From: Candidatus Aenigmatarchaeota archaeon
GTDB lineage: Archaea; Aenigmatarchaeota; Aenigmatarchaeia; PWEA01; JACQIF01
Assembly: GCA_016432325.1 (NCBI GenBank)
Contig: CP066684.1
Coordinates: forward strand, 704,001 to 768,000
Reading direction: 5' to 3'
Length of the DNA: 64,000 bases
Part shown: positions 1 to 64,000 of the stretch, piece by piece
How positions within the stretch are numbered: the stretch's first letter is position 1
Layout of the letters: each line of letters opens with the position of its first letter
Made by a program: the position numbers and the translations under genes
The notes under the pieces: generated by a model
Database searches by the model: none
What the model saw: the letters and a program-made list of their open reading frames with translations, nothing else
Told to the model about the DNA's origin: nothing

Positions 1-163
1 CCTTCAGGTAGATGTTGAGCATCACGAGAATGGCCACTATCGCAAGAATCGTCAACACGGCCTGCCCCACGGATATGGTGCCGCCGACTGCGCTGAACGC
101 CGCGGTCATCCCTGCGAGCGTCAGTGCCGCCGAGACGAATATGTTCGCGTGCTTGGAGTGCAT
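1..163 (-). CDS. small membrane protein, 3' end beyond window edge
   Basis: ATG at 163, reads MHSKHANIFVSAALTLAGMTAAFSAVGG..., two hydrophobic stretches, follows the 168-389 gene. Confidence 0.6.
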   Translation of the reverse strand, partial: MHSKHANIFVSAALTLAGMTAAFSAVGGTISVGQAVLTILAIVAILVMLNIYLK

Positions 164-167
164 CAGG

Positions 168-389
168 CTACCTCCTCTTTTTGGGCACGGCCATCTGGTC
201 GACCTTGTAATATAGCGTCAGGAGAAGTATTATGACGACGCAGAGCAAAGCTATCGCCACGCCTTCAAAGATGGCTATTTTATAGTTGAGCGCGTTGTAC
301 AGGCTGGCGATTGAAACAATGACGAGCAGCATCGCCACAAACGTCCCCAGATACTTCACGATGTCCGACGCGGCCTTCATTTCCGTCAC
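168..389 (-). CDS. small two-TM membrane protein
   Basis: 73 aa ORF, two hydrophobic helices, overlaps the stop of the 386-829 gene. Confidence 0.7.
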   Translation of the reverse strand: MTEMKAASDIVKYLGTFVAMLLVIVSIASLYNALNYKIAIFEGVAIALLCVVIILLLTLYYKVDQMAVPKKRR

Positions 390-829
390 TTCACTATGCG
401 TATCCTTGGATATTTTGAGGTTCCGGGCGGTTGCGCGTATGCAGGCGGCGCAGGCCCCTGTGTCTTCTTGCTCGCTTCGAGGACCTGTTCGTTGAGTTCG
501 ATGAGCCTGTCAAACTTCTCCACGATGCTCTCGGGCATCGATTCCTCTCCAGTCGCCTTCTTCAGCAGTTCGACCAGCTGTTTCCAGCTCTCCACGACCT
601 CGTCTATCTTTGGAGGTATGGCCTGCAAATCCTGCCGCAGCGAGTTGTTCGCCTTTACGACCTCGTCCACGAGCTTCTGGTTGGCCTTTATGAGGTCCAT
701 TACGTCGCGGATGAATTCGCGGTCTGCGTTCTCGTCCTTCTTCTCGACCTTCCTCAGGCGCTCTTCCATTCTTCTAAGAGGGGTGAGTGGAATGACCTCG
801 TACTCTTCTTCGCCATAGTCGTCAGGCAT
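386..829 (-). CDS. hypothetical coiled-coil protein
   Basis: 147 aa charged, heptad-rich ORF with an upstream TATA-like sequence. Confidence 0.75.
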   Translation of the reverse strand: MPDDYGEEEYEVIPLTPLRRMEERLRKVEKKDENADREFIRDVMDLIKANQKLVDEVVKANNSLRQDLQAIPPKIDEVVESWKQLVELLKKATGEESMPESIVEKFDRLIELNEQVLEASKKTQGPAPPAYAQPPGTSKYPRIRIVK

Positions 830-887
830 GTAATCGAGAAAGAGTTGGGAACCCGAATTTATAAAGACGGAGTGCGTATCATACGCG

Positions 888-2716
888 ATGAACAGCCGTT
901 TCTTCGCGCTGGCGCTCGCGTTCCTCTTGGCTTCGCCCCTCGTTCTGGCCCAGGTCTCCCATCCGGCTTCCGAGTTGACGCCCGGAACGTTCTCGTCAGG
1001 CGACTACCGGCTCACCGGAATAATGTACTACGGACCCTCGCAACCCTGCGATGGGGCGCCAACACGAACTATATCAGCGAAATCGGAAGCGATTCCGCGC
1101 TTAGATATGACGGCAAACTATTGTTTGCCCCAAGCGGCGTTATCACCGGGGCGATAGATTCCTCCGGCAACGTCGGCATCGGTACGACGAGCCCAGGAGC
1201 GCTCCTTGAGATTTCTCAGGACATTGCATCGCCCTCGACAAACGGGCAATTCCGAATAAGAGGGAAAACCAACGGCAACCAACTGCTCGTACTTGCATAC
1301 GACACCACGAACAACAACGGTTTCATAAGATCGGTTCTTAGCGGTTCCGGAAGCACTCCATTGAAACTTCAGGCGAGCAGATTCGAATTTAACGAAGGCA
1401 ACGTCGGCATCGGGATAACGCCGGCTAGGGCTCTGGACGTCAATGGAGCAATACGCGTGAACAGCAACGGCGCCGACGACCAAAACTTCGAGGTGTACCA
1501 CCCGGGCATTCCGGGGGTCGTTGGAAAGTTGACGCCATACAGCACATACGGCGCCCAGCTTTCCGCGCCCGGGCCTTGGGGAGGTCCTCTCGCGCTGACG
1601 TCGGCCAGCGGCTCCGTCTTGCTCCAGCCTTCTGGTGGCGCTGTCAGCATCGGCGGCTTCGTCTCGGACGTGGGTTCGCGGACTACGCTTCCCAGCGGTT
1701 CGGACTTCCACTACGCCAGGCTCAGCGGCGAAACGTCTGACAGATTCAGGATGAGCGGGACGGCGTCAAACGGAATCGTTCTCAACTGGGGCAGCGGCTC
1801 AGCGGCGACGGACACAAATCTGTACCGCTCGGCGGCAAACGCGCTTAAAACCGACGGTTCATTGTTTGTCGGCGGCCAGCTCAATGTCGGCGGCCAGGGC
1901 GTTCTAACGGTCGGCGGAACGCCATCCAAGATAAGCGTCGGCGACCTCGCAGGCGGCGACGGCAGCGTGCCCAACCTCGCCTTCCGCACCAATGACGCGG
2001 AGCGCGTCCTCATCGACGGCAGCGGCGGCGTAACTCTTTACAATCTTCCTAACTGCAACACAATCGACACGGACGCGAACGGCAAGCTCACGTGCGGCAC
2101 GGACGCAGTAGGCGGAGGCGTCACTTCAATATCGCAAGGAACAGGAATGTCTTTCAGCAGCAATCCGATAATGACTACCGGAACGATAAGCCTCAACACA
2201 GCCGCCATCAGCTCGTGCACAGGTTCTGGTCAGAAGATAATATGGGACTCTTCTAATGGCCGCCTGACGTGCGGAACGGACGTGGATACGGACACGGACC
2301 ACCATGACAATCCTGCGAGCCACGCGGCGACAGGCAACATAGATGCTAACGGATACAAAGTAACCAGCCTCGCCGCGCCCACGGCCAACGGCGACGCCGC
2401 GACAAAGGCGTACGTGGACGCGCAGGTGGGCGGTACTGGGGGCACATACTTCATCAGCGCTTATCAAGCTCCCGGAGGGCAGTTCGCGGCATCGATGCAG
2501 TGTCCGTCTGGGACGAAACTCATCAGATGTGTTCGGGGTCCGGCAGACGGTGCACGGGCGGCCGATGCATTCCAAAACGTTCCTTGGATAATCGGCCATG
2601 CTCAGCCTTCCAACGTGGCGTTCTGCGATCAGAGCGTTCTAGGCGGTCCCGGATGGACATGGAACGACCCCAATAACGGCGTCCAGATGTACGGCCTCTG
2701 CGCGAAGGCGGGCTGA
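888..2716 (+). pseudogene. large secreted surface/fibre-like protein (GNVGIGT repeats, Cys-rich C-terminus), split by an apparent -1 frameshift near 1038-1042
   Basis: Signal peptide and QVSHPASE..PGTF motif in the 888 frame; body (ATLRWGANTNY..., GNVGIGTTSP, A..GDAATKAYVD) in the 431 frame. Confidence 0.7.
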
Positions 2717-2727
2717 AACAGACCGTG

Positions 2728-3288
2728 ATGCGAATGGCGACCAAACCCAAGCTTCCTCTTAAGTTTCTCGCGGCCATTGTCGGCCTGCTCGTCGTAGTTA
2801 TTGTCGTACTCTACGCGCCGCAGACGGAACGTGTATCGGAATGCATTTCTCGTACAGAAACGGTCACCGTCCGCGGCCAATCGATGGAGCCGCTTCTGGA
2901 AGAAGGACAGGAGGTGCGCGCCCTCTACGGCTACTACGACTGCAACGACGTGTCGCGCGGGGACATCGTCCTGTTCTCGTACACGGGCAGCGAGACTCCG
3001 TTGATAAAACGAGTCCGCGCGCTTCCGGACGATACGTTCGCCCTCGTCGAGAGCAACGGCGCGTGGAACATTCTGGTAAACAACGAAATCCTGAAGAATT
3101 CGGCCGGCGCGCCTTACGCGCTTGACAATAACGCGGCCAGGCTTCTGCAACTCTACGAGCACGATTACAACGGAACCGTGCCGGAGAACGCGTACATGCT
3201 TCTCGGCGAGTTTCCCGAAGGAAGCACGGACAGCACGCGCTTCGGGCTCGTTGACAAGAGCGGTATATTGGCGCTCGTGGACGTCTGA
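2728..3288 (+). CDS. signal peptidase I (S26 family)
   Basis: N-terminal TM, GQSMEP catalytic Ser, IKRV catalytic Lys, LG..S.DS..FG motif. Confidence 0.9.
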   Translation: MRMATKPKLPLKFLAAIVGLLVVVIVVLYAPQTERVSECISRTETVTVRGQSMEPLLEEGQEVRALYGYYDCNDVSRGDIVLFSYTGSETPLIKRVRALPDDTFALVESNGAWNILVNNEILKNSAGAPYALDNNAARLLQLYEHDYNGTVPENAYMLLGEFPEGSTDSTRFGLVDKSGILALVDV

Positions 3289-3356
3289 TCCGACAAACGT
3301 CTCTGTTAGCGCGTAACACTAACGAAGCTTATTAGTCCTAACGCCAAACACCTATC

Positions 3357-4040
3357 ATGAGAGCCATTGTTGCGTTCCTGTTCGTAGTGGCCGTGGCAGG
3401 CTGTGTTGGCGGCGCCGGCGTCACATCGACACAGGGCAAGCTGCTCGTGGGCATAACAGACGCCGCCGTAGACTCCTCTACCGTGACGTCCGTCATAATC
3501 ACCGTCGAGTCGGCCGAGGTGCACAGCGCTTCCGCGGACTCGTGGACCACCATTTCGTCGTCGGCAAAAACCTACGACCTGATGCAGCTCGATTCTCAGG
3601 ACGTCGTCAAGCTGTTCGGCGAAGCCACGCTCGACGCGGGCACGTACAACCAGATGCGTCTGGACATTTCAAATGTCGCGGTGACGATCAACGGCACGAC
3701 AAGCGATGCCAAATTGCCCAGCTCCAGAATAGAGATACCCGTCACGGTTGTCGTAAACGCCAACTCCACATCGGCCGTTGTCCTTGACTTCCAGGCCGAC
3801 CAGTCGCTGCATGCGACAGGCAACGGAACGGTGATAATGGCTCCGGTGATACACGTCAAGAGCACGAGCAACGCCTCGGCGTCAGTATCAGGCGACAACG
3901 TAGAGGTGAGCGGCGGACGAACGGATGACGACAAGGAAGTGGGAATGGACGCCGAAGGCCATGTGGGCGTGGGGCTGCGCATAGCGGCCAACGCCAAACT
4001 GAACGTCGGTGCGAACGGGAAGATCAGCATCGGAGCATAA
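3357..4040 (+). CDS. DUF4382-like lipoprotein
   Basis: Lipobox VAGC, ITDA motif, G.Y.QMRL, VLDF..D.S. Confidence 0.75.
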   Translation: MRAIVAFLFVVAVAGCVGGAGVTSTQGKLLVGITDAAVDSSTVTSVIITVESAEVHSASADSWTTISSSAKTYDLMQLDSQDVVKLFGEATLDAGTYNQMRLDISNVAVTINGTTSDAKLPSSRIEIPVTVVVNANSTSAVVLDFQADQSLHATGNGTVIMAPVIHVKSTSNASASVSGDNVEVSGGRTDDDKEVGMDAEGHVGVGLRIAANAKLNVGANGKISIGA

Positions 4041-4067
4041 TCTTATTCTTGTCGCGCGCGTTGAGCA

Positions 4068-4262
4068 TCAAATGTCCCTGAAAGGGTCCGGTCTCACGAA
4101 TTCCGCTTTCGCGCCGCATCTTTCCTTGTGGGCTTTCCATTCGTCCATTTCCCTGTTCGCCAGAGCGGACAGACGGTCGGCCTCTTGCCGGTTTCCTGCG
4201 CGTCTCGCTTCGTCGGCCTTATCTATCAGGTCGGACACGTAGCCGCTGAATGTGTAGTCCAT
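4068..4262 (-). CDS. small hypothetical protein
   Basis: 64 aa ORF with an upstream TTTATA box. Confidence 0.5.
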   Translation of the reverse strand: MDYTFSGYVSDLIDKADEARRAGNRQEADRLSALANREMDEWKAHKERCGAKAEFVRPDPFRDI

Positions 4263-4308
4263 GCACAGAGCTGGCGCTAAAACTATAAATAATGTTACAA
4301 GACGCGCA

Positions 4309-5577
4309 CTAAGCCTTCACAAGTTCCAAGCAAACGCCCGCCGCAACCGTCTGGCCCATGTCGCGGATGGCGAAGCGGGCGAGAGGCGGGAAGTCCTTCT
4401 GCGTCTCGATTGCCAGAGGCTTGGTCGGAACGACCTTTACGATTGCCGCGTCTCCGGTCTTGATGAAGTCGGGGTTCTCTTCTATCGTCTCGCCGGTTTT
4501 CGGGTTTATCTTCTTCAGAATGGCCTCGAACCTGCACGCGACCTGCGCGGTGTGGCAGTGGAAGACCGGCGTGTATCCCTTGGTGATTACGTTGGGGTGG
4601 TTTAGGACGATTATCTGCGCCTTGAACTCCTTGGCAACTGTTGGAGGCGAATCGGGCGAGCCGATGACGTCTCCGCGCTTTACCTGTCCCTTGTCAACAC
4701 CGCGAACGTTGATGCCGACGTTGTCTCCCGGACCGGCTTCCGGCGCTTCTTCGTGGTGCATCTCGATGCTCTTCACTTCGCCCACGACGTTCGCCGGCAT
4801 GAATATTATCTTCTGTCCCTTCTTCAGCACGCCGGTTTCGACGCGGCCAACAGGAACCGTTCCTACGCCTGTTATGGTGTAGACGTCCTGCACAGGCACG
4901 CGCAACGGCTTGTCCCTGGACTTTTGCGGAGGCTGGAGGTCGTCCAGCGACTCGAGCAGAGTCTTGCCCGTATACCACGCCATGTTCGTGGACTTGTTCG
5001 CAACGTTGTCGCCCTGATACGCGGACGTCGGTATGAAAGGTATCTTCGCGGGGTCGTAGCCGATTCCCTTGAGAATCTTCGAGACGTCCTCCTTGGTCTT
5101 GTTGAACGCCTCCTGCTTGTAGCCGACCTCGTCCATCTTGTTGATCGCGATTATCATCTGGTTGACTCCGAGAACCTTCGCCAGATAGATGTGCTCTTTC
5201 GTTTGGGCCTGCGGGCCGTCCTTGGCCGAGCAGACGAGTATTGCAGCGTCTGCCTGCGACGCGCCTGTAATCATGTTCTTTACGAAGTCACGGTGGCCCG
5301 GAGCGTCGATGACCGTGAAGTAGAATTTTGGAGTGTCGAAGCGCTTGTGCATGACGTCGATGGTGACGCCTCTCTGGCGCTCTTCCTTAAGCTGGTCCAT
5401 GACGAAGGCGAACTCGAAGGTCTCCTTCTTGTACTCCTTGGCGATTTCCTTTATCTTGCGCATCTCTTCCTCAGGAACGTTCTTCGTGTCCCACAGGAGG
5501 CGGCCTATCATAGTGCTCTTCCCGTGGTCTACGTGACCGATCGTAACCAAGTTAAGGTGCTCCTTTTGCGCAGCCAT
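4309..5577 (-). CDS. tuf: translation elongation factor EF-1alpha
   Basis: [33 protein letters not shown]; start placed at MAAQKEH. Confidence 0.98.
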
Positions 5578-5756
5578 TTGCATTCCCCATACGTCACAAG
5601 ACGTAGGTTCCATAGCAGAACAAAGCTATATAAACGTTATTTTTGGCGCGTCCGGGGCAAGTAAACTCAAAATGCGCGGCCGTTTTGAGGTTGTTTTTCG
5701 CGGCGCAAAGCACCCAAAGCTATAAATTATGGCCGTGTAAAGGTAAGCGGTTTCTT

Positions 5757-6590
5757 ATGCCTAAAATGGGATACAAGTTCAAGGAGCCCAGCGACCTCCA
5801 GAAGGCCGGTTTGGCAGCCGCGCTCGTTCTGGTTTTGATAGTGGCCGGTTACGAGTATACGATAATCCAGACGCGGGACGGTTCCATCGCCTCTCTCGAA
5901 GGCACGCTCGCGGCGACGCAACAGGTTCTTGATACGACAGAGGCCGCCTTGCAAACGGCCCATACGGATAACGACGCCCTGAGGTCCGACATCAACGCGC
6001 GCGACGAAACGATAAGGGGCTTGGGGAATGACCTCGGTCTGGCAGAGAACCAGATAGCAGACCTTACGCCTATCACGAAACGCTTCTCTGTCGTAGGAGT
6101 CCGCGGGGACGGCACAGGAGTGATAATTCCGCTTGAAGTCAAGATAGTTTCCGGAGACGGTTCGGTTTCGGTGAACATCAAGAATGTCGACTTGCAGAGC
6201 GGCACCCAAGCGTCTGTGCGCACGGCCGTCGACGTCGCCGAGGACTATACGGGGGACAACTTTAACAAAAAGGACGTTACGGTGAGCTTCATCAACGAGG
6301 AGTCCGCAATCGTCACGATAGACGGCCCCTCTGCCGGAGGCGCGATAACTGCAACGATAATAGCCGCGGCCGAGAACGAGACGATGCGCGACGACGTGCT
6401 GATGACAGGAACCATAGAAGAGAACGGTTCCATCGGACCTGTCGGAGGCGTCTTTGAAAAGGCCGAGGCCGCCAAGGACGAAGGCGCCGAGATATTCATC
6501 GTGCCGAGCGGACAGTCGGTGAGCGTCGGCGGAATACAAATAATAGAAGTGAACGACATCAACCGCGTCGTGAAGCTCCTCTTCGAGTGA
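5757..6590 (+). CDS. membrane-anchored Lon-like S16 serine protease
   Basis: TM plus coiled coil, DGPSAG, MTGTI..G.IGPVGG..EK Ser-Lys dyad. Confidence 0.88.
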   Translation: MPKMGYKFKEPSDLQKAGLAAALVLVLIVAGYEYTIIQTRDGSIASLEGTLAATQQVLDTTEAALQTAHTDNDALRSDINARDETIRGLGNDLGLAENQIADLTPITKRFSVVGVRGDGTGVIIPLEVKIVSGDGSVSVNIKNVDLQSGTQASVRTAVDVAEDYTGDNFNKKDVTVSFINEESAIVTIDGPSAGGAITATIIAAAENETMRDDVLMTGTIEENGSIGPVGGVFEKAEAAKDEGAEIFIVPSGQSVSVGGIQIIEVNDINRVVKLLFE

Positions 6591-6898
6591 TGCACGTGAC
6601 GGAGTTCTGCTACCAGACGTACGAGATACAAGGAGAGACAGTTCTGGCGATATGCGACGCGGACATCGCAGGCCGCGCCTTCAGGCAGGACGACATAGTA
6701 CTCGACGCGAAGCGCTCGTTCTATTGTTCGAAGGAATGCGGCCCGATAAAGGCGAAGCGCCTCTTCGAACAGGCGACCATAATCAACGCCACGGGCGTGC
6801 GCGCCGTCGCCCTTCTGGTCGAGCAGGGCCTCGCGGACAAGGAGCGCGTGCTCGTCGTGGAAGGAGTGCCGCACGCGCAGATGGTCAAATTGGAGTAA
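6587..6898 (+). CDS. DUF424 family protein
   Basis: VLAICD, FY, ATIINA.G, GVPHAQ motifs. Confidence 0.85.
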   Translation: MMHVTEFCYQTYEIQGETVLAICDADIAGRAFRQDDIVLDAKRSFYCSKECGPIKAKRLFEQATIINATGVRAVALLVEQGLADKERVLVVEGVPHAQMVKLE

Positions 6899-6945
6899 AC
6901 GGATGTTCTATATATCGATGACGCGCCACCGAACAGCGGTGGGTT

Positions 6946-7806
6946 ATGAGGACGACGGCATTCATCACGCGAGGGGTAGCGAACAGGATAAAAGGAGAAC
7001 TCGACGATAAGGCATTCGATCTTGTAAGGAATCTCCCTGAAGCGGAAGCGGCACGGAGCATAGTATCGCATCTCAATTCCAACGCGAGCCGAGTGCCCTT
7101 TAGCACGCTCAAGGACGGCGGCATGATACTTGACGCGTGGTCTGTGCTCAAGGACGGGCCGGAACCGAACCTCGCTGGCAAGGCGGCCACTTATTTTGGC
7201 AAGCCACCGGAGGCCTTTGCTCCTCACGTACGAAACCACCCCGCTGTCAGAGGCGCTCTCGGGCAGAACGGGCAGACGTTGGTTGTTGACAACCTTCGCT
7301 ACGCGTACTCGCTTCACCATGCCGATGGCACCACGACTGTCGATTGGCGCTTCCTCGACCTACAGAACCCAATAGAACAGGCGGACGTTGTTGAGGTATA
7401 TCTCTCTAGGACGATGGAGAGGGAACTCGCCAATATTCTTCGCATAGACGCGAATCTCGTTGAAGGAGAGCTCAATGTAGGCGCGAGAAACGCGGTGTAT
7501 TCGACCATGGGCGACGACGCCGCTCTCTTGACCAATCCCGCCCTGCGCGCCGTACGCGAGAGAGTCCCGGATTCCTTGAAGGTTAGAGTGCCGTCCGGGT
7601 TGCTGGACGAAATAAAGGGCCGCGCGCCTGTCGTTGTGAAGCAGGTGCTGAGAGGCTACGGAGATCCCAAACACGTCGACGGTACAAAGAAGCTCGAGTG
7701 GTATCGCATAGACGACCTTTCGGCGAACCATCGGATGCGCTCGTCGATTCCGGAGGGTTCGCAGCCGCCCAAAACGGACGCGCCCTTTTTATCTCAAGTG
7801 CGCTAA
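6946..7806 (+). CDS. hypothetical protein
   Basis: 286 aa ORF, GGTGGG SD-like site upstream. Confidence 0.65.
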   Translation: MRTTAFITRGVANRIKGELDDKAFDLVRNLPEAEAARSIVSHLNSNASRVPFSTLKDGGMILDAWSVLKDGPEPNLAGKAATYFGKPPEAFAPHVRNHPAVRGALGQNGQTLVVDNLRYAYSLHHADGTTTVDWRFLDLQNPIEQADVVEVYLSRTMERELANILRIDANLVEGELNVGARNAVYSTMGDDAALLTNPALRAVRERVPDSLKVRVPSGLLDEIKGRAPVVVKQVLRGYGDPKHVDGTKKLEWYRIDDLSANHRMRSSIPEGSQPPKTDAPFLSQVR

Positions 7807-7815
7807 TTTCACCGT

Positions 7816-8277
7816 ATGCTAAAATCGAAGAATACCAACAAATCCGGCCAGTTTTTCATGACTTACCGACCACGCCGAGGTAAGTTTGAAAAACTTCACA
7901 AATCCGGCCAGTTTTTCATAATCTCAACGATAATCGTCGCGTTTTCCTTGGTCGGCATCCAGTTTCTCCTCGCCGGATACAACCTCGCCGATCCTTCAAA
8001 GATATTTGCGCTTCAGGAAGACTATCTCTTCTTCAATACCAAAGCGGCTCTGAACCAGACGTATTACGCGTATCCCTGTCCTCTCATGGAACGGAATCTG
8101 AACGAAGTGAAGAACGGTCTCGAAAGAAAACTGCAGACGCGGCTGATGATTCTGAATGTGACGTTCACGGACCCGTGCGCGGGCGCCGGAGAAAACACGA
8201 AACAGACCACGACATTCTACGTGAACCTGACGTCGCGCACGTATGTGCTGTACGACGAGTTCACACTAGCGCCCTGA
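7816..8277 (+). CDS. pilin-like protein with class III signal peptide (KSGQFF motif duplicated)
   Basis: K-x-G/Q-F-hydrophobic N-terminus; KSGQFF occurs twice because of a 60-nt insert. Confidence 0.7.
   Translation: MLKSKNTNKSGQFFMTYRPRRGKFEKLHKSGQFFIISTIIVAFSLVGIQFLLAGYNLADPSKIFALQEDYLFFNTKAALNQTYYAYPCPLMERNLNEVKNGLERKLQTRLMILNVTFTDPCAGAGENTKQTTTFYVNLTSRTYVLYDEFTLAP
7838..7919 (+). repeat. hairpin insert with 22-bp direct repeat
   Basis: acaaatccggccagtttttcat at 7838-7859 and 7898-7919; internal ACTTACC/GGTAAGT stem extended by AGTTTTTCA/TGAAAAACT. Confidence 0.85.
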
Positions 8278-8286
8278 CGCGGATAT

Positions 8287-10542
8287 TTAAAGCACGGTTT
8301 TTGCCAACCATTGGCCCGTGTATGACTCCTTGTTAGAGATTATATCTTCTGGCGTTCCCTCGGCAACAATTTCCCCACCACGGTCGCCGCCTTCGGGACC
8401 TAAATCTATTATCCAGTCCGCGCTCGCCATAACGTCCAGATTATGTTCGATGACCAACACAGAGTTTCCCTCGTCCACCAAACGATGCAAGAAGCCGAGT
8501 AGTTTTTCGACGTCGGCAAAGTGCAGCCCCGCCGTCGGTTCATCGAGAATATAGAACTCGCTTCTTTTATGGAGACTTTCCGCCAACTTCAACCGTTGTG
8601 ACTCGCCGCCAGACAATGTATCGAGTGTCTGGCCGATGTTCAGATAGTCAAGACCGATGTCTCTCAATACACCCAGTTTTTTATTGAGTTCGTCATGGTT
8701 GAAGAACCGAATGGCTTCATCGGCGGTCATCTGCAATATCTCAAAAATGTTCTTGCCATGGTATTCGTATCGTAACGTATTGGGACTATATTTCTTACCA
8801 TCGCACGCTTCACAGACAATTTTGATTGATGCCATAAAGTGCATATCGACTTTCTTGTGGCCCAATCCCTTGCAATCCTGACACGCACCCCGACCATTGG
8901 AGCTGAACAGTGCTTTGTCGACGCCATTCTCCTTTGCAACAATTCGTCTGATGATGTCGAAGGCGCCTGTGTAGGTTGCGATGTTGCCGCGTGGAGATGA
9001 GCCAACAGGCGACTGGTCAACGAGCACCACACGTTTTCTATATTGTTTTGAGAAAACATCGTTAATCAGAGTGCTTTTTCCAGAACCCGAGACACCTGTT
9101 ACCGCGGTAAAGACGCCCGTTGGTATCTTGACGGAGATATTTTTGAGGTTGTGCAGAGTGGCGTTCTTGATTCCCAAGTAACCTGTTGGCTTGCGTCGGA
9201 CATTTCTTATAACATGCTTGGATTTACCGCTTAGGTATTTTCCAGTCAAGGAGTTGCCATCTCTCATGATTTCACGAGGTGAACCTGTAGCAACCACCTC
9301 GCCACCAAACTTTCCTCCGCCTGGGCCAAGTTCGATTAAGTAGTCGGACTCGAGCATCACGCTGGCATCGTGCTCCACGGCGATGACGGTGTTTTGAGAG
9401 TCACGCAATTTCTTCATAACACGAATTACGTTGCCCACATCTCGTGGATGAAGTCCTGTCGTTGGTTCGTCCAAAAGATAGATTGTTTCGATGAGGGTGC
9501 TGCCCAGCTCTCTGGCGAGCTTTATTCTCTGCGCTTCGCCAGCGGAGAGAGTATCCACGGATCTGTTCAGCGATACATATCCAATACCGACGTCGATAAG
9601 CCCGTCGAGCAGTTCTTTCATCCTTGTCACAATTGGTTTGGCAACAGGTCCATCTATCCCCACCAATTCTTTTGTCAGAGATGTTATTGGCAACGATGCG
9701 AAATATCCTATGTTTTTGCCGTTAAGGGTCACTGCTAACGCTTTCTTGTTCAGTCTCGCGCCACCACAAGTAGAGCATTCTTTGGTTAGCCAATATGCGG
9801 CGTCTGTCTTGGATTTGGCGGTGGAGATGCCTCTCACGTCGCCAGCCCGTTCGACGAGTCTATTGGCCACGCCCTCCCAGCTATACGACTGGACAAAGCC
9901 CTGAGACGCGTTCCTGAGCTTTATCTGAGGCGAGTAAAGAAGGAAGTCCAGTTCCTTCTTGGAGAAATCCTTGATTGGCTTGTCGAATTCAACCCTTTTT
10001 GTGGTCTTCAGGATGTTCATATATCTGCCGCTTGGTTTAAACAGCGTGTGTCCGATGGCACCATCGTTCAGGGTCTTCTCGAAATCTATGAGAATCCTTT
10101 GGTCGATGGTAATCTCGGTGCCAATGCCTTTGCATTTTTCGCAGCAGCCCAACGGGCTGTTGAAAGAGAAATGGCCAGCACTTAAATTTCTGGAACCTGC
10201 CCGTGAGAACAGTAGCCTTAGATATGTGTAGATTTCTGTAACTGTGCCTACAGTAGAGCGGGGACTTTCTCTCAACTGTCTCTGTTCTATCATAATTGTT
10301 GGCGAGAGTCCTTTAATGTCGTCTACGTCTGGTCGTTCGGTTCTTTGAAGGAGGCGAGCCGCGTATGTATCTAACGATTCCAAGAACTGCCGTTGCCCCT
10401 CGGAAAATATGATATCAAAAACAACAGTCGACTTGCCCGACCCAGAAACCCCAACGAGAGACGTTATCTTGTTACGGGGTATCTCAACGTCTATGTTCTT
10501 CAGGTTGTGTTCCCGCGCTCCGAGAATTTCAATATGGTCCAT
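8287..10542 (-). CDS. uvrA: UvrA-like ABC ATPase (short UvrA2/DrrC type)
   Basis: GAREHNLKN, two Walker A GVSGSGKST motifs, LSGGE.QR, LDEPT, CxxC zinc motifs; visibly lower GC. Confidence 0.92.
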   Translation of the reverse strand: MDHIEILGAREHNLKNIDVEIPRNKITSLVGVSGSGKSTVVFDIIFSEGQRQFLESLDTYAARLLQRTERPDVDDIKGLSPTIMIEQRQLRESPRSTVGTVTEIYTYLRLLFSRAGSRNLSAGHFSFNSPLGCCEKCKGIGTEITIDQRILIDFEKTLNDGAIGHTLFKPSGRYMNILKTTKRVEFDKPIKDFSKKELDFLLYSPQIKLRNASQGFVQSYSWEGVANRLVERAGDVRGISTAKSKTDAAYWLTKECSTCGGARLNKKALAVTLNGKNIGYFASLPITSLTKELVGIDGPVAKPIVTRMKELLDGLIDVGIGYVSLNRSVDTLSAGEAQRIKLARELGSTLIETIYLLDEPTTGLHPRDVGNVIRVMKKLRDSQNTVIAVEHDASVMLESDYLIELGPGGGKFGGEVVATGSPREIMRDGNSLTGKYLSGKSKHVIRNVRRKPTGYLGIKNATLHNLKNISVKIPTGVFTAVTGVSGSGKSTLINDVFSKQYRKRVVLVDQSPVGSSPRGNIATYTGAFDIIRRIVAKENGVDKALFSSNGRGACQDCKGLGHKKVDMHFMASIKIVCEACDGKKYSPNTLRYEYHGKNIFEILQMTADEAIRFFNHDELNKKLGVLRDIGLDYLNIGQTLDTLSGGESQRLKLAESLHKRSEFYILDEPTAGLHFADVEKLLGFLHRLVDEGNSVLVIEHNLDVMASADWIIDLGPEGGDRGGEIVAEGTPEDIISNKESYTGQWLAKTVL

Positions 10543-10598
10543 CGTCTCGCTTTCCTATTCTGCGATATGTTTTTAAAGGTTCCTGCCTAACTCACGGC

Positions 10599-10991
10599 AT
10601 GTCCAAGCAAGAAAAAAAGGCCGCAACTGTCGGCGAGGCGTTGACGAATTGGCACGAAGATTTCACGCATAATTTCAACCCCGAAGACGTTCCGGCTGGC
10701 GCAGAGGACCTGGAAAACGCCGTTCTGTACATCGTGACTCACGCGGAGTCAGAGGCGCTGAAAGACAATGCGAGTATCCTGGGCGCTCTTGAGTCCGAGG
10801 TACGGTTCTTCATCATGAATATGGATAACGTGGACCACAAATACGCTCCTGTGGCGAACAGGAACGTCGAACTGCTCGGCCGGTTTTACGGCAGGCTCGT
10901 GGAAGAGCTGGAGAAAGAGCCGGCGATACGCGACGGCAGACTCGAAGACGTCAACCATTCCATTCGGATCGGACGAAGATGGCGCGGTTAA
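10599..10991 (+). CDS. hypothetical protein
   Basis: 130 aa ORF after a TTTTTAAA box. Confidence 0.6.
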   Translation: MSKQEKKAATVGEALTNWHEDFTHNFNPEDVPAGAEDLENAVLYIVTHAESEALKDNASILGALESEVRFFIMNMDNVDHKYAPVANRNVELLGRFYGRLVEELEKEPAIRDGRLEDVNHSIRIGRRWRG

Positions 10992-11015
10992 ATAACTTAT
11001 CGTGCAAATCGCACC

Positions 11016-11270
11016 ATGGCCGCGAGAATAGACAAGCGCGTGATAGGAGGAACGCTCAGCGGAGTAGCAGGCGCGTTCGTCGGAGATTCAGCGGCGCACG
11101 CGTTCGATAGGCTCCTGATGCCTGACGCGCCGACGCACTCGCTGCTCGATACGATGCTCCGCAACATTCCGTACGAGCCCACGATTGGACAGTACGTTAC
11201 GACTCTTGGCACGATGCTCATCTGCGTCAAGGTTGGAATGGACTATTTCGGCAGACCTATCAGACAGTGA
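11016..11270 (+). CDS. small membrane protein
   Basis: 84 aa, two hydrophobic segments. Confidence 0.55.
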   Translation: MAARIDKRVIGGTLSGVAGAFVGDSAAHAFDRLLMPDAPTHSLLDTMLRNIPYEPTIGQYVTTLGTMLICVKVGMDYFGRPIRQ

Positions 11271-12363
11271 GCCCCTCGAACTTCCTTCTGACGCGCTCAA
11301 GAAACTCCTCCTTGTGTTCTATCGGAACCGATCCTGCCGCGGCCTTGTCGTGACCGCCGCCTTCTCCGAGCCCGCGCGTCAGCTCCTTCACGAGCGCCGC
11401 CACGTCCACGCGGCCGGACTGGCAGCGGAAGGACATCTCGACGTTGTGCGCCGTCGCCCGCCAAACCATCACGACGCTGTCCGAATGCGCTTCTGCCACG
11501 CGTGTGGCAAGCACGCCGACTATCTTGTATTTGCTCGCGATGTGGTACATGAGCGCGCCGGCCTTTTCGAAGCGCACTGCATTGTGCTCGAAGTCGTCCA
11601 TCGTCGCCTCAAGCTCGGTCTGATACGCGTTGTAGTGCTTCATGAGCGCGCTCGACGTGATGTCCTCCGGGCTTTCCGCGTTAGAAACCACGTCAAACGC
11701 CAGCGTGGCGCCCTTGTGGCCCTCGACGCCGTAAGCCGCCGAGATTATGTTTGAGATGAGGCCGAGCCCGCTGTTCCACATCTCGCGCTGGTCGTACAAC
11801 TCCTTCAGTACCAGTTCCGGATGCTTCTTCGCCACGAGGTCGATGAGGTCCTTGCAGTCCTTCAGGCCGTAGTCGCTCAGCACGCCGACGCCCGCCAGCC
11901 AGCAGTATTTGGTGGAGAACGGTTGCGTAAGCACGTAGGCGAGATAGGACGTGGGCCTGTACAGCTTCGCGTCTTCGAAGCGCGGATTGATGTGGACGAC
12001 CGTGCGCGACGACAGGTCCTTCCTCGGTATGTGGTGGTCGAGAACGAGCATCTTCACGCCCCTCAGGGACGGCTCCATCGGAGACTGGTCTATCGGAAGG
12101 TCGCAGGTTATCACGCGCTCCTGTTCCTTCATCTGGTCGAGAAGCACGTCAGAAACGTTGATGCCCACCTCGTCCTTGCATTTCGCGAGAACCGGTTCGA
12201 TGCCTTTGGTTCGAAGATACTTCACAACAAGCGCCGCAGAACAGATGCCGTCGGAATCCCTGTCGAAAACGATACCATAAGAACGAGTCTCTTCGAGGAA
12301 CGCTCGCGCCTTGTCCAGATTGAAGGGCATCCCGGAAGGACCGGCGCTTCGTTTGACGACCAC
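11260..12363 (-). CDS. DHH/DHHA1 family phosphoesterase (RecJ-like)
   Basis: D.DSDG, CD, LDHH, GGGHDKAAA motifs. Confidence 0.9.
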   Translation of the reverse strand: MVVKRSAGPSGMPFNLDKARAFLEETRSYGIVFDRDSDGICSAALVVKYLRTKGIEPVLAKCKDEVGINVSDVLLDQMKEQERVITCDLPIDQSPMEPSLRGVKMLVLDHHIPRKDLSSRTVVHINPRFEDAKLYRPTSYLAYVLTQPFSTKYCWLAGVGVLSDYGLKDCKDLIDLVAKKHPELVLKELYDQREMWNSGLGLISNIISAAYGVEGHKGATLAFDVVSNAESPEDITSSALMKHYNAYQTELEATMDDFEHNAVRFEKAGALMYHIASKYKIVGVLATRVAEAHSDSVVMVWRATAHNVEMSFRCQSGRVDVAALVKELTRGLGEGGGHDKAAAGSVPIEHKEEFLERVRRKFEGLTV

Positions 12364-15300
12364 TTATTTCACCACTTCAAATTCGGCGGTCAAATCTTTA
12401 AATGCGCATGCACGCGCCTCTCTCAAGGACGCGTTGTACACGATGCGCGAAGAACCGGTGCGCTTCTTCAGTTCGCCTTCCCATCTTCGAAGGGCTCCCA
12501 TAGCGTTCGAGTCTGCGTTTACGTTCAGCGCCACGCGTTCGCTGACTTTAAGGCCCAGTTCTTTGCGCCTCTGTTGCACGGCGCGCGAGAGCTCGCGCAC
12601 GAACGCTTCTTCCTCGAGTTCGCGCGAGCTGGTCAAGTCCAGTTCCACCGTTCCCCATCCGAGAGCGCTCGAGAAGGCGCGCCCGCGTTCGGCAACGGCC
12701 CGCAGTACGATCTCGTCTTTTGTCAACGTGTACGAACCGGCTTTCGCCTTTCCTTCTTTCTTCAAGGCGGCCGCGATCTTCGTTGCGTCCGCTTCTGCGA
12801 GCGCCTTCGCTATCTTCGGCACGTCCTTGCCGTACTTTGGTCCTGCCGTAGCGTAGTTGAGCTTGACTTCGAAGCCGACATCCGCCAGTACGGTCTCGAC
12901 GTCCTTGACGTTGACGAGAGCGCGTATCGTGTCATCCATATCCTTTGCGGCTTTGAGCAGTTCCTTCGAACCCGCAACGACGACCTTCTTCAGCGGGTAT
13001 CGGAGGCCGATTCCGGATTCGTCGCGCAGCGCGAGGCACGCCTCGACGAGCGAGCGCACTCCGTCCATGCTGCGTTCGAGAGCCGTGTTTGTGCGCGCGG
13101 TCGTTGGCCAATCCTGGAAATGGACACTTTCATTGTCGCCGCTCAGGCCACCGTAAATCCCGTCCGACATGAATGGAGCAAGAGGCGCGAGAATCTTGCT
13201 AAGCGTAACGAGCGCTTCGCCAAGCGTCGCATATACGGCGTTCCTCGAGGCCATTGTGGCGTTCTGGCCCACGCGCTCGCGCACGAGCTTGATGTACCAC
13301 CTGCTCAAATCGTTCATAACAAAGTCCTGAACAAGGGCCGGATTGTTCTGGAACTCGTACGCCTCGAAGTTCTTCTCGCACTCCTTGGCGAGCGTGTTGA
13401 TGCGCGACAAGAGCCAGCGGTCTTCGACGCGCCGAACGGCCTTGCCCTTTCCCGTATAGCCGTCCGCGTTCGCGTACGTCGTGAAGAACTTGTAGGAGTT
13501 CCACAGCGTGTCCATAGTCTTCTTCATTGCCGCGAGACCGTCTTCCGAATACTTCACAGACTCGTCCGGACTCAGCGAGGCCATGTACAGCCGCGTCGCA
13601 TCCCGGCCGTACTTCTCCACGAGAGTGTTGGGATGTATGACATTTCCGACACTCTTCGACATCTTTATGCCCGACGCATCGAGCATCCATGAGTTAATCA
13701 GAACGTTCTTGAACGGCGCCTTATCGAATACGAGTACGCTCGCGTTCGTTTGTGCATTCCACCAGCCGCGTATCTGGTCCCTCCCCTCTATGTTCAAATC
13801 GGCGGGCCAGTACTTCTTCAGCTTCTTGTCTGTCGTCGGATAGTCGAGCGCCGACCAGCTCGCGACAGAAGATTCCAGCCAGACGTCCATTATGTCGGGT
13901 ATGCGCGTCGCTTCAGCACCGCATTCGCATTTCACGCGAACGGCGTCAATGTAGGGGATGTGCGGGTCGAAATCGTCTGGCACGCTCGCCGTCGCCAGTT
14001 TCTGAAGCTCCTCGAGCGATCCTATGATGGTGGCGCGCCCGCACGCCTTGCAGTCCCATATGGGGAGCGGGACCCCCCAGTATCTCTGGCGAGTGATCGG
14101 CCAGTCTGTCAGGCTCGTGCGGAACCACTCGTCGGTCTTGCGCTTCGCGTGGTCAGGAATCCAGTTGACTTTGCCGTTCTCCTTGACGAGCGCGTCCCTG
14201 TATTCCGTTGAGCGGATGAACCAGTTGTCCATCGCGAGCTGCAGCAGCGGCGTCGAGCATCTCCAGCAGTGCGGATATTCGTGCTCTATCTGTTCCGTGT
14301 GGAAGAGCTTTCCGTTGGCGCGCAGCCAAGCCGTTATCTCCTCGTTCGCTTCCGTGACGTTGCGGCCCGCGAGGTTCGGACCTGCCTCTTTCTTGTATCT
14401 GCCGTCCAGCCCGATTGGATTTATCAATGGCAGTCCTTGCCCCGTGCCTTCGAAGAAGTCTTCGCGGCCGTGTCCGGGAGCAGTGTGGACGAGGCCCGTG
14501 CCTGCGTCGAGCGTCACGTACTGCCTGGAAAGTATGACGCGATAGCCGCCTTCGCGTTCGCTTGCGAGCGGCGTGAAGCCCTTAAGCAGAGGCTCGTACT
14601 CTATTCCCTCGAGTTTCTTACCCGTTTTCTCTTCAAGAACCGTGTAGTGCTTGCCCAATCGTTTCATCAACGGCGCGAGCAGCTCTTTCGCAGCCCAAAC
14701 CTTCTTCCCGTCGACTTCGACCTTCGCATAGACGTAATCCGGATGGACCATTATTCCGGTGTTGGATGGCAGAGTCCATGGCGTCGTGGTCCACGCCATC
14801 AGATGCTCGTCGTTACGCGTCTTGAACGTAACGAACACAGACGAGTCCTTTCTCGTCTTGTGAACGGCCTCTGCGTTTGAGAGAGTCGTCTGGCATCTAG
14901 GGCAGACGCTGACCGGATATTTCCCTTTGGAAAGCAAGCCGCGTTCCTGCGCGCGCTTCACCACAAACCACGCGCCGAACATGTATTCAGGCGCCATCGT
15001 GCGGTACGGGTTGTCCCAGTCGAAGACGAGACAACCGAGGTTCTTGAACTCCTCTGTCATTATCTGCATGTTGCCCGTTGAGAAACGCTTGCACTCCTCG
15101 ATGAAGCGCTCGATGCCGAACTCGGCGAGCCGCGTCTTGTCGATGCTGTGCGCCTTCTCGACCTTGTTTTCTATGGGCAGGCCGTGCATGTCCCATCCCG
15201 GCCGGTTCTCCACGTCGAATCCGCGCATGAACTTGTATCTTGACGCGATGTCTTTCCAGATGCCGTTGAGTGCGGTTCCCAGGTGCAAGTGGCCCGTAGG

Positions 15301-15444
15301 ATAAGGCGGCCCGAAGCACAGGTAAAATCCCTTGCCCTTTGAGCGCGAGGCGCGCAGCTTCTTGTACAGCGAACCGTCCCACCACCCCTTGGCGTAGCGC
15401 TCCTCGTCCTTGTTCGTGAACGTATCCGGCGCAGGCTTGAACAT
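12364..15444 (-). CDS. ileS: isoleucine--tRNA ligase
   Basis: GPPYPTGHLHLG, GWDMHGLP, WTTTPWT, GTGLVHTAPGHG, DQIRGW, KMSKS. Confidence 0.97.
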   Translation of the reverse strand: MFKPAPDTFTNKDEERYAKGWWDGSLYKKLRASRSKGKGFYLCFGPPYPTGHLHLGTALNGIWKDIASRYKFMRGFDVENRPGWDMHGLPIENKVEKAHSIDKTRLAEFGIERFIEECKRFSTGNMQIMTEEFKNLGCLVFDWDNPYRTMAPEYMFGAWFVVKRAQERGLLSKGKYPVSVCPRCQTTLSNAEAVHKTRKDSSVFVTFKTRNDEHLMAWTTTPWTLPSNTGIMVHPDYVYAKVEVDGKKVWAAKELLAPLMKRLGKHYTVLEEKTGKKLEGIEYEPLLKGFTPLASEREGGYRVILSRQYVTLDAGTGLVHTAPGHGREDFFEGTGQGLPLINPIGLDGRYKKEAGPNLAGRNVTEANEEITAWLRANGKLFHTEQIEHEYPHCWRCSTPLLQLAMDNWFIRSTEYRDALVKENGKVNWIPDHAKRKTDEWFRTSLTDWPITRQRYWGVPLPIWDCKACGRATIIGSLEELQKLATASVPDDFDPHIPYIDAVRVKCECGAEATRIPDIMDVWLESSVASWSALDYPTTDKKLKKYWPADLNIEGRDQIRGWWNAQTNASVLVFDKAPFKNVLINSWMLDASGIKMSKSVGNVIHPNTLVEKYGRDATRLYMASLSPDESVKYSEDGLAAMKKTMDTLWNSYKFFTTYANADGYTGKGKAVRRVEDRWLLSRINTLAKECEKNFEAYEFQNNPALVQDFVMNDLSRWYIKLVRERVGQNATMASRNAVYATLGEALVTLSKILAPLAPFMSDGIYGGLSGDNESVHFQDWPTTARTNTALERSMDGVRSLVEACLALRDESGIGLRYPLKKVVVAGSKELLKAAKDMDDTIRALVNVKDVETVLADVGFEVKLNYATAGPKYGKDVPKIAKALAEADATKIAAALKKEGKAKAGSYTLTKDEIVLRAVAERGRAFSSALGWGTVELDLTSSRELEEEAFVRELSRAVQQRRKELGLKVSERVALNVNADSNAMGALRRWEGELKKRTGSSRIVYNASLREARACAFKDLTAEFEVVK

Positions 15445-15484
15445 AACGCCAATGTTGTCGCGAAGCGCATTTAAATTAGAACGT

Positions 15485-16510
15485 TCAGGCCGCCTTCATG
15501 GCATAGAGCACGTCTGGCGTCAGCGCGCGGTTGTAGATGCGCACGTTGTCTGCGAAGCCATCATAAGTGCCGCCTCCCTGATTCTTGCCGATGCGAAGCA
15601 CGTTGGTAGAGGTGTCTATATTGCCGCTGCACGATTTGGAACCGACGGGATTGCCGTCAAGATACATTCTCGCCGTCGTCCCATCGTACGAATAGAGGAC
15701 ATGATGCCATCCTGTCGAAGCGAGCGCCGCTGTTGCGGTGAGCTCACAGGCCGTGGGAGCACCTCCTATGGAGACGTAACCGTAGGCCGACGCCGCGCGC
15801 AGCCGGATTCCGTAGACGTTCCACTTCTCGACAAAGCCGTCGCCGCCTGCCAGAACCTTGGCGCGCCCTTCGATCGTGATTGCGCTTGTCGGACTCAGGC
15901 TTGACGAGTGCGGGAGCTCCGCATAGTCCCCTGCGACTTCGCCGATCTTCAGGGAATATTCGGACGCGGGCAACGGCGTGTCGCTGTTCCACAACGACGA
16001 GCCTGTCAGCGTGCCTGTGGCGCCGCTGACGGAATCCTTCGTACTCGCCCCGCTGCCTTCCTCGAACAACCACTCCCCGACGAGACTCTCGCGCACGTGT
16101 TCTATTTCCACAACAACGCTGTCAGAGAACGCGCCACCTGCTATTTCCAGCAGACGGTCCCCCTTCTCGAATTTCCACAAGCCTTGGACGTTCAGGTTGC
16201 CGCTGGAACCCGGGGCTATCGGAGACGCCAGCGTGTAGTTGAGTATTGTGCCGTCGACAAGAACTGTGAGAGAGCCCTGCGCTATGTCGTTTTGGCCCGT
16301 GTTGCGGAGGACGACGTTCTGGTCCTGGACGCCGTCTATCCTGAAAAGAGTAGTCGCCGTCTCCACGAGTTCCTGCGAACTCTTCTGCCCGGCCTCGGTT
16401 TGACTCGACGAAAGACGACCTGTGAAGACAGTGTACGCGCCGGCGAGGGAGAGGACTATGAGCACGAGGATTATCGATGCGATTACAGGACTGATGCCCT
16501 TGTCTTTCAT
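15485..16510 (-). CDS. archaeal type IV pilin-like protein with C-terminal LamG domain
   Basis: MKDKG/ISPVIASIIL class III signal; WHHV.YDG..MYLDG, D.VRIYNRAL. Confidence 0.85.
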   Translation of the reverse strand: MKDKGISPVIASIILVLIVLSLAGAYTVFTGRLSSSQTEAGQKSSQELVETATTLFRIDGVQDQNVVLRNTGQNDIAQGSLTVLVDGTILNYTLASPIAPGSSGNLNVQGLWKFEKGDRLLEIAGGAFSDSVVVEIEHVRESLVGEWLFEEGSGASTKDSVSGATGTLTGSSLWNSDTPLPASEYSLKIGEVAGDYAELPHSSSLSPTSAITIEGRAKVLAGGDGFVEKWNVYGIRLRAASAYGYVSIGGAPTACELTATAALASTGWHHVLYSYDGTTARMYLDGNPVGSKSCSGNIDTSTNVLRIGKNQGGGTYDGFADNVRIYNRALTPDVLYAMKAA

Positions 16511-16511
16511 C

Positions 16512-17459
16512 TTACTTCCCGCCTAACTCTCTGGCCAGCTCCTTTATGAACCTTTCAAAGTTCTTCGCAGGCACCTGCGCGCCGCACGCGGCCGCGTGTC
16601 CTCCGGCAGAGCCGCCAAGAGGCTTCGCCACCTTGCGCGCCACGCGGGCCAAATCGTGAGCGAACCCCTTGTTCGCACGCAGGGACATGTCGACGTGTCC
16701 ACCTTCGAGTATTCCTATTACGCCTACCTTGGCGTCTGCTATTCCCATAATCAGGTGCGCGCCTTTGGCCAGCGAACCCATCTCGATTATCGCGTATGCG
16801 ACCTTTCCGACAACAGTGTGGTTCTGGACCAGACGCTCGTAGAGCAGCTTGTCGTGCCTGGCCTCTTTCAGAGCGAGTTCCACAACGTCTTTCATTTCAG
16901 ACGGCTCGACGCCTTTAACGAGTTCACGAACGATTCTCCGTTTCAGGTCGTACAGATGCCTCGCCTCTCCCATCGCCTCGAGAAGGATGCCCGCCTGGAA
17001 ATAGATTATCCTCTTATCCCACTTCTCGAGCTCTTTCGTTATCCAGTTCGTGTCGTCCGCGTAGTCGCCTATCGCCCCGTAGAGCGCTATTCTTGAGAAC
17101 TCCCTTGGAAGCTTTTCGTGCAGATACATGTACGCGAGCTCTGCCGTAGAGCGGTTGGTGTCGTGAACGTACTCGTCCGGAACGTCGCGATCGCGCGTTC
17201 CGTTGGGCAGCGGGTGGTGGTCTATGTAGAGAAGTTCGTATTTCGATGAGATGCGTTTCAGCTCCGCGAGAATCAGAGGCGCGTCCTCGTCGTGCAGCGC
17301 GATGTCCAGAATCACGGTGTGCTCCTTGGTCGCCTTCAGGTCCGACAGGAGTTGCGTAGGCCGGCTGAAGTGTACGCTCTCCGCATCGACGCCGAAGGCT
17401 TTGGCTACGAGAACGGCAGACGTAAGACCGTCTGTGTCGCCGTGCGCGAAGATCTTCAG
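16512..17459 (-). CDS. DHH/DHHA1 family phosphoesterase, 5' end interrupted by stacked inserts (probable CTG start)
   Basis: Frame extends upstream of the listed ORF to (L)KIFAHGDTDG; IDHH, GGSAGGHAAACG. Confidence 0.85.
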   Translation of the reverse strand: MKIFAHGDTDGLTSAVLVAKAFGVDAESVHFSRPTQLLSDLKATKEHTVILDIALHDEDAPLILAELKRISSKYELLYIDHHPLPNGTRDRDVPDEYVHDTNRSTAELAYMYLHEKLPREFSRIALYGAIGDYADDTNWITKELEKWDKRIIYFQAGILLEAMGEARHLYDLKRRIVRELVKGVEPSEMKDVVELALKEARHDKLLYERLVQNHTVVGKVAYAIIEMGSLAKGAHLIMGIADAKVGVIGILEGGHVDMSLRANKGFAHDLARVARKVAKPLGGSAGGHAAACGAQVPAKNFERFIKELARELGGK

Positions 17460-17624
17460 AACACATCGCCCCCAATCCGTTCTGAAGTATTCGAACGAGG
17501 TTCGAAGATTTTCACGCGCCCGCCTCCGCGCGGCGTGAAAACTTGAGACCGCGTTTCAAGATTTTCAGGACCTATCCCCTCCATCCGGTCCCGAAGTATT
17601 TGAATGAGGTTCGAAGATTTTCAT
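17448..17624 (-). repeat. three stacked twin-hairpin inserts duplicating the start region NTGAA(A/G)ATCTT
   Basis: Copies begin at 17624 (ATG), 17568 (CTG), 17515 (GTG), 17459 (CTG); periods 56/53/56; units 1 and 3 closely similar. Confidence 0.9.
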
Positions 17625-17657
17625 ACTCCAGATAGTGCGGACCGATAAATAAAGAAG

Positions 17658-17863
17658 TGGTAGCCCCGGTAGGATATTCATGAAACGCGCGGCGTTTCAT
17701 ACTTTCGGCTTCTTCGAATCCGAAAGTCTTCGAACCTACGTCAACGGTTAGCTTCGTCTGCTCACAGTTCTTTCGAACTCGCATCTTTAGAGACAAACTC
17801 CAAAGACCGCTATCCTTTTGTGGAACCGCTGGAATTCCGGTTTGGCCACTAGACGACGGGGCT
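17658..17863 (-). tRNA. tRNA-Gln(TTG) with three introns (17818-17843 D-loop, 17750-17799 at 37/38, 17675-17728 at 59/60)
   Basis: Removing the three BHB-bounded segments gives a 76-nt cloverleaf AGCCCCG...CGGGGCT-A-CCA. Confidence 0.9.
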
Positions 17864-17897
17864 CCGCGCAGACGTACGCGAGAACGCTTATTAACCT

Positions 17898-18197
17898 TTA
17901 CTTCGCCTCTCCCCACTTGATAATGTAGTGGACGAAGGCGAAGACTATAATCAGCGTTATCGCAAACTGAACGAAGACATTGGCGAATGCACCTATCTTT
18001 ATCGTCGCGTCGCCCACGTTCCAGGAGAACAGCCAAAGGCTCGACTTGTTCACGGTCGCGCCCAGAAGCGGCGAGAGCACCGCGTCGACAAAAGAGCGGA
18101 CAAGGTCGTTGACGGCCAGCGCTATCACAAAAGCGACAGCCGCGCCAACCACCTTGAATTCCTGCAGGAACTGCTTGAACTCGGAAAAGACGCCCAT
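17898..18197 (-). CDS. MscL-family mechanosensitive channel (short)
   Basis: EFKQFL, AVAFVIA, LV.SFV...LSPL, IGAF motifs. Confidence 0.8.
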   Translation of the reverse strand: MGVFSEFKQFLQEFKVVGAAVAFVIALAVNDLVRSFVDAVLSPLLGATVNKSSLWLFSWNVGDATIKIGAFANVFVQFAITLIIVFAFVHYIIKWGEAK

Positions 18198-18248
18198 AAC
18201 ACTGTAACGGGAAAGGCCTTTATTAACGTTGCGTTGAAATGTGAGTCC

Positions 18249-18310
18249 ATGAAAACATCGAAACTCGGTTTCGAATCTTCCAGAGGAAACAGGTGAATTT
18301 CGTGAAAATA
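18249..18310 (+). promoter_or_regulatory. hairpin leader/uORF duplicating the thrS start
   Basis: ATGAAAACA ... GTGAAAATA, period 53, TCGAAAC-TCG-GTTTCGA hairpin, SD AGGTGA. Confidence 0.7.
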
Positions 18311-20119
18311 CTGACGCTGCACTCGAACTCGCTGACCGTGACGCCTACAAAGAAGGCGATCAAGGACGCCGACGAGGAGCACGAGGCGCTCACGGCGAAA
18401 GAAGCTCTGGTCGTCTTCACGAGCGTCGAGAAGGAGGACGAGAAGAACAATGACGTCGTGGAGCGAACCGTAGAAGAGATACTCAAGGTCAACGAGCAGG
18501 TGCATGCGAAAGAAATCGTAATCTATCCGTACGTGCACCTGACGAACGCGCCGTCGTCGCCCGGTTTCGCCAAGGAGACTTTGAACAGACTAACCGCGGC
18601 TCTGGGAAAGCACGCAATCGTGAAGAAAGCGTCTTTCGGCTGGTACAAGGCGTTCACCATAGACGTGAAAGGCCACCCGCTGGCCGAACTGTCGCGCGAG
18701 ATAAAAGGCGAAGCGGAAAAGAAGCGCGCGCCGATAAAGAAGGAATATTTCATCATGACAGAGGACGGCAAGACGCACGACCCCGGAACGTACAAGTACA
18801 AGCAAGGCGAGGAGAACTTCAAGATTCTGGTGGATAAGGAAGCTCTGGGAAAAGAAGCGCCAGGAGGGAAAGAACCTGAATACATCAAGCATGTCAAACG
18901 TTTTGGAATAGACTGGGAGAGCATGTCAGACAGCGGCCACATGAGATACGGACCGCTGGGCGCGATGATACTTGAGCTCGCTTCGGACTACGCGAACGCC
19001 GTTGTGCGCTCCGTGGGGATTCCCGTGTACAACGTGCGCGGAACGAACATGTTCTCCCTGAACGAGCGCGCGATAGCAGAGCACGCGAAGCTCTTCGGAG
19101 ATCGTCTGTACGAGCTGGAGATGGAGAAAAAGAGGTTCGTCCTCAGATACGCCGCGTGCTTCCAGCAGTTCGCGATAATGAAGGACTGGATTATATCGTA
19201 CAAGAACATCCCTCTCGGTGCGTTCGAGGTCGCCGATTCATATCGTTTCGAACAGTCAGGCGAGACGCTGCTGTGCTTCCGCCTTCGAAAATTCCAGATG
19301 CCGGACATGCACGTGCTTACGTCAGACATGGAAGAGGCCAAGAAATGGACGCTCAGGATTCACGACAAGATATACGGGGAGATCGGCAAGCTTGGTCGCG
19401 ACTACTACTCGCTCTACAACCTCACATCGAAGGAATACTTCGAAAAGAACAAGGAGTTTTTCAAGGAGATGGTTCGCCGCGAGAAGAAGCCCGTGCTTCT
19501 GTGCTTCTATCCGCAGGGCGTCAACTATTACTGGATGTTGAATGTGGAGTATCACATCGTCGATTCGATGCAGAGGCCGCGCGAAATCGGGACGGTGCAG
19601 ATAGACGTCGGCAACGCCGAGCGCTTCGGCATCACATACACAGACGCGTCGGGCGCCGCGAAACATCCGATAATCCTGCACACGGCGATAATAGGCGGCC
19701 TTGAGAGATACATCTACACGATATTCGACACGGCGCTCCGCGAGAAGCATCCGACGTTGCCTCTGTGGCTGAGCCCGACGCAGGTTCGCCTGTGTCCGGT
19801 GAACGACACGTACGCGAAGAAGTGCGAGGCTCTGGCGGAGGAACTGGAGAAGAAAGGCGTGCGCGCGGACGTGGACGACCGCACGGAGTCCGTGCAGAAG
19901 AAGGTCCGCGACGCGGAGACGGATTGGATACCGCTCATCGTTGTCTACGGAGAGAAGGAAGACGCGGCGAAGAAGCTTGCCGTGCGCTTCAGGAAGTCTG
20001 GAGACGTCGAGAATATGTCTCTCGTCGAGCTGGCTTCGAGAATCAGGAAGGAGACATCCGAATATCCGTTCAGGCCGTTGACGATGCCGAAATTGGTTTC
20101 AAAGAGGCCGAAGTTCTAG
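18302..20119 (+). CDS. thrS: threonine--tRNA ligase (archaeal type, N-terminal editing domain)
   Basis: YPYVHL, FGWYKAF..VKGHPLAELSR, LRYAACF, YRFEQSGE, P.WLSPTQVR. Confidence 0.96.
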   Translation: MKILTLHSNSLTVTPTKKAIKDADEEHEALTAKEALVVFTSVEKEDEKNNDVVERTVEEILKVNEQVHAKEIVIYPYVHLTNAPSSPGFAKETLNRLTAALGKHAIVKKASFGWYKAFTIDVKGHPLAELSREIKGEAEKKRAPIKKEYFIMTEDGKTHDPGTYKYKQGEENFKILVDKEALGKEAPGGKEPEYIKHVKRFGIDWESMSDSGHMRYGPLGAMILELASDYANAVVRSVGIPVYNVRGTNMFSLNERAIAEHAKLFGDRLYELEMEKKRFVLRYAACFQQFAIMKDWIISYKNIPLGAFEVADSYRFEQSGETLLCFRLRKFQMPDMHVLTSDMEEAKKWTLRIHDKIYGEIGKLGRDYYSLYNLTSKEYFEKNKEFFKEMVRREKKPVLLCFYPQGVNYYWMLNVEYHIVDSMQRPREIGTVQIDVGNAERFGITYTDASGAAKHPIILHTAIIGGLERYIYTIFDTALREKHPTLPLWLSPTQVRLCPVNDTYAKKCEALAEELEKKGVRADVDDRTESVQKKVRDAETDWIPLIVVYGEKEDAAKKLAVRFRKSGDVENMSLVELASRIRKETSEYPFRPLTMPKLVSKRPKF

Positions 20120-20730
20120 TTCTTGCGAAGCTCGCGCAGTTTTAAAACCACATAACAGATTGCCGCGAGAACGAGCGCTATCAGAACAACATTCTCATAC
20201 GGCGCCAGCATCGTTCCTACGTCGTGCCAGCGTTCGCCGAGCTTGACTCCGACCCACAACAGGAGACCGTTCCAGATCGCCGCGCCTGCAGCTGTCGCAA
20301 CAACGAACGGCACGAAAGGCATGCGCGCAGTTCCTGCCGGTATAGAAATCACGTGGCGCACCGCGGGTATGAAGCGCGCGGCGAATATCGCAACAAAGCC
20401 GCGCCTTTTCGCGAAACGTTCTGTCCATTCCAGCTCGCGCCGCGAAATCAAAAACCACCTGCCGTACTTTAAAAGGAATGGCCTGCCTGCGCGGACTCCA
20501 ACATAATAGCTCAACGCGCTGCCGACTATACTGCCCAGAGTCGCGACTGCCAAGGCTGTCATAAAGTCGAACGTTCCCGAGAATACCACGAAGCCCGCGA
20601 AAGGCATAACGGCTTCGCTGGGGACAGGGACGGCCGTGCTCTCCAGAACCATCATTAAGAAGAGCCCCTGATAGCCCATCGTCGAGAGTATCGAAACAAC
20701 TGTCGCGGACAGAACGCTTAGGATGCCCAT
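20116..20730 (-). CDS. DedA family membrane protein
   Basis: ES..VPVPSE.VMPFAG, RFIPAVRH.ISIPAG. Confidence 0.92.
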   Translation of the reverse strand: MGILSVLSATVVSILSTMGYQGLFLMMVLESTAVPVPSEAVMPFAGFVVFSGTFDFMTALAVATLGSIVGSALSYYVGVRAGRPFLLKYGRWFLISRRELEWTERFAKRRGFVAIFAARFIPAVRHVISIPAGTARMPFVPFVVATAAGAAIWNGLLLWVGVKLGERWHDVGTMLAPYENVVLIALVLAAICYVVLKLRELRKN

Positions 20731-20781
20731 GGCCTCCGTGCGGCAAAAGCGTATATATCCTATTCGGTTCCTACCCGTCTC

Positions 20782-22074
20782 ATGGACTTCATGTCTGTGA
20801 GAGAGGCCATGGAACAGGAAGGCGGAACGGCCGCGCTGCGCGGCTGGTGCTCTACCGTGCGCACGCAGAAGACCACGGTTTTCATAATCCTGCGCGACGG
20901 AACCGGCCACATACAGGTCACGTTCAAAGAAAGCGACACGGACGCCAAGACGTTCAAGGCCGCGTCAGAACTTACGACCGAATCATCCGTAACGCTTACA
21001 GGCACGGTCGCAAAGGACGCACGCGCGCCCGGCGGCTTCGAGGTCAAGGGGCGCACGCTTGACGTTGTGCAACTGGCCGAACCATATCCCATCGCCCGCG
21101 ACAAGTCCCCGGAGTTCCTCATGGATCAGCGGCATTTGTGGATTCGTTCGCCGCAGATGACTGCGATACTGCGCGTGCGCTCGACGGTCTTCGGAGCCAT
21201 ACACGAATACTTCCGCTCGCAGAATTATTTTGAATTCCAGTCTCCTACGTTAACGAAGGCCGCTTGCGAGGGAGGTCCGACACTCTTCAAGGTCGACTAC
21301 TTCGGAGACGAAGTTTTCTTAACGCAGTCGTGGCAGCTCTATGCGGAAGCAGGGATTCACGCTCTTGAGAAGATTTACTGCATTGCTCCTTCGTTCCGCG
21401 CGGAGAAGTCGCGCACGACGCGCCATCTCACAGAGTACTGGCACGCGGAGTGCGAGGCAGCGTGGATGGACTTGGACGGACTGGCGCGCGTGGCGGAAGG
21501 ATTGATTTCGCACATCTGCGCACGCGTCGCGGAGAAGAACCCTGAAGACTTGCGCACTCTCGGACGCGACCCCAACGATTTGCTCAAGATAACGCCTCCG
21601 TTCCCACGCATCACGTACACCGAAGCGCTTGACATGCTGGCGAAGAAAGACGGCATCAAAATCAAGTGGGGCAAAGACCTCCGTACGGAAGAAGAGCGCG
21701 CGATTGCGCAGCATTTCGAACGTCCTGTCATAGTGACGCGCTATCCCAAGGAGATAATGGCCTTCTACAAGCCCGCGGATCCAAAGGATCCCAAGGTCGC
21801 TCTATGTTTCGACGTGCTCTGCCCTGAGCTCGGAACAGAAATAATCGGCGGCTCGCAGAGGGACGCGGACGTGAAGGCCATGATAAAGGCGTTGAAGAAA
21901 GAAGGCGCTGACCCGAAGTTCTATGACTGGTATTTTGCGACGCGACGTTACGGCGGCGTGCCTCACTCGGGCTTCGGCATGGGAGTGGAGCGCGTCATCC
22001 AGTGGATATGCAAGCTGGAGCACATCCGCGACACGATACCGTTCCCGAGAATGATGAATCGGTATTATCCTTGA
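20782..22074 (+). CDS. asnS: asparagine--tRNA ligase
   Basis: OB fold, EGG.TLF, LTQSWQLY, FRAEKSRTTRHLTEY, Y.WY...RRYG.VPHSGFGMGVER. Confidence 0.93.
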   Translation: MDFMSVREAMEQEGGTAALRGWCSTVRTQKTTVFIILRDGTGHIQVTFKESDTDAKTFKAASELTTESSVTLTGTVAKDARAPGGFEVKGRTLDVVQLAEPYPIARDKSPEFLMDQRHLWIRSPQMTAILRVRSTVFGAIHEYFRSQNYFEFQSPTLTKAACEGGPTLFKVDYFGDEVFLTQSWQLYAEAGIHALEKIYCIAPSFRAEKSRTTRHLTEYWHAECEAAWMDLDGLARVAEGLISHICARVAEKNPEDLRTLGRDPNDLLKITPPFPRITYTEALDMLAKKDGIKIKWGKDLRTEEERAIAQHFERPVIVTRYPKEIMAFYKPADPKDPKVALCFDVLCPELGTEIIGGSQRDADVKAMIKALKKEGADPKFYDWYFATRRYGGVPHSGFGMGVERVIQWICKLEHIRDTIPFPRMMNRYYP

Positions 22075-22690
22075 GGCTCATGACAATCCCTTCGACTTCT
22101 TTCATTACGTCTTCCGTCTTCGCGCGCTGTTGTAGCTCGTAAATCCCATTCAACACGCCTTCCACGACGAGTTGTTCTAGTGTAGCGCCTCCTCGACGCA
22201 TCCTCTTTGCGTGTTCCGCATAGCCCATTGCGAAACTGACGTCCAACAGTATGTCATAAAGGCTGTTTTTACCATCATTGAAACCGTTTACGTGCCGCGT
22301 CCATTTTATCCGTGCACAACACCGCAACCAACAAGACATTCTTTCGTTGTATGTTATGCATGCGCCTGTCGCCGCCTTTGCCACACGCGATATCTTATCC
22401 GGAACTGTTTTATCGCCCAATACAATATGATTTTCTGATAGGATATTTTCAATCGCATAGTCCCTCAACATCACGGCCTTCTGAAAGTTGTGCGGTGTCA
22501 GGAACATCACGTCCACCCATTTCCCCGTCTGAGCCTCGATTTTCCTTAGCACGTGGTGTGCTCCCTCCAGGGAGCCTACGTACACCACGTCAACATCTCC
22601 GGCATCCGCGCCCTTCCGCAGGTACGAGCCGTATATTATCACAAACTCGCCTTGCGGCACTTCCAAATCCAGTTCCCGAATCGCTAACAT
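21995..22690 (-). CDS. Pol-beta superfamily (MNT-like) nucleotidyltransferase with helical C-terminus
   Basis: IIYGSYLR....GDVDVV motif; 3' end overlaps asnS. Confidence 0.7.
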   Translation of the reverse strand: MLAIRELDLEVPQGEFVIIYGSYLRKGADAGDVDVVYVGSLEGAHHVLRKIEAQTGKWVDVMFLTPHNFQKAVMLRDYAIENILSENHIVLGDKTVPDKISRVAKAATGACITYNERMSCWLRCCARIKWTRHVNGFNDGKNSLYDILLDVSFAMGYAEHAKRMRRGGATLEQLVVEGVLNGIYELQQRAKTEDVMKEVEGIVMSLKDNTDSSFSGTVSCRGCAPACISTG

Positions 22691-22740
22691 TCTCTCGCCT
22701 CTTATTGGTGCGCAGGGTCTGCAGCCCCGGCGCGTTCGTT

Positions 22741-22920
22741 TTATCCTAGCCTGAATCCGTCCCTGTACGGGACGAGTTTCCCCGAGGGACTTACGTGCGA
22801 AATGTCCACGTGCGGATACGGGTGGCCTCTCGACGAATGGATGTCGCTTATGACGGCCACGCTGCCGAACTCATTTAGGTATCCAAGTCGCATTTCCCTC
22901 ATCGATGTCGGTACACTCAT
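22741..22920 (-). CDS. microprotein, 59 aa
   Basis: MSVPTSMREMRLGY...; GAGGTGA SD. Confidence 0.55.
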   Translation of the reverse strand: MSVPTSMREMRLGYLNEFGSVAVISDIHSSRGHPYPHVDISHVSPSGKLVPYRDGFRLG

Positions 22921-22951
22921 GTCTTCACCTCTTTGTTTTTTGTTCGTCGTT

Positions 22952-23095
22952 TCATCTCAGTCCACGCAACGCGTAGCTCTGTTCCAACGCGCTCATGTAC
23001 AGCCCGGGTGGCTGCATCAGGTCGCTGGGCAGCGTGCCGCCGTACGGTATCGCGCTGTAGTGGCCCGGTCCGATCACTGGTCCTTGTCCGCTCAT
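22952..23095 (-). CDS. microprotein, 47 aa, Gly/Pro-rich
   Basis: MSGQGPVIGPGHYSAIPYGG...; GGAGGTGA SD. Confidence 0.55.
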   Translation of the reverse strand: MSGQGPVIGPGHYSAIPYGGTLPSDLMQPPGLYMSALEQSYALRGLR

Positions 23096-23132
23096 CGTTT
23101 TCACCTCCGTTGAACTTTTGTCGCGATGACAC

Positions 23133-23243
23133 TCATCGTCCCTTGTACTGTTTCATGCCGGCCTGACAGTTGGGACAGCACGGGTCAAACCCCGGCGGTC
23201 CGGGACAGTACTCGGCCGACAATCTACTTGCGTACGTTTCCAT
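23133..23243 (-). CDS. microprotein, 36 aa, Cys-rich
   Basis: METYASRLSAEYCPGPPGFDPCCPNCQ...; GGAG SD right after the previous stop. Confidence 0.5.
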   Translation of the reverse strand: METYASRLSAEYCPGPPGFDPCCPNCQAGMKQYKGR

Positions 23244-23248
23244 CACTC

Positions 23249-23437
23249 CTACCGCCCTCCGACGAGTTTCGCGTGCCCTTCGTACGCCGGGTTTCCGGCC
23301 AGCACGTCTCCCATTCTCTGTATGTACGCCCTGTCCGTCGACCAGTCCCAGCTCTGCGCCCACTTCTTTCTCTTCGCCGGCGCGCCTGGAATGAAGTACG
23401 ACGGGCTTTCTTCATCCGTTCCCAATTCGTTCACCAT
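23249..23437 (-). CDS. microprotein, 62 aa
   Basis: MVNELGTDEESPSYFIPG...; GGAGGTG SD. Confidence 0.55.
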   Translation of the reverse strand: MVNELGTDEESPSYFIPGAPAKRKKWAQSWDWSTDRAYIQRMGDVLAGNPAYEGHAKLVGGR

Positions 23438-23643
23438 TTCCAAACACCTCCTTTGTTTTTTTGTCGCGTTCTTTGGTCCTGCGTTGTCCGCAGGGTTGGA
23501 ACCCAATTGATTAGCGCCACCATAAAAAACAGTCGTGTTACAGCTAACTGAAAGGATAAATAGTTGTACGGTTAACTAATTATAACGAAAAACGTTAACC
23601 CAAACGGGAGCGCTATATAAGGTTAATCTGTGGTGTATGAAGA

Positions 23644-24426
23644 ATGGACAAGGAGATAACACAGATTGTGTTTTTGGGTAATCCATACCATATGGAGAGG
23701 ATAAGATACCTTCTAAGAAAACGCATTCCGCAAAAGGTCTACTTCATAGAGGCCGAGGAGAACAATCACAGGGAGGAAGCCAAGGAGATGGCAGAAAAGA
23801 TGCGCTCCGAGCTTGAGGGGAATCTGCCGCGATGGGTGGTGGAAAAATCGGAGTTCACCGCTGTACCATTTTTTGACTTCACATCCGCTTTCATGAAACT
23901 AATCTCTATCATGCACAACGAGATTAGGCAAGACAGAGACGTTCTTGTCAACGCCCACGGCGGCAGCGTGATAGTCACTACAGCAGCCCTCTTGGCAGCT
24001 AACGCTACCGGAGCAAAGGTATGCTGGGTTGAGCCCGAGAGCTGGGGGTTTGTAGAAATGGGAGGCCACGTTTCACATATGGCCAAAGGAGCCAAGGGCA
24101 TCAAGGAGGTGGCGATTCCAATAAGCCTTGGAGTACCTGAGGGAGTGGACGCCAGCGTCCTCGGACATATCTACAGCAGAGGAGGAACCGTTAAGGGCAG
24201 ACTGTCCGCCATAACGGAGGACGTGGGCCTAGACAAGCTCGGCGCGAACGTGAAGAAGTCCAGCTCGGGCGTCGTGAAGCTCTCGAAGACCCTCGGCCGC
24301 CTCCGTGCGAAAGGCCTCATAGAGACGCGCAAGCTTGGCAGGAAATCCTTCGAAATCAAGCTCACCAAAGACAAGGGAGAGGTCGTGGGGAAGGTAGTGA
24401 GTCTGGTGTTAGAGAAAAGCATTTGA
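23644..24426 (+). CDS. DUF6293/CARF-like plus winged-HTH transcriptional regulator
   Basis: Rossmann-like N-domain with VN..GGS motif; C-terminal wHTH (L..L...GLIET.K.GR). Confidence 0.65.
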   Translation: MDKEITQIVFLGNPYHMERIRYLLRKRIPQKVYFIEAEENNHREEAKEMAEKMRSELEGNLPRWVVEKSEFTAVPFFDFTSAFMKLISIMHNEIRQDRDVLVNAHGGSVIVTTAALLAANATGAKVCWVEPESWGFVEMGGHVSHMAKGAKGIKEVAIPISLGVPEGVDASVLGHIYSRGGTVKGRLSAITEDVGLDKLGANVKKSSSGVVKLSKTLGRLRAKGLIETRKLGRKSFEIKLTKDKGEVVGKVVSLVLEKSI

Positions 24427-24430
24427 AGCT

Positions 24431-25843
24431 ATGCGCCTCAACGTTACCGTGTCTTATCAGGAACATTTAAAGAAGCTAAGGGAGCATCTGAGCAAAGAGA
24501 ATATCCCCTTCGCCGACCAATTAGACGCCGTCTATGCCGAGATGGCAGAAATCGATAAAAAACTGCAGATGTCTTACCCGCGGCCCGACGCCCTCATCCT
24601 TTGCGGAGGCAACGGAACCAGATTTGCGGAAGGCAAGAAACCAAAGGTCCTCGCCGAGGTCAATGGAAGAATCCCATTGGAGTATACAATCGACACGCTC
24701 GCAAAACTCAACTTCGACAAAGCCTTCATATCCGTTGGAGGCCCTCACGGAGACTCCATTAATGCCCACCTGAAAGAGATGGAGGCAAAACCAATCGGGC
24801 TGCTTGGACTAACGTCGAGGCCAACAATCATCGAATCCGTAGATTACGGCAGACTCATGTCACACCTACACCACATATCGAAGGCCAACGGGAAGCTGAT
24901 TGAAAACGGGTGCGAGCCGCTCAATCCAAACCTATTTGACAACGAACTAGACACGATTGTCGGGGTTGCGGCAGTTGCGTACACCGCCGCGACTCAACCG
25001 CCCCTTACAGTCGTGCTCGGCGATTCTATCTACCAAGAAGATGCCATATCATGGGCGTCAGGGTACTATACAATCGAGGCAAACATGGGCTTGACGGAGA
25101 TGATGCCTGGCACACGGGGAATATCGCCACGATTTCCATACATAAAGCCGCTCGTCCATGTTATGGAGAATTCAACAGAGGCGTATAAGGCGCCAGTCCC
25201 CAAGATTCATAAATTATTCTCCGTTCGCAAAGGCCCCCTTTCCTTTGATATCGGGCGTGCCGTTGGGTTCACCGAACACAGGACAAAACGAGTTGCCATA
25301 TCGGTTGTAAGCCCATTGCCCTTCGACTACAGGATTATCTTCAGAGATAACGACGATCCAGCTGGACGCTCTCTCCCCCTCACCGAGGACGGGTCCCGAA
25401 TAGACATGGAGAAGATCGCGTTACCGGGGATTTCTTACGGAGGATTCCTTTCGCACCTGAAAGAGGTCCAGTCCATATTCCCGCCGCTGGAAACAGGAAG
25501 TCGCCAGAAGCCTGCGCGCCTGCCACCATCGGACGCTACGCTCGAGCTTGCCGAGGCTACCTCGTCGCTGCTTGTGATGAGAACAAACTTCAAGTACTTC
25601 GACATCGACGACGAGGAGACGCTTGCCGCGGCCAACGACGTTGACATAAAGGAATTTATCGCCAACGATCCACTAAGCATCCTGGAGAAGTCGACGCCCG
25701 GATACAGAAAACAGTTTCTGGAAAAGCTTAACGAGGCCAGACACCGCCACCAACATACGTTCCGTGCTACAACTGGGGGACTCGGGAACTTTAAAGACCT
25801 CTATCAGTATGCGCTACGTGCATTTCGTAGACACACCGGATAG
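24431..25843 (+). CDS. divergent NTP-transferase (sugar-phosphate nucleotidyltransferase-like) protein
   Basis: LILCGGNGTRF...KPKVL..VNG, C-terminal FDIDD. Confidence 0.6.
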   Translation: MRLNVTVSYQEHLKKLREHLSKENIPFADQLDAVYAEMAEIDKKLQMSYPRPDALILCGGNGTRFAEGKKPKVLAEVNGRIPLEYTIDTLAKLNFDKAFISVGGPHGDSINAHLKEMEAKPIGLLGLTSRPTIIESVDYGRLMSHLHHISKANGKLIENGCEPLNPNLFDNELDTIVGVAAVAYTAATQPPLTVVLGDSIYQEDAISWASGYYTIEANMGLTEMMPGTRGISPRFPYIKPLVHVMENSTEAYKAPVPKIHKLFSVRKGPLSFDIGRAVGFTEHRTKRVAISVVSPLPFDYRIIFRDNDDPAGRSLPLTEDGSRIDMEKIALPGISYGGFLSHLKEVQSIFPPLETGSRQKPARLPPSDATLELAEATSSLLVMRTNFKYFDIDDEETLAAANDVDIKEFIANDPLSILEKSTPGYRKQFLEKLNEARHRHQHTFRATTGGLGNFKDLYQYALRAFRRHTG

Positions 25844-26026
25844 AATAAGTCGCAAGCAAAACGGCCCGTCTAACCCTTAAATACCTTCTCCTTCCAATAC
25901 TCGTCATGCGCGCAACACACGTACGAGAAAGTTCTGCATCCAGCCGCGCGAATAATACAGCCGTCTAGGGCCCATTTCTTCCCCAGACCACAGGCTTTAC
26001 GTCAGTGTCAACTCTATTAACCCAAT

Positions 26027-26135
26027 GCTCCGGTAGTTCAATTGGCAGAATGCTACGCTGTTAAACACTCCGCTCAAAGGGGCGGGTGCAAGCGGAGACG
26101 TAGAGACGGAGGTTCGAGTCCTCCCTGGAGCGCCA
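26027..26135 (+). tRNA. tRNA-Asn(GTT) with 34-nt intron at 37/38 (26064-26097)
   Basis: GCTCCGG/CTGGAGC acceptor stem, CTACG-CTGTTA^A-CGTAG, BHB motif, encoded CCA. Confidence 0.93.
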
Positions 26136-26146
26136 TTGTGATAACC

Positions 26147-26404
26147 ATGGACATCGAAGAAGCGAAGAAGACCGCGAGGATAGCGAGGCTCGCGCTGAGC
26201 GAAGCCGAGCTCAGGAAGCTCGCCAAAGACGCGGATGAGATACTTGAGTGGGCCGAGCAGCTTGAGAGCGTGAAGAGCGAAACGGAAAAACGCGAGAGCG
26301 GCGCATTACGAGACGATCTGCCACAACACTTCGAGCCGCAAACGATAACTAAAAACTTCCCGCAGAAGAGCGGGTCGCATCTGAAGGTGCCGCGCTCGTT
26401 ATGA
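26147..26404 (+). CDS. gatC: Asp/Glu-tRNA amidotransferase subunit C
   Basis: ARIARL.LSE.E, LRDD, ..KVPR; precedes gatA. Confidence 0.88.
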   Translation: MDIEEAKKTARIARLALSEAELRKLAKDADEILEWAEQLESVKSETEKRESGALRDDLPQHFEPQTITKNFPQKSGSHLKVPRSL

Positions 26405-27699
26405 TGGGCTCCAAGGAGATTCTCGGCCTGAGCACATCCGACGCGACAGAACGTTTTCACAAGCAGCTCACGCTCATAGAGAAGCAGAACAAGACATACA
26501 ACGCGTTCGTTACGGTCACAGACAAATATGCGAACGCCGGATATCCGTCGCTCGCAGTCAAGGACAACATACTCGTGGAAGGCATACGCTGCACATCCTC
26601 GTCGCGCGTTCTCGAAAACTACGTCGCGCCCTATTCGGCGGACGCGCTTCATAACGTCACGACGCACCTGCGCGTCATCGGCAAAACGGTGCACGATCCG
26701 TTCGGGGCTGGAGGTTCCGGCACGACATCCGATTTCGGCGCCACGAAAAACCCGTTTGACACGACGCGCGTTCCTGGTGGCTCTTCTGGAGGAAACGGAG
26801 TCGCGCTCGCTCTAGAGCAGTGCGACTTCGCGATAGGCAGCGACACTTTCGGCTCGGTACGTGCGCCTGCGGCGTTTTGCGGCGTCGTCGGCCTGCGTCC
26901 GACGTACGGACTCGTTTCGCGCCACGGCTTGATGGACCTCGCGATGTCTCTTGATACTATAGCGCCGATGGCCCGCGACGTTTACGGAGTCGCGTATCTT
27001 CTGGAAAGAATGGCGAACAAGCGATACGAACTGGATAAATTCTCGGCGAGGGGACTGAAGATTGTCGTACCGACAGAACTGCTGGATGGTTCGGCGAAGG
27101 AAGTCAGAGACGCGGTTGAAAAGGCCATAGCGACGCTCACGGACGCGGGAGCGAAACGCGTTGACGTTCGCGCGCCTAACCTGCGCTACGCTGTTCCGTC
27201 TTACTACATCACGATGTTTGCTGAGTTCTCGTCGGCGATGCAGCGGTTTGACGGCCTGAAATACGGGCCGCGCGCGGACGGCGAGACGCCGGAAGAAGCG
27301 GTTTCAAAGACACGCGGTTCGTACTTGAGCGAGGAGCTTAAACGGCGCATCTTCCTTGGCACGTATGCGACGCGCAAGGAGCACGCGAACAAGTGGTACG
27401 CCGCGGCTCTGCGAGGGCGCACGCTTGTCGCGAAAGAGATGCAGGGCCTGCTGAAGAAAGGCGACTTCATCGTGACGCCGACGATGCCTGTCCTGCCGTG
27501 GAAAATAGGAGAGCTCACGACGCCGCTTCAAAATTATCTGATGGACGTAATGACAGGCCCGCCTTCTCTGGCAGGTATGCCTGCGCTTAGCGTTCCGTGC
27601 GGCCGTACTGTCGGCCTGCAGATAATCGGGAACCGGTTCAAGGACGCGGAGGTATTGCAGCTCGGTCACGCATACGAGCGACTGAGGGATTCAAAATGA
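26401..27699 (+). CDS. gatA: Asp/Glu-tRNA amidotransferase subunit A
   Basis: AVKDNI, PGGSSGG, GSDT.GSVRAPA amidase signature, RFDGLKYG. Confidence 0.93.
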   Translation: MMGSKEILGLSTSDATERFHKQLTLIEKQNKTYNAFVTVTDKYANAGYPSLAVKDNILVEGIRCTSSSRVLENYVAPYSADALHNVTTHLRVIGKTVHDPFGAGGSGTTSDFGATKNPFDTTRVPGGSSGGNGVALALEQCDFAIGSDTFGSVRAPAAFCGVVGLRPTYGLVSRHGLMDLAMSLDTIAPMARDVYGVAYLLERMANKRYELDKFSARGLKIVVPTELLDGSAKEVRDAVEKAIATLTDAGAKRVDVRAPNLRYAVPSYYITMFAEFSSAMQRFDGLKYGPRADGETPEEAVSKTRGSYLSEELKRRIFLGTYATRKEHANKWYAAALRGRTLVAKEMQGLLKKGDFIVTPTMPVLPWKIGELTTPLQNYLMDVMTGPPSLAGMPALSVPCGRTVGLQIIGNRFKDAEVLQLGHAYERLRDSK

Positions 27700-28997
27700 A
27701 GGTCGGCCTGGAGATTCACGTCTATCCGCGCACGAGTGCCAAGATGTTCTGTATGTGTTTCGTGCGCGCTGAAGACGCCAATACGTCCGTATGCCCGCGG
27801 TGCACGGGCCAGCCGGGAGCGAAACCGATGGCCCCGAACAGAACGGCAGTGGAGAAAGCCGTTGTTCTTGCCAAGGCGCTTGGTTGCAAGTTGGAAGTGC
27901 GCGCGACTGTTCTGCGCAAGCACTACTTCTATCCGGATCTGCCGTCGAACTACCAGAGAACGTCGACGCCCATCGGCCGCGAAGGTTCGTTCCTGGGCGT
28001 GCGCATACGTGAAGTGCACGTTGAGGAGGACGCCGCGCGTTACGAACCGCGGGACGGGACCGTGGACTACAACCGAGCGGGCGTACCCTTGATAGAAGTA
28101 GTTACAGAACCGGACATCAACAGCACAGACGCGGCAAAGAACTTCGTCGACGAGTTCTCGCGCCTGCTGCACTATCTCAAGATTGCGGATCCCTCGTCCG
28201 CGATAAAGGCCGATACGAACGTGTCTGTCGGCGACACGCGCGTGGAGGTCAAGAACATCAACACAACGCATGGAATCCTGGCCGCGATTGAACACGAGGC
28301 CAAAAGACAGACCGAGCTTCTCGAGCGCGGAGGCACGCTCGTGCAAGAGACGCGCCACTGGGATGAAACGAAAGGCCGCACACTCGCGTCGCGGGAAAAG
28401 GAAACGGAATCAGACTACAGATATATGGAAGACCCGGACCTGCAGCCGATTGACATTTCGTCCGTACGCGTCGCAACGCCGGAGGACACGTTCGCCGCGC
28501 GCAAACGTTTGGAACGTGCGGGCGTGGCGCGCGACGCGGCTGTCGCCGTAACAGAGGAACAGGAGTTCGTGGCGCTGTTCGACTCGTTGTCCAAGAGGTT
28601 CGAGCCACAGCGCGTCGCCGAGTGGATAAGACGCGACCTGCGCGGCGAGCTCAACCACCGCACGCTGACGCTGGAACAGAGCGGCGTGAAAACGAAAGAC
28701 GTCGAAAGGCTCATGGACGACGCGTTGTCCGAGAAGATTACGCGGCACAAGGCGAAACAGCTGTTGCGTGAGCTTCTGGACAAGAAGGAGAGCAAGCACA
28801 CAACGAAAGCATCGAAGGAGGACGTCGAGAAGGCCGTCGAGGCGACACTGCTGGCACACCAAGATGTCGTACAGAGGTACCGCGAAGGCAAGAAAGAGGC
28901 CTTCAACTTCCTGCTCGGCGAAACCAATCGCGCGCTCGGCTTCGCCGCGGACCCGAAGGAGATCGCGAAGGTTCTGAAAGAGAAGCTTAATATGTGA
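27696..28997 (+). CDS. gatB: Asp/Glu-tRNA amidotransferase subunit B
   Basis: VGLEIH, RKHYFYPDLP, DYNRAGVPLIEVVTEPD, RVEVKNIN, KE..DYRY. Confidence 0.95.
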   Translation: MKVGLEIHVYPRTSAKMFCMCFVRAEDANTSVCPRCTGQPGAKPMAPNRTAVEKAVVLAKALGCKLEVRATVLRKHYFYPDLPSNYQRTSTPIGREGSFLGVRIREVHVEEDAARYEPRDGTVDYNRAGVPLIEVVTEPDINSTDAAKNFVDEFSRLLHYLKIADPSSAIKADTNVSVGDTRVEVKNINTTHGILAAIEHEAKRQTELLERGGTLVQETRHWDETKGRTLASREKETESDYRYMEDPDLQPIDISSVRVATPEDTFAARKRLERAGVARDAAVAVTEEQEFVALFDSLSKRFEPQRVAEWIRRDLRGELNHRTLTLEQSGVKTKDVERLMDDALSEKITRHKAKQLLRELLDKKESKHTTKASKEDVEKAVEATLLAHQDVVQRYREGKKEAFNFLLGETNRALGFAADPKEIAKVLKEKLNM

Positions 28998-29022
28998 GCG
29001 CGCTCCAGTAAGGCAGGGAACT

Positions 29023-29391
29023 ATTAAGATCTTCATCGTCGACATAGACGGCACCATCTGCGAGCACGTTTCGAACGAGGCCGGCGCACAAAAGATGCTC
29101 GACGCCGCGCCGTTTCCTGAATCTATCGCTTCGGTGAACAGGTGGTACGACGAAGGTCACATCATATGCTTCTTCACGGCACGTACGGACGAGCACGCAT
29201 CCGCGACAGAGGCGTGGCTCAAGAAACACGGAGTGAAGTACCACAAGGTAATCTATAACAAGCCGCGCAAGATTGCTCCGTACACCGAGTACCACTTCAT
29301 AGACGACACGCCTGTGCGCGCGACGCGCTTCACGGGTAAGATGGGAGCGTTCGTCAGAAAAGCGAAGGAGATAGAAGTCTTCGAGGAGTAG
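29023..29391 (+). CDS. small HAD-superfamily phosphatase, probable ATT start
   Basis: KIFIVDIDGTICE lies in frame upstream of the first ATG; FTAR, WLKKHG, KP, IDD. Confidence 0.8.
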   Translation: MKIFIVDIDGTICEHVSNEAGAQKMLDAAPFPESIASVNRWYDEGHIICFFTARTDEHASATEAWLKKHGVKYHKVIYNKPRKIAPYTEYHFIDDTPVRATRFTGKMGAFVRKAKEIEVFEE

Positions 29392-29392
29392 G

Positions 29393-30337
29393 CTAGCTTC
29401 TCACTACCTTCTGCGCGGATACGAGCGCTTCGTAGTTCTCCAGAGCCAGCGCGTCGCGGAATATCTTGTCTGTCGCGGCCGCTGCCTTGTCCAGATCGCG
29501 TCCGAAATGCGCGAATACGCCGTCGCCAACGACGAAACGGCCCTTCTTCAGGGTTTTTGCGTTCGAGAAGCCCAGCTCTTCCAGAACCCGTTGCGTGTTT
29601 TGCACATCGCCTGCCTTGCACATGAGCACGAATCCGTCCTTCTCAAGAACGTGATGGACCGCGTGTCCCGTGAACTTGTCAGTGAAGACGAGCGCGTCCT
29701 CTCCATGTCTGCCGTGTTTCATCATCTCCCCAAGATCGTGCCTTATGGCGTTAATGGTGTCGGTTTTCGGAGGTTGCGGTTGCCGGACAGGCTCTGCCTC
29801 TTTCATTGTCAAACCGGTCTCAACAGGCGGTGTTTTGGTCTCAGGGGCTGGTATCGCAGCCTTCCTTATGGTACTCGACCTCTCAATCTTCGGCTCGGGC
29901 TTGCGCTTTATCTCCACTTGCATCGTAGGAGCGTTTCGGACGCGTATGCCCGTATCGTTCAGTATGATGTTCTTGGCGTCGGCCTTCTTCTCCGCGGCCA
30001 CCTCAAGAAGGTTCGTCAGCTTCTCCTCGTCCCATATCTCCATGCTAAACCTCTTGGCCAGGCCGGTTTCCTTCTCTGTAAGATCGCAGTCCACGAGGAC
30101 GAGGACTATGCTGTCTATGCCAAGAACGCGCTGGATACTGTCCATGATATGGATAAAATTGCGGATGTTCTGCGAATTCTTCTCCCTGTAGACGCACTGT
30201 ATCACTATCTTCTTCTTCTGGTGCTCGAGATAGAAATCGGTTTCGTAGCCGTGCAAGTCCCTGTTCCTTTCGTACGGAATCCCGCAGAGGCTGAGAAGAT
30301 GCTCGACGTTCCTTTCAAGCAAAGTGGACTGCGGCAT
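29393..30337 (-). CDS. protein with N-terminal restriction-endonuclease-like (Mrr-type) domain
   Basis: E.D.....KIVIQC pattern, IWDEEKL, Pro-rich linker. Confidence 0.55.
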   Translation of the reverse strand: MPQSTLLERNVEHLLSLCGIPYERNRDLHGYETDFYLEHQKKKIVIQCVYREKNSQNIRNFIHIMDSIQRVLGIDSIVLVLVDCDLTEKETGLAKRFSMEIWDEEKLTNLLEVAAEKKADAKNIILNDTGIRVRNAPTMQVEIKRKPEPKIERSSTIRKAAIPAPETKTPPVETGLTMKEAEPVRQPQPPKTDTINAIRHDLGEMMKHGRHGEDALVFTDKFTGHAVHHVLEKDGFVLMCKAGDVQNTQRVLEELGFSNAKTLKKGRFVVGDGVFAHFGRDLDKAAAATDKIFRDALALENYEALVSAQKVVRS

Positions 30338-30450
30338 ACAACCCCCGCGTCAAGCTGCGCGGCCGTGTATAAATATGCCTGCCGGGCGCGCGGACGGACC
30401 GCAAAAAGATTTATATAGCGGTCCGCGCATTCTGTAGACGTGACGCCGAC

Positions 30451-33400
30451 GTGAAAAACCATAGGACGTTCTTGCTGACACTGTTCGCAGCGGCAATATT
30501 AATGGGCCCATCGGCTCTCGCGCAGACTCCCGATTATCTGAACATAGACGCCGGAACGACTCCGGACGACCCGTTCTACTTCTTTGACACGACGTGGGAT
30601 GGCGTCCAGATGTTCATCGCAATCAGCCCAGAAGACAAGGCGGCGCTCGCCGCGGAAATCAGCGCGGAGCGCTTCGCCGAGATGCACCAGATGATGGAAG
30701 AGAACAACTGGGTGGCGGCCCAATCAGCGGCGCAAGGCGCCGAGTCGTGGACGGGCCAGTTCGCCACTGCGCTTGAGAGCCTGCCGCCTATTGTTGATCC
30801 TGTTGCTCTTGCAGAGATAGGAGAACTTTCTCATTATGTTAACGACTATTCAGATGCCGTACATGAGCAGTATGAAGAGCTTCTGGCGTCCGGCGAGCTT
30901 GATGAGGCGACGGCAGACACGCTGCCTGTAGACGCCCTTGTCGAAAGCACTGTTGACGCCCAGGCCGGTTATGTCGAAGCCAAGGACGAGGTCATAGCGG
31001 CCGCGGCCGAGGAACAGGGAATCACGCAAATAGAGGCCGGGATACAGTACTCCAATGCCGAGGAGGATGTGGGCCTGACAGACGTGCAGAAGGATGCGGT
31101 CGCTACGGAACTCGTGGACGCGCGAGATGCGGCGACTGAACTTGAGGAGGCGTACTTGGCTCTGCCTGACGGCGAGGAGAAGCTCGTCCTAGGCAACATG
31201 GTGGAGGACGCGAAGCTCAACCTGCAACAGAGCGAGTACCTGTTCAAGGCGGGCGATTATGACGCAGCTTCCGGCAATCTCATCGAGGGACAGCACTGGA
31301 TATTCAACGCGCAGGACTACGCTGGCGGCGAGCTGACCGAGGACCAAAAGGCCGCCTTTGAAGAGCAGTTCACGAACGTGGAAGCCATAAGGGACGAGGT
31401 AACGGACGGGAGCGCGACTTTCGTGGAAGAGTGGGAAGCCAACAAGGACGCCCTGACAGCCGCATATCCTGAAGAGGCGGCGATTCTTGAGCAGCGCTTC
31501 GAGCAGGAGCAGAACGTTGTTGCTATAGCGACCGCCCTTGAAGAATCATATTCAACAGAGCTCAACGACCTGATTACGGCAGGCGAGGACCCGTCAGAGG
31601 CCGCTCGGATATTGGCGGCGCAGCAGGCCGACGAATACAGGAAGGCATACGGCGAGGAGTTCGTTCCTCCGGGATTCATCGTAACGGGTGAGATTGAACT
31701 GCCTGAAGGAGCCGATGCAACTGCGGTAGAGAATTTCGCCGATCCTGAAATCGCGGCTGGCGCAGGCGGCGGCTTCGTGATAGGAACGCAGTACGTTGAT
31801 CCAGTCACGGATTACAAGTATGAGTTCGTCGAAACGGGCTGGAGATTCACGACTCCGTCCGGCCAGGCATACGAGCATCCATATCCTGAAGGATACGAAC
31901 CGGCGTCCGCCTTCGAGAACGGCAACGAAGAGTACAGTTATACTGTCGACACTCCAGAAGGGCTCGCTCAATATACGTATACTCCTACCGGATACGAAGT
32001 CGTCACGCCTGAAGGAACGACCGAAACTTATGCTTACACGCCCGGGCAGTATAAGCTTCCTGACGGCAAGACAGTGAACTACAAGCCGACCGGCTACGAG
32101 ATAAGGGACGGCGCGGTCGTCGAGGCAAAATACGATTACAATCCCGAGTTCAACGCCTACGCGTCCGCCGACGGCACGGTCTACAGGCCGCCTGACGGGG
32201 CGTACTACCACTACAAGACCGACTACAGCGCAGTCGAGGGAAAATACACTTATGCCGCGGGCAGCGACACGTGGACATACGATCCCAAGACCGCTTCGTG
32301 GGCTTCCGGAGGCGGAGAGACCTACAAGCCGCCCACGGCCGTCGTAGCGCCTGTCGGTTACGAGTCTGACGGCGTTTACCGCTCGCCATCAGGCGTCAGA
32401 TGGGATTACAATTCTGGCACAGGAACGTGGGGATCCACAAGCGGGGAATCCTACAACTCTGCAAACGGCGCGTACCGCTCTGCAACAGGCGCCACAACCA
32501 CGCACGCTTACGATTACAGCAGGCCAACCTACGGCTACGATGCGAGAACGCAGGAGTACAGGTTTGACACCGTGACGCGCGAAGGCACAGGCACGTGGAC
32601 ATACAACCCGCAGGCGAACATCTGGACGTCAGGCTCTGGAGAAACTACAGAAGCAAGTCGCGGTTACGTGCCGCCTACCACGTTGAACTACCCAACGCCC
32701 GTGGCGTATCAGTCTCCATCGTTCTATCCATACCCATCGCCAGGACAGGCGTACGTGACGCCGGCTCCTTACCAGACACCGTCTTACCAGACTCCCAACT
32801 TCGCTTACCAGACTCCTTACTACTCCTACCCCTCGCCCTCGTACGTTTACCCGTCGCCCGGCACGTATCCAACGCCTTCGTACGTCTACCCCACTCCGTA
32901 CCAGTACCCGACACCGGGAAATACATACCCGTCGCCATACTACGCCTACCCAACTCCGGGACAGTACTACCAGACGCCAAACTACTACATCTACCCGACG
33001 CCAAGCTCCACGTACCCAACGCCTGCGTACACATACCCGTCTCCCTACTACTCTTACCCTTCGCCGTCTGACTCCTACCAGACTCCGTACTACGCTTACC
33101 CGTCTCCATCCTCTTACCCAACGCCCTCATACACATATCCAACTCCGGGAACAGAGTACGCTTACCCAACGCCTTCGACCACAGGATATTCGTACCCATC
33201 GCCTTCGTACGCGACACCATACACCTATCCCACTCCGGGCTCGTACCCAACACCATACTACCAGAGCCCCACGTACTACGCTTACCCCACGCCTTCCGCA
33301 GACTACGTGACGCCAACATACTACTCGTACCCGTCGCCGTCTGAAGGCAGCTACCCGTACCCAACGCCTTCATACCCGTCTCCGTATTCGTACCCGACAC

Positions 33401-33804
33401 CGGGAACCGGCTACTCGTATCCGTCGCCTTCGTACAGCTACCCGACACCTTCGTCATACACATATCCGACCCCGGGCAGCGCATACGGATATCCGTCGCC
33501 TTCGTACACGTACCCATCCCCGACGGGTACTTACGTAACGCCTTCCTACTCGACGCCCTCATACGCCTACCCGACTCCAACAGAGGGAGGTTACTCGTAT
33601 CCATCGCCTTACCCGTATCCAACGCCGTCCGAGGGAGGTTACCCGTACCCAACGCCTTACGCGTCTCCGTCCGAAGGATATTCGTACCCATCGCCTGGTT
33701 CGTACCCAACTCCGTCCGAAGGTTATGCCTATCCAACTCCGTACGGAACTCCTGAGTCGTACGGCACACCATACGACTACCCATCTCCGTACGGCACGCC
33801 CTAG
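30451..33804 (+). CDS. giant secreted protein: DUF5667-like N-terminus, Tyr-rich middle, long YP(S/T)P-repeat tail
   Basis: Signal peptide, AGTTPDDPFYFFD...ERFAE, dozens of YPSP/YPTP/YQTP units. Confidence 0.85.
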   Translation: MKNHRTFLLTLFAAAILMGPSALAQTPDYLNIDAGTTPDDPFYFFDTTWDGVQMFIAISPEDKAALAAEISAERFAEMHQMMEENNWVAAQSAAQGAESWTGQFATALESLPPIVDPVALAEIGELSHYVNDYSDAVHEQYEELLASGELDEATADTLPVDALVESTVDAQAGYVEAKDEVIAAAAEEQGITQIEAGIQYSNAEEDVGLTDVQKDAVATELVDARDAATELEEAYLALPDGEEKLVLGNMVEDAKLNLQQSEYLFKAGDYDAASGNLIEGQHWIFNAQDYAGGELTEDQKAAFEEQFTNVEAIRDEVTDGSATFVEEWEANKDALTAAYPEEAAILEQRFEQEQNVVAIATALEESYSTELNDLITAGEDPSEAARILAAQQADEYRKAYGEEFVPPGFIVTGEIELPEGADATAVENFADPEIAAGAGGGFVIGTQYVDPVTDYKYEFVETGWRFTTPSGQAYEHPYPEGYEPASAFENGNEEYSYTVDTPEGLAQYTYTPTGYEVVTPEGTTETYAYTPGQYKLPDGKTVNYKPTGYEIRDGAVVEAKYDYNPEFNAYASADGTVYRPPDGAYYHYKTDYSAVEGKYTYAAGSDTWTYDPKTASWASGGGETYKPPTAVVAPVGYESDGVYRSPSGVRWDYNSGTGTWGSTSGESYNSANGAYRSATGATTTHAYDYSRPTYGYDARTQEYRFDTVTREGTGTWTYNPQANIWTSGSGETTEASRGYVPPTTLNYPTPVAYQSPSFYPYPSPGQAYVTPAPYQTPSYQTPNFAYQTPYYSYPSPSYVYPSPGTYPTPSYVYPTPYQYPTPGNTYPSPYYAYPTPGQYYQTPNYYIYPTPSSTYPTPAYTYPSPYYSYPSPSDSYQTPYYAYPSPSSYPTPSYTYPTPGTEYAYPTPSTTGYSYPSPSYATPYTYPTPGSYPTPYYQSPTYYAYPTPSADYVTPTYYSYPSPSEGSYPYPTPSYPSPYSYPTPGTGYSYPSPSYSYPTPSSYTYPTPGSAYGYPSPSYTYPSPTGTYVTPSYSTPSYAYPTPTEGGYSYPSPYPYPTPSEGGYPYPTPYASPSEGYSYPSPGSYPTPSEGYAYPTPYGTPESYGTPYDYPSPYGTP

Positions 33805-33842
33805 CGTTAACAATTTAAACTGGGAAACACCAGCGGTTCCTT

Positions 33843-36254
33843 ATGCGTGGAACAACGATTTGGATTCTGTTCGCGGCTCTCGTCTTGCTTGCGACGGCCG
33901 TTCCTGCGTCGGCTCACAGCCCGACGACCGTTGCAATAACAGAAGACGGCTTTTCTCCTGACCACGTGACCGTCCACGTAGGCGACAGCGTCACGTGGAT
34001 AACCCGCGGCGTCGCAGGCCACTGGCCCGCGTCAGACATGCACCCAACGCACACCGCGTATCCGGGCTCTTCAATAAACAAGTGCATCACCGATGAAAAG
34101 AAGGACATACTGGACTCCTGCGTCGGTCTAAAGGGCGGGGAAAGCTACACTTTTACGTTCAGCCAAGCCGGCAAATGGGGACTCCACGACCACCTGTATC
34201 CCGGAAATACGATGACCGTAGAGGTCGTCGGTGAAGAGAAGGTAGACGTTTTCAAGAATTTGATAGACGCTGTAACGGCTTACCTGTCCAGCATCGGAAA
34301 GAGCGGCCCCACTTCAGACGAGTTCCGCGCACTCGATTACACGGTGCAGAAATCGACGTTCAAGACGATGGCCGCCAGAGACCCGGCCGGCGCGTGGAAG
34401 TTTCTCACCGGCACTTTCATAATAGACGGGCAGGTGAAGGAGAATCCTCACGAGCTCGCGCACGTGGCAGGCAAGGCTCTCTACAAGGCCAAAGGGATAG
34501 ACGGCATAGGCGTCTGCGACCCCGCGTTTGCGTTCGGCTGCTATCACGGCGTCACAGAACAGATGCTTCTTGAGCGCGGCTCCGAAGGCGTGCCGGAGAT
34601 AGAGAGCACGTGCATGCGCCTCTTCCCCAACGAGGAAGCGCTCATCGCGAGCTGCATTCACGGCACGGGCCACGGCCTTCTCACGTGGGAGAGCCTTGAC
34701 GTCGGCTCTGCGTTGAAGGATTGCGACGCTCTCGGCGAACGCCACAGGAGCTACTGCTATGACGGAGTCTTCATGGAGAACAGTTTCAGCGCTCCGGCAC
34801 GCGACGACTGGACGCTTTGCGAGAGCGTTGACGAGCGCTACGACGCGGAGTGCGCGAAGTATCACGTTTACGGCATGGGCGCAAGAGTCGGCTGGGACCC
34901 CTCCGCAATGGCCGCGTCCTGCGAGGAAGCGCCCCGTCAGGCGCTCAGGGACGGCTGTTTCACAGGTCTGGGCTTCTACTCGGCCAACGCGGCCCGCGGC
35001 GACTTCAACGGAATAACCAACGCGTGCGGCACGGCGCAGAGCGAGGACGGCAAGAGTACGTGCATAACGAGCGCGGCCGTCGAGGTCATATTCCAGGAGT
35101 ACGCGGGCTGGCCCGCGACATCCGTGAACCTTTGCGGTTCGCTTGCGGAAGGTTTGAAGAACGAATGCTTGGCGCGCACGACTGCAATCGTGGCCGACTA
35201 TAAGAGAGGCGTTACGAACACCCCTGAAATAGACAGGATAAAATCGATGACAAACCTCGAGGAACAGGGGAAGATTTACCTCCAGCTTATCGAACGCGTA
35301 GGTCCTGTTGAAGCGCAGGAGCAGCTATTCCATTCGGGCCTTCCGTTCACCGGTCAAACGCACCTGCTCAATCACGTGGTCGGTGAGTACCTCTATGAAA
35401 AGCACGGCGCCCAGGGACTGGTCTACTGCAAAGAATACTTCCTGGCATCGTGCTACCACGGTTTCGTCATCGACGCAATCGGTTTCAAAGGCATCGATGG
35501 AATGGATGAGATAATGGCCGAGTGCAACAAGTACGGCCTGTCCGTGTCCGCACAATGTTCGCACGCGATGGGCCATGGCTTCCTAGCGTGGAACGGCTAT
35601 GCGAACATTCCTGACGCGCTCAAGATGTGCAACGAGATGACCTCGCGCGTCGAGGGCTTCCCTTCGTTCAACTGCCGTGACGGAGTCTTCATGGAGAACA
35701 TCTGGGGAATCCACGCCGGCGCGCCTTCCGATGAAAGGTGGGTCAAGGAAGGGGACAACTTTTACCCGTGCGACGATCCACGCCTGAGCTACGCCGATCT
35801 CGACGGCTGCTGGGCCAACCAGCCTTCGCTGATTTACCAGAGCAATGGCGGCGACATCGCTGCCGTCGGCCAGGAGTGCCTGAAGGTCGAGAACCCCGCT
35901 TACCAGAAGATATGCTTCAACGCGCTCGCGCGCCAGATACATCCACTGACCAAGGGTGACCCTGCCGCGGCGTTCAGCATGTGCGGCCTGTTGCCGAGCG
36001 AATGGACGGACCACTGTTTGTCTACGATAGCTACGTCCGACTTCTCGGTCGGCGGCCGCGCGATGAGCTTCGACATCTGTTCGAACGTGAAAGACAAACC
36101 GCAGTGCTACACAGGCTTGTTCGGAGCGATGTCCGTCTACGCGCGCACTCCTCAGGAGTACGAGTCGTTCTGCGCTTACGTGACCGAGGACTCGTGGAAA
36201 CAGGCGTGCCTGAACCGCACGGCAACAGTCACCACGGTGGCGCTGGCGAAATGA
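33843..36254 (+). CDS. secreted cupredoxin-domain protein with two Cys/His-rich modules
   Basis: F.P..VTV.VGD.VTW, HPTH, HDHL; CYHG...C.H..GHG...C.DGVFMEN twice. Confidence 0.8.
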   Translation: MRGTTIWILFAALVLLATAVPASAHSPTTVAITEDGFSPDHVTVHVGDSVTWITRGVAGHWPASDMHPTHTAYPGSSINKCITDEKKDILDSCVGLKGGESYTFTFSQAGKWGLHDHLYPGNTMTVEVVGEEKVDVFKNLIDAVTAYLSSIGKSGPTSDEFRALDYTVQKSTFKTMAARDPAGAWKFLTGTFIIDGQVKENPHELAHVAGKALYKAKGIDGIGVCDPAFAFGCYHGVTEQMLLERGSEGVPEIESTCMRLFPNEEALIASCIHGTGHGLLTWESLDVGSALKDCDALGERHRSYCYDGVFMENSFSAPARDDWTLCESVDERYDAECAKYHVYGMGARVGWDPSAMAASCEEAPRQALRDGCFTGLGFYSANAARGDFNGITNACGTAQSEDGKSTCITSAAVEVIFQEYAGWPATSVNLCGSLAEGLKNECLARTTAIVADYKRGVTNTPEIDRIKSMTNLEEQGKIYLQLIERVGPVEAQEQLFHSGLPFTGQTHLLNHVVGEYLYEKHGAQGLVYCKEYFLASCYHGFVIDAIGFKGIDGMDEIMAECNKYGLSVSAQCSHAMGHGFLAWNGYANIPDALKMCNEMTSRVEGFPSFNCRDGVFMENIWGIHAGAPSDERWVKEGDNFYPCDDPRLSYADLDGCWANQPSLIYQSNGGDIAAVGQECLKVENPAYQKICFNALARQIHPLTKGDPAAAFSMCGLLPSEWTDHCLSTIATSDFSVGGRAMSFDICSNVKDKPQCYTGLFGAMSVYARTPQEYESFCAYVTEDSWKQACLNRTATVTTVALAK

Positions 36255-36263
36255 ATAATCTGG

Positions 36264-36944
36264 TTATATCCTGTCGGCCTCCTTGAGCTTTGTTCTCGTG
36301 GGATCTAGATCCAAAGTTCTGCCATATAGGTTGAAGTACCAGCCATAATGATGGCTCATTCCACCGACGGCCACGACCCTCCCATCGGCATTTCTAATCA
36401 GAGCTTCCGTTAAGTGGTCCGACCCTACAACGACATCTGCCATGGGATAAAACCCAAGCGCGTCATCCACACCCATTATCACATCATCGTACCTAGCATC
36501 AACTAACCCTTGCCGCTCATCCGGCCCCATGTTTTTGAATTTCGCGTACAGCCCCTCGTTCTGAGTCAACGCGCCACGCTCCAGACGCTCCTCCAGTTCC
36601 CTTTCACCCATCCCGTAGAATATTGCCACCGTGGACACATCTTCCTCGCTGAAGAGCGCGTCGTCGTCAAGAGACTCTCCTTGAATCGGATACGATTTGT
36701 CTGCAACATAAAGCGGAATGCCGTGCCGCCGCGCATACATCCGAGAGACCGCGGCTTCAAACCATTCTTCCCCGTCATCCTCACGATTCTCGTTTTCGTC
36801 TGCCTTCGAAAACGAATCCACTAGTGCCGCATTGGACTCGACAACTATCGCGTCAGGCTTCATGTAATCAAGAAGCTTGGCCAGCCTTTCTGTTCCTCTG
36901 GGATCTCTGTGGATAGTACCTATAAAGTGGAGTTCGGATGGCAT
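36264..36944 (-). CDS. hypothetical protein (lower GC, possible TraB/EreA-like fold)
   Basis: IGTIH.D, PD.IVVE, VAVGGMSH. Confidence 0.55.
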   Translation of the reverse strand: MPSELHFIGTIHRDPRGTERLAKLLDYMKPDAIVVESNAALVDSFSKADENENREDDGEEWFEAAVSRMYARRHGIPLYVADKSYPIQGESLDDDALFSEEDVSTVAIFYGMGERELEERLERGALTQNEGLYAKFKNMGPDERQGLVDARYDDVIMGVDDALGFYPMADVVVGSDHLTEALIRNADGRVVAVGGMSHHYGWYFNLYGRTLDLDPTRTKLKEADRI

Positions 36945-36976
36945 GAATCTTCATCCGACTGAAGCTTTAAATAGGA

Positions 36977-37196
36977 TGGTGCTCCTGTCGGGATTTTCAT
37001 GGTGCCGGAAGGCGTAGTTTCTTTGCACCCGTGCTTTCTTTTTAAAGAAAGCCCGGTTTGAACCCGAGTCACAGCCTTTCTCTGCGTCGTTTTCTGCTGA
37101 AGCTCTTTCTTAAAGAGCTTCCTTGAGAGGGCCGGATCCTTACGATTTCTTCCTGCCCGCAGGACGGGAAGTTTGACCGGTCTAGACTACAGGAGC
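36977..37196 (-). tRNA. tRNA-Glu(CTC) with three introns (37141-37173 D-loop, 37078-37123 at 37/38, 36994-37056 at 59/60)
   Basis: Splicing gives a 78-nt cloverleaf GCTCCTG...CAGGAGC-A-CCA; central helices CGGT/ATCG, CTCT/AGAG, TTCA/TGAA. Confidence 0.9.
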
Positions 37197-37257
37197 CCGC
37201 GAACGAGTTCCACAGAAGATTATTTAAAGCGCGTTTCCCAACTCTTTCCATGGCAAT

Positions 37258-37898
37258 CAAACCCGAAACCGCCTATTCCAAAAGCTTTTGAATGTTTCCC
37301 TTTATTTTTTGATATAGTTCTAAAAATGCCTCATTCTCGTTTTTAACGTAACTCTCTATCTGCCCAAACTCTTTGTTATCATACCATTGTCTTATCGAGG
37401 CGCCTGTATGAACCTTTCTACTAAACCTTTGCAGCGTGGCACCCTTGAAATTGCCATCGTTAAGCAAGATAGCAATGTCTCTTAAATCTATTTTAGGTGT
37501 GCCCCAGTGAAAGTCCTTGCTTGTAAATTTGCGTCTTGTGTATTTTCCGAATTTGGCAATAAGAAACTCCCATTCAAAGTTAAGGTTGAATCCAACGGGT
37601 ATGAAGTCCCAAACATCTAGGTTGGCAAAGAACTGTTTGTAAAAACGCATCACTATGTCCCTTTCTGAAGATTCCCATTCCTTTAAGACCACTAGATCGC
37701 CAATAGGCCTACCGGTCCTTGTATCCATCTTCTGAAACTGGATAGTTATTATTCTGTCTATGTCGGGGTTTGGAAGCTTCCCCACTGTATATGTTTCTAT
37801 GTCAAAATAATATGCTGGCATGGCTATATTATCATCAGGGGTAATAAATGCTTGTGAAATTATGGGAAGTCGTGTTATCTCCAAACCCGAAACCGCCT
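37258..37898. mobile_element. single-gene low-GC cassette flanked by a 17-bp direct repeat, inserted in the 5' end of msrA
   Basis: caaacccgaaaccgcct at 37258-37274 and 37882-37898; orphan ATGGCAATC start at 37250. Confidence 0.75.
37273..37821 (-). CDS. RNase H-like 3'-5' exonuclease domain protein
   Basis: YYFDIET, VGFNLNFE, IDL, Y..NE; AT-rich. Confidence 0.8.
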   Translation of the reverse strand: MPAYYFDIETYTVGKLPNPDIDRIITIQFQKMDTRTGRPIGDLVVLKEWESSERDIVMRFYKQFFANLDVWDFIPVGFNLNFEWEFLIAKFGKYTRRKFTSKDFHWGTPKIDLRDIAILLNDGNFKGATLQRFSRKVHTGASIRQWYDNKEFGQIESYVKNENEAFLELYQKIKGNIQKLLE

Positions 37899-38344
37899 TC
37901 TTCGGCGCGGGATGCTTCTGGCACGTTCAGGCCGATTTTGACATGCTGGAAGGCGTCGTTGAGACCACGGTGGGCTACATGGGCGGCTCGAGCAAGAATC
38001 CCACCTATGATGATTATGCGCACGCCGGGCACATAGAAGTATGCAAGGTCGTTTTTAATCCGAAACTCGTTGCCTACAAACGTCTTCTGCAAGCCTTCTG
38101 GAATATGCACGACCCGACGCAGGGCAACCGGCAGGGGCTCGACCTCGGAGCGCAGTACAGATCCGTGATATTTTACGCGACGGCCGAGCAGAAGAAGCAG
38201 GCCGAGGCATCGCTGACCGAAGAGCAGGCGAAGCTAAAGAGAAAGATAACGACCGCGATAGAGCGCGCGGTCGCGTTCTGGCCCGCGGAAGATTACCACC
38301 AGAAGTACAACGCGAAGCACGGGATTAGGGGGAAGGTTTGCTAG
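37862..38344 (+). CDS. msrA: peptide-methionine (S)-S-oxide reductase
   Basis: GAGCFW, GY.GG, HDPTQ.NRQG.D.G.QYRS, AEDYHQKY. Confidence 0.96.
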   Translation: MGSRVISKPETAFFGAGCFWHVQADFDMLEGVVETTVGYMGGSSKNPTYDDYAHAGHIEVCKVVFNPKLVAYKRLLQAFWNMHDPTQGNRQGLDLGAQYRSVIFYATAEQKKQAEASLTEEQAKLKRKITTAIERAVAFWPAEDYHQKYNAKHGIRGKVC

Positions 38345-38347
38345 GGT

Positions 38348-39025
38348 TTAACGGTATTTCGCATTGGATAATCCTATAGAAGTATTTCCGTCGGTGCAGT
38401 ATATTTGAGGCATCGTTTCCATAAATCCAAGGAAGCCGAGCAGCGTAGCCCTGTAGAGTTCCAATCCGCCCGTTCCGGCAACGTCGAACTTCTTGGTTCC
38501 GAGGGCCGAAAAGCTTTCGAAGTCTCCCTGGAACGCGGATTCATTGAAAGGGTTCACCGCATGGCCGTCTCGTTTCACGGTAAGAGGAAGCGCCGTGGCT
38601 GCTGTCCGCACAAACGGCGCTGCCAGATGGAGATAGTGAGCTCTCCTTTCTCGCTGGCCGTCGAGATATGAATGGAACTCGTCCTTCGGCAATCTAAGAT
38701 CACAAGAGGCCGAGATTCCTATTTCAGCAGTCTGGGAAGGCTTGGTCCTGTCGGCAGGAAGAACGCGTGACGTGAAGAGATCTACGAAGTCCGTGCGCTC
38801 ATCTTCCCAATCATTATCCGTATCCAGCAATTTGCAGTTCACAACTGGCCGTCTGATTAACAAGTCGTTGAACAAGAGAATTCTGCGAGGAGATGCCGTC
38901 GTTTGAGCGGCAGTAGCCGTGGTATTAAGCGTCACATCCTCATCCAAGGGGACCGTCAGAAGTTTCACGAGGTCCAGCTTCGAAATTTGCCCGCTCAATG
39001 CCGCAATTTCATACTGCATAGACAT
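38348..39025 (-). CDS. hypothetical protein
   Basis: 225 aa ORF with an upstream TATA-like box. Confidence 0.55.
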   Translation of the reverse strand: MSMQYEIAALSGQISKLDLVKLLTVPLDEDVTLNTTATAAQTTASPRRILLFNDLLIRRPVVNCKLLDTDNDWEDERTDFVDLFTSRVLPADRTKPSQTAEIGISASCDLRLPKDEFHSYLDGQRERRAHYLHLAAPFVRTAATALPLTVKRDGHAVNPFNESAFQGDFESFSALGTKKFDVAGTGGLELYRATLLGFLGFMETMPQIYCTDGNTSIGLSNAKYR

Positions 39026-39069
39026 TGTTTGCGACCGAAGCTATTTATTCTAGAAAATGGCGGCCGGAG

Positions 39070-39348
39070 TCAGGAATCTCCTTCTATCTCTTCTCCGACT
39101 ATGAACGTGCATCCAGCCGGACCAACCTCGGCCGTGTGCGTGACGCCCATCGGGACTTTCATATGATCGCCCTTCTTCAGATTTGCTGCGCGGCCGTCTT
39201 CAAAGTTCATCGTTATACTTCCTTTCAGAATGTAGAAACTTACCTTGCCTCTGTGTTTGTGCGCGGGATATTTCGTGTGCGGTTTGTCTGTCCATTCGTA
39301 GACGTGAACGAAACCTTCGTCCTTCAGTTCTTTCTCGAAACCCTTCAT
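39070..39348 (-). CDS. cupin domain protein
   Basis: YPAHKH, ILKGSI, L.KGD...VP.GVTH.A.VG. Confidence 0.85.
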   Translation of the reverse strand: MKGFEKELKDEGFVHVYEWTDKPHTKYPAHKHRGKVSFYILKGSITMNFEDGRAANLKKGDHMKVPMGVTHTAEVGPAGCTFIVGEEIEGDS

Positions 39349-39369
39349 CGTATCACACGAATGTGTAAA

Positions 39370-39633
39370 TGGCGGGCCCGGAGGGACGTTCATGAAACGC
39401 CCGGCGTTTCTAACTTTCAGCTCCTTCGGAGCCAAAAGCTTTCGAACCCTCGACATCTTGGTGTCTTTTGCCGAGCGTAGGCATTCGAAGCCAAGCGCTC
39501 TATTTACCCCGCCTTGCGGGAGCGGATTTCATTCGGGAGTGCTCTCCCAATGTGCCGGAACTTTGTTCCGTGCATTCCCGCGGGTTTTTGCACGGACGTG
39601 TGCAAAAAGGCGCCCAAGCTGAGCCACGGACCC
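39370..39633 (-). tRNA. tRNA-Arg(TCG) with three introns (about 39504-39613 D-loop, 39463-39484 at 37/38, 39387-39440 at 59/60)
   Basis: Splicing gives a 78-nt cloverleaf GGGTCCG...CGGGCCC-G-CCA with anticodon arm CTTGG-CTTCGAA-CCAAG. Confidence 0.85.
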
Positions 39634-39686
39634 TTGCGATAGAGGCGTGAGAACAAGGACTTAAAGGTTGTCTGTCAACTGCACTC

Positions 39687-40295
39687 ATGGAAGAACGGGT
39701 TAAGCGGGCTAATCTGGACGTTCCTTTCGTGAAGCAGAGCCGGGATGCCACGTGCGTCTATGCGTCAACGGCGATGGTCCTGCAGTACTATGGCCTCGAT
39801 GTCAGCGAGGCGGCGTTGCTGGACATAGCGCCTGTGGATTTCGATAGAGGCGGAATGACCACGGGAGATTTTCTAAGAATGTTCAACAGGTTCGAGGGCA
39901 AAGAGAAGGCAGGACTGCGGGCCACAGTCTATTCGCGAATGACGCCGGCGGACGCCAAGAGAATGCAGGGCGATTTTCACACCGCGGTCCCAATGCTCCC
40001 AAACGTGATGGAAACCAACGGCCGCGTGGGCCTGTCGCTTGAACGGTTCATAGACTCCGGCATTCCGCCTCTCGTCACAGTCGAGAACCCCGAGTACAGG
40101 GGGAGGCACACGGCCGTGCTGACAGGATATCTGAGGCACGAGTCGGCATTCGTGCCTGTGGTCAATGACCCCGGAAAACGCAGACCGCACATGGCAGATT
40201 CCACGCTTCTTCACAACCTCGGCTGGCAGAACATGAAACGCGTCATCGTCATAGAGAAAACCAAAAGCAATATAAGAGGGCGCGGAACGCAATAG
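39687..40295 (+). CDS. C39-like cysteine peptidase
   Basis: VPFVKQ....C..AS.AMVL.YYG, H..VLTGY, NDP. Confidence 0.75.
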   Translation: MEERVKRANLDVPFVKQSRDATCVYASTAMVLQYYGLDVSEAALLDIAPVDFDRGGMTTGDFLRMFNRFEGKEKAGLRATVYSRMTPADAKRMQGDFHTAVPMLPNVMETNGRVGLSLERFIDSGIPPLVTVENPEYRGRHTAVLTGYLRHESAFVPVVNDPGKRRPHMADSTLLHNLGWQNMKRVIVIEKTKSNIRGRGTQ

Positions 40296-40299
40296 CGGC

Positions 40300-40791
40300 A
40301 TGCGCGCATACAAAGGCCCTCCTTCGCGTCTTGAGCATCTTGTGGACAAAACGATTCCTTTTGCATTGGTTATCCTTCTCGTCCTTCTCGTTTTCGAATT
40401 CTTCTTCGTGGAAGAAGCGCACGCGTACGAGGCTTGGGTGAACGTCGTGGACCTTGGTGTCATCGCGATATTCGCAACAGACCTGTGGTTCAAGTACAAG
40501 CGCCTGCCCGACGGCCGCGCGTTCGTGCGCACGTATTGGCTCGAAATAGTGGCGACCATACCGTTCTTCCTTGCATTCAGGCTGTTCGAGCTTTTGACGG
40601 TCTCGCGTGCTGTCGAAACCGGACAGGAAGCCGTGCACGCCGCCGTGGCGGCGGAAGAGGAAGCCGCGTCTATCCTGCGAACGTCTCGTACGAGCCGCTA
40701 TGCGCGGTTCACGAAGTTCCTGCGAGTCGCGCTGCGCGCTCCGAGGTTCGCCAAGGCGGCCGCCTACTTCAAGGCTCCGCACGAGAAATAA
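40300..40791 (+). CDS. voltage-sensor-like (ion transporter S1-S4) membrane protein
   Basis: D..V..IF..DL, F...W.EI.A.IP, Arg-rich S4-like helix. Confidence 0.65.
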   Translation: MRAYKGPPSRLEHLVDKTIPFALVILLVLLVFEFFFVEEAHAYEAWVNVVDLGVIAIFATDLWFKYKRLPDGRAFVRTYWLEIVATIPFFLAFRLFELLTVSRAVETGQEAVHAAVAAEEEAASILRTSRTSRYARFTKFLRVALRAPRFAKAAAYFKAPHEK

Positions 40792-40822
40792 GGTTTATAT
40801 ATCGGCCCTCCAAAGCACGGTT

Positions 40823-40996
40823 ATGGGACAGGACAACAAAGGAATTATCTCATACTTGTGGCTCGAGATGAAAGGAGCCATAGCCGGCGCCATTCTCGGC
40901 GTCGTCGTGATGCTGATACTGTACTATCTGTCGTCGACGGGCACGCTGCCGTTCACGATGCCGTTCGGAGCGGCTCCTGCGCCTGCGGGACGCTGA
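40823..40996 (+). CDS. small single-TM protein
   Basis: MGQDNKGIISYLW..., one hydrophobic helix. Confidence 0.55.
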   Translation: MGQDNKGIISYLWLEMKGAIAGAILGVVVMLILYYLSSTGTLPFTMPFGAAPAPAGR

Positions 40997-41033
40997 AGGA
41001 ACGGTTTAAATAGATTGGATTTCTAAACGGTTT

Positions 41034-41816
41034 ATGGGACTCAATCCGTTCACCCCCAGCGCCGAAGACCAAGAGGCGACGCTTCTCTACATTCTGGACC
41101 AAGCCATACAGACCACGGCAAAGACGAAGATGGACACGGCGACCAAACAGAAGATTAACTCTTATTTCATTGCAACAAAGAAACTCTCTCGCGACATCGC
41201 GCGCCTGAAGATACCGAAGGGCGAAGGCACAGAAGGCCTTGTCCTGATGGCGCCCCAGTTCGAGCAGATAATAACGGCCTTCGACGCGATTCCGGGCAGG
41301 AACGAACTCGGCGAGTTGAAGACGTACATCGACAACTTCCTCCTCTCCATCAACGCGCTGGGCAAGTATGGAAAGGACGTGCCGCCTTCTGCCGTCGCCA
41401 GAGTCAAGGAGACGTACGTGGACTTCCTGGAGGCCGTGGGCGTCTCCGTCGTTGGCGGTCAGGGAGTCGATATGGACGCGATTCTTCCGAATATCAAGCC
41501 CGCGGAGAGGAAGGCTCTTGAGCGTGCCCTCACCGAGCTGAAGAAGGCTGTGGACGATTCGGTAGCGGCCGCGAAGAAGATGGGGATGCCGACCGCAAGA
41601 GCCGCACATTTGATGATTCTCACCGTGGTGGTGCTGGCTCCCCTAATAGTTTTGTTCTGGGCCGATCTGAAGGTAATCGGAGGAGAGGGCACCACAATGG
41701 AAAAAACGATCGCGGGCTCTATATTGATGCTCGGGTTTATCGCTTCAAGCGTTGCGGCTGCAGACACACTTTGGGAACTACAAATTCAACAGAATAGGCG
41801 ACCGTATCAAAAATAA
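41034..41816 (+). CDS. hypothetical protein with two C-terminal TM helices
   Basis: 260 aa ORF. Confidence 0.65.
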   Translation: MGLNPFTPSAEDQEATLLYILDQAIQTTAKTKMDTATKQKINSYFIATKKLSRDIARLKIPKGEGTEGLVLMAPQFEQIITAFDAIPGRNELGELKTYIDNFLLSINALGKYGKDVPPSAVARVKETYVDFLEAVGVSVVGGQGVDMDAILPNIKPAERKALERALTELKKAVDDSVAAAKKMGMPTARAAHLMILTVVVLAPLIVLFWADLKVIGGEGTTMEKTIAGSILMLGFIASSVAAADTLWELQIQQNRRPYQK

Positions 41817-41878
41817 TTCTTGACGGTAATCTTTGATTCCCCGTCATCTTTATACGCCGCCTTCTGCGAGAATGAAAC

Positions 41879-43579
41879 ATGCATCGCACAGACGTCCTCG
41901 TCATCGGTTCTGGCGCCGCAGGACTCCGCACGGCCATAGAGCTCAACGAACGCGGCGTTGACGTTCTCGTTCTGGGGAAATGCAAAAGGGGCGACGCGCA
42001 CACTGTTATGGCTACTGGCGGGATAAATGCCGCCCTCGCAACGATGGATACCAAGGATTCGTGGCTCGTGCACGTGGCCGACACTTTGAAAGAGGGTCGC
42101 TTCATCGCAGACGCGCGGGAGGTTGAGCTGCTGTGCAGGAACGCTCCGCGCGCGATAAAAGAACTGGCCGATTGGGGCGTCAAATTTCACCGTGAAGCGG
42201 ACGGCCGCCTGACGCAACGCTTCTTCGGAGCGCACACTTACAGACGAACGTGCTTTGTCGGAGATGAGACAGGGAAAGATATAGAGCGCGCACTTGTTAA
42301 AGAGGCCGAGAGAAGGAAGATTCAGATTCTTGGCGAGATGTACATAACAAAACTTCTCAAAAGCGGAGGAACGGTTAACGGCGCGGCCGGCTTTGACATG
42401 CGTACGAACGAGCAGTTCGTCTGCGCGGCGAAGGCAGTGGTGCTCGCCACGGGCGGCCACTCGCGCCTGTATCGCCGCTCCTCATCGCGCATCATGGAGA
42501 ACACGGGCGACGGCGTCACGTTAGCGTACGAAGCAGGCGCGCTTCTCGAAGACATGGAGATGGTCCAGTTCCATCCCACAGGAATGGTCTGGCCGCCTGT
42601 GATGGAAGGGACGCTCGTCACCGAGGCGGTTAGGGGCGAAGGCGGAGTGCTGACGAATGCGAAAGGACAACACTTCATGACAAAGTATGACAGACGCGGA
42701 GAGCTGGGTCCGCGTGACGTCGTGGCGCGCGCGATTTATAACGAGATTATTTCTGGACGCGCGACAAAGCATCATGGAGTATGGCTCGACGTTACGAAGC
42801 TCCCGAAGGAAAAGATTCTTGAGAGGATTCCGAAGGTCTATCGCCAGTTCGCGGAGGCCGGCGTGGACGTCACGCGTGAGCGCATGGAGGTCGCGCCAAC
42901 GGCGCATTATTCGATGGGTGGCGTTCACGTAAAGAACGGTGCGACGCGCGTTCGCGGTCTCTACGCGGTCGGCGAAGTCACGAGCGGCGTCCACGGCGCG
43001 AACCGTCTCGGAGGCAATTCGCTCGCAGAGACCGTTGTTTTCGGAAGGCTTGTCGGCGAAGCCGTGGCGAAGTTCTGCAAGAGAACGAAACGAACAGAAG
43101 CGGATGCGCGGGCCGTTGAGAGGGCGCAGATTGAACTCGAGGATTTGAGGAAACAGAAAGGGAAATACGCTCCGCGGGATTTGCGCGCAGAACTTCAAAA
43201 CGTTATGTGGGACAATGCAGGAATAGTGAGGAACGCGCGCGACCTGAAAGAAGGGATGGAGAGGCTGGGCGAACTGAGAAAGAAGATGGACGAAATGGAC
43301 ATATCGGGGACGGCCGAGCGCCTGGTGACGGCCCTCGACTTGAAGAATCTCCTCGTGCCTGCGGAAGCCGTTCTCAGAAGCGCGCTTGTCCGTTGCGAGA
43401 GCAGGGGCGCGCACTACCGTTCGGACTATCCGGAAGAGAGCAGGCGATGGACCGCGAATATAGGATGTTCAAAAGGCAGCGGCGGAATGACCGTTTCGAA
43501 GAGACCCGTTCCGAAACCTTCTGAAGCGATCCTGAAGGCCGTCAAAAGTGTAGGAGCCGCGCACAAGCTCCTTGAGTAG
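41879..43579 (+). CDS. succinate dehydrogenase/fumarate reductase flavoprotein family (SdhA/FrdA/NadB-like)
   Basis: GSGAAG, AHTVMATGG, QFHPTG, EAVRGEG, HYSMGG, HGANRLGGNSL, ESRGAHYR. Confidence 0.9.
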   Translation: MHRTDVLVIGSGAAGLRTAIELNERGVDVLVLGKCKRGDAHTVMATGGINAALATMDTKDSWLVHVADTLKEGRFIADAREVELLCRNAPRAIKELADWGVKFHREADGRLTQRFFGAHTYRRTCFVGDETGKDIERALVKEAERRKIQILGEMYITKLLKSGGTVNGAAGFDMRTNEQFVCAAKAVVLATGGHSRLYRRSSSRIMENTGDGVTLAYEAGALLEDMEMVQFHPTGMVWPPVMEGTLVTEAVRGEGGVLTNAKGQHFMTKYDRRGELGPRDVVARAIYNEIISGRATKHHGVWLDVTKLPKEKILERIPKVYRQFAEAGVDVTRERMEVAPTAHYSMGGVHVKNGATRVRGLYAVGEVTSGVHGANRLGGNSLAETVVFGRLVGEAVAKFCKRTKRTEADARAVERAQIELEDLRKQKGKYAPRDLRAELQNVMWDNAGIVRNARDLKEGMERLGELRKKMDEMDISGTAERLVTALDLKNLLVPAEAVLRSALVRCESRGAHYRSDYPEESRRWTANIGCSKGSGGMTVSKRPVPKPSEAILKAVKSVGAAHKLLE

Positions 43580-43634
43580 TTAAACGCGCGTTCACCGGAG
43601 CCATTTATATTGCCCCGCGCCGACCGCCTCTTCT

Positions 43635-44876
43635 ATGCCAACCAAGGACACCAACGGCGACCTGAAGAAGGCGGCCTTGAAATACCATGCGGACGCGCCG
43701 GCAGGAAAGATAGGAATCGTTCCCACAAAACATCTGAGGGGCAAGAAGGACCTTGCTCTGGCGTACACGCCTGGCGTGGTTTACCCGTGCCTCGAAATCA
43801 AGGAGAACGTTGAACGCGCCTATGACTACACATCCAAAGGAAACACTATCGCAATTCTTACAGACGGCTCGCGCATTCTTGGCTTGGGCAACATCGGGCC
43901 TGAAGCCGGACTGCCGGTGATGGAAGGAAAGTCATTGCTGTTCAAGATGCTCGGAGACGTGGACGCCATACCGATATGCGTGCGTTCGCAGGACACGCAA
44001 CGGATCGTGGATACGATGGTCGATATATCTCCGGGGTTCGGAGGCGTCAACGTGGAAGACATCAAGCATCCGAGATGCTTCGAGGTGGAGGAAACGCTCG
44101 AAAGAAGACTGGACATTCCCATATTCCACGACGATCAACACGGAACGGCCGTTGTCACGCTCGCCGGTCTGATGAATGCGTTTAAAGTAACCGGCAGGAA
44201 GCTTCGCGATGCGCGCATTGTGGTCAACGGCGCAGGCGCCGCCGGCCGCGGCATAACGAAATTGCTTTTGCACGCAGGAGCTCGGGACGTCATAGTTATC
44301 GACACCAAGGGACCCCTATACGAAGGGCGCGCGGGGATGGACCGGTTCAAGGCAGAGCTCGCGATGCATACGAACCCCGACAGAAGAAATGGAGGTCTTG
44401 AGAACGTGATGATTGACGCGGACGTGTTTATCGGAGCGTCTTCCGCCGGACTCCTGGACCCGAAGCTTGTGCGCGTGATGAACGACAAACCGATAGTCTT
44501 CGCGCTTGCGAACCCGGTTCCTGAAATAGACCCGCTCGAAGCCAAGAGAGCGGGCGCGGCCGTTGTCGGAACTGGCTCTTCCCGCTACGCTAACCAGATT
44601 AACAACGTGCTCGCTTTCCCCGGGATGATGCGCGGCATGCTCGACGTGCGCGCGAAACGAATAAACGACGAGATGAAACTCGCGGCCGCGCAAGCCATCG
44701 CAGACAGCGTCAAGCCAACAGCCGAGCGCGTCGTGCCTGACGCACGCACGGTCGTGGCGCACAAGGTAGCCGCTGCGGTCGCCAAGGCCGCAGAGAGCAC
44801 CGGCGCCGCAAGGAAAGGAATAGGAGGCCTGAAGAAGTACGAGAAAAGCGTCTACGACAGGATAGCGGCGCGCTAA
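43635..44876 (+). CDS. NAD(P)-dependent malic enzyme
   Basis: YTPGV, GLPVMEGK, EDI, HDDQHGT, GAGAAG, ALANPVPEI, NQINN. Confidence 0.95.
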   Translation: MPTKDTNGDLKKAALKYHADAPAGKIGIVPTKHLRGKKDLALAYTPGVVYPCLEIKENVERAYDYTSKGNTIAILTDGSRILGLGNIGPEAGLPVMEGKSLLFKMLGDVDAIPICVRSQDTQRIVDTMVDISPGFGGVNVEDIKHPRCFEVEETLERRLDIPIFHDDQHGTAVVTLAGLMNAFKVTGRKLRDARIVVNGAGAAGRGITKLLLHAGARDVIVIDTKGPLYEGRAGMDRFKAELAMHTNPDRRNGGLENVMIDADVFIGASSAGLLDPKLVRVMNDKPIVFALANPVPEIDPLEAKRAGAAVVGTGSSRYANQINNVLAFPGMMRGMLDVRAKRINDEMKLAAAQAIADSVKPTAERVVPDARTVVAHKVAAAVAKAAESTGAARKGIGGLKKYEKSVYDRIAAR

Positions 44877-44910
44877 TCAAAGTTATAAACCCACAATATA
44901 AATTCGCTCC

Positions 44911-45606
44911 ATGGTCAATGAAGGCGGTCTGCTCAACGGACTAATGCTCGTTGCGGCATCTTTCATCTTCTTGTTGAGCGTCTATCTGGAACACCGCCGG
45001 TGGAAAGATCTCCTATCCTCGAGCGCGATGGGCATCTCTACGGTCTTCTGGACGCTGGCCGGAGCGCTCACGTTCTTCATGGGCGCGAGACAGATAGCCG
45101 CATATTTCGGGGCTTATGGAATCGACAAGACGTTTTTCCTGGCGGCAGGGATACCCGGCTCTATAATCGCCGCGCCTGTGATAGGACTATTGGTCTTTAC
45201 GCTCACTGGAGACAGAAAGAGGACCCTGCTTGCCGAGCTGGCAGTGGCCCTTCTGGCGCTCTGGAGCGTGATACTCGCGGCTCAGGAAGGTTTCGTCGGA
45301 CCGCACGTCACCTACTGGGGAACTCAATATGACCTTGTGAGCGGTCTCGCCAAGATTGTGATAATGGCCGGACTGCTCCTTCCCGGAGTCATAGGCTCCG
45401 CGGCCCTTCTGTGGATGTCCAGATATTCGCAGTCTCCCAGAATCGGGCGCTCCCTGTTCCTGTCGTCGCTCTCGATGCTCGTGTTCATGGCTTCGGTTTC
45501 GCTGGATACTATTATCGGAGGCAGCAGCGGAGAGTTAATATTGCTGTTCAGGTTGCTGGTCGTGGCGAGCGCGGTTCTTGCGTTCAGGGCGTACGCCGTC
45601 GAATAG
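44911..45606 (+). CDS. multi-pass membrane protein
   Basis: About seven hydrophobic helices. Confidence 0.7.
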   Translation: MVNEGGLLNGLMLVAASFIFLLSVYLEHRRWKDLLSSSAMGISTVFWTLAGALTFFMGARQIAAYFGAYGIDKTFFLAAGIPGSIIAAPVIGLLVFTLTGDRKRTLLAELAVALLALWSVILAAQEGFVGPHVTYWGTQYDLVSGLAKIVIMAGLLLPGVIGSAALLWMSRYSQSPRIGRSLFLSSLSMLVFMASVSLDTIIGGSSGELILLFRLLVVASAVLAFRAYAVE

Positions 45607-45903
45607 CTAGCCTTCGAGTATTTCTCCGAAGCACCTGCGGAAGTAGTCCCTGGCGTATCGCATGGTCTTCGTTCCTTCCGGCGTCAGCGCGTAGACGATG
45701 GTCTTGCCGCGCTTCTCCCCCTTTATCAGTTTCTTCGTCGTGAGGTCCTTGAGCGCCGGGTATATCGTGCCGGCCTTGGGCTTGCCGCCGCGGCGCTTGC
45801 CTATCTCCTGCGCGAGCTCCTCCCCGTGCATCGGCTTCTTCGCGAGCAGGTAGAGTATCTGGAAGGAAAGCATCCCCCGCATGTCGCAGCCTATTTTTTT
45901 CAT
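45607..45903 (-). CDS. PadR family transcriptional regulator
   Basis: IL.LL...PMHG, GTIYPAL, Y.LT..G. Confidence 0.9.
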   Translation of the reverse strand: MKKIGCDMRGMLSFQILYLLAKKPMHGEELAQEIGKRRGGKPKAGTIYPALKDLTTKKLIKGEKRGKTIVYALTPEGTKTMRYARDYFRRCFGEILEG

Positions 45904-45979
45904 ATCACCACGCCAAGTATAGGGCATCCTATGTATTTATATAGTAATCGTGTCCAATATAGGACATCCGATACGACGT

Positions 45980-46087
45980 TACGGAGGTGTATGAAAGGGA
46001 GCGCCTTTCAAACCTGCACGGGAACGGCGGTTCCCGGCATGCCGGCGGCGAGGCTGCCGTGCATCCTCGCAAGCGCATACGGAGGTG
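45980..46087 (+). repeat. nested twin-hairpin inserts duplicating an SD site
   Basis: tacggaggtg at 45980 and 46078; inner TGCA-bounded unit 46015-46063. Confidence 0.75.
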
Positions 46088-46094
46088 AGTTCAA

Positions 46095-46343
46095 ATGATG
46101 TGCAACATTTCGGCATGCGATGAGAGCGAATACGACTACCTCGAATCGAGGCTGACAGCATTCGCCGAGGCCGCGCACAAGCAGCTGCTTTTCGAGAAGA
46201 TAAAGCAGAAGATAGAGGAGAAGGAAGGCGCGAAACTCGACAAGATAGCCGACCTGCTCGTGGACGCGTTTTCGAGCGAGCAGAACGCGGAGAGAAGCCG
46301 CGAAGAGTTCAGGGACAAGCTGAGAGAAACGTTTGAGGAGTAG
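46095..46343 (+). CDS. small helical hypothetical protein
   Basis: 82 aa, GGAGGTGA SD. Confidence 0.7.
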   Translation: MMCNISACDESEYDYLESRLTAFAEAAHKQLLFEKIKQKIEEKEGAKLDKIADLLVDAFSSEQNAERSREEFRDKLRETFEE

Positions 46344-46345
46344 AA

Positions 46346-46912
46346 ATGAACGTAGAATACGGAAGCGAAGAGGCGCACAAGTTCGTTACGAACGTGGGAC
46401 TGGTCACCAGCGACGGGCCGCACGGGCCGAACGTGATGGCCTGCGAGTGGACGCACCACGTCTCGTACGAACCCGGTCTTATTGTTATAAACGTGGACGC
46501 CGCGGATGCGACGGCCGACAACATCCGCGCGACCGGCGAGTTCGGCGTCTCTCTCGCCGCCGAAGACCAGAGTGTCGTTTCGAGCGTCGCAGGCGGCTCC
46601 CACGGCCAGAGCGTCGACAAGATTGCTGTTCTGAAAGAAATGGGCGTCGAGTTCTACGCGGGAAAGAAAATAAAGGCGCCGATGATAAAAGGAGTCGCTC
46701 TGAGCGTGGAGTGCCGCGTCGTCGAAACGCGCGAACTGGGAGACCATGTGATGTTCGTGGGCGAAGCCGTTGACGTGCGGATGTCCGACAAACCGCCTCT
46801 CGTGTATCACGGCGGCAAGTACTGGAAGGTAGGGGAGCGCGTAGAGAAGCCGTCGCAGGACGTTCTGGAGAGCATAAAGAGGCTCGTTGAGAAGCACAGG
46901 AAAGGCGCGTAG
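46346..46912 (+). CDS. flavin reductase-like FMN-binding protein
   Basis: NVMA..W, T..NI..TGEF.VS, ECRV, GDH.MFVGE, PLVYH.G.Y. Confidence 0.9.
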   Translation: MNVEYGSEEAHKFVTNVGLVTSDGPHGPNVMACEWTHHVSYEPGLIVINVDAADATADNIRATGEFGVSLAAEDQSVVSSVAGGSHGQSVDKIAVLKEMGVEFYAGKKIKAPMIKGVALSVECRVVETRELGDHVMFVGEAVDVRMSDKPPLVYHGGKYWKVGERVEKPSQDVLESIKRLVEKHRKGA

Positions 46913-46942
46913 GTTAATATTATAAGCAATCAAATCCTGTGC

Positions 46943-48394
46943 ATGCACTATCGCACCGAGCGCGACGTACTGGGCGAGAAACGCGTTCCGGCGGACGCGT
47001 ACTACGGCATATTCACCGAACGCGCGCTTGAGACGTTTCGCATATCCGGGACGCGGACGCATTCTAAGATGATATGGGCTCTCGGCGTGATAAAGGAGGC
47101 CGCGGCAGAAGCGAATCGCGAGCTGGATATGCTCGACCAGAAGGCTGCGAGCGCCATTGTGAAGGCGTGCAAGGAGGTCCAGAACGGCAAGTTCAACCAT
47201 TTCTTCGTTGTCGACGACTATCAGGCCGGCGCAGGCACTCCGATGAACATGAACGCTAATGAGGTCATCGCGAACCGCGCGACAGAACTGCTGGGCGGCG
47301 CTCTCGGCGAGTACAAGGTCAACCCGCATGACCACGTCAATATGGGCCAATCTTCCAACAATGTGATACCCACAGCGATGCGCATATCCACGTTCTTCAT
47401 GATGAACTCGCTAATAACAGAGCTGCGAATGCTCGAGGCGTCGCTGCGCAAGAAGTCGCAGAAGTTCCGTGACGTAATCAAGGTCGGACGCACGCATCTG
47501 CAGGATGCGGTCCCGCTGCTTCTTGGACAGGAGTTCGAGGCGTACGCCGAGTACGTCAAGCGCGGCTACATGAGACTAAAGAACGCACAGGACGAACTGC
47601 GCGAACTTGGAATAGGAGGCACGGCGATTGGCACGCAGATAACCGCACATCCGAACTTCAGGAAGACCTGCGTGAAACACATCAACAAGATTACAGGCGA
47701 GAGATTCCACCACACAGAGAGCGCCGTATACCTGACACAGAGTGTGGACGTGTTCGTTCACGTTTCGGCGGAACTGCGCGCTCTCGCGACCGATATGCTC
47801 AAGGTGTGCAACGACTTGGTTCTGCTCACTTCAGGACCGAAAGCCGGTTTCCATGAGATTGAACTGCCTCCGGTGGAGCCCGGTTCGTCGTTGATGCCCG
47901 GGAAGGTAAATCCTTCCGTGGTCGAGGCATACAAGATGGTCTGTCTGCAAGTATTGGGCAACGACCACACAATAGAACACGCCTCGCGCGAAGGACAGCT
48001 CGAGCTGAACGCGATGACGCCTGTTATTTCCCACAATCTTTTGCAGAGCATCGATCTGCTTACGAACGGCACGAAGATGTTCAGGGAGAGATGCGTCGAC
48101 GGGATAAAGGCAAACAGAGAAGTCTGCGAGCGCACCTTCACCAACAGCCTTTCTGTTGCAACGGCACTCACGCCTTATCTCGGATACGAGGTGACGGCCC
48201 ATCTGGTTAAAGAATCGCTGAGCAAAGGCGTGACGATAAGAGACGCTGTTCTTGACAGCGCGCTGATGAGCGAGGCAGAGCTGACGCGCGTCCTGAATCC
48301 GCAGAGGCTCACGCGTCCGTCCATAGTGGACCGCGCTTTGAAGGAGAAGATTTTGCGCAGCGATGCGTTCCGCAAGCTGGCGAGGAAGGTTTGA
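46943..48394 (+). CDS. aspartate ammonia-lyase / class II fumarase
   Basis: GAGTPMNMNANE, QSSN, GRTHLQDA, GSSLMPGKVNP. Confidence 0.92.
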   Translation: MHYRTERDVLGEKRVPADAYYGIFTERALETFRISGTRTHSKMIWALGVIKEAAAEANRELDMLDQKAASAIVKACKEVQNGKFNHFFVVDDYQAGAGTPMNMNANEVIANRATELLGGALGEYKVNPHDHVNMGQSSNNVIPTAMRISTFFMMNSLITELRMLEASLRKKSQKFRDVIKVGRTHLQDAVPLLLGQEFEAYAEYVKRGYMRLKNAQDELRELGIGGTAIGTQITAHPNFRKTCVKHINKITGERFHHTESAVYLTQSVDVFVHVSAELRALATDMLKVCNDLVLLTSGPKAGFHEIELPPVEPGSSLMPGKVNPSVVEAYKMVCLQVLGNDHTIEHASREGQLELNAMTPVISHNLLQSIDLLTNGTKMFRERCVDGIKANREVCERTFTNSLSVATALTPYLGYEVTAHLVKESLSKGVTIRDAVLDSALMSEAELTRVLNPQRLTRPSIVDRALKEKILRSDAFRKLARKV

Positions 48395-48424
48395 GTTTAT
48401 ATCCTTTTCCGTCCATCTGAGGCC

Positions 48425-49543
48425 ATGGTCGATGTGGCGAGGATTCTCGAAGACTATAATAAAGAAGCCCTCACTGTCGCAACTCTCGGTTCTCACAGCG
48501 CGCTTGACATCGCGAAGGGAGCGCACGACGAAGGCTTTCAGACGCTTGTCGTCGGCCAAGACGGGCGGGAAGGGCCGTATCAGAAATATCGACATGACTG
48601 CGATGAGAACGATTTTTGCAGGGGCTGCATAAACCACGTCGAAGTTCTGGACAAGTTTACAGATATGGCAACACCAGAGTTTGTGGAAGGACTTCAGACG
48701 CGCAATGCCATCTTCGTTCCACATCGTTCTTTCTCCGTTTACGTTGCGCATAAGATAGGCTACGATGCCGTCATGGACATGGAGGTTCCGTTCTTCGGCA
48801 ACCGCGCGCTCTTGCAGGCGGAGGAGCGCGGACCCCTGGCGCCCAAGCTTAATCAGGATGCGCTTCTTGAACTTGCCGACATTCCGCGGCCGAGGACGTT
48901 CGCATCGCCGGACGAAATCGATATGACCGCCATCGTCAAGGTAAGCAAGGGCCACGGCGACCGCGCCTTCGAGCGTTCGTTCTTCTACGCGCGCAACAAA
49001 GAGGAGTTCTGGCAGAAGGGTAGCAAACTGGTCGGCGAAGGGAAGACGACGCGCGAGCAGCTAAAGGATGCGCACATGGAAGAGTACGTCCATTCGGTCC
49101 GCGAAGACGCGCTTGGAAACGTTCTGGAAGTTCCGGCGCCCAAGTACAACTTCAATTTCTTCAATTCGCCGTTCCACGGACTCGAGTTGCTCGGAATCGA
49201 CACGCGTGTCCAGGCTTCCAACGGCGAAGAGCTTGCGCATCACCCCGGCAGCCTGAAGGAGTCTTTGCTTTCGCAGGTCTTCGACCTAGGCGAGAGGTTC
49301 GTTAATGTTGCGAAAAAGCACGCCGCGCCCGGAGTCATCGGACCGTTCGCCCTGCAGGCCATTTTCAAGGGAGAGAAGGCGCTCGTGTACGACGCGAGCC
49401 TGCGAATGCCGGGCTCTCCTGACACGGAGTTCACTCCGTATTCAGGATATCTGTTTGGCAAACCTGTCAGCTTCGGCAGGCGCATAGCGATGGAGATAAG
49501 GGAGGCAGCCGGCAGGGACGAGCTTCTGGAAGTAGTTACTTGA
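48425..49543 (+). CDS. PurP-like ATP-grasp protein (DUF1246/DUF1297)
   Basis: LGSHSALDI..GA.DEG, VPHRSF..Y, FGNR, GPFALQ, GRRIA.EI. Confidence 0.85.
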   Translation: MVDVARILEDYNKEALTVATLGSHSALDIAKGAHDEGFQTLVVGQDGREGPYQKYRHDCDENDFCRGCINHVEVLDKFTDMATPEFVEGLQTRNAIFVPHRSFSVYVAHKIGYDAVMDMEVPFFGNRALLQAEERGPLAPKLNQDALLELADIPRPRTFASPDEIDMTAIVKVSKGHGDRAFERSFFYARNKEEFWQKGSKLVGEGKTTREQLKDAHMEEYVHSVREDALGNVLEVPAPKYNFNFFNSPFHGLELLGIDTRVQASNGEELAHHPGSLKESLLSQVFDLGERFVNVAKKHAAPGVIGPFALQAIFKGEKALVYDASLRMPGSPDTEFTPYSGYLFGKPVSFGRRIAMEIREAAGRDELLEVVT

Positions 49544-49594
49544 GTCTTGCCGACCAGAAAGTCTATTTAAAAGGGCCGGCTCATCAGGAAACAT

Positions 49595-49657
49595 ATGCGG
49601 GAGTAGCCAGAACTGCGGTTCTGAAACTCCCCCATTGAAGAACATGCGGGAGTAGCC
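49595..49657 (+). repeat. twin-hairpin insert duplicating the tRNA-Leu(GAG) 5' end
   Basis: atgcgggagtagcc at 49595 and 49644; CAGAAC-TGCG-GTTCTG hairpin; ACTCCC complement. Confidence 0.85.
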
Positions 49658-49867
49658 TAGACTGGTCAATGGCGCCGGCTTGAGGGGCCGGTTCCTTAGT
49701 GGATTCGCCGGTTCAAAGCTTTTTGCGCCAATGCGCATAAAGCTCAACGCGCAAAAGGCTTTAGCAGAAATACGCCTTCGTGCATCTTCGAACGATTGCG
49801 TTCGAAGTATTTCGGACGCAGTCCGAAAACGAAGGCGCGCGTTTCGAAATTCCGGCCTCCCGCACCA
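49646..49867 (+). tRNA. tRNA-Leu(GAG) with 133-nt intron at 59/60 (49718-49850)
   Basis: CCGGC-TTGAGGG-GCCGG anticodon arm, long variable arm, 89-nt mature form, encoded CCA. Confidence 0.92.
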
Positions 49868-49897
49868 CTATTTATTCGTTTACACGAAGCGTTGTCC

Positions 49898-50113
49898 ATG
49901 GCATGCGATACGTGTGGCTCGAAGGAAGATCATGACATCTGCATTCTAGGAGTAGAACGGTTGGACATGTACTACGATCCGGCAGGCATCGATGACATGG
50001 CGGAACCGCCGATCGACGAATACGCCGAGAGGAGATTGCGATTGTCTTCTGCCGGCAATCGATCCAACCAAAGAAAACTCGACGACTACGTTATTTCTTC
50101 CCTGCCTTCTTGA
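49898..50113 (+). CDS. small CxxC hypothetical protein
   Basis: MACDTCGSKEDHDIC...; TATA-like sequence after the tRNA. Confidence 0.45.
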   Translation: MACDTCGSKEDHDICILGVERLDMYYDPAGIDDMAEPPIDEYAERRLRLSSAGNRSNQRKLDDYVISSLPS

Positions 50114-51620
50114 CTTTCTTCACCACGTGCCCCTTGACTTCGTCGCCGAAGGAACGGTCTTCCTCGACCCGCTTTTCCGCGCGCTCTGGAACCATCTGCG
50201 GGAATAAAATGACTTCCTTTATGGAGCTCTGGTTGGTTAGCAGCATCACCAAGCGGTCTATACCGATGCCTACGCCGCCTGTGGGAGGCATGCCGCACTC
50301 CAGCGCGCGTATGAAATCTTCATCCATCTGGTGCGCTTCCGCGTGTCCGCGCTTGCGCATCGCGGCCTGCTGCTCGAAGCGCGAGCGCTGGTCTATCGGG
50401 TCGTTGAGCTCCGAAAACGCGTTGGCGAACTCGCGGCCCGTGATGAACAGCTCGAAACGCTCGGTGACGCCCGGTTCCCCGCGCTTCATCTTTGCGAGAG
50501 GCGACACCTCAACAGGATAGTCCGTTATGAACGTCGGGTTAACGATTTTTGGTTCGACGAACTCCTCGAAGAACGCTTCGATGAGCTCTCCGCGAGTGGC
50601 GCCCTTGTCAGTTTCGAGACCGTGTTTCTTCGCCAGCGCGCGCAGCTCTTCCAGCGTACGGCCGAAGGTTTCGATGCCGGCTCCGCGCACGGCGTCTTCC
50701 ATCGTGACGCGCCTCCACGGGGATTTGAGGTTTATCTTCTGGCCTTGATATTCGAATTCGAGCGTTCCGAGCGCCTTTATAGCAACGTGCTGGAATAGCC
50801 GCTCAACAAAGCCCATCATGTACTCGTAGTCCACGTACGCCTCGTAGAACTCCAGCATCGTGAACTCCGGGTTGTGCGTCGTATCGATGCTTTCGTTACG
50901 GAAGTCCTTGCTTATCTCGTAGACCTTTTCCATGCCGGCCACGACGAGACGTTTCAGGTACAGTTCGTCCGCGATGCGGAGATACATATCGACATCCAAA
51001 TCGTTGTGATGCGTTTTGAACGGGCGTGCCATCGCGCCGCCGTATATCGGCTGCAGTATCGGCGTCTCGACCTCGACGTAGCCGTGCTTGTCGAGAAACT
51101 CGCGCGCCGCCTGTATAATCTTGGTGCGCGCGGCGAATATCCTGCGCACGTCGGGGTTCATCACCATATCGAGATATCGCTGCCTGTAGCGCACCTCGAC
51201 GTCCTTCAAACCGAACCACGTCGACGGAATCGGATAGAGGCATTTGGAAAGCAGCACGAGTTCTTCGGCCGCGATGGAGACTTCTCCCTTGAGAGTCTTC
51301 ATGACCTTGCCTTTCGCGCCTATGTGGTCGCCGCGGTCAAGCAGACGGGAAATCCATGCGTACGCGTCGCCTATAGAGTCCGCGGACACGTAGACCTGAA
51401 TCTTGCCTGTTGCGTCTTGCAAATCGATAAACGTCAGCTTGCCGTGAGTGCGTATGCCGTAGATGCGGCCCGCCACGCTGGCGCGCGCGCCTTCGTGCTT
51501 CGCGTAGGCGTTCACTATGTCTCCCGCGGTGTGCGTGCGGTCGTATGCGTACGCAAAGGGCTCGATGCCCAGCTTCTTCAACTCTTCCAGCTTGCGCAGG
51601 CGTTCTGCACGTGTGTCCAT
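50091..51620 (-). CDS. lysS: lysine--tRNA ligase, class II
   Basis: RYRQRYLD, EVETP, GGA.ARPF.T, LRIA.ELYLKRL, FRNE.ID.THNPEFT, G.GIGIDRL. Confidence 0.96.
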   Translation of the reverse strand: MDTRAERLRKLEELKKLGIEPFAYAYDRTHTAGDIVNAYAKHEGARASVAGRIYGIRTHGKLTFIDLQDATGKIQVYVSADSIGDAYAWISRLLDRGDHIGAKGKVMKTLKGEVSIAAEELVLLSKCLYPIPSTWFGLKDVEVRYRQRYLDMVMNPDVRRIFAARTKIIQAAREFLDKHGYVEVETPILQPIYGGAMARPFKTHHNDLDVDMYLRIADELYLKRLVVAGMEKVYEISKDFRNESIDTTHNPEFTMLEFYEAYVDYEYMMGFVERLFQHVAIKALGTLEFEYQGQKINLKSPWRRVTMEDAVRGAGIETFGRTLEELRALAKKHGLETDKGATRGELIEAFFEEFVEPKIVNPTFITDYPVEVSPLAKMKRGEPGVTERFELFITGREFANAFSELNDPIDQRSRFEQQAAMRKRGHAEAHQMDEDFIRALECGMPPTGGVGIGIDRLVMLLTNQSSIKEVILFPQMVPERAEKRVEEDRSFGDEVKGHVVKKVKKAGKK

Positions 51621-51673
51621 CGACTTCACCCATGTACGATGGATAATTGAAACCGCAGTTTCATATTGTCCAT
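51614..51673 (-). promoter_or_regulatory. twin-hairpin leader/uORF duplicating the lysS start
   Basis: ATGGACA at 51673 and 51620, period 53; TGAAAC-TGCG-GTTTCA hairpin; TATCCATCG complement; SD GGTGA. Confidence 0.8.
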
Positions 51674-51777
51674 GAGAACCATTTGCACGCGAAGGTTATA
51701 AGAACGTTACTGAGAAGCCCGTTGGAACCATTCTTCTGAGACAATCAATACTCTAATCCATTCAAGACTCGCTTCCG

Positions 51778-52170
51778 CTACGCGCCCGATCGCCTTTTCT
51801 CCCAAGCGCGTATCGTCTCCGTTGCAGTATCCCGTGCTCTGATGCCATCTCCCAGCATCTTGTATGCGTCAAAAAGTATGGGCCCGCCGTACACCATGTC
51901 AACCTCATCGAGGCAATTCTGCACGCTTTCCACTATCATGGTAAGGTCCTCCCTTGGCACACGTATCCCGTATTCTGTGATTAGGCCGAGAACGTTCCAT
52001 GCCTCGTCGCGGTCGGCATCTTCTGCTTCGTGCGAGCCGCTTGCCAGATAATCCAGAACCTTTTCCCTGGCCGCGATCAGCTCTTCCTTTCCAAGGGCCT
52101 TATTCCGTTCTCGTATATCCAAGGCGCTGATTCGTTCTCGTTTATCCGGGTCACTGAATGAAGGCCTCAT
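51778..52170 (-). CDS. hypothetical protein
   Basis: 130 aa ORF with an upstream TTTAAATA box. Confidence 0.6.
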   Translation of the reverse strand: MRPSFSDPDKRERISALDIRERNKALGKEELIAAREKVLDYLASGSHEAEDADRDEAWNVLGLITEYGIRVPREDLTMIVESVQNCLDEVDMVYGGPILFDAYKMLGDGIRARDTATETIRAWEKRRSGA

Positions 52171-52216
52171 TGTACAACCGAGCCAATAACGCGCGAAAGC
52201 TATTTAAACCGATGTC

Positions 52217-53275
52217 TCACTTCTCGGCCATTATCTCCTTGACCTTCTTTTCCAGATCGGTTTTGTAGGTCTCGGAACGGTCCTCTTTCGAATAGAAGTC
52301 GGTCTTCGCTGCCATCGATATCTTCGCCGCCAGAGCACGCGCGACCTTGCCCCTTTTCTCCTGCGGCGCGTGCTGGATGTACGGATGCGTGAACAGCAGT
52401 CCATACTTGGGCGGTCGCGCGTCCCGTGCGCCCTGCTTGCGCGACTTCATGAAACGGAAGAGCGCCTTCTCCGCGCCGAGGAGCTGTATCGTGGACGCAG
52501 GCATCTTGGCCAAACGCTCGAGAGAGCCGGCGTGCTTGATCATCTTCGCCGCCAGTATCGGTCCCGCGACGGCCGTTGTGTTGGGCGCGACTCCGGGCAT
52601 CGCCCGTTCGAGATACATTTCGTAATCCCTTTTGAGGCCGAACAGGTCCACGGTTTCCGCGGCGTGCAGTCTTATCTGTTCGAGGTCGTCCTCCTCTATG
52701 TACGTGCCTATAGTGTCTTCCTCGCGTTTCGCCCCGTCGACTATCGCCTGCGCGTACTTCTCGTTGTCGCGAGTCTTGCGTTCCAGTTCCGGATGGTAGA
52801 TTCCGTACCACTCGTGCAGGCGTTCTGACATCACGTTCGCTATCTCTGTCAGGTCTTCGATGGAAGCGACGGCCTGCGCGACTATCTTATCCTTGTTCGG
52901 TTTCGCCTTCAGTTTTTCCTTTGTTTCCAGCCGCGCGAGCTCGGAGAGCAGCGCGTTCAGCTCCTGCTGGTCCTTGACAAACCCCGTTTCGACTGCAAGT
53001 TTGCGGACGTTGCTCGCCGCGTACTGCGCGCCCGGGTTGCCGGGCTCGCGCGTTATCTCAAAGCCTTCGTACTCGAAACCCAGGTCTGTGACGAGCGCCT
53101 TGTCCTTGGCTGTCGCGAGAACCTCGTCCAGTTCGGGCGTAGTGACTCCCTTGCGCAGGACGTGCAGCCGCTCCTTGATGGTCGCTGCGTCCCTTGGAAA
53201 CAGGGAGAAGGCTGCAACGTTGAAGTCCTTGTCCAGCGCGAAAACGCCCGCGTAGCAGGCTGTCACGTACAACAT
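52217..53275 (-). CDS. nop5: C/D box sRNP protein Nop5/Nop56
   Basis: RLHEWY..H.PEL, APN...VAG, LAKMPASTIQLLGAEKALF, PKYGL, RGK.ARALA.K. Confidence 0.93.
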   Translation of the reverse strand: MLYVTACYAGVFALDKDFNVAAFSLFPRDAATIKERLHVLRKGVTTPELDEVLATAKDKALVTDLGFEYEGFEITREPGNPGAQYAASNVRKLAVETGFVKDQQELNALLSELARLETKEKLKAKPNKDKIVAQAVASIEDLTEIANVMSERLHEWYGIYHPELERKTRDNEKYAQAIVDGAKREEDTIGTYIEEDDLEQIRLHAAETVDLFGLKRDYEMYLERAMPGVAPNTTAVAGPILAAKMIKHAGSLERLAKMPASTIQLLGAEKALFRFMKSRKQGARDARPPKYGLLFTHPYIQHAPQEKRGKVARALAAKISMAAKTDFYSKEDRSETYKTDLEKKVKEIMAEK

Positions 53276-53306
53276 ATCCGACCGCTCCTCTGAAAGGGTC
53301 GCTCGC

Positions 53307-53376
53307 GAAGGTTTAAATAGCTCATGCCGCAAGGGCGGGAGCTTTAAACCGCCCAGCGCCCGGAAGGTTTAAATAG
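53307..53376. repeat. twin-hairpin insert duplicating the TATA box between nop5 and rps17e
   Basis: gaaggtttaaatag at 53307 and 53363; ctttaaacc complement between. Confidence 0.8.
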
Positions 53377-53397
53377 GCAACGTCTAAACCTCCAGCT

Positions 53398-53691
53398 ATG
53401 GGAAGAAACGAAACCTTCGGTTTCAATCTTCCCCGTGAGTTGAGCTATATGGGAAGAATAAAGACCGCGCAGGTGAAGTCTCTCGGCAAGGATTTCGTCA
53501 AGGCCTATCCGGACAGGTTCACGACAGACTTCGACAAGAACAAGGAGATTCTGGCGACGGCCCAGATGAAGTCCAAGTGGCTCAAGAATCGTCTGGCCGG
53601 ATACACGGCGAAGCTCATGAAGCAGAAGGCCCGCGGCGTCATCATAACCGCTCCTCAGAAACAGGAAGAAGAGAAGAAGGAAGAGACATAG
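53398..53691 (+). CDS. rps17e: 30S ribosomal protein S17e (conserved start at 53449; 51-nt in-frame insert upstream)
   Basis: MGRIKT..VK, FTTDFDKNK, SK.LKNRLAGY; ATGGGAAGAA duplicated. Confidence 0.93.
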   Translation: MGRNETFGFNLPRELSYMGRIKTAQVKSLGKDFVKAYPDRFTTDFDKNKEILATAQMKSKWLKNRLAGYTAKLMKQKARGVIITAPQKQEEEKKEET

Positions 53692-53698
53692 TGGGATT

Positions 53699-54067
53699 TG
53701 GTGCGGAGGGCCGGACATTCTCCATGAATGCGCCAAGGCACATCGTGCCCGCAGGCGGATTTTTCATGAAAGTTTTTGCACGGAAGTGTGCAAAAAGTTT
53801 CGAACCGACGAACGCACTAAGCGACCAGATATCTCGAAGCGCATTTTTGATTTTCGCGTTTCGGATAAGCCTTCTTGAGTGTTGCCTCTCACAGAGTTTC
53901 CTCTCGAAACTCAAGGAACTGGCACCGTTGGTCTACGACTTCGTGTCGGAAGACGTACTTTCCGTGCATCTCGGAACGCGTGCGTTCCGAGTTTCCGAAT
54001 ACCGTTCGGAAATGCTTTTGCGCTCTGTGGCGCAAAAGCTTGCTTGGCCAGGCTTGGTTACCTCCGC
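53699..54067 (-). tRNA. tRNA-Leu(CAA) with four introns (53928-54043 D-loop, 53881-53918 at 30/31, 53831-53873 at 37/38, 53716-53798 at 59/60)
   Basis: Splicing gives an 89-nt Leu cloverleaf with CCAGA-CTCAAGA-TCTGG, long variable arm and A-CCA. Confidence 0.82.
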
Positions 54068-54127
54068 AAACTAAACCGACTTTCTTGCGGCAGGTACAAG
54101 AAGCTTTGCTTCTTGGTTACCTCCGCA
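54053..54127 (-). repeat. twin-hairpin insert duplicating the tRNA-Leu(CAA) 5' end
   Basis: 16-bp repeat TGCGGAGGTAACCAAG, period 59; AAGAAGC-AAA-GCTTCTT hairpin; TACCTGCCGCA complement. Confidence 0.85.
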
Positions 54128-54159
54128 TTGCTAATCGCTTCAGAAACAAAGGATATAAA

Positions 54160-54726
54160 TCACTTAATCCTCGCAAGCTCCTTTTTCAGGTTGGAAAGCT
54201 CGCTCTGCAGCTCGGAGACGTATTGCGTTACGCGCGCCCGCTCCTTGGAGCGCGGTATCTCTATCTCCGCCTCTTCGGGGCGCACGAACTCGCCGTCCAG
54301 AGAGATGAGGACGTCTGTGAGGTCCGTGACCGCCTGGCGCATCGCCTTCATGGTGCTGTCGCGGACGTGCTCCACTTCGTTCAAAAGGACCATTGTATCT
54401 GTCACGCTATGCAGGGACACCTTGATTTCCTCGAGCTTCTGGAGAATCTCCTTGTATCTGTCGATTTTGACGAACAGAGGCGCCATTTCTGACGCACGGA
54501 GAGTGCGTTCCACGGTCTCACCGACAGGCGGCCCGTACACCGGCATCTGAGGAGCTTGCGGAACAGGACCGGAGATGGGCTGGGGCGTCCATGAAGGTGC
54601 AGGAGGCAGGGCCATGGAAGGCGGAGCCATCGGAGGCAAGGGCGGCAGAGGAGGTCGCGCGGCGCCCACCCTGTCTTTTACGGCCTGTATGTCCGTGCGC
54701 TCCTCGCTCTTCTTCCAGAAAGCCAT
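54160..54726 (-). CDS. Pro-rich, coiled-coil hypothetical protein
   Basis: PLFVKIDRYKEIL followed by a coiled coil. Confidence 0.7.
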   Translation of the reverse strand: MAFWKKSEERTDIQAVKDRVGAARPPLPPLPPMAPPSMALPPAPSWTPQPISGPVPQAPQMPVYGPPVGETVERTLRASEMAPLFVKIDRYKEILQKLEEIKVSLHSVTDTMVLLNEVEHVRDSTMKAMRQAVTDLTDVLISLDGEFVRPEEAEIEIPRSKERARVTQYVSELQSELSNLKKELARIK

Positions 54727-54808
54727 TCGCATCCCTATAAGTGTAACAACTGCATAGTGTTCAGGGGAACCCATTTATAAACGTTTCAGCAGTTCTTATC
54801 GTTAACGC

Positions 54809-54935
54809 GCGCCGATGATCTAGTGGCATGATTCGAGCTTCCCAAGCTCGTTGTGCGGGTTCGATGACATCCTGTCCCATGGGGCGGGAGGTTTGAAACG
54901 CGAAGCGTTTCAGGAATATCCCGCTCGGCGCACCA
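54809..54935 (+). tRNA. tRNA-Gly(CCC) with 53-nt intron at 59/60 (54866-54918)
   Basis: GCGCCGA/TCGGCGC acceptor stem, CGAGC-TTCCCAA-GCTCG anticodon arm, encoded CCA. Confidence 0.92.
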
Positions 54936-54964
54936 TTCTAAACCTTCTTGTCTCCGCCTCCTGC

Positions 54965-55064
54965 CGTGCACGGAAAACGGAAGTTTTCCGGCATTTTCGA
55001 ACAGTGGTTCGAAAGGTTCGGATTGCATCCGAACATGCCGAAACGTCTATGCCGTTTCGTGCAC
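54965..55064. repeat. nested twin-hairpin inserts (four hairpins)
   Basis: cgtgcac at 54965 and 55058; hairpins CGGAAAAC/GTTTTCCG, TTTCGAAC/GTTCGAAA, GTTCGGA/TCCGAAC, GAAACG/CGTTTC. Confidence 0.75.
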
Positions 55065-55778
55065 AAGGGCGGGAGGCCCGAACTGTATTCGTGTCGACGC
55101 CAGCGCATCCGTGAAGAGCCTCTCGTCCGCATCGTTCATCGGCGGCGCGCCGGCATGCTGGACGAGCCACATACCGCTCTCCCGGATCTTCTGGACTGGA
55201 GACGAGAGGCCCAGCCATGTCGGCGACACGCGGCATTCGTTGCAACCGGCCACCGTGCCGATAAGAGAGGCTTCCAAACCGTCCGTGCCCATGCGCTGCG
55301 TTTGATTATCGACAACGATGAACCTGAATGAAAAGTTTTCGCGGAGGATGCGCGTGACCTCGGCTTCGACAGAGCGCTCTTTCTCAATGTCCCGCAACTT
55401 GAAGCCGGCTTCGCGCGAAGCGCGCGTTGTGAAGTCCTTCTCCCAGACAGCGAGGTAGGGATCGTTGGCGCGGTTGAGCAAAGCGCGCCCGATGTTTTTT
55501 CTGAAGATGCTCCTGTCGTGCGGCGGAGATTTCGTTGCGTCAAAATCCATCTTCTTTTCATCGACGAGGAAGTGCTCTGAAACGCGGCTGCGGAAATTTC
55601 CGTCCTTGTGCGTGCCTATGCGCACGATGCGCGGGCGCGAGCCTCCGTGGCCCCATGTCTCTCCTATCTCGTACAAAAAGTAGATGCCGTTGCGCGGAAG
55701 CGCGCTCACGTCAAAGGGCCACCTGACGAGCGGCAGCGTCTCAAGCTTTTCGTGGAGCGCCTTGCACGTCTGGGACAT
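55047..55778 (-). CDS. GIY-YIG-like nuclease
   Basis: GIYFLYE ... RIVRIGTH ... FRSR..EH, late conserved Glu. Confidence 0.6.
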   Translation of the reverse strand: MSQTCKALHEKLETLPLVRWPFDVSALPRNGIYFLYEIGETWGHGGSRPRIVRIGTHKDGNFRSRVSEHFLVDEKKMDFDATKSPPHDRSIFRKNIGRALLNRANDPYLAVWEKDFTTRASREAGFKLRDIEKERSVEAEVTRILRENFSFRFIVVDNQTQRMGTDGLEASLIGTVAGCNECRVSPTWLGLSSPVQKIRESGMWLVQHAGAPPMNDADERLFTDALASTRIQFGPPALVHETA

Positions 55779-55786
55779 CGAAACAC

Positions 55787-56185
55787 CTACACTATTTCGG
55801 CGAGATGCGTTATGAACCTTACGCGGTCCCGCAAACCCGATTCCGCAACCAATCGTTTGTATAGCGGATGGAAACGCCCGGGGTTGTTGTAGAATATTAC
55901 TTCGTCGAAAGGAGCGAGCTTCGCGTTGAAATCCTCGACAAGCGCGACGAACTCAGCCACGCTTACGCTGTTCGGGTCTTTCTCGTACCATGCGTGCGAG
56001 ACGTCGGGAAACCAGACGCCGTGCAGGTCTGAGAGTATGGCCCATCGAACGCCTTGCGATCTGCACCGTTCCATGAAGCGTTGCGTCGGCGTGGCGGTGT
56101 AGAGTGCGTCAGGCCCGACAGCTTTGACCGTGTCGCGCAGGGAGTCATCCTTCTTTGCCGAGCAGTGCGTGAGATAGAGTTTCAT
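55787..56185 (-). CDS. DUF6884-like protein
   Basis: CSAKK, LY, W.ILS..HG, YE. Confidence 0.55.
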   Translation of the reverse strand: MKLYLTHCSAKKDDSLRDTVKAVGPDALYTATPTQRFMERCRSQGVRWAILSDLHGVWFPDVSHAWYEKDPNSVSVAEFVALVEDFNAKLAPFDEVIFYNNPGRFHPLYKRLVAESGLRDRVRFITHLAEIV

Positions 56186-56200
56186 CGGACAGCCCCTAAA

Positions 56201-56818
56201 CTACTGGAAAGCTGGATCGAACTTTTTTTCGTCGGAGCGTCGCTTGACGCGTTTTATCGCCCTCAATTTTTCGAGACTGGCAACTACATCTTTCTCTGAC
56301 ATGCCGACGTGTTGCGCTATCTCGGCAGGATCTCTGGTCGTCATCCATTCCAGTACCCTTGCCGCTTGCGCCTCTGGGATATCGAGGTTCTTCGCAAGAG
56401 CCCTAGCAGATGCGGGATCCTCGTCGACGAATAAACATTTCCTTCCAGGGACGTCGCCTGTGAAAAAGTACTCCTTCGCGCCTATACGCAGCGAATTGAT
56501 TGCGTTCTCCTCCACCATAATCTCGGGTCCCAAGAGTGTCAGCAGGCCTCCCATTTCATCGAAGCTAACGTATGGTCTGCCGTCGCGGCTTCTGAAATTG
56601 TAGTCTCTCGTCTTTTCGTCATATCGTATCTCGGCGCCAAGGCGCATGGATTTGGTTTTCATGCTCCCGCCCATAAGCGCATACCAAGCTCCGGCCACCC
56701 TTACGATTGGTAAAGCCCCTTCGACAGAGGACTCCTTCGTCACAAACTTGCCGTGCTCTTTGACTATTTCCTTGATTTCCTTGATAGAAAGCCGTCTGTT
56801 TGCATAACTCTTGGTCAT
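56201..56818 (-). CDS. hypothetical protein with C-terminal wHTH
   Basis: AEIAQHVGMSEKDV..SLEKL. Confidence 0.6.
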   Translation of the reverse strand: MTKSYANRRLSIKEIKEIVKEHGKFVTKESSVEGALPIVRVAGAWYALMGGSMKTKSMRLGAEIRYDEKTRDYNFRSRDGRPYVSFDEMGGLLTLLGPEIMVEENAINSLRIGAKEYFFTGDVPGRKCLFVDEDPASARALAKNLDIPEAQAARVLEWMTTRDPAEIAQHVGMSEKDVVASLEKLRAIKRVKRRSDEKKFDPAFQ

Positions 56819-56822
56819 CGAC

Positions 56823-57407
56823 TCACCCGAATATCCCACCGAATCCTTCGAAAGCCTTCTGCTCCTCGTCATAAATCTTCTTGATGATTTCATCCTTCTT
56901 GGCGCCCGTAACCTCTTCGACCAGTCCGGTCAGAAGCTCGCGCGCAAGCGCGCACGCGCCGTCCGCCCCGTCTATGAGCAGCACCTGTCCTTTCTCATAA
57001 CCGAATTGCGTCGCGTCCTTGAATATTATGGTCTGGCGTTCGATGGACTCGGTTCCTATGCCAAGCACGTTACGAGCCTTGTCCACGTTAGTCAACTCCC
57101 AGACAGCCACGTCGCCTTTCAGAGGATCATCGTCCTCTCCAAGACTCTTGTTGTACGCGTCCCGTATTCTCGTGCGCTCTTCAACGCTCTCCTCATTGGC
57201 AACTTTGGACAATAGGCTTTTGAGTAGTTCGTACGCCTTGTCGTTGGGTCTCAACAGAAGCATGAAGTAAAACTTGTCTCCAGAGAGGCCGATGTCCTTG
57301 GCGGTCCGCGTGACGAACGTCCTTTTTGAAACGGAATTGTTGCCGACGCCTACTATGTCTTTCACGGCATCCGCGTTCTTCCCCGGCACCAAAAACAGCG
57401 CTTGCAT
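56823..57407 (-). CDS. hypothetical protein (two related half-domains)
   Basis: 194 aa, ends EE.KAFEGFGGIFG. Confidence 0.7.
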   Translation of the reverse strand: MQALFLVPGKNADAVKDIVGVGNNSVSKRTFVTRTAKDIGLSGDKFYFMLLLRPNDKAYELLKSLLSKVANEESVEERTRIRDAYNKSLGEDDDPLKGDVAVWELTNVDKARNVLGIGTESIERQTIIFKDATQFGYEKGQVLLIDGADGACALARELLTGLVEEVTGAKKDEIIKKIYDEEQKAFEGFGGIFG

Positions 57408-57428
57408 TGAATCACGCTGAGAACGAAG

Positions 57429-57866
57429 CTATTTAACCTTCTTTACGGGCGCTGCTGTCGCTTTCTCATCGCCGTCTTTCTTCTCCTCTTGCTTCCCGCC
57501 CTTCCTCGCCTTCTCCGTTTCTTTCCGCTCTCGCGCCTTCTTGCCGTGCTGCGTCCACGCTTCCACCAACCACTCCTTCTCTTCGTCCTTGGCGGTGGCG
57601 CGCAGGTCTATCTTAACCTCGGGCTGTTCGATTTGCTGCTCGACAACCTTGGCAGCCGTCTCGGCATGCTCCATCGAATACTCCTTCTCCTTCGTCTCCT
57701 CCTCTTCGGGTTTCTTCTCCTCTTCCTTTTTTTGTATCGCGTAGCCTTCTATGCTCTTGACTACATATGCCGTGTCTCCGCGCACGTCAAACTCCTTGTG
57801 TGCGCTCTCTTCCTCTTCCTTCTCCTTCTCCCTTTGCGTCACGTAACGCCCGCCGCGGAATACCAT
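57429..57866 (-). CDS. Lys/Glu-rich hypothetical protein
   Basis: Low-complexity charged ORF. Confidence 0.6.
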   Translation of the reverse strand: MVFRGGRYVTQREKEKEEEESAHKEFDVRGDTAYVVKSIEGYAIQKKEEEKKPEEEETKEKEYSMEHAETAAKVVEQQIEQPEVKIDLRATAKDEEKEWLVEAWTQHGKKARERKETEKARKGGKQEEKKDGDEKATAAPVKKVK

Positions 57867-57906
57867 GCAATCGGAATATTTAGCCGGGAAAGAGATAAAT
57901 AAAGAG

Positions 57907-58416
57907 ATGAGAGAAGCGATAGTCATAGCGGTTCTGATCACGGCAGGATGCGTGGCAGGGGAGGCGGCGGATATGCTAACGTTGAAAAGCGGCGCATTCG
58001 CGGACGGTGGAGAGATTCCCGAGAAATACGGCTACAAACGAGATAACGTGAGTCCGCCTCTGGAGATATCCAGCGTGCCTGCCGACGCACGGTCACTCGT
58101 TCTGATAATGGACGACCCGGACGCGCAGCGCGTTGCCGGGCGCGTGTGGGTTCACTGGGTCGTCTGGAACATGCCTGCTGAAACGCGTGCGATAGAAGAA
58201 GGCGAGTCGCCGGGAATAGAAGGCAAAACGGACTTCGGGACAGTCGGTTACGGAGGACCCGCGCCGCCGGACCGCCCGCACGTGTACGTCTTTAAATTGT
58301 ATGCGTTAGACGCGATGTTGGACTTGCCCGAAGGTTCGACAAAGGAGCAGGTCGAAGCCGCGATGCGCGGGCACGTCATAGCGCAAACGCAGCTGAAAGG
58401 AAGATACGCGCCTTAG
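57907..58416 (+). CDS. YbhB/YbcL (PEBP/RKIP-like) lipoprotein
   Basis: TAGC lipobox, SPPL, MDDPDA, WVHW, YGGPAPP, H.Y.F.LYALD. Confidence 0.92.
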   Translation: MREAIVIAVLITAGCVAGEAADMLTLKSGAFADGGEIPEKYGYKRDNVSPPLEISSVPADARSLVLIMDDPDAQRVAGRVWVHWVVWNMPAETRAIEEGESPGIEGKTDFGTVGYGGPAPPDRPHVYVFKLYALDAMLDLPEGSTKEQVEAAMRGHVIAQTQLKGRYAP

Positions 58417-60425
58417 TCTCGCAACTGGTCCATCAGCCTTTTGCTCGGCTTCCAGCCAAGCGTGCGCGTGGCAGCGGTGGTATCTACTTTCACGCGGCGG
58501 TATGTAGGCGTGAGTTGCCTCGTGCGAGGGCCGTTCTTCTTCATCGCACGCAAAAGCGTTCCGCCTCCAAGAATCAGCGTGGATGCAAACCAGTGAGGAA
58601 CGTACACCGCACGCATCTTCGGATTGAGTTCGCTCAGGCGCAAGCGCAGCGCGTCTTCGAGTATGACGCTGTCCGGATGCACGATGTTGAAGACCTTGCC
58701 CGCGGAAGAGGCGTTCTGAAGGGCCCGTATGACAGCGTCTGCGACATCGTCCGCGTGAACCATCGCCAAAGGTTTCTTTCCGTCGATAAGGCACAAGAGA
58801 AGGCCGTTCATCCTGCGGCCCGATAGTTTCTCGAGAGTGCGTCCGCGGCCGAAGACGAGACCGGGGCGAAGTATGGTCCACGGAGGCTTGCCGGATAGAT
58901 GCGACAGCGCAACCTCTTCGGCCTGTTTCTTTGCGACGGTCGCCGCGCCGCGCTGATGCGGCTGTGATTCGAGAGGAGTCTCTTCGGTCATGACATCGCC
59001 GTTTTTGAGAGAAGCGTAGTCATAGATTCCCATGGAGCCGATATGTATCACGCGCTTCGCGCCTGTGCACGCCGCCACGTTCTGCGTGCCACGAACACTC
59101 GTGGAGATTATGAAGTCGCGACTGCCGCGCAGTGCTGCCGCGCCGTGTACGATTGCGTCCGCGCCTTTCGCAGCGTCCTTGACGTCCGCAAGATTCCTGA
59201 TGTCACCGAAACGTATTTCGACTCCGAGGCGTTCGAGCGCGTCGATGCGCGAGAGAGGCCGTACGAACGCCCGCACGCGATAGCCGTCTTTAACCAGACG
59301 TTCCACAATGGCAGAGCCGAGATAGCCGGCCGCACCCGTGACGAGCACCGTGCCGCGCTTCGCATCTTTCTGTTTTGAAGGCCGCGCTGTCGTGTCGAGG
59401 CGCAACCGTCCGCCTTGCTTCACGATTTGCTCCTCGACTTCGCTCACTGCGAGAGCCAGCTCTTGCGAGACGGGCGCAGGCCCGTTGCTTGCAAGAGCCG
59501 CATAAAACTCTTCAATGAGAACGTGCAAGCCGTGGTAAGGAACCAGACGCTTCGTAAGATGTTCGTAGATGTTCCTGAAGGTGCTGCCTGTCAGCTGGCG
59601 AGCCTTGTTCAGGTTCGCGCGCAGCCTGTAGAGGCGGCCTTCCTTTTCGACAAGCACGGTCATAGTCATGTAGTCCACTGTAACGGAGCCGCGCTCGCAC
59701 TGCACGCGGACGAAACGCGTTGGCGGTCGCGTGGCCATCGAGAGCACCGCATGCGCCGTTGCGGACGAGCCTTCCATGGTTATCTCTATATGGTCTGTGA
59801 GCCCTTGGGGAAGGGAGCCCGTCGCTTTGTGCGTCACGTGTACGTCGAGAGGTTTGCCGATAAGGTAGAGTGAGAGATAGAGCGGATGCGCAAAGACGTC
59901 GTGCATCGGTCCTCCTGGAAGACCGAAGCTCCAATGTACGTTTTCCTTCCTCGCAAGCTCCTGCTCCAGCGAGTATTGGCACTCGACGCGCACCACACGG
60001 CCCAGCGCGCCGCTCTGCACGATTTGGAAAGCTTCGCGAGTGCGCGGGTGGAAGAGCAGTATGAAATCCGGACATATCAGGACGCCTTTCTTGGCCGCGC
60101 GCCTGTATAGGTCCGCGGCCTCGGCGTGCGTCAGTGTCATCGGCTTTTCTATCAGAACGTTAACTCCGGCTTCTATAGCGCGCTTCGCCTGCTCGTAGTG
60201 GTAGAACGGAGGAGTCGTTATGTGCAGCACGTCGAGCTTCGTTTTGAGCAGTTCGTCCAGCGAGCCGTACGCGCGTGCGCCGCACTTCTCGGCGAAGCGC
60301 TTGGCGGCGTCGACGTTGACGTCGGCTACTCCAACGACCTGCGCGCCCGTTCTGGACAGGAACTTCACATGGTGTTCTGCGACAAAGCCGCAGCCGACGA
60401 TACCTACGCGCAAACGTCGAGACAT
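58413..60425 (-). CDS. Gfo/Idh/MocA oxidoreductase fused to an NAD-dependent epimerase/dehydratase
   Basis: GIVGCG, EKP; second domain VTGAAGYLG, ILRPGLVFG. Confidence 0.88.
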   Translation of the reverse strand: MSRRLRVGIVGCGFVAEHHVKFLSRTGAQVVGVADVNVDAAKRFAEKCGARAYGSLDELLKTKLDVLHITTPPFYHYEQAKRAIEAGVNVLIEKPMTLTHAEAADLYRRAAKKGVLICPDFILLFHPRTREAFQIVQSGALGRVVRVECQYSLEQELARKENVHWSFGLPGGPMHDVFAHPLYLSLYLIGKPLDVHVTHKATGSLPQGLTDHIEITMEGSSATAHAVLSMATRPPTRFVRVQCERGSVTVDYMTMTVLVEKEGRLYRLRANLNKARQLTGSTFRNIYEHLTKRLVPYHGLHVLIEEFYAALASNGPAPVSQELALAVSEVEEQIVKQGGRLRLDTTARPSKQKDAKRGTVLVTGAAGYLGSAIVERLVKDGYRVRAFVRPLSRIDALERLGVEIRFGDIRNLADVKDAAKGADAIVHGAAALRGSRDFIISTSVRGTQNVAACTGAKRVIHIGSMGIYDYASLKNGDVMTEETPLESQPHQRGAATVAKKQAEEVALSHLSGKPPWTILRPGLVFGRGRTLEKLSGRRMNGLLLCLIDGKKPLAMVHADDVADAVIRALQNASSAGKVFNIVHPDSVILEDALRLRLSELNPKMRAVYVPHWFASTLILGGGTLLRAMKKNGPRTRQLTPTYRRVKVDTTAATRTLGWKPSKRLMDQLRD

Positions 60426-60446
60426 GAGAAGAAAAGCGCGAATGAC

Positions 60447-61364
60447 CTATTTAATGGCTACTTTGTACGCCTTCGTCAGCGCCGCGACATCGAACTTCTT
60501 CATCTTGAGGAACGCCTCGGTGACGCGCGCCACGGCCGCCGCGTCCTTGCTCGCCATCATCCCGTCGATGACTGTCGGAACGATTTGCCAAGATACGCCG
60601 TAACGGTCCTTCAACCAACCGCACTGCTCAGACTCGGGCACGGCCGAGAGCTTCCAGTAATAATCGATCTCTTTTTGGTCCTCGCAACGCACGATGAACG
60701 AAATGGCCTCGTTGAAAGCGAACTTGTGCTCGTGCGCGCTGTCCATGGCGCCAAACTCCTGGCCTTCGAGGATGAACGATGCGTATTTTACAGTTCCTTC
60801 TTTATCGGGCTCTTCGCCCTTACCGTGGCGGGCACGAACGTCTACTCCCGTATCGTGGAATACAGACGCGTAGAAACGGATCGCGTCCTCGGCCTTTCCG
60901 CAGACTTTTCCAACAAACATAAGAAAGGGCGTAATCCTTTGCTTAAACTCGCCTTCCACGAAGATGATTTGCCACGATAAACCGTAACGATCCTGGAGCC
61001 ATCCGTAACGCTTGCTGAACGGGTACGAACCAAGTTCCATCAGAACCGTGCCACCCTCAGAAAGTTTGGCCCAGATCGTGTCGACCTCCTCCATGCTCGC
61101 GCACTTGACGTGGAACGAAACGGACGGGTTGAACTTGAAGAGCGGGCCCGCGCTGATGGCCATGAAGTCGTATCCCAGTATTTTGAAAGAAACGATGTCG
61201 ACGGAGCCCGACGGGGTGTTGTGTATAGTCGTGACATTCCTTATTTCCGAATCCCCCGTGAAGGCCGAAACGTAGAACGCCGCGGCTTCCTTCGCTTCCT
61301 TGTCGAACCACAGGTGTGGGACGATTTTTTGTGACGCTGCTTGTGCTTCGCCTTTTGCCACCAT
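60447..61364 (-). CDS. tandem VOC/PhnB-like (3-dmu-9 3-methyltransferase family) protein
   Basis: IVPHLWF...AKEAA.FY and GWL.DRYG.SWQ twice. Confidence 0.9.
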   Translation of the reverse strand: MVAKGEAQAASQKIVPHLWFDKEAKEAAAFYVSAFTGDSEIRNVTTIHNTPSGSVDIVSFKILGYDFMAISAGPLFKFNPSVSFHVKCASMEEVDTIWAKLSEGGTVLMELGSYPFSKRYGWLQDRYGLSWQIIFVEGEFKQRITPFLMFVGKVCGKAEDAIRFYASVFHDTGVDVRARHGKGEEPDKEGTVKYASFILEGQEFGAMDSAHEHKFAFNEAISFIVRCEDQKEIDYYWKLSAVPESEQCGWLKDRYGVSWQIVPTVIDGMMASKDAAAVARVTEAFLKMKKFDVAALTKAYKVAIK

Positions 61365-61468
61365 CGCCACCCCATTCAAATGCCCTTCGGCGCCATATAT
61401 AATGTTGCCCTTAACCGGGCCTCCGTTGGATTCCATTTGCATTTATTAAGCGTCTGCGCATCTAGTCC

Positions 61469-62659
61469 ATGAAACCGTTCATTCTTCTGGCCATCGTCTT
61501 CATAGCCGGGTGCGTGGCGTCCTCTGAGCTGCCTCCGCTCGCCGCGTCTGAAGAAGGTGGCACGGGACCGTCAGGCGAGAGTACACCCGACACAACGCAG
61601 GATGTCGATTCCATCAACGAAACAGAAGCCGAGGAGCCGCTCTCTTATGAAGAAACGGTTTGGAAGGAGAGGGTTGACGCCGCTCTGGAGCCCGCGTCCT
61701 GCCCGGCGTTGCGCAAGAAAACGTATCCGGAAGGATATTATAAGGGACCTCTCATAGACACGCACCTGCACATTCCCTCGATTCCGACCTCGCCGCCCGG
61801 CGAGGAGGACGAGGAAGAGGACCAATTCCCGCGTCTCGGCGTCAACGTGAAGGTGGCTGATGTGGTGTGCACACTAAAGCACGAAAACACGAAGAGCGCG
61901 TTCGTGTTCTTCCCGGTCTCAAGGGACGAATACGAAATTTCTGTGGAGGTCGTGAACAGGACGATGCGAACATACGATGTCTTCGTCCCTTTCATAATGC
62001 CGCCGGACGATGACGGTTCACCGACAGGCTACCCCACCGTGGACGCTGATAAGCTGGAAAAGATGATTGGCGTGTATCCAGAGCTGTTCGAGGGATACGG
62101 CGAGATAGGCCTATATGAACGCCGGGGAGGAGCGGCCGAGCTGCCGCCGGATTCCGAGAGGCTGACGAACATCTATCCCATCGTTAGGGAGCACGAACTC
62201 GCGGTCTATTTCCATCCCGGCGAGGATCAGGAAGAGAGTCTGGAGCGCGTTCTCGATGCTTACCCAGACGTCAACTTCATCGTTCACGGCGAGCAGATAG
62301 AGGACGAGATTGCCGGCCTGATGTCCAGACACGACAATGTCTATTTCACCGTCAACGACCTCTATGGTGACCAGTACCTCCTGCATCCCGGCGAAGACGT
62401 GGACAGTTTCCTTGCCGCCACAGACGAATATGAGCCCCTCCTTGAGAAGGACCTCGGCACGTGGAAGAGCCGCATCGAAGCGCATCCCGATCAGTTCGTC
62501 TGGGGCACGGATCGCGGAGGAATCGCCGTGTGGACGTTCGACAAAGCCGTTGGAGAGCGCCTGAACGACTACGGGCGCGCTTTCATCGGCCGCCTGAACC
62601 CGGATGTGCAGGAGAAATTCGCCTACAGGAATGCCGAGAGGATAGTCGAGGGAAGATAG
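61469..62659 (+). CDS. amidohydrolase-family lipoprotein
   Basis: IAGC lipobox, IDTHLH, GEIG, H, WGTD, AYRNA. Confidence 0.85.
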   Translation: MKPFILLAIVFIAGCVASSELPPLAASEEGGTGPSGESTPDTTQDVDSINETEAEEPLSYEETVWKERVDAALEPASCPALRKKTYPEGYYKGPLIDTHLHIPSIPTSPPGEEDEEEDQFPRLGVNVKVADVVCTLKHENTKSAFVFFPVSRDEYEISVEVVNRTMRTYDVFVPFIMPPDDDGSPTGYPTVDADKLEKMIGVYPELFEGYGEIGLYERRGGAAELPPDSERLTNIYPIVREHELAVYFHPGEDQEESLERVLDAYPDVNFIVHGEQIEDEIAGLMSRHDNVYFTVNDLYGDQYLLHPGEDVDSFLAATDEYEPLLEKDLGTWKSRIEAHPDQFVWGTDRGGIAVWTFDKAVGERLNDYGRAFIGRLNPDVQEKFAYRNAERIVEGR

Positions 62660-62660
62660 G

Positions 62661-63824
62661 ATGCACTACAAGACGTTCCTTATAGTCGGGATTCTTCTCT
62701 CCGCGGGTTGCGTAGGAGAGAAACAAGAGTACGAACCCACCGGAAACGCGACGATCGGGTACATAGGATGCTCGAATACACGGGAGACGGTTGAAGGATA
62801 TTATCACAATGGCGGCTCGCAGATGTGGCACTACGACAAGAGGTATGATTCCGGTACTGTTGTTGACTGGGCGCGTGACGCGGAAAGCGACTATTGGGAA
62901 GTATTTGATGACCTAACCGATAGAAATCCAAGGACCAAGATAATATGGTGGGAGCTTTGCATAATGGACGGCGAGAGGGAAACGAGTTACGAACACGCCG
63001 CCATCGTATTAGACCGCATAAGAGAACGGATCCCGGACGCGGTAATCTACGTATCGCCGCTCGCGGAATACACGGACGGAGTGTGTGAAATAACAGGCAC
63101 GTGGGGATTGGAAAAAGCGCAGGAGTTGGCGTCGGAACTGGACGATAAGAACGAGGATGTATCCCTTGGTCCTGTCCTTGGGCCGATGACTCCGGAGTTT
63201 ACGCGCGAAGACGGATGCCATCTTAGCCAGGACGGAAAATGGAACTTGGGCCGCCAGCTAAGGAAGTTCTTCGACGCGCCCGGCAGCGCGACCGTTGGAT
63301 ACATCGGATGCTCTAACACAAGGCAGACAATCGACGGCTACCGCATGGTAGGAGGCACCGAGATATGGGAACCGAACCAAGCCTCGCACAGAGACTATGA
63401 CAGCGGTTCCGTGGAAGGTTGGGCGAGGATGGAAGACAATTTTTGGAGAAACTTTGATATTTACCTGGAATGGAATCCCAACACGACAACGATGTGGTGG
63501 GAGTTGTGCGTTCCAGAAGATCACGCGACGCCGTACGAAGGGGCCGTTGTCGTACTGAACGAGGTTCGCGCACGAATACCCGGAGTCACTTTTTACGTAA
63601 CCCCCCTTCCGGACTACACAGAAGGCGTGTGCAGGATAACGGGCACGGCAGGAATTGAACGGGCGCGCGCCCTGGCGCTCGAGCTGGACGAGCGCAACGA
63701 GGACGTGCTTATGGGCCCGGAGCTGGGTCCCATGACACCCGAATATACAGATGCGGACGGATGCCATCTCACCGTCGAGGGAGCGCGCGCGTTGGGCGAG
63801 CAGCTGAAAGAGTTCTTCGGCTAG
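62661..63824 (+). CDS. lipoprotein with two tandem SGNH-like hydrolase domains
   Basis: SAGC lipobox; GYIGCSNT ... DGCHL repeated twice. Confidence 0.7.
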   Translation: MHYKTFLIVGILLSAGCVGEKQEYEPTGNATIGYIGCSNTRETVEGYYHNGGSQMWHYDKRYDSGTVVDWARDAESDYWEVFDDLTDRNPRTKIIWWELCIMDGERETSYEHAAIVLDRIRERIPDAVIYVSPLAEYTDGVCEITGTWGLEKAQELASELDDKNEDVSLGPVLGPMTPEFTREDGCHLSQDGKWNLGRQLRKFFDAPGSATVGYIGCSNTRQTIDGYRMVGGTEIWEPNQASHRDYDSGSVEGWARMEDNFWRNFDIYLEWNPNTTTMWWELCVPEDHATPYEGAVVVLNEVRARIPGVTFYVTPLPDYTEGVCRITGTAGIERARALALELDERNEDVLMGPELGPMTPEYTDADGCHLTVEGARALGEQLKEFFG

Positions 63825-63840
63825 ACGGTCGCCTCGACTC

Positions 63841-64000
63841 TCACCCTGAATGATTTTCAGACAGCATCCGGTTCCACTTGGCCCACAAGTCTTCCGCGGG
63901 CTTGCCCCTTACAGAGAGGTCCGGGCAAAGCGGGTTCTCCCAATGGGTATATCCAAACTGGACGTAACCGATTACAAACGGCCTCTGGCTCATCGCCCTG
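63841..64000 (-). CDS. C-terminal fragment of a gene entering from the right (possibly TIM-barrel glycoside hydrolase-like)
   Basis: ...RPFVIGYVQFGY...SVRGKPAEDLWAKW...stop. Confidence 0.45.
   Translation of the reverse strand, partial: RAMSQRPFVIGYVQFGYTHWENPLCPDLSVRGKPAEDLWAKWNRMLSENHSG

Follow-up and report, generated by a model that had tools for sequence, protein, structure and literature searches.

Integrative elements such as e14 and phage 21 in icd regenerate the end of their target gene. Integron cassettes recombine as single-stranded DNA at attC sites, which are hairpins with extrahelical bases, and stack at one end. In an 875-kb Aenigmarchaeota genome we found about 35-40 short units that share traits with both systems. 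In each unit two copies of a host sequence (X1 and X2) enclose a cap hairpin, an inverted copy of that sequence (X') and a linker, in the order X1-cap-X'-linker-X2. The cassettes are uniform in length (45-65 nt), contain no ORF and have settled in promoters, at the starts and ends of genes and at tRNA ends. With integron cassettes they share the extrahelical bases and the stacking at one end, but they carry no gene and occupy many chromosomal sites, and no IntI/attI was seen nor, on inspection, an attC consensus. With integrative elements (pNOB8-type elements and tRNA-targeting islands; PMC3293823) they share the replacement gene terminus, the displaced direct repeat, tandem accretion and silent differences between copies. 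They differ from these in their length, in having neither integrase nor cargo, in having an internal complement of the end that they bring and in their wider targets (TATA boxes, SDs, starts, stops and both tRNA ends).

Hairpins of fixed polarity and base pairing with the target are also known from IS200/IS605 elements (IS608; PMC5934647) and REP/RAYT sequences (PMC8266576), and a circular intermediate would be a further parallel in the model proposed below. IS608 uses a fixed tetranucleotide guide, whereas the guide here is 7-12 nt long and unit-specific, and a full copy of the target is carried; instead of a fixed tetranucleotide at the hairpin foot, as in IS200/IS605 and REP, junction bases and X' vary from unit to unit. 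Yeast mitochondrial GC clusters (GC42; PMC4478555) resemble the cassettes as ORF-less hairpins of about 40 nt with rapid turnover, module merger, co-conversion of flanks and no assigned enzyme, but GC42 has a fixed sequence with flanking repeats of 2-3 nt and neither a unit-specific guide arm nor a functional gene end. MITEs have fixed terminal inverted repeats and identical target duplications of fixed length; here the ends vary with the target, the internal cap alone is shared, and X measures 7-25 nt with silent differences. BHB tRNA introns of Thermoproteales transpose, with gain at the DNA level proposed and families that span tRNAs and positions (Fujishima 2010, as cited in PMC4090602). 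The present genome is likewise intron-rich, with intron families across tRNAs; compared with the introns as summarised in that source, the terminal units differ in mostly lacking BHB motifs, in lying outside mature RNAs or antisense to them, and in carrying a duplicate terminus. How archaeal genomes acquire tRNA introns is described as unresolved (PMC4090602; bioRxiv 10.64898/2026.10.13.758758).

Abundance of the cassettes and their loci in the window

Genome-wide we counted 38 units, against 1-4 per block-shuffled genome, so that the excess over shuffled controls for which the earlier note had proposed a search is real. The recurring GAAAC/GTTTC cap hairpin was confirmed as well: GAAAC-N2-7-GTTTC occurs 72 times in the whole genome (11.2 expected), mostly in intergenic DNA (66 versus 1.5 expected), while control palindromes are flat. 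Moreover, arm copies of at least 8 nt lie at the predicted side in 32 cases and at control sides in 9. Direct repeats alone are a poor measure, since codon periodicity adds too much noise to their count. The shuffled-genome, cap and arm-side counts rule out a chance origin. An assembly artefact is ruled out by covarying units in other species and by a Logan contig from SRR12113385, an independent assembly, which is 100% identical across window positions 50449-56691. A literature search found no published description of such cassettes, and Rfam at gathering score matched a single tRNA in the window and nothing for the cassettes. A replichore bias test gave no skew and no signal.

The window is the whole 64-kb stretch of DNA analysed. 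Of the ten loci listed for it by the earlier note, nine show the X repeat with hairpin and inverted copy. At the tenth, 54965, there is no target duplication, the 7-nt 'repeat' being a palindrome; this site belongs to a multi-hairpin module behind tRNA-Gly (54955..55075, minus strand; fold z -7.1) whose family also includes several T-loop introns. The GIY-YIG-like ORF 55047-55778 has no Pfam match. The units have two hairpins, which supports the dumbbell anatomy first described from the window.

Five loci lie at translation starts or in coding sequence (d, spacing of the copies in nt). A pilin-like gene (ORF 7816-8277) has a 60-nt unit inserted in frame within its class III signal peptide (7838..7919, plus strand; X 22 nt), where a single [KH][GA]QFF motif is present in all 11 relatives examined. 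A three-unit array at a DHH/RecJ-family gene start (17448..17624, minus strand) presents four first codons, ATG at 17624, CTG at 17568, GTG at 17515 and CTG at 17459, the last being continuous with the gene; every X' pairs with its own linker-side copy. Four relatives hold 1, 1, 0 and 0 units there and start with ATG. The threonyl-tRNA synthetase unit (18249..18312, plus strand; degenerate copies, d=53) consists of a displaced ATG copy at 18249, the cap, an SD-bearing linker and the working GTG copy at 18302, and two relatives have no unit at this start. At lysyl-tRNA synthetase (51614..51673, minus strand; X 7 nt, d=53) the frame of the upstream ATG 51673 stops within the SD of the true start 51620. 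The rps17e start unit (53397..53458, plus strand; X 11 nt, d=51) is in frame without a stop, and the site is empty in the same-genus genome G001 and in L049.

Other units occupy non-coding positions. The rps17e TATA box carries a unit (53307..53376, plus strand; X 14 nt, d=56) with an 88% identical sister at the endA promoter region (genome position 850343); it is absent in G001, and L049 has a related unit. A unit that duplicates the SD region of ORF 46095 (45980..46097, plus strand) contains a nested hairpin module whose family is also present in T-loop introns. The 5' unit of tRNA-Leu(GAG), a gene split by an intron, has a UNCG-type cap and a 3x2 junction loop (49595..49657, plus strand; X 14 nt, d=49); on inspection, the junction loop does not look like a K-turn. 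A further 5' unit (54053..54127, minus strand; X 16 nt, d=59) adjoins a multi-intron tRNA of Leu/Ser type (about 53705-54068), and the T-loop (59/60) intron of tRNA-Gly(CCC) holds a cap hairpin (54860..54920, plus strand).

Arm covariation and occupancy in relatives

Alignment of orthologous loci, as suggested in the earlier note, revealed empty and filled sites and arrays of 0-3 units in relatives. Units have thus been gained and stacked, in agreement with an active insertion family. At the end of rpl15e, 12 copies in five species all encode one peptide and show 37 silent and 2 non-silent differences among them (random silent fraction 15/72). Here X' matches the copy of its own unit at 76 of 77 positions and the next copy at 58 of 77. 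Across units, X' agrees with X2 at 40 informative sites and with X1 at 12 (p=1.3e-4, the sites not being independent). X' therefore covaries with X2, while the displaced X1 copy has evolved as coding sequence. The element is cap, X', linker and X2, and X2 is the working gene terminus (promoter, SD/start, stop or tRNA end), with the resident end displaced outward. The X2 side always faces the gene. In most curated units 1-2 extra bases lie on the X side of the junction between X and cap. A comparison of codon usage between outer and inner copies leans weakly towards the outer copy being the host's (4 of 5 loci).

Some data point the other way. At 45 sites X1 equals X2 and X' is mismatched, which counts against the dumbbell-cassette model, as do the long perfect X repeats of many units, which a duplication would give. 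Such repeats, up to 22-25 nt, suit an alternative in which a break receives a cap oligonucleotide and the target provides the sequence of X' and X2, through fold-back synthesis or a true target-site duplication. It also accommodates the site specificity of X' and X1 (63-67% identity to their own X2, about 30% to that of other units), and a gene-specific cassette must first arise through something of this sort. Templating of this kind predicts X1=X2 at birth followed by random decay of X1, in contrast to the silent-only divergence and the tracking of X2 by X', and units are shared between different sites. We consider it improbable: the silent and own-copy data of rpl15e refute it as a general route, and it survives only for first colonisation. 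The claim that arms are newly templated on the host target thus fails as a rule (X' follows X2 40:12; X1 and X2 differ silently 37:2), and double fold-back synthesis is unfit except possibly at the birth of a cassette in a new site.

Units also occur at unrelated loci. Those at two unrelated promoters are identical at 61 of 61 positions, and the psmA and pfdB units are 96% identical; the psmA site is empty in G001, and the working copy at pfdB matches the psmA one. These data show that units move among sites with similar X. A search for viral carriers gave no matches for one pattern and, for two, chance matches in coding regions of unrelated phages.

We also weighed whether the hairpins are regulatory (stabilisers, terminators or translation switches), kept by the host and inherited vertically, with slippage or unequal recombination making arrays and swapping the copy used, so that every copy remains coding. 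The terminal units have stable predicted folds, the rpl15e unit is kept in all five family members, which could reflect host benefit, and three genomes from two families have a unit at the rpl39e start. Among 80 distant archaea, none was found to carry a unit at its rpl15e locus. In 11 of 15 start units the frame of the upstream ATG stops at -10 to +5 of the real start, as the predicted role of translationally coupled leaders entails. Survival where tolerated, also foreseen, is supported; under the dumbbell model proposed below, units at starts would survive by supplying an SD and coupling translation to the real start. Against retained regulators stand the patchy occupancy of orthologous sites and the identical units that unrelated promoters and genes share, and G-U pairs are not enriched on the transcript strand. 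In addition, caps oriented by the loop alone place their linker side at 11 same-strand starts and 7 opposite-strand stops, showing that element polarity is independent of transcript orientation. This explanation also leaves gain unaccounted for, and we regard it as unlikely.

Enzyme search and a proposed route of insertion

The absence of a transposase or reverse transcriptase, noted for the window, holds for the entire genome: profile searches found no Cas1, RVT_1, Y1_Tnp (HUH), IS110, TnpB or Prim-Pol. This sets the cassettes apart from CRISPR/casposon systems, Cas1 being absent, and from retro-elements (TPRT, SINE-like). Reverse transcriptase, one of the enzymes that the earlier note had suggested looking for, occurs in only 2 of the order's 22 genomes, among them G001. 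The Y1 HUH transposase (PF01797) occurs in none of these 22 genomes, several of which are incomplete; together with the variable ends, this speaks against a MITE/REP family with fixed terminal repeats. Two tyrosine recombinases, each directly behind a tRNA gene, match general integrase profiles only. Their position, and the restoration of gene ends by integrative elements, would fit scars of larger integrase elements. Such scars or an ordinary MITE/REP family are nevertheless highly improbable, given the uniform 45-65 nt, the missing fixed terminal repeats or target, the lack of Y1 transposase and recombinases that are not co-distributed with cap or element abundance.

On balance, and with slightly better than even confidence, we read the cassettes as an ORF-less, non-autonomous family of single-stranded micro-cassettes, dumbbells that guide themselves to a target by the pairing of X' and whose integration is probably reversible. 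The travelling form would be a dumbbell circle of single-stranded DNA. Wherever host DNA exposes a matching X as a single strand, X' would pair with it, and strand exchange would occur at the junction of X and cap. X2 would take over as working terminus, pushing the resident copy outward, with no true target-site duplication. Excision would be the reversal of these steps and, alone or with exchange between lineages, would hold every copy under coding selection. Candidate activities are host recombination or repair and a helper acting in trans. The integration of a dumbbell circle, as first suggested, fits if the circle brings its own X, not if the arms are made on the target. The model gives no account of how a cassette first gains a gene-specific X.

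More tentatively, and short of even chances, the cassettes may be mobile elements of a new class: self-guided single-stranded DNA dumbbells of 50 nt that enter and leave any arm-matched locus without an enzyme of their own, exchange functional gene termini between lineages and are the route of tRNA and rRNA intron gain and replacement in DPANN. If true, few known mobile elements would be as small, and they would have the target written in their own sequence, as a natural reprogrammable insertion system. The cassettes indicate continual replacement of core-gene starts, stops and promoters in streamlined symbionts.

Splice motifs and modules shared with introns

The genome encodes EndA and RtcB and is rich in BHB introns. 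The motif is perfect in the 16S intron and present in most T-loop introns and in unit 7838, the sole tested unit in which a perfect BHB joins its copies and thus, judged from sequence, a candidate mRNA intron. These observations, the shared modules, the UNCG-type cap loops and the reverse transcriptase of G001 would suit introns at the RNA level, with EndA/RtcB releasing cap and X'/X2 from transcripts, which would leave both copies in use, as circles that re-enter DNA through a reverse transcriptase acting in trans. A BHB-like joint is found in only 3 of 17 terminal units (8% at random), and the seven rpl15e units have no common BHB register. Furthermore, the units at TATA boxes are not part of transcripts, both orientations of the units occur, and reverse transcriptase is absent from this genome and 19 of 21 others of the order. 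We therefore think RNA-level introns doubtful as an explanation.

Under the dumbbell model, related modules at spliceable positions would persist in or as BHB introns. The earlier note had the same hairpins building the tRNA introns: caps are present in 7 of 23 reconstructed tRNA genes and intron modules recur in terminal inserts, but most intron scaffolds are other hairpin families. Some modules are common to the terminal units and the BHB introns of tRNAs and rRNA, but BHB introns are a minority among the terminal units. A D-loop intron module has an antisense copy behind a tRNA, and at one T-loop intron modules are swapped between species. Modules outside tRNAs, in antisense or exchanged in this way bear on how tRNA introns arrive, and the cassettes may show how archaeal tRNA introns spread.

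The cassettes also explain annotation failures, namely missed tRNAs and a shortened gene: ARAGORN reports no tRNA in the window, although at least five are present, and the annotation of the RecJ-like gene is 48 residues short.

Abundance and gain of the cassettes

All ten loci at which an earlier note had described hairpin inserts were found in the sequence, and the layout it gave holds at nine of them: an outer copy of a host sequence (X1), a cap hairpin (main form GAAAC-N2-7-GTTTC), an inverted copy (X'), a linker and a second, working copy (X2). At the tenth, 54965, lies a multi-hairpin module with a palindrome as its repeat. In the entire genome (G000; a single contig of 874,869 bases, 56% G+C, 90% complete, with an archaeal 16S gene), 38 units were counted versus 1-4 per shuffled genome. 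The window corresponds to bases 704001-768000 of this contig, and S17e proteins from relatives in the same genus, order and class are labelled Candidatus Aenigmarchaeota. The main cap occurs 72 times (11.2 expected), 66 of these copies being intergenic (1.5 expected), whereas control palindromes were flat. A copy of the hairpin arm lay on the predicted side 32 times and on control sides 9 times. As for an assembly artefact, a Logan contig of SRR12113385 is identical over 6243 bases covering five loci. Of 41 genomes in the class, 30 contain the strict cap pattern. G000 has 30 copies, the relatives G017 and G019 have 10 each and many others only 1-3, whereas the reversed pattern gave 0-1 copies. 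The strict pattern was not found in 80 rpl15e loci of distant archaea.

The units are insertions, as comparison of orthologous loci yielded both filled and empty sites. In the same-genus relative G001, no unit is present at the promoter or the start of rps17e, and stacked units are present at rps17e in the relative G011. The ThrRS start lacks the unit in two relatives, the DHH start has 3, 1, 1, 0 and 0 units across five species, and in the pilin-like gene 11 relatives show one signal motif each. G017 and G019, of another family, form reciprocal filled/empty pairs at four genes. We consider it rather unlikely that the units are hairpins kept by the host and copied by slippage.

Other repeats in the window include a Tyr/Pro/Ser-rich region (32800-33700, plus strand) in a 1117-aa ORF, which yields numerous direct repeats having no relation to the cassettes, and a 156-nt signal-peptide-coding stretch (885-1040) with a 97%-identical duplicate near the contig end (genome 874614-874769).

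Composition, orientation and sharing of the units

At sites where X1 and X2 differ, which are not independent and come from a list with a few false units, X' agrees with X2 at 40 and with X1 at 12. The clearest case is the 3' end of rpl15e (genome 394896, outside the window), where the unit is present in all five species (70-81% protein identity), two of which have two-unit arrays. The 12 copies encode SQNRHYG-stop, one of them with one change. Adjacent copies show 37 silent and 2 non-silent base differences, against a silent fraction of 21% among random changes, and X' complements the copy of its own unit at 76 of 77 positions versus 58 of 77 for the next copy. The 17459-17624 array behaves likewise at a gene start, that of a DHH/RecJ-family gene (16512-17459, minus strand, 315 aa), whose continuous copy starts with CTG at 17459 where relatives have ATG. 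Gene callers place this start at 17315, by which the DxDG motif is lost; a GTG frame lies upstream, its end overlapping the CTG. Therefore, the unit consists of cap, X', linker and X2; X1 represents an end that was displaced and had formerly been under coding selection. What the present analysis adds is that X' covaries with X2, across species as well as arrays. The earlier proposal that the arms are made from the target on the spot fails here, since an in-place duplication left to decay is incompatible with the 37:2 pattern and the X'-X2 match; de novo templating is accordingly improbable as a general explanation, but a templated step of this kind may act when a cassette first acquires a unique end, for example the rpl15e end.

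Further gene ends are duplicated with mostly silent differences at genome 653250 (minus), 452807 (plus), 439273 (plus) and 272000 (minus), among them a histone, a KIKEDED end and a KIFVR end with no stop in the outer copy.

The linker invariably faces the gene. Sense units are seen at starts and tRNA 5' ends, antisense ones at stops and tRNA 3' ends. The NGCG-type cap loop keeps its element strand even where antisense to a tRNA, TATA boxes are also occupied, and a D-loop intron module was found antisense behind a tRNA. Together, these features suggest an element with a strand of its own that inserts at the DNA level. Counter-selection of hairpin-locked working ends may add to the polarity.

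One unit, identical over 61 bases, stands at two unrelated promoters, and another is common to the rps17e promoter and a region lying upstream of the endA gene. psmA and pfdB share a 96% identical unit; the psmA site is empty in G001, whose psmA start matches, at the fourth base, the X' still kept in both units, and at pfdB the psmA codon is found in the working copy but not in the displaced one. Being mutually similar, TATA boxes, SD/ATG regions and tRNA ends would be natural stepping stones as units move between sites.

Start units supply an SD, which would help to explain why they are tolerated. The translational coupling suggested earlier is supported by 11 of 15 start units, in which an upstream ATG frame stops between -10 and +5 relative to the real start; in one of the 15 the upstream ATG is fused in frame. 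These positions are consistent with termination-reinitiation (PMC6728339).

Proposed mechanism and search for an enzyme

If closed on itself, the unit forms a dumbbell that is asymmetric by 1-2 bases where X meets the cap. In our model, a single-stranded DNA dumbbell circle would pair its X' with a matching host X, strands would be exchanged at the X|cap junction, and X2 would be installed as the working end, displacing the resident copy in a step that would probably be reversible. We lean slightly towards this model overall, for which we infer the circle, its excision and the enzyme. Its target capture via base pairing resembles IS608 (PMC5934647) and its end-regenerating logic that of integrative elements (PMC3293823), but when tested for membership the cassettes do not appear to fall in either group. 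They are real and assigned to no known family, their anatomy being new and their logic known; that they are scars or a MITE is very improbable. No description of such cassettes was found in a literature search with little coverage of subscription papers.

In agreement with the earlier remark that the window has neither a transposase nor an RT, the search of G000 gave no candidate enzyme: Cas1, RT, Y1 HUH, IS110, TnpB and Prim-Pol were not found. Among 22 genomes of the order, several of them incomplete, no Y1 HUH was found, and two have an RT. A reverse transcriptase on contig 68 of G001 (stretch L239), with imperfect repeats nearby, ~400-450 nt apart, is possibly a diversity-generating retroelement. 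Two tyrosine recombinases (392-395 aa, 44% identical, C-terminal zinc ribbon; stretches L110, 1234-2412, and L111, 1225-2412) are each encoded ~60 nt downstream of a tRNA gene, with a short leader common to both. Relatives occur in 23 of 61 class genomes, but the recombinases do not follow cap numbers.

Introns and splicing genes

Rfam called one tRNA in the window and ARAGORN none, because most tRNA genes are split. At least four intron-split genes (17655-17862, minus; 49646-~49870, plus; ~53705-54068, minus; 54809-54932, plus) were missed by ARAGORN and, at gathering score, by Rfam; some contain three or four introns. Of the 23 tRNA genes reconstructed in G000, 19 have a T-loop intron, most of these being compatible with a 59/60 cut. 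Intron families are common to different tRNAs, and in one T-loop the intron differs between species. The 16S rRNA gene (stretch L001, 1501-3680, ~2180 nt) has several insertions, one of ~530 nt with an ORF-like interior; a 43-nt intron close to position 908 forms a perfect BHB and includes a cap. G000 encodes RtcB and, despite many non-canonical introns, a single EndA (201 aa; stretch L028, 1474-2079), found with a catalytic-domain profile; a TATA-type unit (genome 850343) lies ~260 nt upstream of its gene.

The claim that the same hairpins build the tRNA introns holds in part: some modules occur both inside and outside introns, but the cap is present in only 7 of the 23 tRNA genes. A BHB-like joint was found in just 3 of 17 terminal units, versus 8% at random; a notable exception is unit 7838, the sole unit inside a reading frame, whose BHB is perfect. 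Terminal units and introns therefore exchange modules, the terminal units themselves not being BHB introns, and RNA splicing is an unlikely explanation of the cassettes. The mechanisms of archaeal intron gain have been described as unknown or open (PMC4090602; bioRxiv 10.64898/2026.10.13.758758). Adjoining the tRNA-Gly hairpin module, a 243-aa ORF (55047-55778, minus strand) has a GIY-YIG-like Pfam match in the contig table.

Follow-up and report, generated by a model that had tools for sequence, protein, structure and literature searches.

In this analysis we describe a DHH phosphoesterase gene that carries a 165-nt block (55 codons) of short units inside its first four codons, and whose enzyme the cell can probably produce only through an unusual ribosome restart at a CUG codon. 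The block is an A-B-A' array and not three copies of one unit: the two A-type units (U1 and U3) are homologous without gaps, and the B-type unit between them (U2) is unrelated in sequence to both. All features lie on the minus strand of the window, by which we mean the whole 64-kb stretch of DNA that was analysed, and are as follows:

17863-17658, minus strand: tRNA-Gln(UUG) with three BHB introns at 17843-17818, 17799-17750 and 17728-17675 (hand parse and BHB scan)
17653-17645, minus strand: TATA-like TTTATTTAT, centred about 25 nt 5' of ATG 17624 (read directly)
17624-17613, minus strand: R1, ATGAAAATCTTC (MKIF), the original start, now opening mini-ORF 1
17624-17565, minus strand: mini-ORF 1, 19 codons plus TGA
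17624-17569, minus strand: U1, A-type, 56 nt, a hairpin whose loop contains GGAGGGGAT (17582-17574) and whose 3' arm contains CUGA
From 17568, minus strand: R2, CTGAAAATCTTG
17568-17516, minus strand: U2, B-type, 53 nt, two hairpins, with the SD GGAGG at 17527-17523 and GUGA at the end
17568 (CUG) to TGA 17514-17512, minus strand: putative mini-ORF 2
From 17515, minus strand: R3, GTGAAAATCTTC
17515-17460, minus strand: U3, A'-type, 56 nt, a strong hairpin whose loop region contains SD-like GGGGGCGAT (17473-17465) and whose 3' arm contains CUG/UGA
17515-17456, minus strand: mini-ORF 3, 19 codons from the canonical GUG 17515, stop UGA 17458-17456
From 17459, minus strand: R4, CTGAAGATCTTC, followed by GCG CAC GGC GAC ACA GAC GG (AHGDTDG)
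17459-17456, minus strand: CUGA overlap of the mini-ORF 3 stop with CUG, before motif I the sole possible entry to the DHH frame
17459-16512, minus strand: DHH/DHHA1 (RecJ-like/NrnA-like) coding body, 315 codons counted from CUG

An earlier note on this DNA had read the start as three mini-ORFs, each passing by an NTGA overlap onto the next start, and the frames on the minus strand bear this out. Those opening at ATG 17624, CTG 17568 and GTG 17515 run to TGA at 17567-17565, 17514-17512 and 17458-17456, and every TGA overlaps the next NTG (CTGA, GTGA, CTGA), the last two starts being GTG 17515 and CTG 17459. The insert lengths it gave (56, 53 and 56 nt) are correct, and each period is 2 modulo 3. 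A frame scan likewise agrees that the catalytic frame has no ordinary start codon before its first motif, with CTG 17459 as the only candidate: the stop-to-stop frame (16512-17555) is without ATG, GTG or TTG ahead of GTG 17315, which is itself downstream of motif I. It is from this GTG that the gene-caller product (P0001, 267 aa) begins, without the catalytic motif HGDTDG.

The units are flanked by four copies of NTGAARATCTT, the duplication falling on the start codon. Of the five TGAARATCTT occurrences in the 64-kb window, four fall at the array; the count expected for the window is 0.21, and none of 100 shuffles reaches five. The interiors of U1 and U3 disagree at 12 of 44 positions, which makes a collapsed or duplicated assembly artefact unlikely. 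A second, independent assembly (Logan, L030, SRR12113384) is 100% identical across 3,415 bp, array included. The tandem copies proposed earlier are therefore real as an array, but not as repeats of one unit, and it is because U2 is unrelated to U1 and U3 that Tandem Repeats Finder reported nothing there.

The host gene contains Pfam domains PF01368 DHH (32.9 bits) and PF02272 DHHA1 (42 bits), and its translation holds HGDTDG, IDHHP and GGH with no stop or frameshift over 315 codons. Values of dN/dS against relatives are 0.06-0.11, with pairwise dS saturated, so that a recent loss of function would be undetectable; dN on the gene's own branch is only slightly above that on the branch of its 80% identical relative L029. 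By these measures the gene has stayed intact, and purifying selection on it is strong. The genome holds three more genes with a DHHA1 domain, two of them encoding small DHH-like proteins and one a 924-aa open frame which we take to be AlaRS. Since these other genes are present, loss of the array-bearing gene might be tolerated.

A comparison with orthologues, which the earlier note had proposed, supports its view that the original start is the MKIF codon run next to the TATA-like box. The closest orthologues are 70-80% identical, and the three nearest (P0002, P0003 and P0004; 80, 74 and 74%) all begin MKIFAHGDTDG, which indicates that the ancestral start is ATG AAA ATC TTC fused to AHGDTDG. 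L029 carries a single unit, of B type with period 54, and L031 likewise a single one, of A type with period 56 and an ATGA overlap, both with an ATG restart and an SD-like run; L032 and G003 show no recognisable unit or duplicated start at the DHH gene. The unit counts at the same site across lineages are thus 0, 1, 1 and 3. The L031 unit aligns without gaps to U1 and U3, and U2 is identical to the L029 unit at 45 of 66 columns, with a single 1-nt indel and, in a stem, one compensatory change. In L029 a TATA-like TTATATCT lies about 24 nt before the first ATG, the same geometry as in the array-bearing gene. Because orthologues have no unit or one homologous unit at this site, with an ATG restart, the units are insertions and not a decayed leader. 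The relatives' units end in A, which regenerates ATG, and both A-type units here end in C. Closer relatives were found neither in metagenome contigs (39%-identity matches only) nor in genome contigs or a DNA search of 40 relatives, and the same-genus genome G001 (73% complete) gave no match to the query used.

The units are not confined to this gene. Hairpin modules of the form TTCGAAC..GTTCGAA and TTGAAAC..GTTTCAA are found at about 90 loci of the genome, among them tRNA introns and gene starts whose start region is duplicated. A strict genome screen gave 25 candidates, many of them noise, of which we judged about nine to be clean start-duplicating units. The strict screen, on which this count is based, certainly underestimates the family; three loose direct-repeat screens were too noisy to use. 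Four of these roughly nine units combine period 56 with an NTGA overlap. Their layout and shared modules place the three units in a dispersed, mobile-element-like family of start-duplicating hairpins in this 0.87-Mb DPANN genome, and the conservation of the hairpin may serve the element rather than the host. What is special to the DHH locus is the mixed A-B-A' triple array and the final restart codon CUG, the restart codons of the other clean units scored being ATG, GTG or TTG. We also noted a HAD-like gene with ATT at its start position, for which no relatives were found in 25 genomes.

The SD-like runs pointed out in the earlier note are genuine when judged against the 3' end of the genome's own 16S (...GGATCACCTCCT), which they match in all three units. 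The runs in U1 and U3 lie 9 nt ahead of the next NTG and GGAGG in U2 lies 7 nt ahead, so an SD-like motif precedes each restart codon, as in a termination-reinitiation pair. The overlapping restart codon is canonical at U2 to U3 (GUGA) and non-canonical at U1 to U2 and at the decisive step from U3 to DHH (CUGA in both). CUG is not known to be accepted as a start codon in archaea. The fold of U1 is no better than its shuffles (z = +0.4), that of U2 has a dG of -22.7 (z -1.7), and that of U3 a dG of -24.8 (z -3.9), none of 200 shuffles being equally stable. In U2 and U3 the restart codon and the stop lie within the 3' arm of a stable stem.

These features lead us to the following reading. Two A-type units flanking a B-type unit landed within the first four codons of the DHH gene. 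Each brought a hairpin and an SD-like run, and each ends 3' in a single base and a new TGAAAATCTTC copy. The old AUG, for which a leaderless mRNA is predicted from the TATA-like box about 25 nt ahead of it, therefore now opens a short dead-end ORF, and with C as the last base of the A-type units the copy adjacent to the gene reads CUG. Ribosomes would initiate on the SD-led GUG 17515, some perhaps passed on from the leaderless AUG, and by translating the 19-codon mini-ORF 3 would melt the hairpin that hides the restart site. They would then terminate at UGA 17458-17456 and restart on the overlapping near-cognate CUG 17459, aided by the SD-like run 9 nt upstream, to give a protein beginning (M/L)KIFAHGDTDGLTSAVLVAK. 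The serial relay with a CTG start suggested in the earlier note is thus upheld in that CTG 17459 is the only ordinary entry, but its full three steps appear unnecessary: since a good SD and a canonical GUG are both available in U2, the final hand-over from UGA to CUG (17459-17456) would be the sole obligatory one. We tentatively favour this hand-over from the GUG mini-ORF to CUG, with the DHH body still made at a low level. It is possible, though doubtful, that the array is a working translational device in which ribosomes from the leaderless AUG, the SD-led GUG or both pass the NUGA overlaps and restart on CUG. A point against restart is that every other clean restart in the family is canonical, which makes the DHH locus look like a damaged outlier and not a design. 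The shuffle-like fold of U1 also counts against it.

The main rival to restart at CUG is that the gene has been switched off, the A-type unit with its terminal C having destroyed the start codon and left a young pseudogene or a silent gene that has not yet decayed. The sole non-canonical restart among the roughly nine clean units scored, the failure of gene callers to find a start, the two other small DHH/DHHA1 paralogues in the genome and a saturation of dS that would hide recent relaxation are all in keeping with silencing. We nevertheless consider it less likely than restart, because the ORF and all of its motifs are intact in a streamlined genome, because dN on its own branch is barely raised, and because the divergence of U1 and U3 implies long residence. 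If the ORF had drifted neutrally over the time of that divergence, the probability of no stop would be about 0.017 (range to 0.08). This value presumes that the CUG junction already existed while U1 and U3 diverged at this site; independent insertions or gene conversion would void it. A rescue at the DNA level might also be considered, in which recombination between R copies deletes the units precisely, a polyploid population keeps some intact ATGAARATCTTC-GCG copies, and the array acts as a VNTR-like expression dial. Gain and loss of this kind would predict the variable number of units at one site and the difference in unit type between lineages, and the loci of mycobacterial interspersed repetitive units (MIRUs) are classic VNTRs. 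We find this improbable, since both independent assemblies hold the three-unit form only, no 315-aa protein of near 100% identity was found in a collection of 5.8 billion proteins, R3 differs from R4, and the four R copies are just 11-12 nt long.

Removal at the RNA level, which the earlier note had offered as the alternative to restart, would require the tRNA-splicing endonuclease and RtcB to excise the inserts singly or as a 165-nt block. BHB introns do occur in archaeal protein-coding genes, for example in cbf5 of Crenarchaeota (PMC2738675). As in cbf5, a conserved gene is interrupted in frame over a short stretch close to its 5' end, and the host uses BHB splicing heavily: the genome is intron-rich, with only 8 tRNAs passing Rfam and a 16S gene of 2,178 nt. 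The tRNA-Gln gene 40 nt upstream of the DHH start carries the same hairpin modules in introns that are obligatorily spliced; it was missed by ARAGORN, which reports no tRNA in the window, and by Rfam, which reports one in the window, elsewhere. Excision of the 165 nt would recreate the MKIFAHGDTDG N-terminus of the three nearest orthologues, but this is expected of any insertion with a duplicated target. The BHB criterion, a 4-bp central helix between two 3-nt bulges bearing the cleavage sites, together with one or more flanking helices, is what separates the two cases. For each of the three tRNA-Gln introns the scan gives H=4 and flanks in the range 5-7 bp (h=7/h'=6 at 37/38, h=5 at 59/60 and h'=5 in the D-loop), whereas at the junctions restoring the ancestral reading the same scan finds at best H=3/4, with two of the three pairs wobbles and one flank (h or h') of at most 4 bp. 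Long direct repeats flank the units, unlike the cbf5 intron, SD and restart codons lie inside them, and the single-unit relatives with their SD and ATG restart appear built for translation. On this structural evidence the units are not spliced introns, and the idea that the inserts are removed from the mRNA, which we regard as very improbable, fails at the frame-restoring junctions. An unconstrained BHB scan did return matches, but these would shift the frame or delete motif I.

Least probable among the readings we considered is recoding, either as a ribosome hop between identical AAA-AUC-UUC codons, giving MKIFAHGD, or as a -1 slip on the GGGGG of mini-ORF 3, giving an N-terminally extended protein MKIFEPRSNTSERI... 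Bypass elements such as that of T4 gene 60 and the mitochondrial 'byps' of Magnusiomyces are inserts which ribosomes hop, and the byps resemble our units as mobile hairpin inserts of about 50 nt between identical codons of a coding sequence. Matching take-off and landing codons do lie 53-56 nt apart here with a hairpin between them, and ahead of CUG the DHH frame stays open over 32 codons and lies at -1 to mini-ORF 3 where the sequence reads U UGG GGG C. However, the putative take-off UUC is followed by neither a stop nor a rare codon, the ribosome would have to hop three times or once over 165 nt, the G-run does not fit the canonical X XXY YYZ pattern, and an opening of 32 codons arises by chance in about 20% of cases or more. 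No feature of the locus calls for hopping, and recoding is unneeded in other members of the family.

Three other RNA-based candidates were rejected or negative. Rfam gave only a chance miRNA match in the region of the DHH start. An antisense tRNA or pseudo-tRNA on the plus strand, where AGGTTCGAAGATTTTC mirrors the T-arm/intron junction of tRNA-Gln, lacks a closing T-stem or acceptor, and its likeness to tRNA-Gln arises because the modules are palindromic. For a C/D-box sRNA, with the unit running from a C box to CUGA, the C boxes (ATGAAAA and GTGAAAA) are without the second GA.

Known systems offer precedents for parts of this reading. Insertion at start codons with a -4 overlap is described for MIRUs (summarised in PMC12548453 after Supply et al. 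1997), and by analogy of function, with no claim that the array is a member of their sequence family, they are its closest published counterpart. Both consist of short units, about 50-80 bp in MIRUs and 56, 53 and 56 nt here, which often form tandem arrays and vary in number (0-3 per lineage here), and in both a small ORF shares 4 nt with the next start, which would keep translation of the host gene coupled. The differences are that our host is archaeal, where a MIRU-type sequence is not expected, and its first start leaderless; that two unrelated unit types are interleaved; that the modules also form tRNA introns; and that the final restart codon is CUG and not ATG or GTG. Termination-reinitiation at 4-nt overlaps functions in archaea (Huber et al. 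2019, PMC6728339), and is described for overlapping gene pairs (ATGA/TGATG) in archaea and bacteria (PMC6728339; Huber et al. 2023, PMC10666635). The array shares with such pairs the 4-nt stop/start overlap, the SD-like motif inside the upstream ORF at a spacing of 7-9 nt, and a restart site buried in structure which a ribosome on the upstream ORF would open. It differs in that the upstream ORFs are insert-derived mini-ORFs, two of three restart codons are CUG, and there may be up to three serial hand-overs.

If the DHH protein is made, archaeal post-termination ribosomes would be able to restart at a near-cognate CUG without a canonical start, and gene-calling rules would widen for DPANN and other uncultivated lineages. 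Should the array be a working device, mobile hairpin units would tune output by their number and last base. If the gene is dead, it would be a well-dated case of inactivation by such an element. The 0/1/1/3 series suggests that selfish hairpin inserts persist in essential-looking genes by rebuilding start signals, with a single terminal base of the unit deciding whether the host gene retains a proper start. The same modules are BHB-spliced in the tRNA gene 40 nt away and have no BHB in the mRNA, a natural comparison for the origin of archaeal introns.

The genome is a single contig of 874,869 bp (56% G+C), of which the window covers bases 704,001-768,000. It is archaeal and DPANN-like, judging by MscL, an archaeal type IV pilin that bears a LamG-like domain, a ThrRS whose editing domain is archaea-specific, and the nearest named homologue of the DHH gene, which comes from 'Candidatus Aenigmatarchaeota'. 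Sequence of the DHH gene and of the array is read here on the minus strand, which carries the gene. The features of the locus are as follows.

17863-17658, minus strand: tRNA-Gln(UUG) with three bulge-helix-bulge (BHB) introns, its end 34 nt upstream of the DHH start
Position 37/38 of this tRNA, minus strand: 50-nt intron (central helix H=4, flanking helices h=7, h'=6)
Position 59/60 of this tRNA, minus strand: 54-nt intron (H=4, h=5)
D-loop of this tRNA, minus strand: 26-nt intron (H=4, h'=5)
17653-17645, minus strand: TATA-like TTTATTTAT, centred ~25 nt upstream of ATG 17624
17624-17569, 17568-17516 and 17515-17460, minus strand: inserted hairpin units U1, U2 and U3
18249-18310, plus strand: hairpin-family unit in the thrS leader, with ATGAAAACA, a GAAAC/GTTTC hairpin, an AGGTGA Shine-Dalgarno-like (SD) run and GTGAAAATA; period 53

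The distance from TATA-like box to ATG is that expected of a leaderless archaeal mRNA. The three units (56, 53 and 56 nt) come after ATGAAAATCTTC, and each ends in a single base and a fresh copy of TGAAAATCTT(C/G), giving CTG 17568, GTG 17515 and CTG 17459; past the fourth copy, GCG CAC GGC GAC ACA GAC GG encodes AHGDTDG (DHH motif I). Since all periods are 2 mod 3, the frames from 17624, 17568 and 17515 are stop-free until a TGA overlapping the following NTG. Of the five occurrences of the 10-mer TGAARATCTT in the window (expected 0.21), four fall inside the array. On re-reading, the inserts, the NTGA overlaps and the TATA-like box agreed base for base with the earlier note. The tandem copies are real: a separate Logan assembly from another run is identical across 3.4 kb, and 12 of the 44 interior sites (27%) separate U1 from U3, which have the terminal C in common, so the array does not stem from misassembly. 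The 3' end of 16S rRNA in this genome reads ...GGATCACCTCCT, and the run that had been noticed in each unit (GGAGGGGAT, GGAGG and GGGGGCGAT, at 9, 7 and 9 nt upstream of the next NTG) is therefore a real SD-like match. The array's most significant fold is that of U3 (-24.8 kcal/mol, z = -3.9), predicted as a 10-bp stem with CUG/UGA within the 3' arm and the SD-like run in the loop.

The proposed ancestral start, MKIF fused to AHGDTDG, is borne out by the three closest proteins, at 80, 74 and 74% identity, each of which begins MKIFAHGDTDG. In the 80% relative, the tRNA-Gln 3' end and TATA box are as here, followed by ATGAAGATCTTC, a 42-nt insert and ATGAAAATCTTC-GCC CAC GGC; this insert is identical to U2 in 45 of 66 columns, with one 1-nt indel and, in the first stem, a single compensatory change from C-G to G-C. 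One of the 74% relatives (contig L031) has ATGAAAATCTTG, a 44-nt insert and ATGAAAATCTTC-GCA CAC GGC, with period 56 and an ATGA overlap, and its insert aligns without gaps to U1 and U3. The duplicated start was not seen in a 70% and a 49% relative. The DHH block is therefore an A-B-A' array of two unit types (A, U1 and U3; B, U2). In relatives each type is found alone at this position, always accompanied by an SD-like run and restarting at ATG. The simplest link between the unit-number states is gain or loss via recombination among the 11-12-nt repeats. What the inserts are is the near-certain part of our best reading.

From CUG 17459 there are 315 codons without a stop, with DxD, DHH and GGH all present. 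The catalytic frame is open from 17555 and, as the earlier note held, contains no ATG, GTG or TTG before motif I; the first is GTG 17315, where the public call (P0001, 267 aa) starts, with the DHH domain missing. We tentatively suggest, at slightly less than even confidence, that the DHH body is made at a low level by restart at CUG 17459. The GGAGG of U2, with its 7-nt spacer and canonical GUG 17515, would serve as ribosome entry to a 19-codon mini-ORF that crosses U3 and ends at UGA 17458-56, and ribosomes on it would open the U3 stem and terminate exactly at the CUG. Of the serial relay proposed earlier, CUG 17459 stands as sole entry, overlapping a stop; the full passage from the leaderless AUG by way of the U1/U2 CUG could supply extra ribosomes but would be unnecessary. 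As CUG is only near-cognate, low output is expected, and whether CUG restarts yield useful protein is the uncertain part. Both Haloferax and E. coli have been shown to reinitiate after termination at overlaps of 4 nt, the SD contributing to a variable extent (PMC6728339).

The main competing explanation, that the gene is silenced, is less likely, though it fits two facts: the restart codon is ATG, GTG or TTG in every clean unit of the hairpin family except this one, and there are paralogues, the genome holding four DHHA1-domain genes, including a 924-aa open frame that we take to be AlaRS. The dN/dS of the DHH gene against three relatives is 0.06-0.11, a ratio that with saturated dS cannot exclude recent loss of function, and its own branch is only slightly longer (dN to outgroups 0.215 and 0.237, against 0.201 and 0.210 for the 80% relative). 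With U1/U3 divergence as a rough clock (JC 0.34, or 0.17 per copy), which assumes that U3 is a duplicate of U1 and that both diverged in place, neutral drift since the split left 1.7% of simulated ORFs stop-free, or 8% at 0.10 substitutions/site. Under that assumption, the comparison favours continued selection and hence some expression.

Precise deletion between copied starts in part of a polyploid population, with the array as a VNTR-like dial, would also restore the frame, but the assemblies show the three-unit form only and we consider it improbable. Removal of the inserts from the mRNA, which had been offered as the other route to expression, is less probable still. Our simple geometric BHB scan (4-bp central helix, 3-nt bulges, flanking helices) covered every junction pair recreating ATGAARATCTTC-GCG and found at best three of four central pairs, with two G-U and one flank of <=4 bp, whereas the introns of the adjoining tRNA-Gln score cleanly; splicing by the tRNA endonuclease is therefore not supported. 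The SD and ATG of single-unit relatives likewise suggest units built for translating through, not cutting out. Least probable is recoding, with ribosomes either hopping between the KIF codons, which are identical, or slipping -1 at the G-run.

By analogy, the closest published kind is the mycobacterial interspersed repetitive unit (MIRU). As described in PMC12548453, after Supply et al., MIRUs are short, often tandem, variable in copy number and inserted at start codons, with an internal ORF coupled to the host gene at -4 spacing. The likeness would lie in the way of working at the DHH start rather than in sequence kinship; the DHH array is archaeal, its first start is leaderless and its modules are common to tRNA introns. 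It has the overlap and SD of a termination-reinitiation pair, but where it matters most its restart codon is non-canonical, and the defining structural feature of BHB introns is absent. The locus adds three mixed units in one array, relatives that form a stepwise series, splicing controls of both kinds (negative and positive) within the locus itself, and an intact gene, apparently under selection, whose sole entry is a CUG overlapping a stop. As a candidate for expression from that CUG, it makes a good natural case for testing non-canonical reinitiation in archaea.

The modules TTCGAAC-loop-GTTCGAA and TTGAAAC-loop-GTTTCAA are found in ~90 places in the genome, often at gene starts, where a copy of the start comes first, then the hairpin, an SD-like run and finally the start with its gene; others lie in tRNA introns. 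A strict screen gave 25 candidates with much noise; we judged ~9 to be clean start-duplicating units, four of which have period 56 and the NTGA overlap. The thrS unit, 600 nt from the DHH locus on the opposite strand, places the family in a gene leader, tRNA introns and the DHH array, all within 1 kb. The repeat GAAAATCTTC resembles the modules' 5' arm, as in TCGAAAACTTCGAACC, present in tRNA introns, and GAAAATCTTGAAAC, present at two further loci, a likeness that may explain the repeated hits on the DHH start. The plus strand of U3 and U1 (17498-17513, 17600-17622) also resembles the tRNA-Gln T-arm/intron junction at 17722-17744 (AGGTTCGAAGATTTTC against AGGTTCGAAGACTTTC, 15/16), which probably reflects common palindromic modules rather than a hidden gene.

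The tRNA-Gln(UUG) was detected by neither ARAGORN nor Rfam. With only 8 tRNAs genome-wide passing the Rfam threshold, most of this genome's tRNA genes must carry heavy interruptions. The 16S rRNA gene (genome 637095-639272), 2,178 nt long where the model has 1,478 positions, probably holds one or more insertions or introns. In a small HAD-like gene (28978-29391, plus strand), for which no relatives were found in 25 genomes, the catalytic DIDGT motif precedes any ATG, GTG or TTG. ATT 29023 lies at the family-typical start position (I-KIFIVDIDGT), 25 nt past the upstream gene's stop, and is a second candidate non-canonical start in this genome; the gene's first codons read AAGATCTTC, the palindrome that also occurs in the DHH repeat. 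An exosome-subunit-like gene start (MITKIDKEF...; genome 122265-122335, plus strand) holds a unit resembling the B type, with ATGA as the overlap and a period of 56. Its duplicated stretch, ATGATAAC(C/G)AAAATC, again contains GAAAATC, a recurrence hinting that the element may favour a particular target or homology. A ribosomal-protein-L5-like gene (genome 69949-70000, plus strand) appears to contain, in frame and close to the N-terminus, a double TTCGAA hairpin insert of 48 nt that immediately precedes ...VRVEKVTLNIGVG and may be a translated insertion.

Follow-up and report, generated by a model that had tools for sequence, protein, structure and literature searches.

Structured introns at T-loop position 59/60, predicted to be spliced, interrupt most tRNA genes of an Aenigmatarchaeota archaeon

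Introns at T-loop position 59/60 are known from ARMAN-2 (Ca. Micrarchaeum), where an hBH intron of pre-tRNA-Cys is cut in vitro by the ε2 endonuclease (Fujishima et al. 2011, PMC3239211) and tRNA-Pro(GGG) carries introns at both 53/54 and 59/60 (PMC3239211). Single-unit α4 enzymes have been described as strict for hBHBh' (PMC3239211). In its main passages, a later survey links an α4-type EndA with the insertion named L3, a Nanoarchaea/ARMAN-2-specific loop, to more disrupted tRNA genes in DPANN archaea; those passages hold no catalogue of Aenigmatarchaeota introns (Kaneta et al. 2018, PMC5829648). Intron transposition has been described in Thermoproteales (Fujishima 2010, as summarised in PMC4090602 and bioRxiv 10.64898/2026.10.13.758758), and Asgard tRNA genes contain about two intervening sequences per gene, with up to five in one (bioRxiv 10.64898/2026.10.13.758758). 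The tRNA introns reported here are an extreme case of these already known mobile archaeal tRNA introns.

Our window is a 64,000-nt stretch (contig CP066684.1, positions 704,001 to 768,000) from a tiny groundwater archaeon of the Aenigmatarchaeota, within DPANN. The T-loop is interrupted in six of its seven tRNA genes and in about 33 of about 45 genome-wide, and the sequences argue that these inserts are very probably tRNA introns at position 59/60, predicted to be spliced by the archaeal endonuclease. Standard tools miss such heavily disrupted genes, as the main passages of PMC5829648 anticipate: ARAGORN found no tRNA in the raw window, and an Rfam search of the window returned only Asn-GTT (26027-26132, with a canonical intron) and a partial Gly match. 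A custom scan for a 5-bp T stem, TTCRA, an insert of 0-300 nt, a 7/7 acceptor stem and CCA recovered six T-loop-interrupted genes, exactly those of the earlier note, and reproduced its insert position (after TTCRAW, 59/60) and lengths (54, 63, 54, 133, 83 and 53 nt); two looser scans of the window yielded no additional tRNA gene. After in silico removal of the inserts, ARAGORN called all six interrupted genes correctly. Genome-wide, the 33 interrupted genes comprise 32 found by the scan and Ile-UAU, recognized by eye, and two of the 33 interruptions probably lie at 58/59. About 73% of the tRNA genes are cut at 59/60 and nearly all at some position, and by our count the genome holds about 97 introns, or about 2.1 per gene. 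Those at 59/60 are 44-143 nt long (median about 62) with at least two hairpins. The genes spliced in silico give perfect cloverleaves with encoded CCA, one gene per anticodon. Promoter-like TATA boxes lie upstream of the tRNA genes.

This arrangement resembles that of ARMAN-2, also of the DPANN superphylum, in the 59/60 position and in a relaxed motif whose outer helix, 3' bulge and central helix are intact and which has no clean 5' bulge; Ile-UAU here likewise combines 53/54 and 59/60 introns. On the other hand, the intron tested in ARMAN-2 is 13 nt long, far below the sizes found here, and the share of interrupted genes also sets this genome apart. Several introns per gene and gain after species divergence are shared with Thermoproteales, members of a different phylum (Thermoproteota), as far as the summaries of that work describe them, but here the load is higher than the 1.54 per gene of Pyrobaculum calidifontis (bioRxiv 10.64898/2026.10.13.758758), one site dominates and the introns are long and structured. 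Asgard archaea show a similar number per gene, many T-arm insertions and many introns missed by standard annotation, whereas their introns have a median of 22-23 nt, about one third of the T-loop introns here, and form almost no families across tRNA types (bioRxiv 10.64898/2026.10.13.758758); most T-loop introns here belong to shared families.

The tRNA-Gln(UUG) gene (17658..17863, minus strand; scan and exon map), which encodes CCA, has three introns: a 54-nt 59/60 intron (17675..17728) with two hairpins, the end TGAA-TA and 4/4 H/H' pairs in the BHB register; a canonical 37/38 intron of 50 nt (17750..17799; H CTTT/H' GAAG, 4/4); and a D-loop intron of about 26 nt near 20/21 (17818..17843, boundaries approximate; best register GTGG/CCAC, 4/4), whose removal is required for ARAGORN to call the 76-nt product tRNA-Gln(ttg). 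Its 59/60 intron folds without constraint into the T stem, a 3-nt 3' bulge, the H helix and two inner hairpins. The seventh tRNA, tRNA-Asn(GUU) (26027..26135, plus strand; Rfam tRNA 55 bits, ARAGORN with intron option), has an intact T-loop and as its only intron a canonical one of 34 nt (about 26064-26097). Three introns also interrupt tRNA-Glu(CUC) (36977..37196, minus strand; scan and exon map; spliced product called tRNA-Glu(ctc)), in the D-loop (about 37141-37173), at 37/38 (37078-37123) and at 59/60 (36994..37056); the last, 63 nt of family A, starts CCGGGCTTTC, ends TGAA-AA, has 4/4 H/H' pairs and, when folded, shows two hairpins in addition to the BHB outer half. Similarly, tRNA-Arg(UCG) (39370..39633, minus strand; scan and exon map; called tRNA-Arg(tcg) after splicing) has a 110-nt D-loop intron (about 39504-39613), a 37/38 intron (39463-39484) and a 54-nt 59/60 intron of the Gln/Gly family (39387..39440; end TGAA-CG; 4/4).

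A single intron is present in tRNA-Leu(GAG) (49646..49867, plus strand; scan; spliced product called tRNA-Leu(gag)), a composite of 133 nt at 59/60 (49718..49850; end CGAA-AT; H/H' 3/4) whose first module matches the Arg-GCG D-region intron at about 35/38 positions; one metagenome contig, weak evidence, joins 49717 to 49851. The tRNA-Leu(CAA) gene (53699..54067, minus strand; manual parse; spliced product called tRNA-Leu(caa)) has four introns, in the D-loop (53927-54042, 116 nt), at 30/31 (53881-53918, 38 nt; TGCC/GGCA, 4/4, read directly off the sequence), at 37/38 (53831-53873, 43 nt) and at 59/60 (53716..53798, 83 nt, family C; end AGAA-TG; H/H' 3/4), so that the anticodon sits on an 8-nt micro-exon. 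The tRNA-Gly(CCC) gene (54809..54935, plus strand; scan; called tRNA-Gly(ccc) once spliced) has one 53-nt 59/60 intron of the Gln/Arg family (54866..54918; end GGAA-TA; H/H' 3/4). All six window inserts follow TTCGAA, TTCAAA or TTCGAT and end in NGAA-NN, as the earlier note had read them, and the two-hairpin form that it gave to all six is seen in the folds of Gln, Arg, Gly and Glu but not in the two Leu introns, which are longer and multi-domain.

Only in the bulge-helix-bulge (BHB) register do T54-R57 find pairing partners among the final six bases of the intron. Positions 54-57 form on average 3.09 of 4 pairs with intron bases -6 to -3 over 32 genes, which are not independent observations because introns within a family are related, and the mean falls to 0.5-2.0 when the two cut sites are shifted together by -4 to +2. 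At least three pairs form in 27/32 genes (four in 12, three only in 15) and fewer than three in five further genes; the fourth pair, R57 with -6, shows no covariation. This register-specific signal supports the central helix of TTCR with YGAA that had been proposed, and the proposed multi-branch inner side is visible in unconstrained folds, which form the T stem in 32/32 cases and, at minimum energy, the outer helix, 3-nt bulge and central helix together in 13/32, with two inner hairpins in 10 of these 13. The 5' cut site lies in the junction rather than in a 3-nt bulge. At canonical 37/38 introns (n=19), the same pairing averages 3.63/4 as compared with 2.69 when introns are permuted among tRNAs, a value reached by 0/5000 permutations (P<2e-4), and the signal persists when restricted to the two bases facing anticodon positions 34 and 35. 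The BHB rule therefore operates in this genome, and 37/38 intron ends covary with the anticodon. Registers with 4/4 pairs also occur in the D-loop introns of Gln, Glu and Arg and in the Leu-CAA 30/31 intron.

The earlier note regarded the window introns as related, with Gln and Arg clearly homologous. The latter two align without gaps at 42/54 identical positions (78%), and Gly joins them through an invariant second hairpin, GAAACGC-NNN-GCGTTTC, the first hairpin of the family being preserved through compensating changes (pairwise scores 60, 31 and 29). Wider relatedness within the window needs qualifying: Glu falls in another family, and both Leu introns in a third, composite one, with scores against other window introns of 10-24, around the shuffled-control maximum of 20. 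Beyond Glu, family A has eight more copies at 59/60 of other tRNAs. Across the genome, 115/496 T-loop intron pairs outscore every shuffled control; one network takes in 27/32 introns, and near-identical copies (35/35 and 41/44) occupy D-loop or anticodon-loop sites of other tRNAs.

Relatives differ in their introns. The same-genus Gly-CCC ortholog is uninterrupted, and in same-sample contigs of related organisms the match runs to 54865 and the Gly 3' exon follows at once. Intron content in the same-genus genome differs in four genes (a missing, different or extra intron). For example, Gly-UCC holds family B in G000 and family A in G001, Leu-GAG gained a D-loop intron between the two, and Leu-CAA in G001 keeps exactly the same exons, its 59/60 intron being of the same family but with a first hairpin that is longer and differs in sequence. 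Among genus members, exon sequences match completely or almost completely, and introns diverge. In G019, a complete single-contig genome of another family (44% GC), 22/29 candidates have a 59/60 insert, the register signal is 2.95 versus 0.6-1.95, and many unrelated intron families share the site, as in this genome. The introns thus appear to move on short evolutionary time scales, and the suggested spread between tRNA genes is well supported by the similarity network, the cross-position copies and the same-genus turnover.

Related elements also lie outside the introns. Upstream of Leu-GAG, tRNA nt 1-12 are duplicated exactly at the start of a 49-nt element (49597..49645, plus strand; repeat 49595-49608 = 49644-49657). 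After this copy come a hairpin and a segment complementary to the 5' strand of the acceptor. The element was rejected as a BHB intron and is missing from the same-genus ortholog. Upstream of Leu-CAA lies a 59-nt element (54068..54126, minus strand) whose first bases exactly repeat tRNA nt 1-15. Outside tRNA genes, intron-related elements occur at three loci, as a 117-nt in-frame insert behind a start codon at genome position 546,6xx, related to the T-loop introns, in an intergenic leader at 689,0xx and at 420,4xx. It is possible, albeit not the likelier reading, that the inserts are selfish non-autonomous hairpin elements that insert genome-wide as DNA and persist in tRNA genes where they can be removed, intron transposition being a by-product of general hairpin insertion; this overlaps with our main explanation and differs only in the source of the copies. 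The three non-tRNA loci, the recurrence of hairpin modules such as GAAACGC-NNN-GCGTTTC in elements duplicating tRNA 5' or 3' ends and the absence of the Leu-GAG 5' element from the same-genus genome speak for such insertion, whereas tRNA genes, 1% of the genome, contain 100/106 BLAST matches of T-loop introns, these introns lack flanking direct repeats, in contrast to the terminal elements, and no transposase, Y1 transposase, TnpB or reverse transcriptase that could explain the mobility was found.

Rather improbably, the introns might be kept as useful, either by disrupting the T-arm attachment site of integrating elements (an idea of Randau and Soll 2008, as cited in PMC3239211) or by yielding functional stable circular RNAs. 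Very high occupancy of one site in two distant genomes and strongly conserved hairpins, the second being invariant in four tRNAs, would fit this, but sequences turn over rapidly with presence/absence differences within the genus, many unrelated families fill the same site, and the introns contain no match to C/D-box or other Rfam families. That the interrupted genes are dead, the tRNAs coming from a host or an unassembled gene set, is highly unlikely: the genome is about 90% complete, and DPANN archaea are episymbionts that depend on hosts for many functions, yet exons stay (near-)identical within the genus as introns diverge, the spliced cloverleaves are perfect with one gene per anticodon, covariation ties intron ends to the anticodon, promoter-like TATA boxes lie upstream of the genes, and the pattern recurs in the complete single-contig relative.

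If the inserts are spliced introns, the T stem would serve as the outer helix of the precursor, T54-T55-C56-(R57) would pair with intron bases -6 to -3 (YGAR) in a 3-4-bp central helix, and the 3' bulge, 3 nt long, would consist of the final two intron bases and N60. Two intron hairpins would close a three-way junction in which A58, N59 and intron base 1 stay unpaired; the second hairpin would adjoin the central helix, and the whole may be classed as a relaxed bulge-helix-bulge (hBH). A single EndA would cut both sites and RtcB would ligate the exons, after which RNase P and the remaining intron excisions would complete the tRNA. No RNA run was found to contain this DNA. Position 59/60 may be a geometric twin of canonical 37/38, in that a 5-bp stem carries a 7-nt loop and the cut would fall behind base six of that loop, and because the exon half TTCRA is alike in nearly all tRNAs, one YGAA-ending family could serve any tRNA unadapted; this geometry and the near-universal TTCRA could explain the heavy occupancy of the site.

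The genome has one endA gene, encoding 201 aa that comprise a single N-terminal and a single catalytic domain, as in the main passages of PMC5829648, and the product is closest to the M. jannaschii α4 enzyme. A three-unit ε2 protein was rejected given this single unit; of the ARMAN precedent invoked earlier, the architecture thus fell away and the insertion before the catalytic His (L3), common to the N. equitans and ARMAN-2 enzymes, remained, its sequence RGVKLKKGPKSAKEH giving a gap-free alignment with the α subunit loop of N. equitans. The Thermoproteota enzyme, as the summaries present it, is instead (αβ)2 with a Crenarchaea-specific loop. Differing from the association in the main passages of PMC5829648, L3 is found in all 30 relatives irrespective of whether 0 or 37 tRNAs are detectable, and therefore L3 alone does not explain the intron load. 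Unlike solved enzymes and described α4/L3 EndA, this enzyme has Ala178 in place of the catalytic Lys; throughout the group, Ala, Thr or Ser occupies this position. We infer both how EndA would assemble and which substrates it would accept, and a second subunit could lie in the missing ~10% of the genome or be too diverged for detection. RtcB and RNase P RNA are also encoded in the genome.

The six tRNA genes of the window that the earlier note described as cut after TTCRAW in the T-loop were recovered, with the same identities and insert lengths, by a custom scan requiring a T stem of 5 bp, TTCRA with one further base, an insert between 0 and 300 nt long, a single base followed by the 3' strand of the T stem, a 7/7 acceptor stem, and an encoded CCA. 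The inserts at position 59/60 measure 54 nt in Gln, 63 nt in Glu, 54 nt in Arg, 133 nt in Leu-GAG, 83 nt in Leu-CAA, and 53 nt in Gly, the first starting at 17675 and the last ending at 54918, as first described; no other gene of the window was returned, and two looser scans found no further tRNA gene in it. All six inserts follow TTCGAA, TTCAAA, or TTCGAT and end in NGAA-NN. ARAGORN predicted no tRNA in the raw 64-kb window, and Rfam reported tRNA-Asn (26027-26132, with a canonical intron) together with a partial Gly tRNA hit covering its 5' two thirds. After removal of all predicted introns in silico, ARAGORN recognized six of six as normal tRNAs with the expected anticodons; the inserts interrupt mature tRNAs, and their removal leaves canonical cloverleafs. 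An exon solver resolved 19 other genes of this genome, a single contig of 874,869 bp with 56% GC that is ~90% complete. The standard finders ARAGORN and Rfam missed nearly all of its tRNA genes, and the intron mode of ARAGORN was discarded as unreliable here, several of its calls being wrong, with kilobase-long "introns" or, in the case of Asp-GUC, the identity Pro.

In its geometry, position 59/60 corresponds to the canonical 37/38 site, the loop having 7 nt and the stem 5 bp; therefore, the bulge-helix-bulge (BHB) rule predicts that T54-R57 pairs with intron positions -6 to -3 and that the 3' bulge consists of the last two intron bases and N60. Across the 32 introns of the genome recovered by the scan, this central helix has a mean of 3.09 of four possible pairs, with at least three pairs in 27 and four in 12. 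Shifting both cut sites by -4 to +2 lowers the mean to 0.5-2.0, and shifting the intron tetramer alone lowers it to 1.4-2.25. The pairing of TTCR with the intron end that had been proposed for the window genes is thus specific to its register; their helices are complete (4/4) in Gln, Arg, and Glu and reach 3/4 in Gly, Leu-GAG, and Leu-CAA. The fourth pair is weak and does not covary, and two Ser genes fit better at 58/59 (GTTC/GAAC, 4/4). The canonical 37/38 introns of the same genome (n = 19) show the same pairing, 3.63/4 against 2.69 with introns permuted among tRNAs, a value reached in none of 5000 permutations, and the signal persists when only the two bases opposite anticodon positions 34 and 35 are used. 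This permutation test shows that the BHB rule is under selection in this genome. Registers of 4/4 were likewise found for the D-loop introns in Gln, Glu, and Arg.

When the T arm and intron were folded without constraints, the T stem formed in 32 of 32 cases and the full outer half (stem, 3-nt bulge, and central helix) in 13, ten of which also had two inner hairpins. The central helix and the 3-nt bulge of the 3' site next to the exon helix are present, but the strict hBHBh' form, with the 5' site in a 3-nt bulge closed by an intron-intron helix h', was not found. Instead, the bases after the 5' site enter hairpin 1 and the opposite strand belongs to hairpin 2, and these folds place the 5' site in a three-way junction, in agreement with the multi-branch inner side noticed earlier. 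The 59/60 motif is of the relaxed hBH/BHL type, recognized in PMC3239211 and PMC5829648 as a variant of BHB. The genes for EndA and RtcB are both present, and from the sequences we infer cleavage of the 59/60 inserts by the former and ligation by the latter.

Interrupted T-loops are a genome-wide and lineage-wide pattern. The custom scan found 32 genes with a 59/60 insert, and with Ile-UAU (53/54 and 59/60), added by eye, the count is 33 of ~45 tRNA genes; insert lengths are 44-143 nt, with a median of ~62 nt. In addition, there is an intron at 53/54 in Glu-UUC, the T-loop of Thr-CGU is interrupted at another place, and most tRNA genes also carry D-loop and anticodon-loop introns (D-loop boundaries being approximate), giving by our own count ~97 introns in 45 tRNA genes. 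Leu-CAA in the window, for example, has four introns and an 8-nt anticodon micro-exon. What had been seen in six genes is confirmed and holds across the genome. In G019, a complete relative from another family (832,879 bp, 44% GC), the same scan returned a 59/60 insert in 22 of 29 candidates, one apparently spurious; the insert sequences are unrelated, and the register signal is the same (2.95 versus 0.6-1.95). Between 0 and 37 tRNAs per genome are detectable by Rfam in the class, with fewer than 15 in many near-complete genomes, and we attribute this scarcity in standard predictions (0-15 tRNAs in many near-complete relatives) to the interruption of tRNA genes by introns.

Some other RNA genes of this genome are also unusual. 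There are two different tRNA-Asn(GUU) genes, one in the window (26027-26135) and one at genome positions 851596-851835, the latter with a ~27-nt intron within the anticodon stem (~30/31) and a 138-nt 59/60 intron. The tRNA gene at genome positions 683123-683232 (minus strand; Rfam 45 bits) has an anticodon loop that is ambiguous around a 31-nt insert, and its anticodon is UUU, UUA, or CUA according to the splice position assumed. The 3' CCA is encoded in almost every tRNA gene, yet a gene for the CCA-adding enzyme is present (genome 56037-56387), as is that for RNase P RNA. The 16S rRNA gene (genome 637095-639272) spans 2178 nt against a model of 1478 positions and the 23S rRNA gene (genome 643786-646989) 3204 nt against 2987, suggesting rRNA introns or insertions.

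The claim that these introns have spread between tRNA genes is supported by shared families, by copies at different loop positions, and by turnover relative to the same-genus genome G001. Of 496 pairwise scores, 115 lie above all shuffled controls, and 27 of 32 introns join one network. The introns of Gln and Arg, earlier regarded as homologous, are 78% identical and form a family with Gly and a Met gene in which the second hairpin is invariant and the first is kept through compensating changes. The Glu intron of the window belongs to a nine-member family (A) and the two Leu introns to a composite one (C); all three are only marginally similar to the Gln/Arg/Gly family. Introns in the D-loop or anticodon loop of other tRNAs match T-loop introns at 35/35, 41/44, and 39/41 nt, so that close copies occur in different tRNA identities and positions, as in Thermoproteales. 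Of 106 BLAST matches of T-loop introns, 100 lie in tRNA genes, which make up 1% of the genome.

Intron content also differs between close relatives, another trait of the Thermoproteales type. Gly-CCC is uninterrupted in G001, and in another family this place holds different inserts in three genomes and no insert in one. Gly-UCC carries a family B intron here and a family A intron in G001, Leu-GAG has an extra D-loop intron in G001, and Leu-CAA has identical exons in the two genomes, its introns differing through indels and the replacement of hairpins. Among sequencing runs, the stretch was found in four groundwater DNA runs of a single study, which may be its source, and in no RNA run. As comparative hints on the intron boundaries, contigs of related organisms from these samples match the Gly gene up to 54865 and run straight on into its 3' exon. 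In another case 49717 is joined to 49851 within one contig, omitting the Leu-GAG intron, a weak case with a short side of only 23 nt.

The earlier note had pointed to the ε2-type enzyme of ARMAN archaea as the precedent for the endonuclease. This holds for an insertion before the catalytic His, common to ARMAN-2, but not for the architecture, which is that of a single unit and, by sequence, of the α4 type. The gene endA (G000:C1:849760-850362, minus strand; locus L001:1474-2079) encodes 201 aa with one tRNA_int_endo_N and one tRNA_int_endo domain, within the ~180-200-aa size class of α4 enzymes. Its best solved match is 1a79, the subunit of the M. jannaschii homotetramer, over the full length (E 8.5e-30), and neither a Pfam search nor phmmer against all ORFs of at least 70 aa found a second subunit in this ~90% complete genome. 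An ε2 enzyme would be a ~390-aa polypeptide of three endonuclease units, and of 4fz2 only the middle unit matches well. The closest relatives of the protein are all from metagenome-assembled Candidatus Aenigmatarchaeota, mostly from groundwater. Architecture varies across the class: a fused ORF of two units (~365-410 aa) occurs in one family, two adjacent endA genes occur in three genomes, and the others are single-unit; the relatives with a non-single endA are G008, G012, G014, G016, G018, G020, and G021, together with G024, G033, and G039.

Ahead of the catalytic His, a lysine-rich insertion of six residues aligns gap-free with the N. equitans α subunit and matches ARMAN-2 as well; the loop, RGVKLKKGPKSAKEH, is present in this EndA and in all 30 Aenigmatarchaeota relatives read. 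This is the L3 loop, which Kaneta et al. 2018 (PMC5829648) associate with DPANN α4 enzymes and many disrupted tRNA genes. As the sole explanation of the intron load L3 was rejected, since 30 of 30 relatives have it whatever their number of detectable tRNAs. Tyr131 and His147 are present; the residue opposite Lys156 of M. jannaschii and Lys334 of M. kandleri is Ala178, leaving the Tyr-His-Lys triad incomplete; all 30 relatives have A, T, or S at this position, where all solved archaeal catalytic units have Lys.

Introns at 59/60, multi-intron tRNA genes, and intron transposition are already known. In ARMAN-2, the ε2 enzyme cleaves a 13-nt 59/60 hBH intron of tRNA-Cys in vitro, and introns at 53/54 and 59/60 are found in tRNA-Pro(GGG) (PMC3239211). 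Intron transposition in Thermoproteales is described in Fujishima 2010, as relayed in PMC4090602; the intron load per gene is 1.54 in Pyrobaculum calidifontis and ~2 in heavily interrupted Asgard lineages, with a median length of 22-23 nt and almost no shared families in the 2026 Asgard census (bioRxiv 10.64898/2026.10.13.758758). The literature searched contained no description of the Aenigmatarchaeota case. The present introns are an extreme, structurally distinct variant of known archaeal tRNA introns, with splicing predicted. The novelty lies in the occupancy of one site, which is filled in roughly three of every four tRNA genes in an Aenigmatarchaeota genome and likewise in a distant complete relative. 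Near-identical copies, still seen at three loop positions, record the gain and turnover of archaeal introns with unusual freshness, and a single-unit EndA with the DPANN loop and without the usual catalytic lysine, set against relaxed three-way-junction substrates, offers a defined test case.

As to how the introns move, no target-site duplication was found at T-loop introns, and the resemblance of some intron ends to the T-loop follows from TTCGAA being its own reverse complement. Y1 transposase, reverse transcriptase, and TnpB were sought as movers in this genome, and none was found. A further reading, which we regard as rather doubtful, is that the T-loop may be the universal landing pad of an active intron-generating system, in which two-hairpin, YGAA-ending introns could colonize tRNAs of every kind, since TTCRA, the splice motif's exon half, does not vary. 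Elements that duplicate the ends of tRNAs (5' and 3') would be built from the same hairpin modules, as would the inserts at gene starts and in mRNA leaders, with no recognizable transposase or reverse transcriptase involved, and the load would be processed by the atypical single-unit endonuclease, perhaps using a lysine of the inserted loop in place of the canonical one. If true, this would be a living example of archaeal intron origin and spread, with a new solution for the endonuclease active site.

Hairpin elements also occur at tRNA ends and outside tRNA genes. Five tRNA genes are preceded by 45-59-nt elements duplicating the tRNA 5' end, namely Leu-GAG (window 49597-49645, plus strand), Leu-CAA (window 54068-54126, minus strand), and three others (genome 629801, 829672, and 25082). 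Four parts make up each element: tRNA nt 1 to 9-15 repeated exactly, in some cases together with 1-12 bases of the leader; a hairpin; a complement of the acceptor 5' strand; and a spacer. A TATA-like box lies ~30 nt upstream of the upstream copy, and no BHB register was found in the elements. That of Leu-GAG is absent from the same-genus genome. The direct repeats of the two window elements offer no central-helix register except a self-complementary TGCG artefact, and we treat these elements as leader insertions, not introns. Trailers of ~43 nt or more follow ~11 of 45 tRNA genes, none of them in the window (genome 314620+, 515963-, 60969+, 700798+, 830062+, 641118+, 292773-, 29818-, and others). 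They contain the complement of the 3' acceptor strand of their own tRNA, a hairpin (in many cases GAAACGC-NNN-GCGTTTC or GGAAAGC-GAA-GCTTTCC), and the final 9-10 nt of the tRNA, CCA included, repeated exactly; together these mimic an acceptor-stem minihelix. In a pilin-like ORF (genome 546661-546800), 117 nt belonging to the element family of the Leu-CAA intron are inserted in frame just past the start; the insert has its own ATG, supplied by the CATGAAAA motif, and after it the codons for KGISP appear a second time in synonymous spelling. Two more copies of the family C intron module lie outside tRNA genes (genome 689037-689060 and 420428-420466), one of them directly 3' of a stop codon, where its ATG could start the next ORF.

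What the first reader, a model, noticed from the sequence alone, without database searches (positions are those of the whole stretch)
39504..55064. Hairpin modules shuffled and nested across different intron positions and non-tRNA sites
Seen: CTTTTTGCACAC(G/T)TCCGTGCAAAAAC occurs in the Arg D-loop intron and the Leu-CAA T-loop intron. CTTTT(T)GCGCCA...GCGCAAAAG opens both the Leu-CAA D-loop and Leu-GAG T-loop introns. TGCACGG(A/G)A...TCCG or ...CCCG occurs in the Arg and Leu-CAA D-loop introns and at intergenic 46015 and 54967. ATCTTCGAAC..GTTCGAA.TA(T/C)TTC(G/A)G inside the Leu-GAG intron matches the DHH leader units. Long introns (110-133 nt) look like units inserted into units. This ties tRNA introns and mRNA/intergenic inserts to one family.
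Basis: seen in the sequence. Interest (0 to 1): 0.72.

Follow-up and report, generated by a model that had tools for sequence, protein, structure and literature searches.

The report
Hairpin modules building archaeal tRNA introns
In this tiny groundwater archaeon (Aenigmatarchaeota) the unusually long introns that break almost every tRNA gene are assembled from a small set of 25-60-base DNA hairpin modules that also sit between genes and even in frame inside a protein gene, and that are present or absent at the same spot in sister species, which gives a visible source for archaeal tRNA introns.

Summary
Observation confirmed; interpretation largely supported. All four motif matches exist at the stated places and far exceed composition-matched expectation (motif-bearing hairpins 6, 2, 6 and 17 in the genome against 0-1 in second-order Markov genomes). 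A census of about 40 tRNA genes shows 36 intron pairs shared across different positions (D-loop, anticodon loop, T-loop), up to 94 nt at 91% and 36/36 nt. I resolve three layers: backbone intron families; a 48-56-nt dyad of two bulged hairpins (TGYAC..GRCA^TGYC..GTRCA; 15 strict copies against 0 expected); and a 42-46-nt twin hairpin (CTT..AAG-TA-TTT..AAA; 20 strict copies). Twins lie in either orientation inside loops of other modules. Comparison with a congeneric genome and a third species gives clean empty/filled sites in tRNA introns, a 5' leader (46015), a 3' trailer, and an in-frame 48-nt insert in a helicase-like gene. Orthologous tRNAs differ in intron presence at ten or more sites. 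No transposase, reverse transcriptase or Cas1 was found; one alpha-type splicing endonuclease is present. Stepwise splicing of nested units is not supported: no bulge-helix-bulge motif at module borders. No RNA data could be obtained. The scan reported the same phenomenon before in other windows of this genome and in other Aenigmatarchaeota; I found no publication describing it.

The parts
39370..39633 (-). tRNA-Arg(TCG) gene with three introns (D-loop region 39501-39620, anticodon region 39462-39490, T-loop region 39386-39446)
   Evidence: Acceptor, D, anticodon and T stems all pair once the intervening stretches are set aside
39584..39609 (-). hp1 hairpin (T-rich stem) of the family-A backbone in the Arg D-loop intron
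   Evidence: 25/26 identical to 53772-53797. The same backbone occurs in D-loop introns of at least 8 tRNAs, the anticodon intron of the tRNA at genome 211186 and two T-loop introns
39528..39574 (-). 47-nt bulged twin hairpin (class Ib: TGC-A-CGGAAC..GTTCCG-GCA, then CAT-hairpin-A-ATG) nested in the family-A backbone
   Evidence: Present in 3 family-A copies and absent from at least 6 others at the same junction GGGAA^ATCCGC. Also nested in backbone-type elements at genome 652.7k and 546.7k
49646..49867 (+). tRNA-Leu(GAG) gene; T-loop region 49712-49851 holds a 133-nt intron
   Evidence: orthologue in G001 (L081) has a homologous T-loop intron
49718..49759 (+). hp1 hairpin CTTTTTGCGC..GCGCAAAAG with a 20-nt loop (T3-type backbone)
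   Evidence: 92% over 38 nt to the D-loop intron of the tRNA at genome 802144
49786..49828 (+). class II twin hairpin (alpha CTTCGAACG..CGTTCGAAG, TA, beta TTTCGGAC..GTCCGAAA) in the loop of an outer hairpin at 49773-49837
   Evidence: It is 45/45 identical to a twin in the Leu-CAA D-loop intron of another species (L023), while the best match inside this genome is 86%. G001's orthologous intron has a twin elsewhere and in the opposite order
53699..54067 (-). tRNA-Leu(CAA) gene with four introns (D region 53927-54054, anticodon region 53829-53918 with a 7-nt anticodon exon, T region 53715-53804)
   Evidence: orthologues L037 (G001) and L023 share the exons
53970..54012 (-). class II twin hairpin in beta-alpha order relative to the tRNA, between hp1 (54014-54039) and the backbone tail
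   Evidence: Absent from both orthologous introns (L037, L023)
53772..53797 (-). hp1 hairpin of the T3-type backbone in the Leu-CAA T-loop intron
   Evidence: In the G001 orthologue the stem is rebuilt with compensatory changes and a longer loop
54809..54935 (+). tRNA-Gly(CCC) with a 53-nt T-loop intron (region 54860-54919) made of two hairpins
   Evidence: The orthologue in G001 and L024 is intron-free with T-loop TTCGATT, which fixes the splice point at 59/60
54967..55063 (.). class I bulged-hairpin dyad with a class II twin (about 54994-55036) inserted at its centre GGCA^TGCC; lies between tRNA-Gly and the end of the ORF 55047-55778(-)
   Evidence: the same centre carries twins at genome 103.7k, 127.2k and 441.7k, the last in reversed order
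45980..46087 (+). 5'-leader cassette: hairpin plus class I dyad (46015-46063) flanked by a 10-nt repeat TACGGAGGTG that duplicates the ribosome-binding site
   Evidence: The orthologous leader in G001 has one ribosome-binding site and no cassette
17484..17623 (-). two repeats of an alpha-type hairpin unit (ATCTTCGAAC..GTTCGAA TACTTC..) ahead of the DHH-like ORF, each beginning with a copy of the gene start
   Evidence: 31 nt, 94% between the two units

Best explanation
The long tRNA introns in 39.4-55.1 kb are protein-spliced archaeal introns, cut by the genome's single alpha-type splicing endonuclease at relaxed bulge-helix-bulge sites. Their interior is a mosaic of DNA hairpin modules in three layers. 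Layer 1 is a few backbone intron families: a T-rich-stem hairpin hp1, a short palindromic linker and a terminal mini-hairpin. These are copied as whole units between tRNA genes and between the D-loop, the anticodon loop (37/38) and the T-loop (59/60). The last two offer the same geometry, a 5-bp stem and a 7-nt loop with the intron after the sixth loop base, so only the last few intron bases need to match the local loop. Layers 2 and 3 are small non-coding mobile or recombining DNA units: the class I bulged-hairpin dyad and the class II alpha-TA-beta twin hairpin. They land, in either orientation and without a recognisable target duplication, in loops and junctions of existing hairpins. They survive in introns because introns are removed. 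They also survive in leaders, trailers and, when a multiple of three, inside proteins. Shown: homology of the modules, nesting, lineage-specific presence or absence, both orientations, non-tRNA copies, presence of the endonuclease. Inferred: actual splicing, DNA-level insertion, and the agent. I favour a transposase-free route such as template switching or microhomology-mediated copying at hairpins, or an enzyme supplied in trans.
For: Module significance: tandem perfect-hairpin arrays 58 against about 10 in Markov genomes, and 8 against 0 for three or more hairpins. Stems of 7 bp or more starting TTT number 51 against 3.5, and starting CTT 33 against 7.2. Class I framework: 15 against 0. Cross-position sharing: 102 intron pairs at E<1e-3, of which D-T 23, AC-D 8 and AC-T 5; the best are 94 nt at 91% and 36/36. 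Nesting by paralogue comparison and by orthologue comparison: the hp1 loop of the Gln-CTG D intron is TTCC in G001 and holds a 56-nt class I unit here; the Leu-CAA D intron has no twin in G001, one twin here and another twin elsewhere in L023. Intron turnover between congeners occurs at ten or more sites, and different families occupy the same site. Non-tRNA insertions absent in G001: the 46015 leader cassette, the 3' trailer at 652.7k and an in-frame 48-nt twin in a conserved helicase-like ORF. Both orders of alpha and beta relative to the tRNA strand. Splice geometry: the Gly-CCC junction is fixed by the intron-free orthologue, and 26 of 31 T-loop introns pair T54-57 with the four bases before the last two intron bases at 3 or 4 of 4 positions, against about 15% expected. 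One EndA gene, 201 aa, with both Pfam domains and closest to the M. jannaschii homotetramer 1a79.
Against: A strict hBHBh' scan finds no more motifs than in shuffled sequence (30 against 29.3), and an alpha4-like enzyme is classically strict. No mobilising enzyme was found: Y1/HUH, TnpB, reverse transcriptase, Cas1, IS110, DDE_Tnp_1 and rve all gave no hit in an 875-kb single contig of 90% marker completeness. No consistent target duplication or long terminal repeat. Some intron sequences are 97-98% identical between species whose proteins are 60-76% identical, which hints at selection on the RNA rather than neutral passenger DNA.
Confidence: 0.7

Rival explanations
1. The modules are functional RNA elements, such as folding scaffolds, protein-binding sites or stable circular intron RNAs. 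They are kept by selection, and sharing reflects duplication of useful introns plus gene conversion between tRNA genes rather than selfish mobility.
For: T1-family and His anticodon introns are 97-98% identical between species with 60-76% protein identity. hp1 and class I stems change by compensatory substitutions while the junction bases stay fixed. Several anticodon introns carry CTGA..GATGA pairs like box C/D motifs.
Against: Twins occur in both orientations, in untranslated spacers, and in frame inside a protein. Presence is lineage-specific at orthologous sites. Different families replace each other at the same tRNA site.
Confidence: 0.15
2. Nested units are themselves complete mini-introns, each with its own splice motif, inserted at the RNA level and removed one after another (stepwise splicing).
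For: Nesting is real. In family A the exon GGG pairs with CCC just behind hp1, with a 4-nt bulge between, which resembles half a splice motif.
Against: No strict motif at any module border in the window's tRNAs. Both orientations. No reverse transcriptase. The in-frame protein insert is a multiple of three with an open frame.
Confidence: 0.07
3. The similarities are convergent or chance products of a CG- and palindrome-rich composition.
For: The genome is rich in CGCG-type words. Single perfect hairpins are only 1.2-1.5 times enriched overall. The 10-mer ATCTTCGAAC alone is not significant.
Against: Matches of 26-94 nt at 91-100%. Motif-bearing hairpins, arrays and the class I framework are absent or nearly absent from second-order Markov genomes.
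Confidence: 0.01

Closest known systems
Transposed tRNA introns of Thermoproteales (Fujishima et al. 2010, Mol Biol Evol 27:2233, as summarised in PMC4090602)
   Same: [quoted passage not shown] Multiple introns per gene. Gain after speciation. Mechanism unknown and thought to act on DNA.
   Different: The lineage is a DPANN archaeon with a single alpha-type endonuclease, not the (alpha-beta)2 type with the crenarchaeal loop. The introns are long mosaics of nested hairpin modules. The same modules occur outside tRNA genes: leaders, trailers and a coding sequence.
REP / REPIN / BIME elements with RAYT (Y1 HUH) transposases (PMC3116915, cited by earlier scan notes; not read here)
   Same: Short palindromic, hairpin-forming, non-coding repeats, often as doublets, dispersed in tens of copies and inserting near or into each other.
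   Different: No Y1/RAYT gene in the genome. Copies lie inside genes and introns, not only between genes. The framework is a bulged-hairpin dyad with variable, covarying stems.
Rickettsia palindromic elements and Correia-type MITEs
   Same: Small palindromic inserts tolerated inside genes, including in-frame inserts in proteins.
   Different: No target duplication, no long terminal inverted repeat and no partner transposase were found here. Use as building blocks of tRNA introns is not a feature of those elements, to my knowledge.
[quoted passage not shown]
   Same: Most tRNA genes are interrupted, standard annotators miss many introns, and gains are repeated.
   Different: [quoted passage not shown] Here copying between genes and shared mobile modules are both evident.

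Membership tests
Archaeal protein-spliced (bulge-helix-bulge) tRNA introns | Removal of the intervening sequence restores a canonical tRNA | tested here: met
   All stems pair after removal. The Gly-CCC, His, Gln, Ile, Leu-GAG and Phe junctions are matched by intron-free orthologous loops.
Archaeal protein-spliced (bulge-helix-bulge) tRNA introns | Strict hBHBh' motif (3-nt bulges, 4-bp central helix, flanking helices) at the exon-intron borders | tested here: not met
   30 strict motifs in 40 loci against 29.3 in shuffles; only one expected intron in the window is recovered. A relaxed hBH form is met: the central helix has 3-4 bp at the right register in 26 of 31 T-loop introns.
Archaeal protein-spliced (bulge-helix-bulge) tRNA introns | Splicing endonuclease EndA encoded | tested here: met
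   One gene at genome 849784-850062(-), 201 aa, PF02778 plus PF01974, best PDB match 1a79.
Archaeal protein-spliced (bulge-helix-bulge) tRNA introns | Spliced product observed | not testable with these tools
Thermoproteales-type transposed tRNA introns | Highly similar introns in unrelated tRNA genes and at different positions | tested here: met
   36 cross-position pairs at E<1e-3.
Thermoproteales-type transposed tRNA introns | Broad-specificity endonuclease of (alpha-beta)2 type with the crenarchaeal loop, or epsilon2 type | tested here: not met
   Only one alpha-type unit was found. I did not test whether it carries the DPANN 'L3' insert described in PMC5829648.
REP/REPIN with RAYT | Y1 (HUH) transposase of the RAYT type in the genome | tested here: not met
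   PF01797: no hit.
MITE | Terminal inverted repeats and target-site duplication | tested here: inconclusive
   Class I ends in the 5-nt inverted pair TGYAC/GTRCA. Flanking direct repeats are no commoner than at random sites. Clean empty/filled pairs show 0-4 nt of junction identity only.
MITE | Related autonomous element or transposase | tested here: not met
   No TnpB, IS110, DDE_Tnp_1 or rve.

The most novel reading that the evidence does not exclude
The twin-hairpin units are the agents that create new archaeal tRNA introns. A transposase-free, DNA-level hairpin insertion process, which may also cross between co-occurring species, drops units anywhere. Those that land in a tRNA loop become introns because the loop plus the unit's own hairpin is already close enough to a relaxed splice motif for the endonuclease. 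If so, intron birth, growth by nesting and spread can all be read in living genomes.
Probability: 0.3. Interest if true: 0.85.

Novelty: new variant of a known kind. Interest (0 to 1): 0.68.

Why it matters
How archaeal tRNA genes acquire introns is unresolved. The Thermoproteales work inferred transposition without a vehicle, and a 2026 Asgard census found no route of arrival. Here the intron material can be traced. The same small hairpin modules are seen outside tRNA genes, nested in one another, and present or absent at orthologous sites in sister species. That makes intron gain, growth and replacement testable in one small genome group. It also shows that standard tRNA finders miss most tRNA genes in this lineage: 0 to 10 of about 40 found.

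Tried and rejected
- ARAGORN in default mode found 0 tRNAs in the window; with introns allowed it found 10 genome-wide; Rfam tRNA found 8 over cut-off. I replaced these with my own stem-constraint search.
- An 11-mer over-representation analysis was swamped by CGCG-rich composition and was dropped.
- Strict BHB scan: no enrichment over shuffles, so I do not claim canonical motifs.
- Flanking direct repeats of twin-hairpin arrays are not enriched over random sites, so no target duplication is claimed.
- Public scans: the exact alpha-beta pattern gave 0 hits in genome contigs and viral contigs. The family-A pattern gave 1 hit in genome contigs (the congeneric MAG) and 0 in metagenome contigs.
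- DNA search of the Arg locus in 40 relatives found nothing outside this genome except one 30-nt exon match.
- MAFFT alignment of the three Leu-CAA 5' halves aligned the exons but not the differently nested introns; the decomposition rests on reading.
- A check of the DHH leader against G001 failed because my start guess was out of frame.


Full report
**What the window holds.** The window is genome positions 704001-768000 of a single 874,869-bp contig. Earlier scan notes, and the title of the one related public record, place it in the Aenigmatarchaeota (DPANN), from groundwater. Standard tools see almost no tRNA genes: ARAGORN finds none in the window and Rfam one. I searched instead for a 7-bp acceptor stem closed by NCCA, a 5-bp T-stem followed by TTCRA, and matching D and anticodon stems. 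This recovers about 40 tRNA genes of 88-430 nt.
- Only about 6 of them have an uninterrupted T-loop.
- 31 carry 44-143 extra bases there.
- About 25 have a long D-loop region and about 28 a long anticodon region.
- The finding's genes are tRNA-Arg(TCG) at 39370-39633(-), tRNA-Leu(GAG) at 49646-49867(+), tRNA-Leu(CAA) at 53699-54067(-) and tRNA-Gly(CCC) at 54809-54935(+).

**The observation.**
- The 26-nt hairpin is 25/26 identical between the Arg D-loop intron and the Leu-CAA T-loop intron, with none expected.
- TGCACGGRA occurs five times against 1.04 expected.
Against four second-order Markov genomes, hairpins carrying motifs a, b, c and d number 6, 2, 6 and 17 against 0, 0, 0 and 0-1.
- Tandem arrays of perfect hairpins number 58 against about 10, and arrays of three or more number 8 against 0.
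The TGCACGG in the Leu-CAA D-loop intron reads TCCACGG and TCTACGG in two orthologues. It belongs to the backbone linker, not to the bulged-hairpin module.

An all-against-all comparison of the D, anticodon and T intervening regions gives 102 pairs at E<1e-3, of which 36 are between different positions.
- The Arg D-loop intron matches the anticodon intron of the tRNA-Gly(TCC) gene at genome 211186 over 94 nt at 91%.
- The T-loop intron of the tRNA at 60785 matches the D-loop intron of the tRNA at 640902 at 36/36.
- A T-loop family present in eight tRNAs also forms the anticodon intron of the tRNA at 32481.

**Anatomy in three layers.**
- *Layer 1, backbone families.* Family A and the T3 type are clearly one design: a hairpin hp1 with a T-rich stem, a short palindromic linker (CCCGCGGG in D-loop copies, TTTCATGAAA in T-loop copies), then AAAAT(A/C)CGCC and a mini-hairpin.
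- *Layer 2, class I.* This is a dyad of two bulged hairpins with a fixed framework, TGYAC-G[stem..stem]C-GRCA^TGYC-G[stem..stem]C-GTRCA. The stems vary and covary. There are 15 strict copies against none in four simulated genomes. The unit at 54967-55063 is one. The units at 46015-46063 and in the Arg intron (39528-39574, a variant whose second hairpin closes with CAT/ATG) follow the same design but fall outside the strict pattern.
- *Layer 3, class II.* This is a twin hairpin, alpha (CTT..AAG), TA, beta (TTT..AAA), of 42-46 nt, with 20 strict copies. Median pairwise identity is 70%. The Leu-GAG unit at 49786-49828, the Leu-CAA unit at 53970-54012 and the inner part of 54967-55063 belong here. 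The units ahead of the DHH-like ORF are of the same kind.

**Nesting inside this genome.**
- Family-A copies in six introns read ..CGCGGGAA|ATCCGC... Three copies, among them the Arg D-loop intron, hold the 47-nt class Ib unit at that junction.
- The D-loop intron at genome 620436 has a class II twin in the hp1 loop, where the copy at 258221 has ACGTCC.
- T2-family introns at 246820 and 258221 hold a class I dyad in a loop that is 4-8 nt in four other copies.
- Class I units at 54967, 103.7k, 127.2k and 441.7k carry class II twins exactly at the centre CA^TG, once in reversed order and once with two further hairpins between the twin's halves.

**Nesting and turnover between species.** I fetched the whole congeneric genome G001 (90 contigs, 540 kb) and a contig of a third species, L023. 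Their proteins are 60-76% identical to this genome's.
- *Intron presence in orthologous tRNAs.*
  - Gly-CCC: T-loop intron only here.
  - Ile-GAT: D-loop and T-loop introns only in G001.
  - Leu-GAG: D-loop intron only in G001.
  - Gln-CTG: anticodon and T-loop introns only here.
  - His: T-loop intron only here.
  - Phe: D-loop intron only here.
  - Ala-GGC: anticodon intron only in G001.
- *Different families at the same site.* This holds for the T-loops of Trp, Tyr, Phe, Gly-TCC and Met. The T1 family, which sits in Tyr, Trp and others here, sits in Gly-TCC in G001 at 95-98% identity.
- *Clean empty/filled pairs.*
  - The hp1 loop of the Gln-CTG D-loop intron is TTCC in G001 and a 56-nt class I dyad here.
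  - The Leu-CAA D-loop intron has no twin in G001. It has a beta-alpha twin after hp1 here, and an alpha-beta twin further downstream in L023.
- *A cross-species identity.* The L023 twin is 45/45 identical to the one in this genome's Leu-GAG T-loop intron, whose best match inside this genome is 86%.
- *A position shift.* tRNA-Ser(GGA) carries family A in the D-loop in G001 and in the T-loop here.

**Copies outside tRNA genes.**
- The 46015 dyad is part of a 98-nt cassette in a 5' leader. It is flanked by a duplicated ribosome-binding site, and the G001 leader has neither.
- T3-type elements follow stop codons at genome 652.7k, 689.0k and 872.6k. One interrupts the start of a pilin-like ORF at 546.7k.
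- The 652.7k composite is absent behind the 75%-identical G001 orthologue.
- A class II twin at genome 316899-316944 is a clean in-frame 48-nt (16-codon) insertion in a conserved helicase-like protein, absent in G001.

**How it most likely works.**
- *Splicing.*
  - It is inferred from need and from geometry.
  - The intron-free Gly-CCC orthologue fixes the T-loop splice point at 59/60.
  - In 26 of 31 T-loop introns, T54-57 can pair at three or four positions with the four bases that precede the last two intron bases. This is the register of a bulge-helix-bulge site stacked on the T-stem, and about 15% would be expected by chance.
  - The families are related, so these are not 31 independent trials.
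  - The inner helix is replaced by a junction of hairpins, and strict motifs are not enriched.
  - The substrate would therefore be a relaxed hBH form.
  - The only endonuclease is a 201-aa alpha-type protein closest to the M. jannaschii homotetramer.
  - PMC5829648 reports alpha4 enzymes with an extra loop in DPANN lineages rich in disrupted tRNAs. I did not test for that loop.
- *Module movement.*
  - Both orientations, in-frame protein inserts, spacer copies and the lack of a reverse transcriptase point to events at the DNA level.
  - None of seven transposase or integrase families is present.
  - There is no consistent target duplication.
  - I therefore favour copy-choice or microhomology-mediated copying at hairpins, or an enzyme supplied in trans. 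This is inference only.
- *What does not fit a purely neutral reading.* Some intron sequences are 97-98% conserved between species, and stems covary.

**Comparison with what is known.** Sharing of introns across tRNA genes and positions is known from Thermoproteales, with the mechanism unknown (PMC4090602). I found no paper on Aenigmatarchaeota tRNA introns or on hairpin modules as intron material. The 2026 Asgard preprint found no route of arrival. This scan has already reported the same phenomenon in other windows of this genome and in other Aenigmatarchaeota genomes. I reached the classes, the orthologue table and the controls independently. Standard tRNA-model hits range from 0 to 38 per genome across 40 relatives, which suggests that disruption varies widely in the class.

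**Verdict.** The reading of one module family, nested, inside and outside tRNA genes, is supported. Stepwise splicing is not supported. The agent of mobility and the act of splicing remain unshown.

Noticed in passing
window 49595-49657 and 54053-54127; L023 3870-3925: Both tRNA-Leu genes are preceded by a copy of their own first 14-16 bases, then a small hairpin and a stretch complementary to the copy. This forms an acceptor-stem-like mini-helix just upstream of the real 5' end. The L023 orthologue has the same design built from different sequence.
   Followed up: partly
genome 641110/641201 and 830053/830148 (outside the window): Two tRNA genes have their last 9-10 bases (..GGTCCACCA) repeated 91-95 nt downstream, with a twin-hairpin array between the copies. 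This mirrors the duplicated gene starts.
   Followed up: no
genome 316899-316944 (outside the window): A class II twin hairpin forms a clean in-frame 16-codon insertion (LRSDASKYLKPDGFQN) in a conserved helicase-like protein. It is absent from the 76%-identical G001 orthologue.
   Followed up: yes
genome 546660-546830 (outside the window): A T3-type element with a nested class Ib unit interrupts the start of a pilin-like ORF (..KGISPVIASIIL..). It stays open in frame, duplicates the KGISP codons and supplies internal ATG codons.
   Followed up: partly
genome 204221, 314349, 629854, 829428 anticodon introns (outside the window): Several canonical-position introns contain CTGA, a hairpin, then GATGA, reminiscent of box C/D (K-turn) motifs such as the known tRNA-Trp intron guide RNA. 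Not tested.
   Followed up: no
L024 1500-1610 (same DNA on L012/L076, the G001 contig C51), between an ORF end and tRNA-Gly: The congener has its own hairpin cassette at a gene end, flanked by an 11-nt repeat that includes the stop codon (TCTTTGGTTAG / TCTTCGGTTAG).
   Followed up: no
window 39584-39609, 49718-49759, 53772-53797, 54014-54039: The 5' arm of every hp1 hairpin holds a run of 4-5 T. Oligo-T is an archaeal termination signal, and T3-type copies sit right after stop codons elsewhere. A role in transcript 3'-end formation is conceivable but untested.
   Followed up: no
40 related genomes: The number of tRNA genes that the standard Rfam model detects ranges from 0 to 38 per genome in this class. 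This suggests very uneven degrees of tRNA gene disruption among relatives.
   Followed up: no
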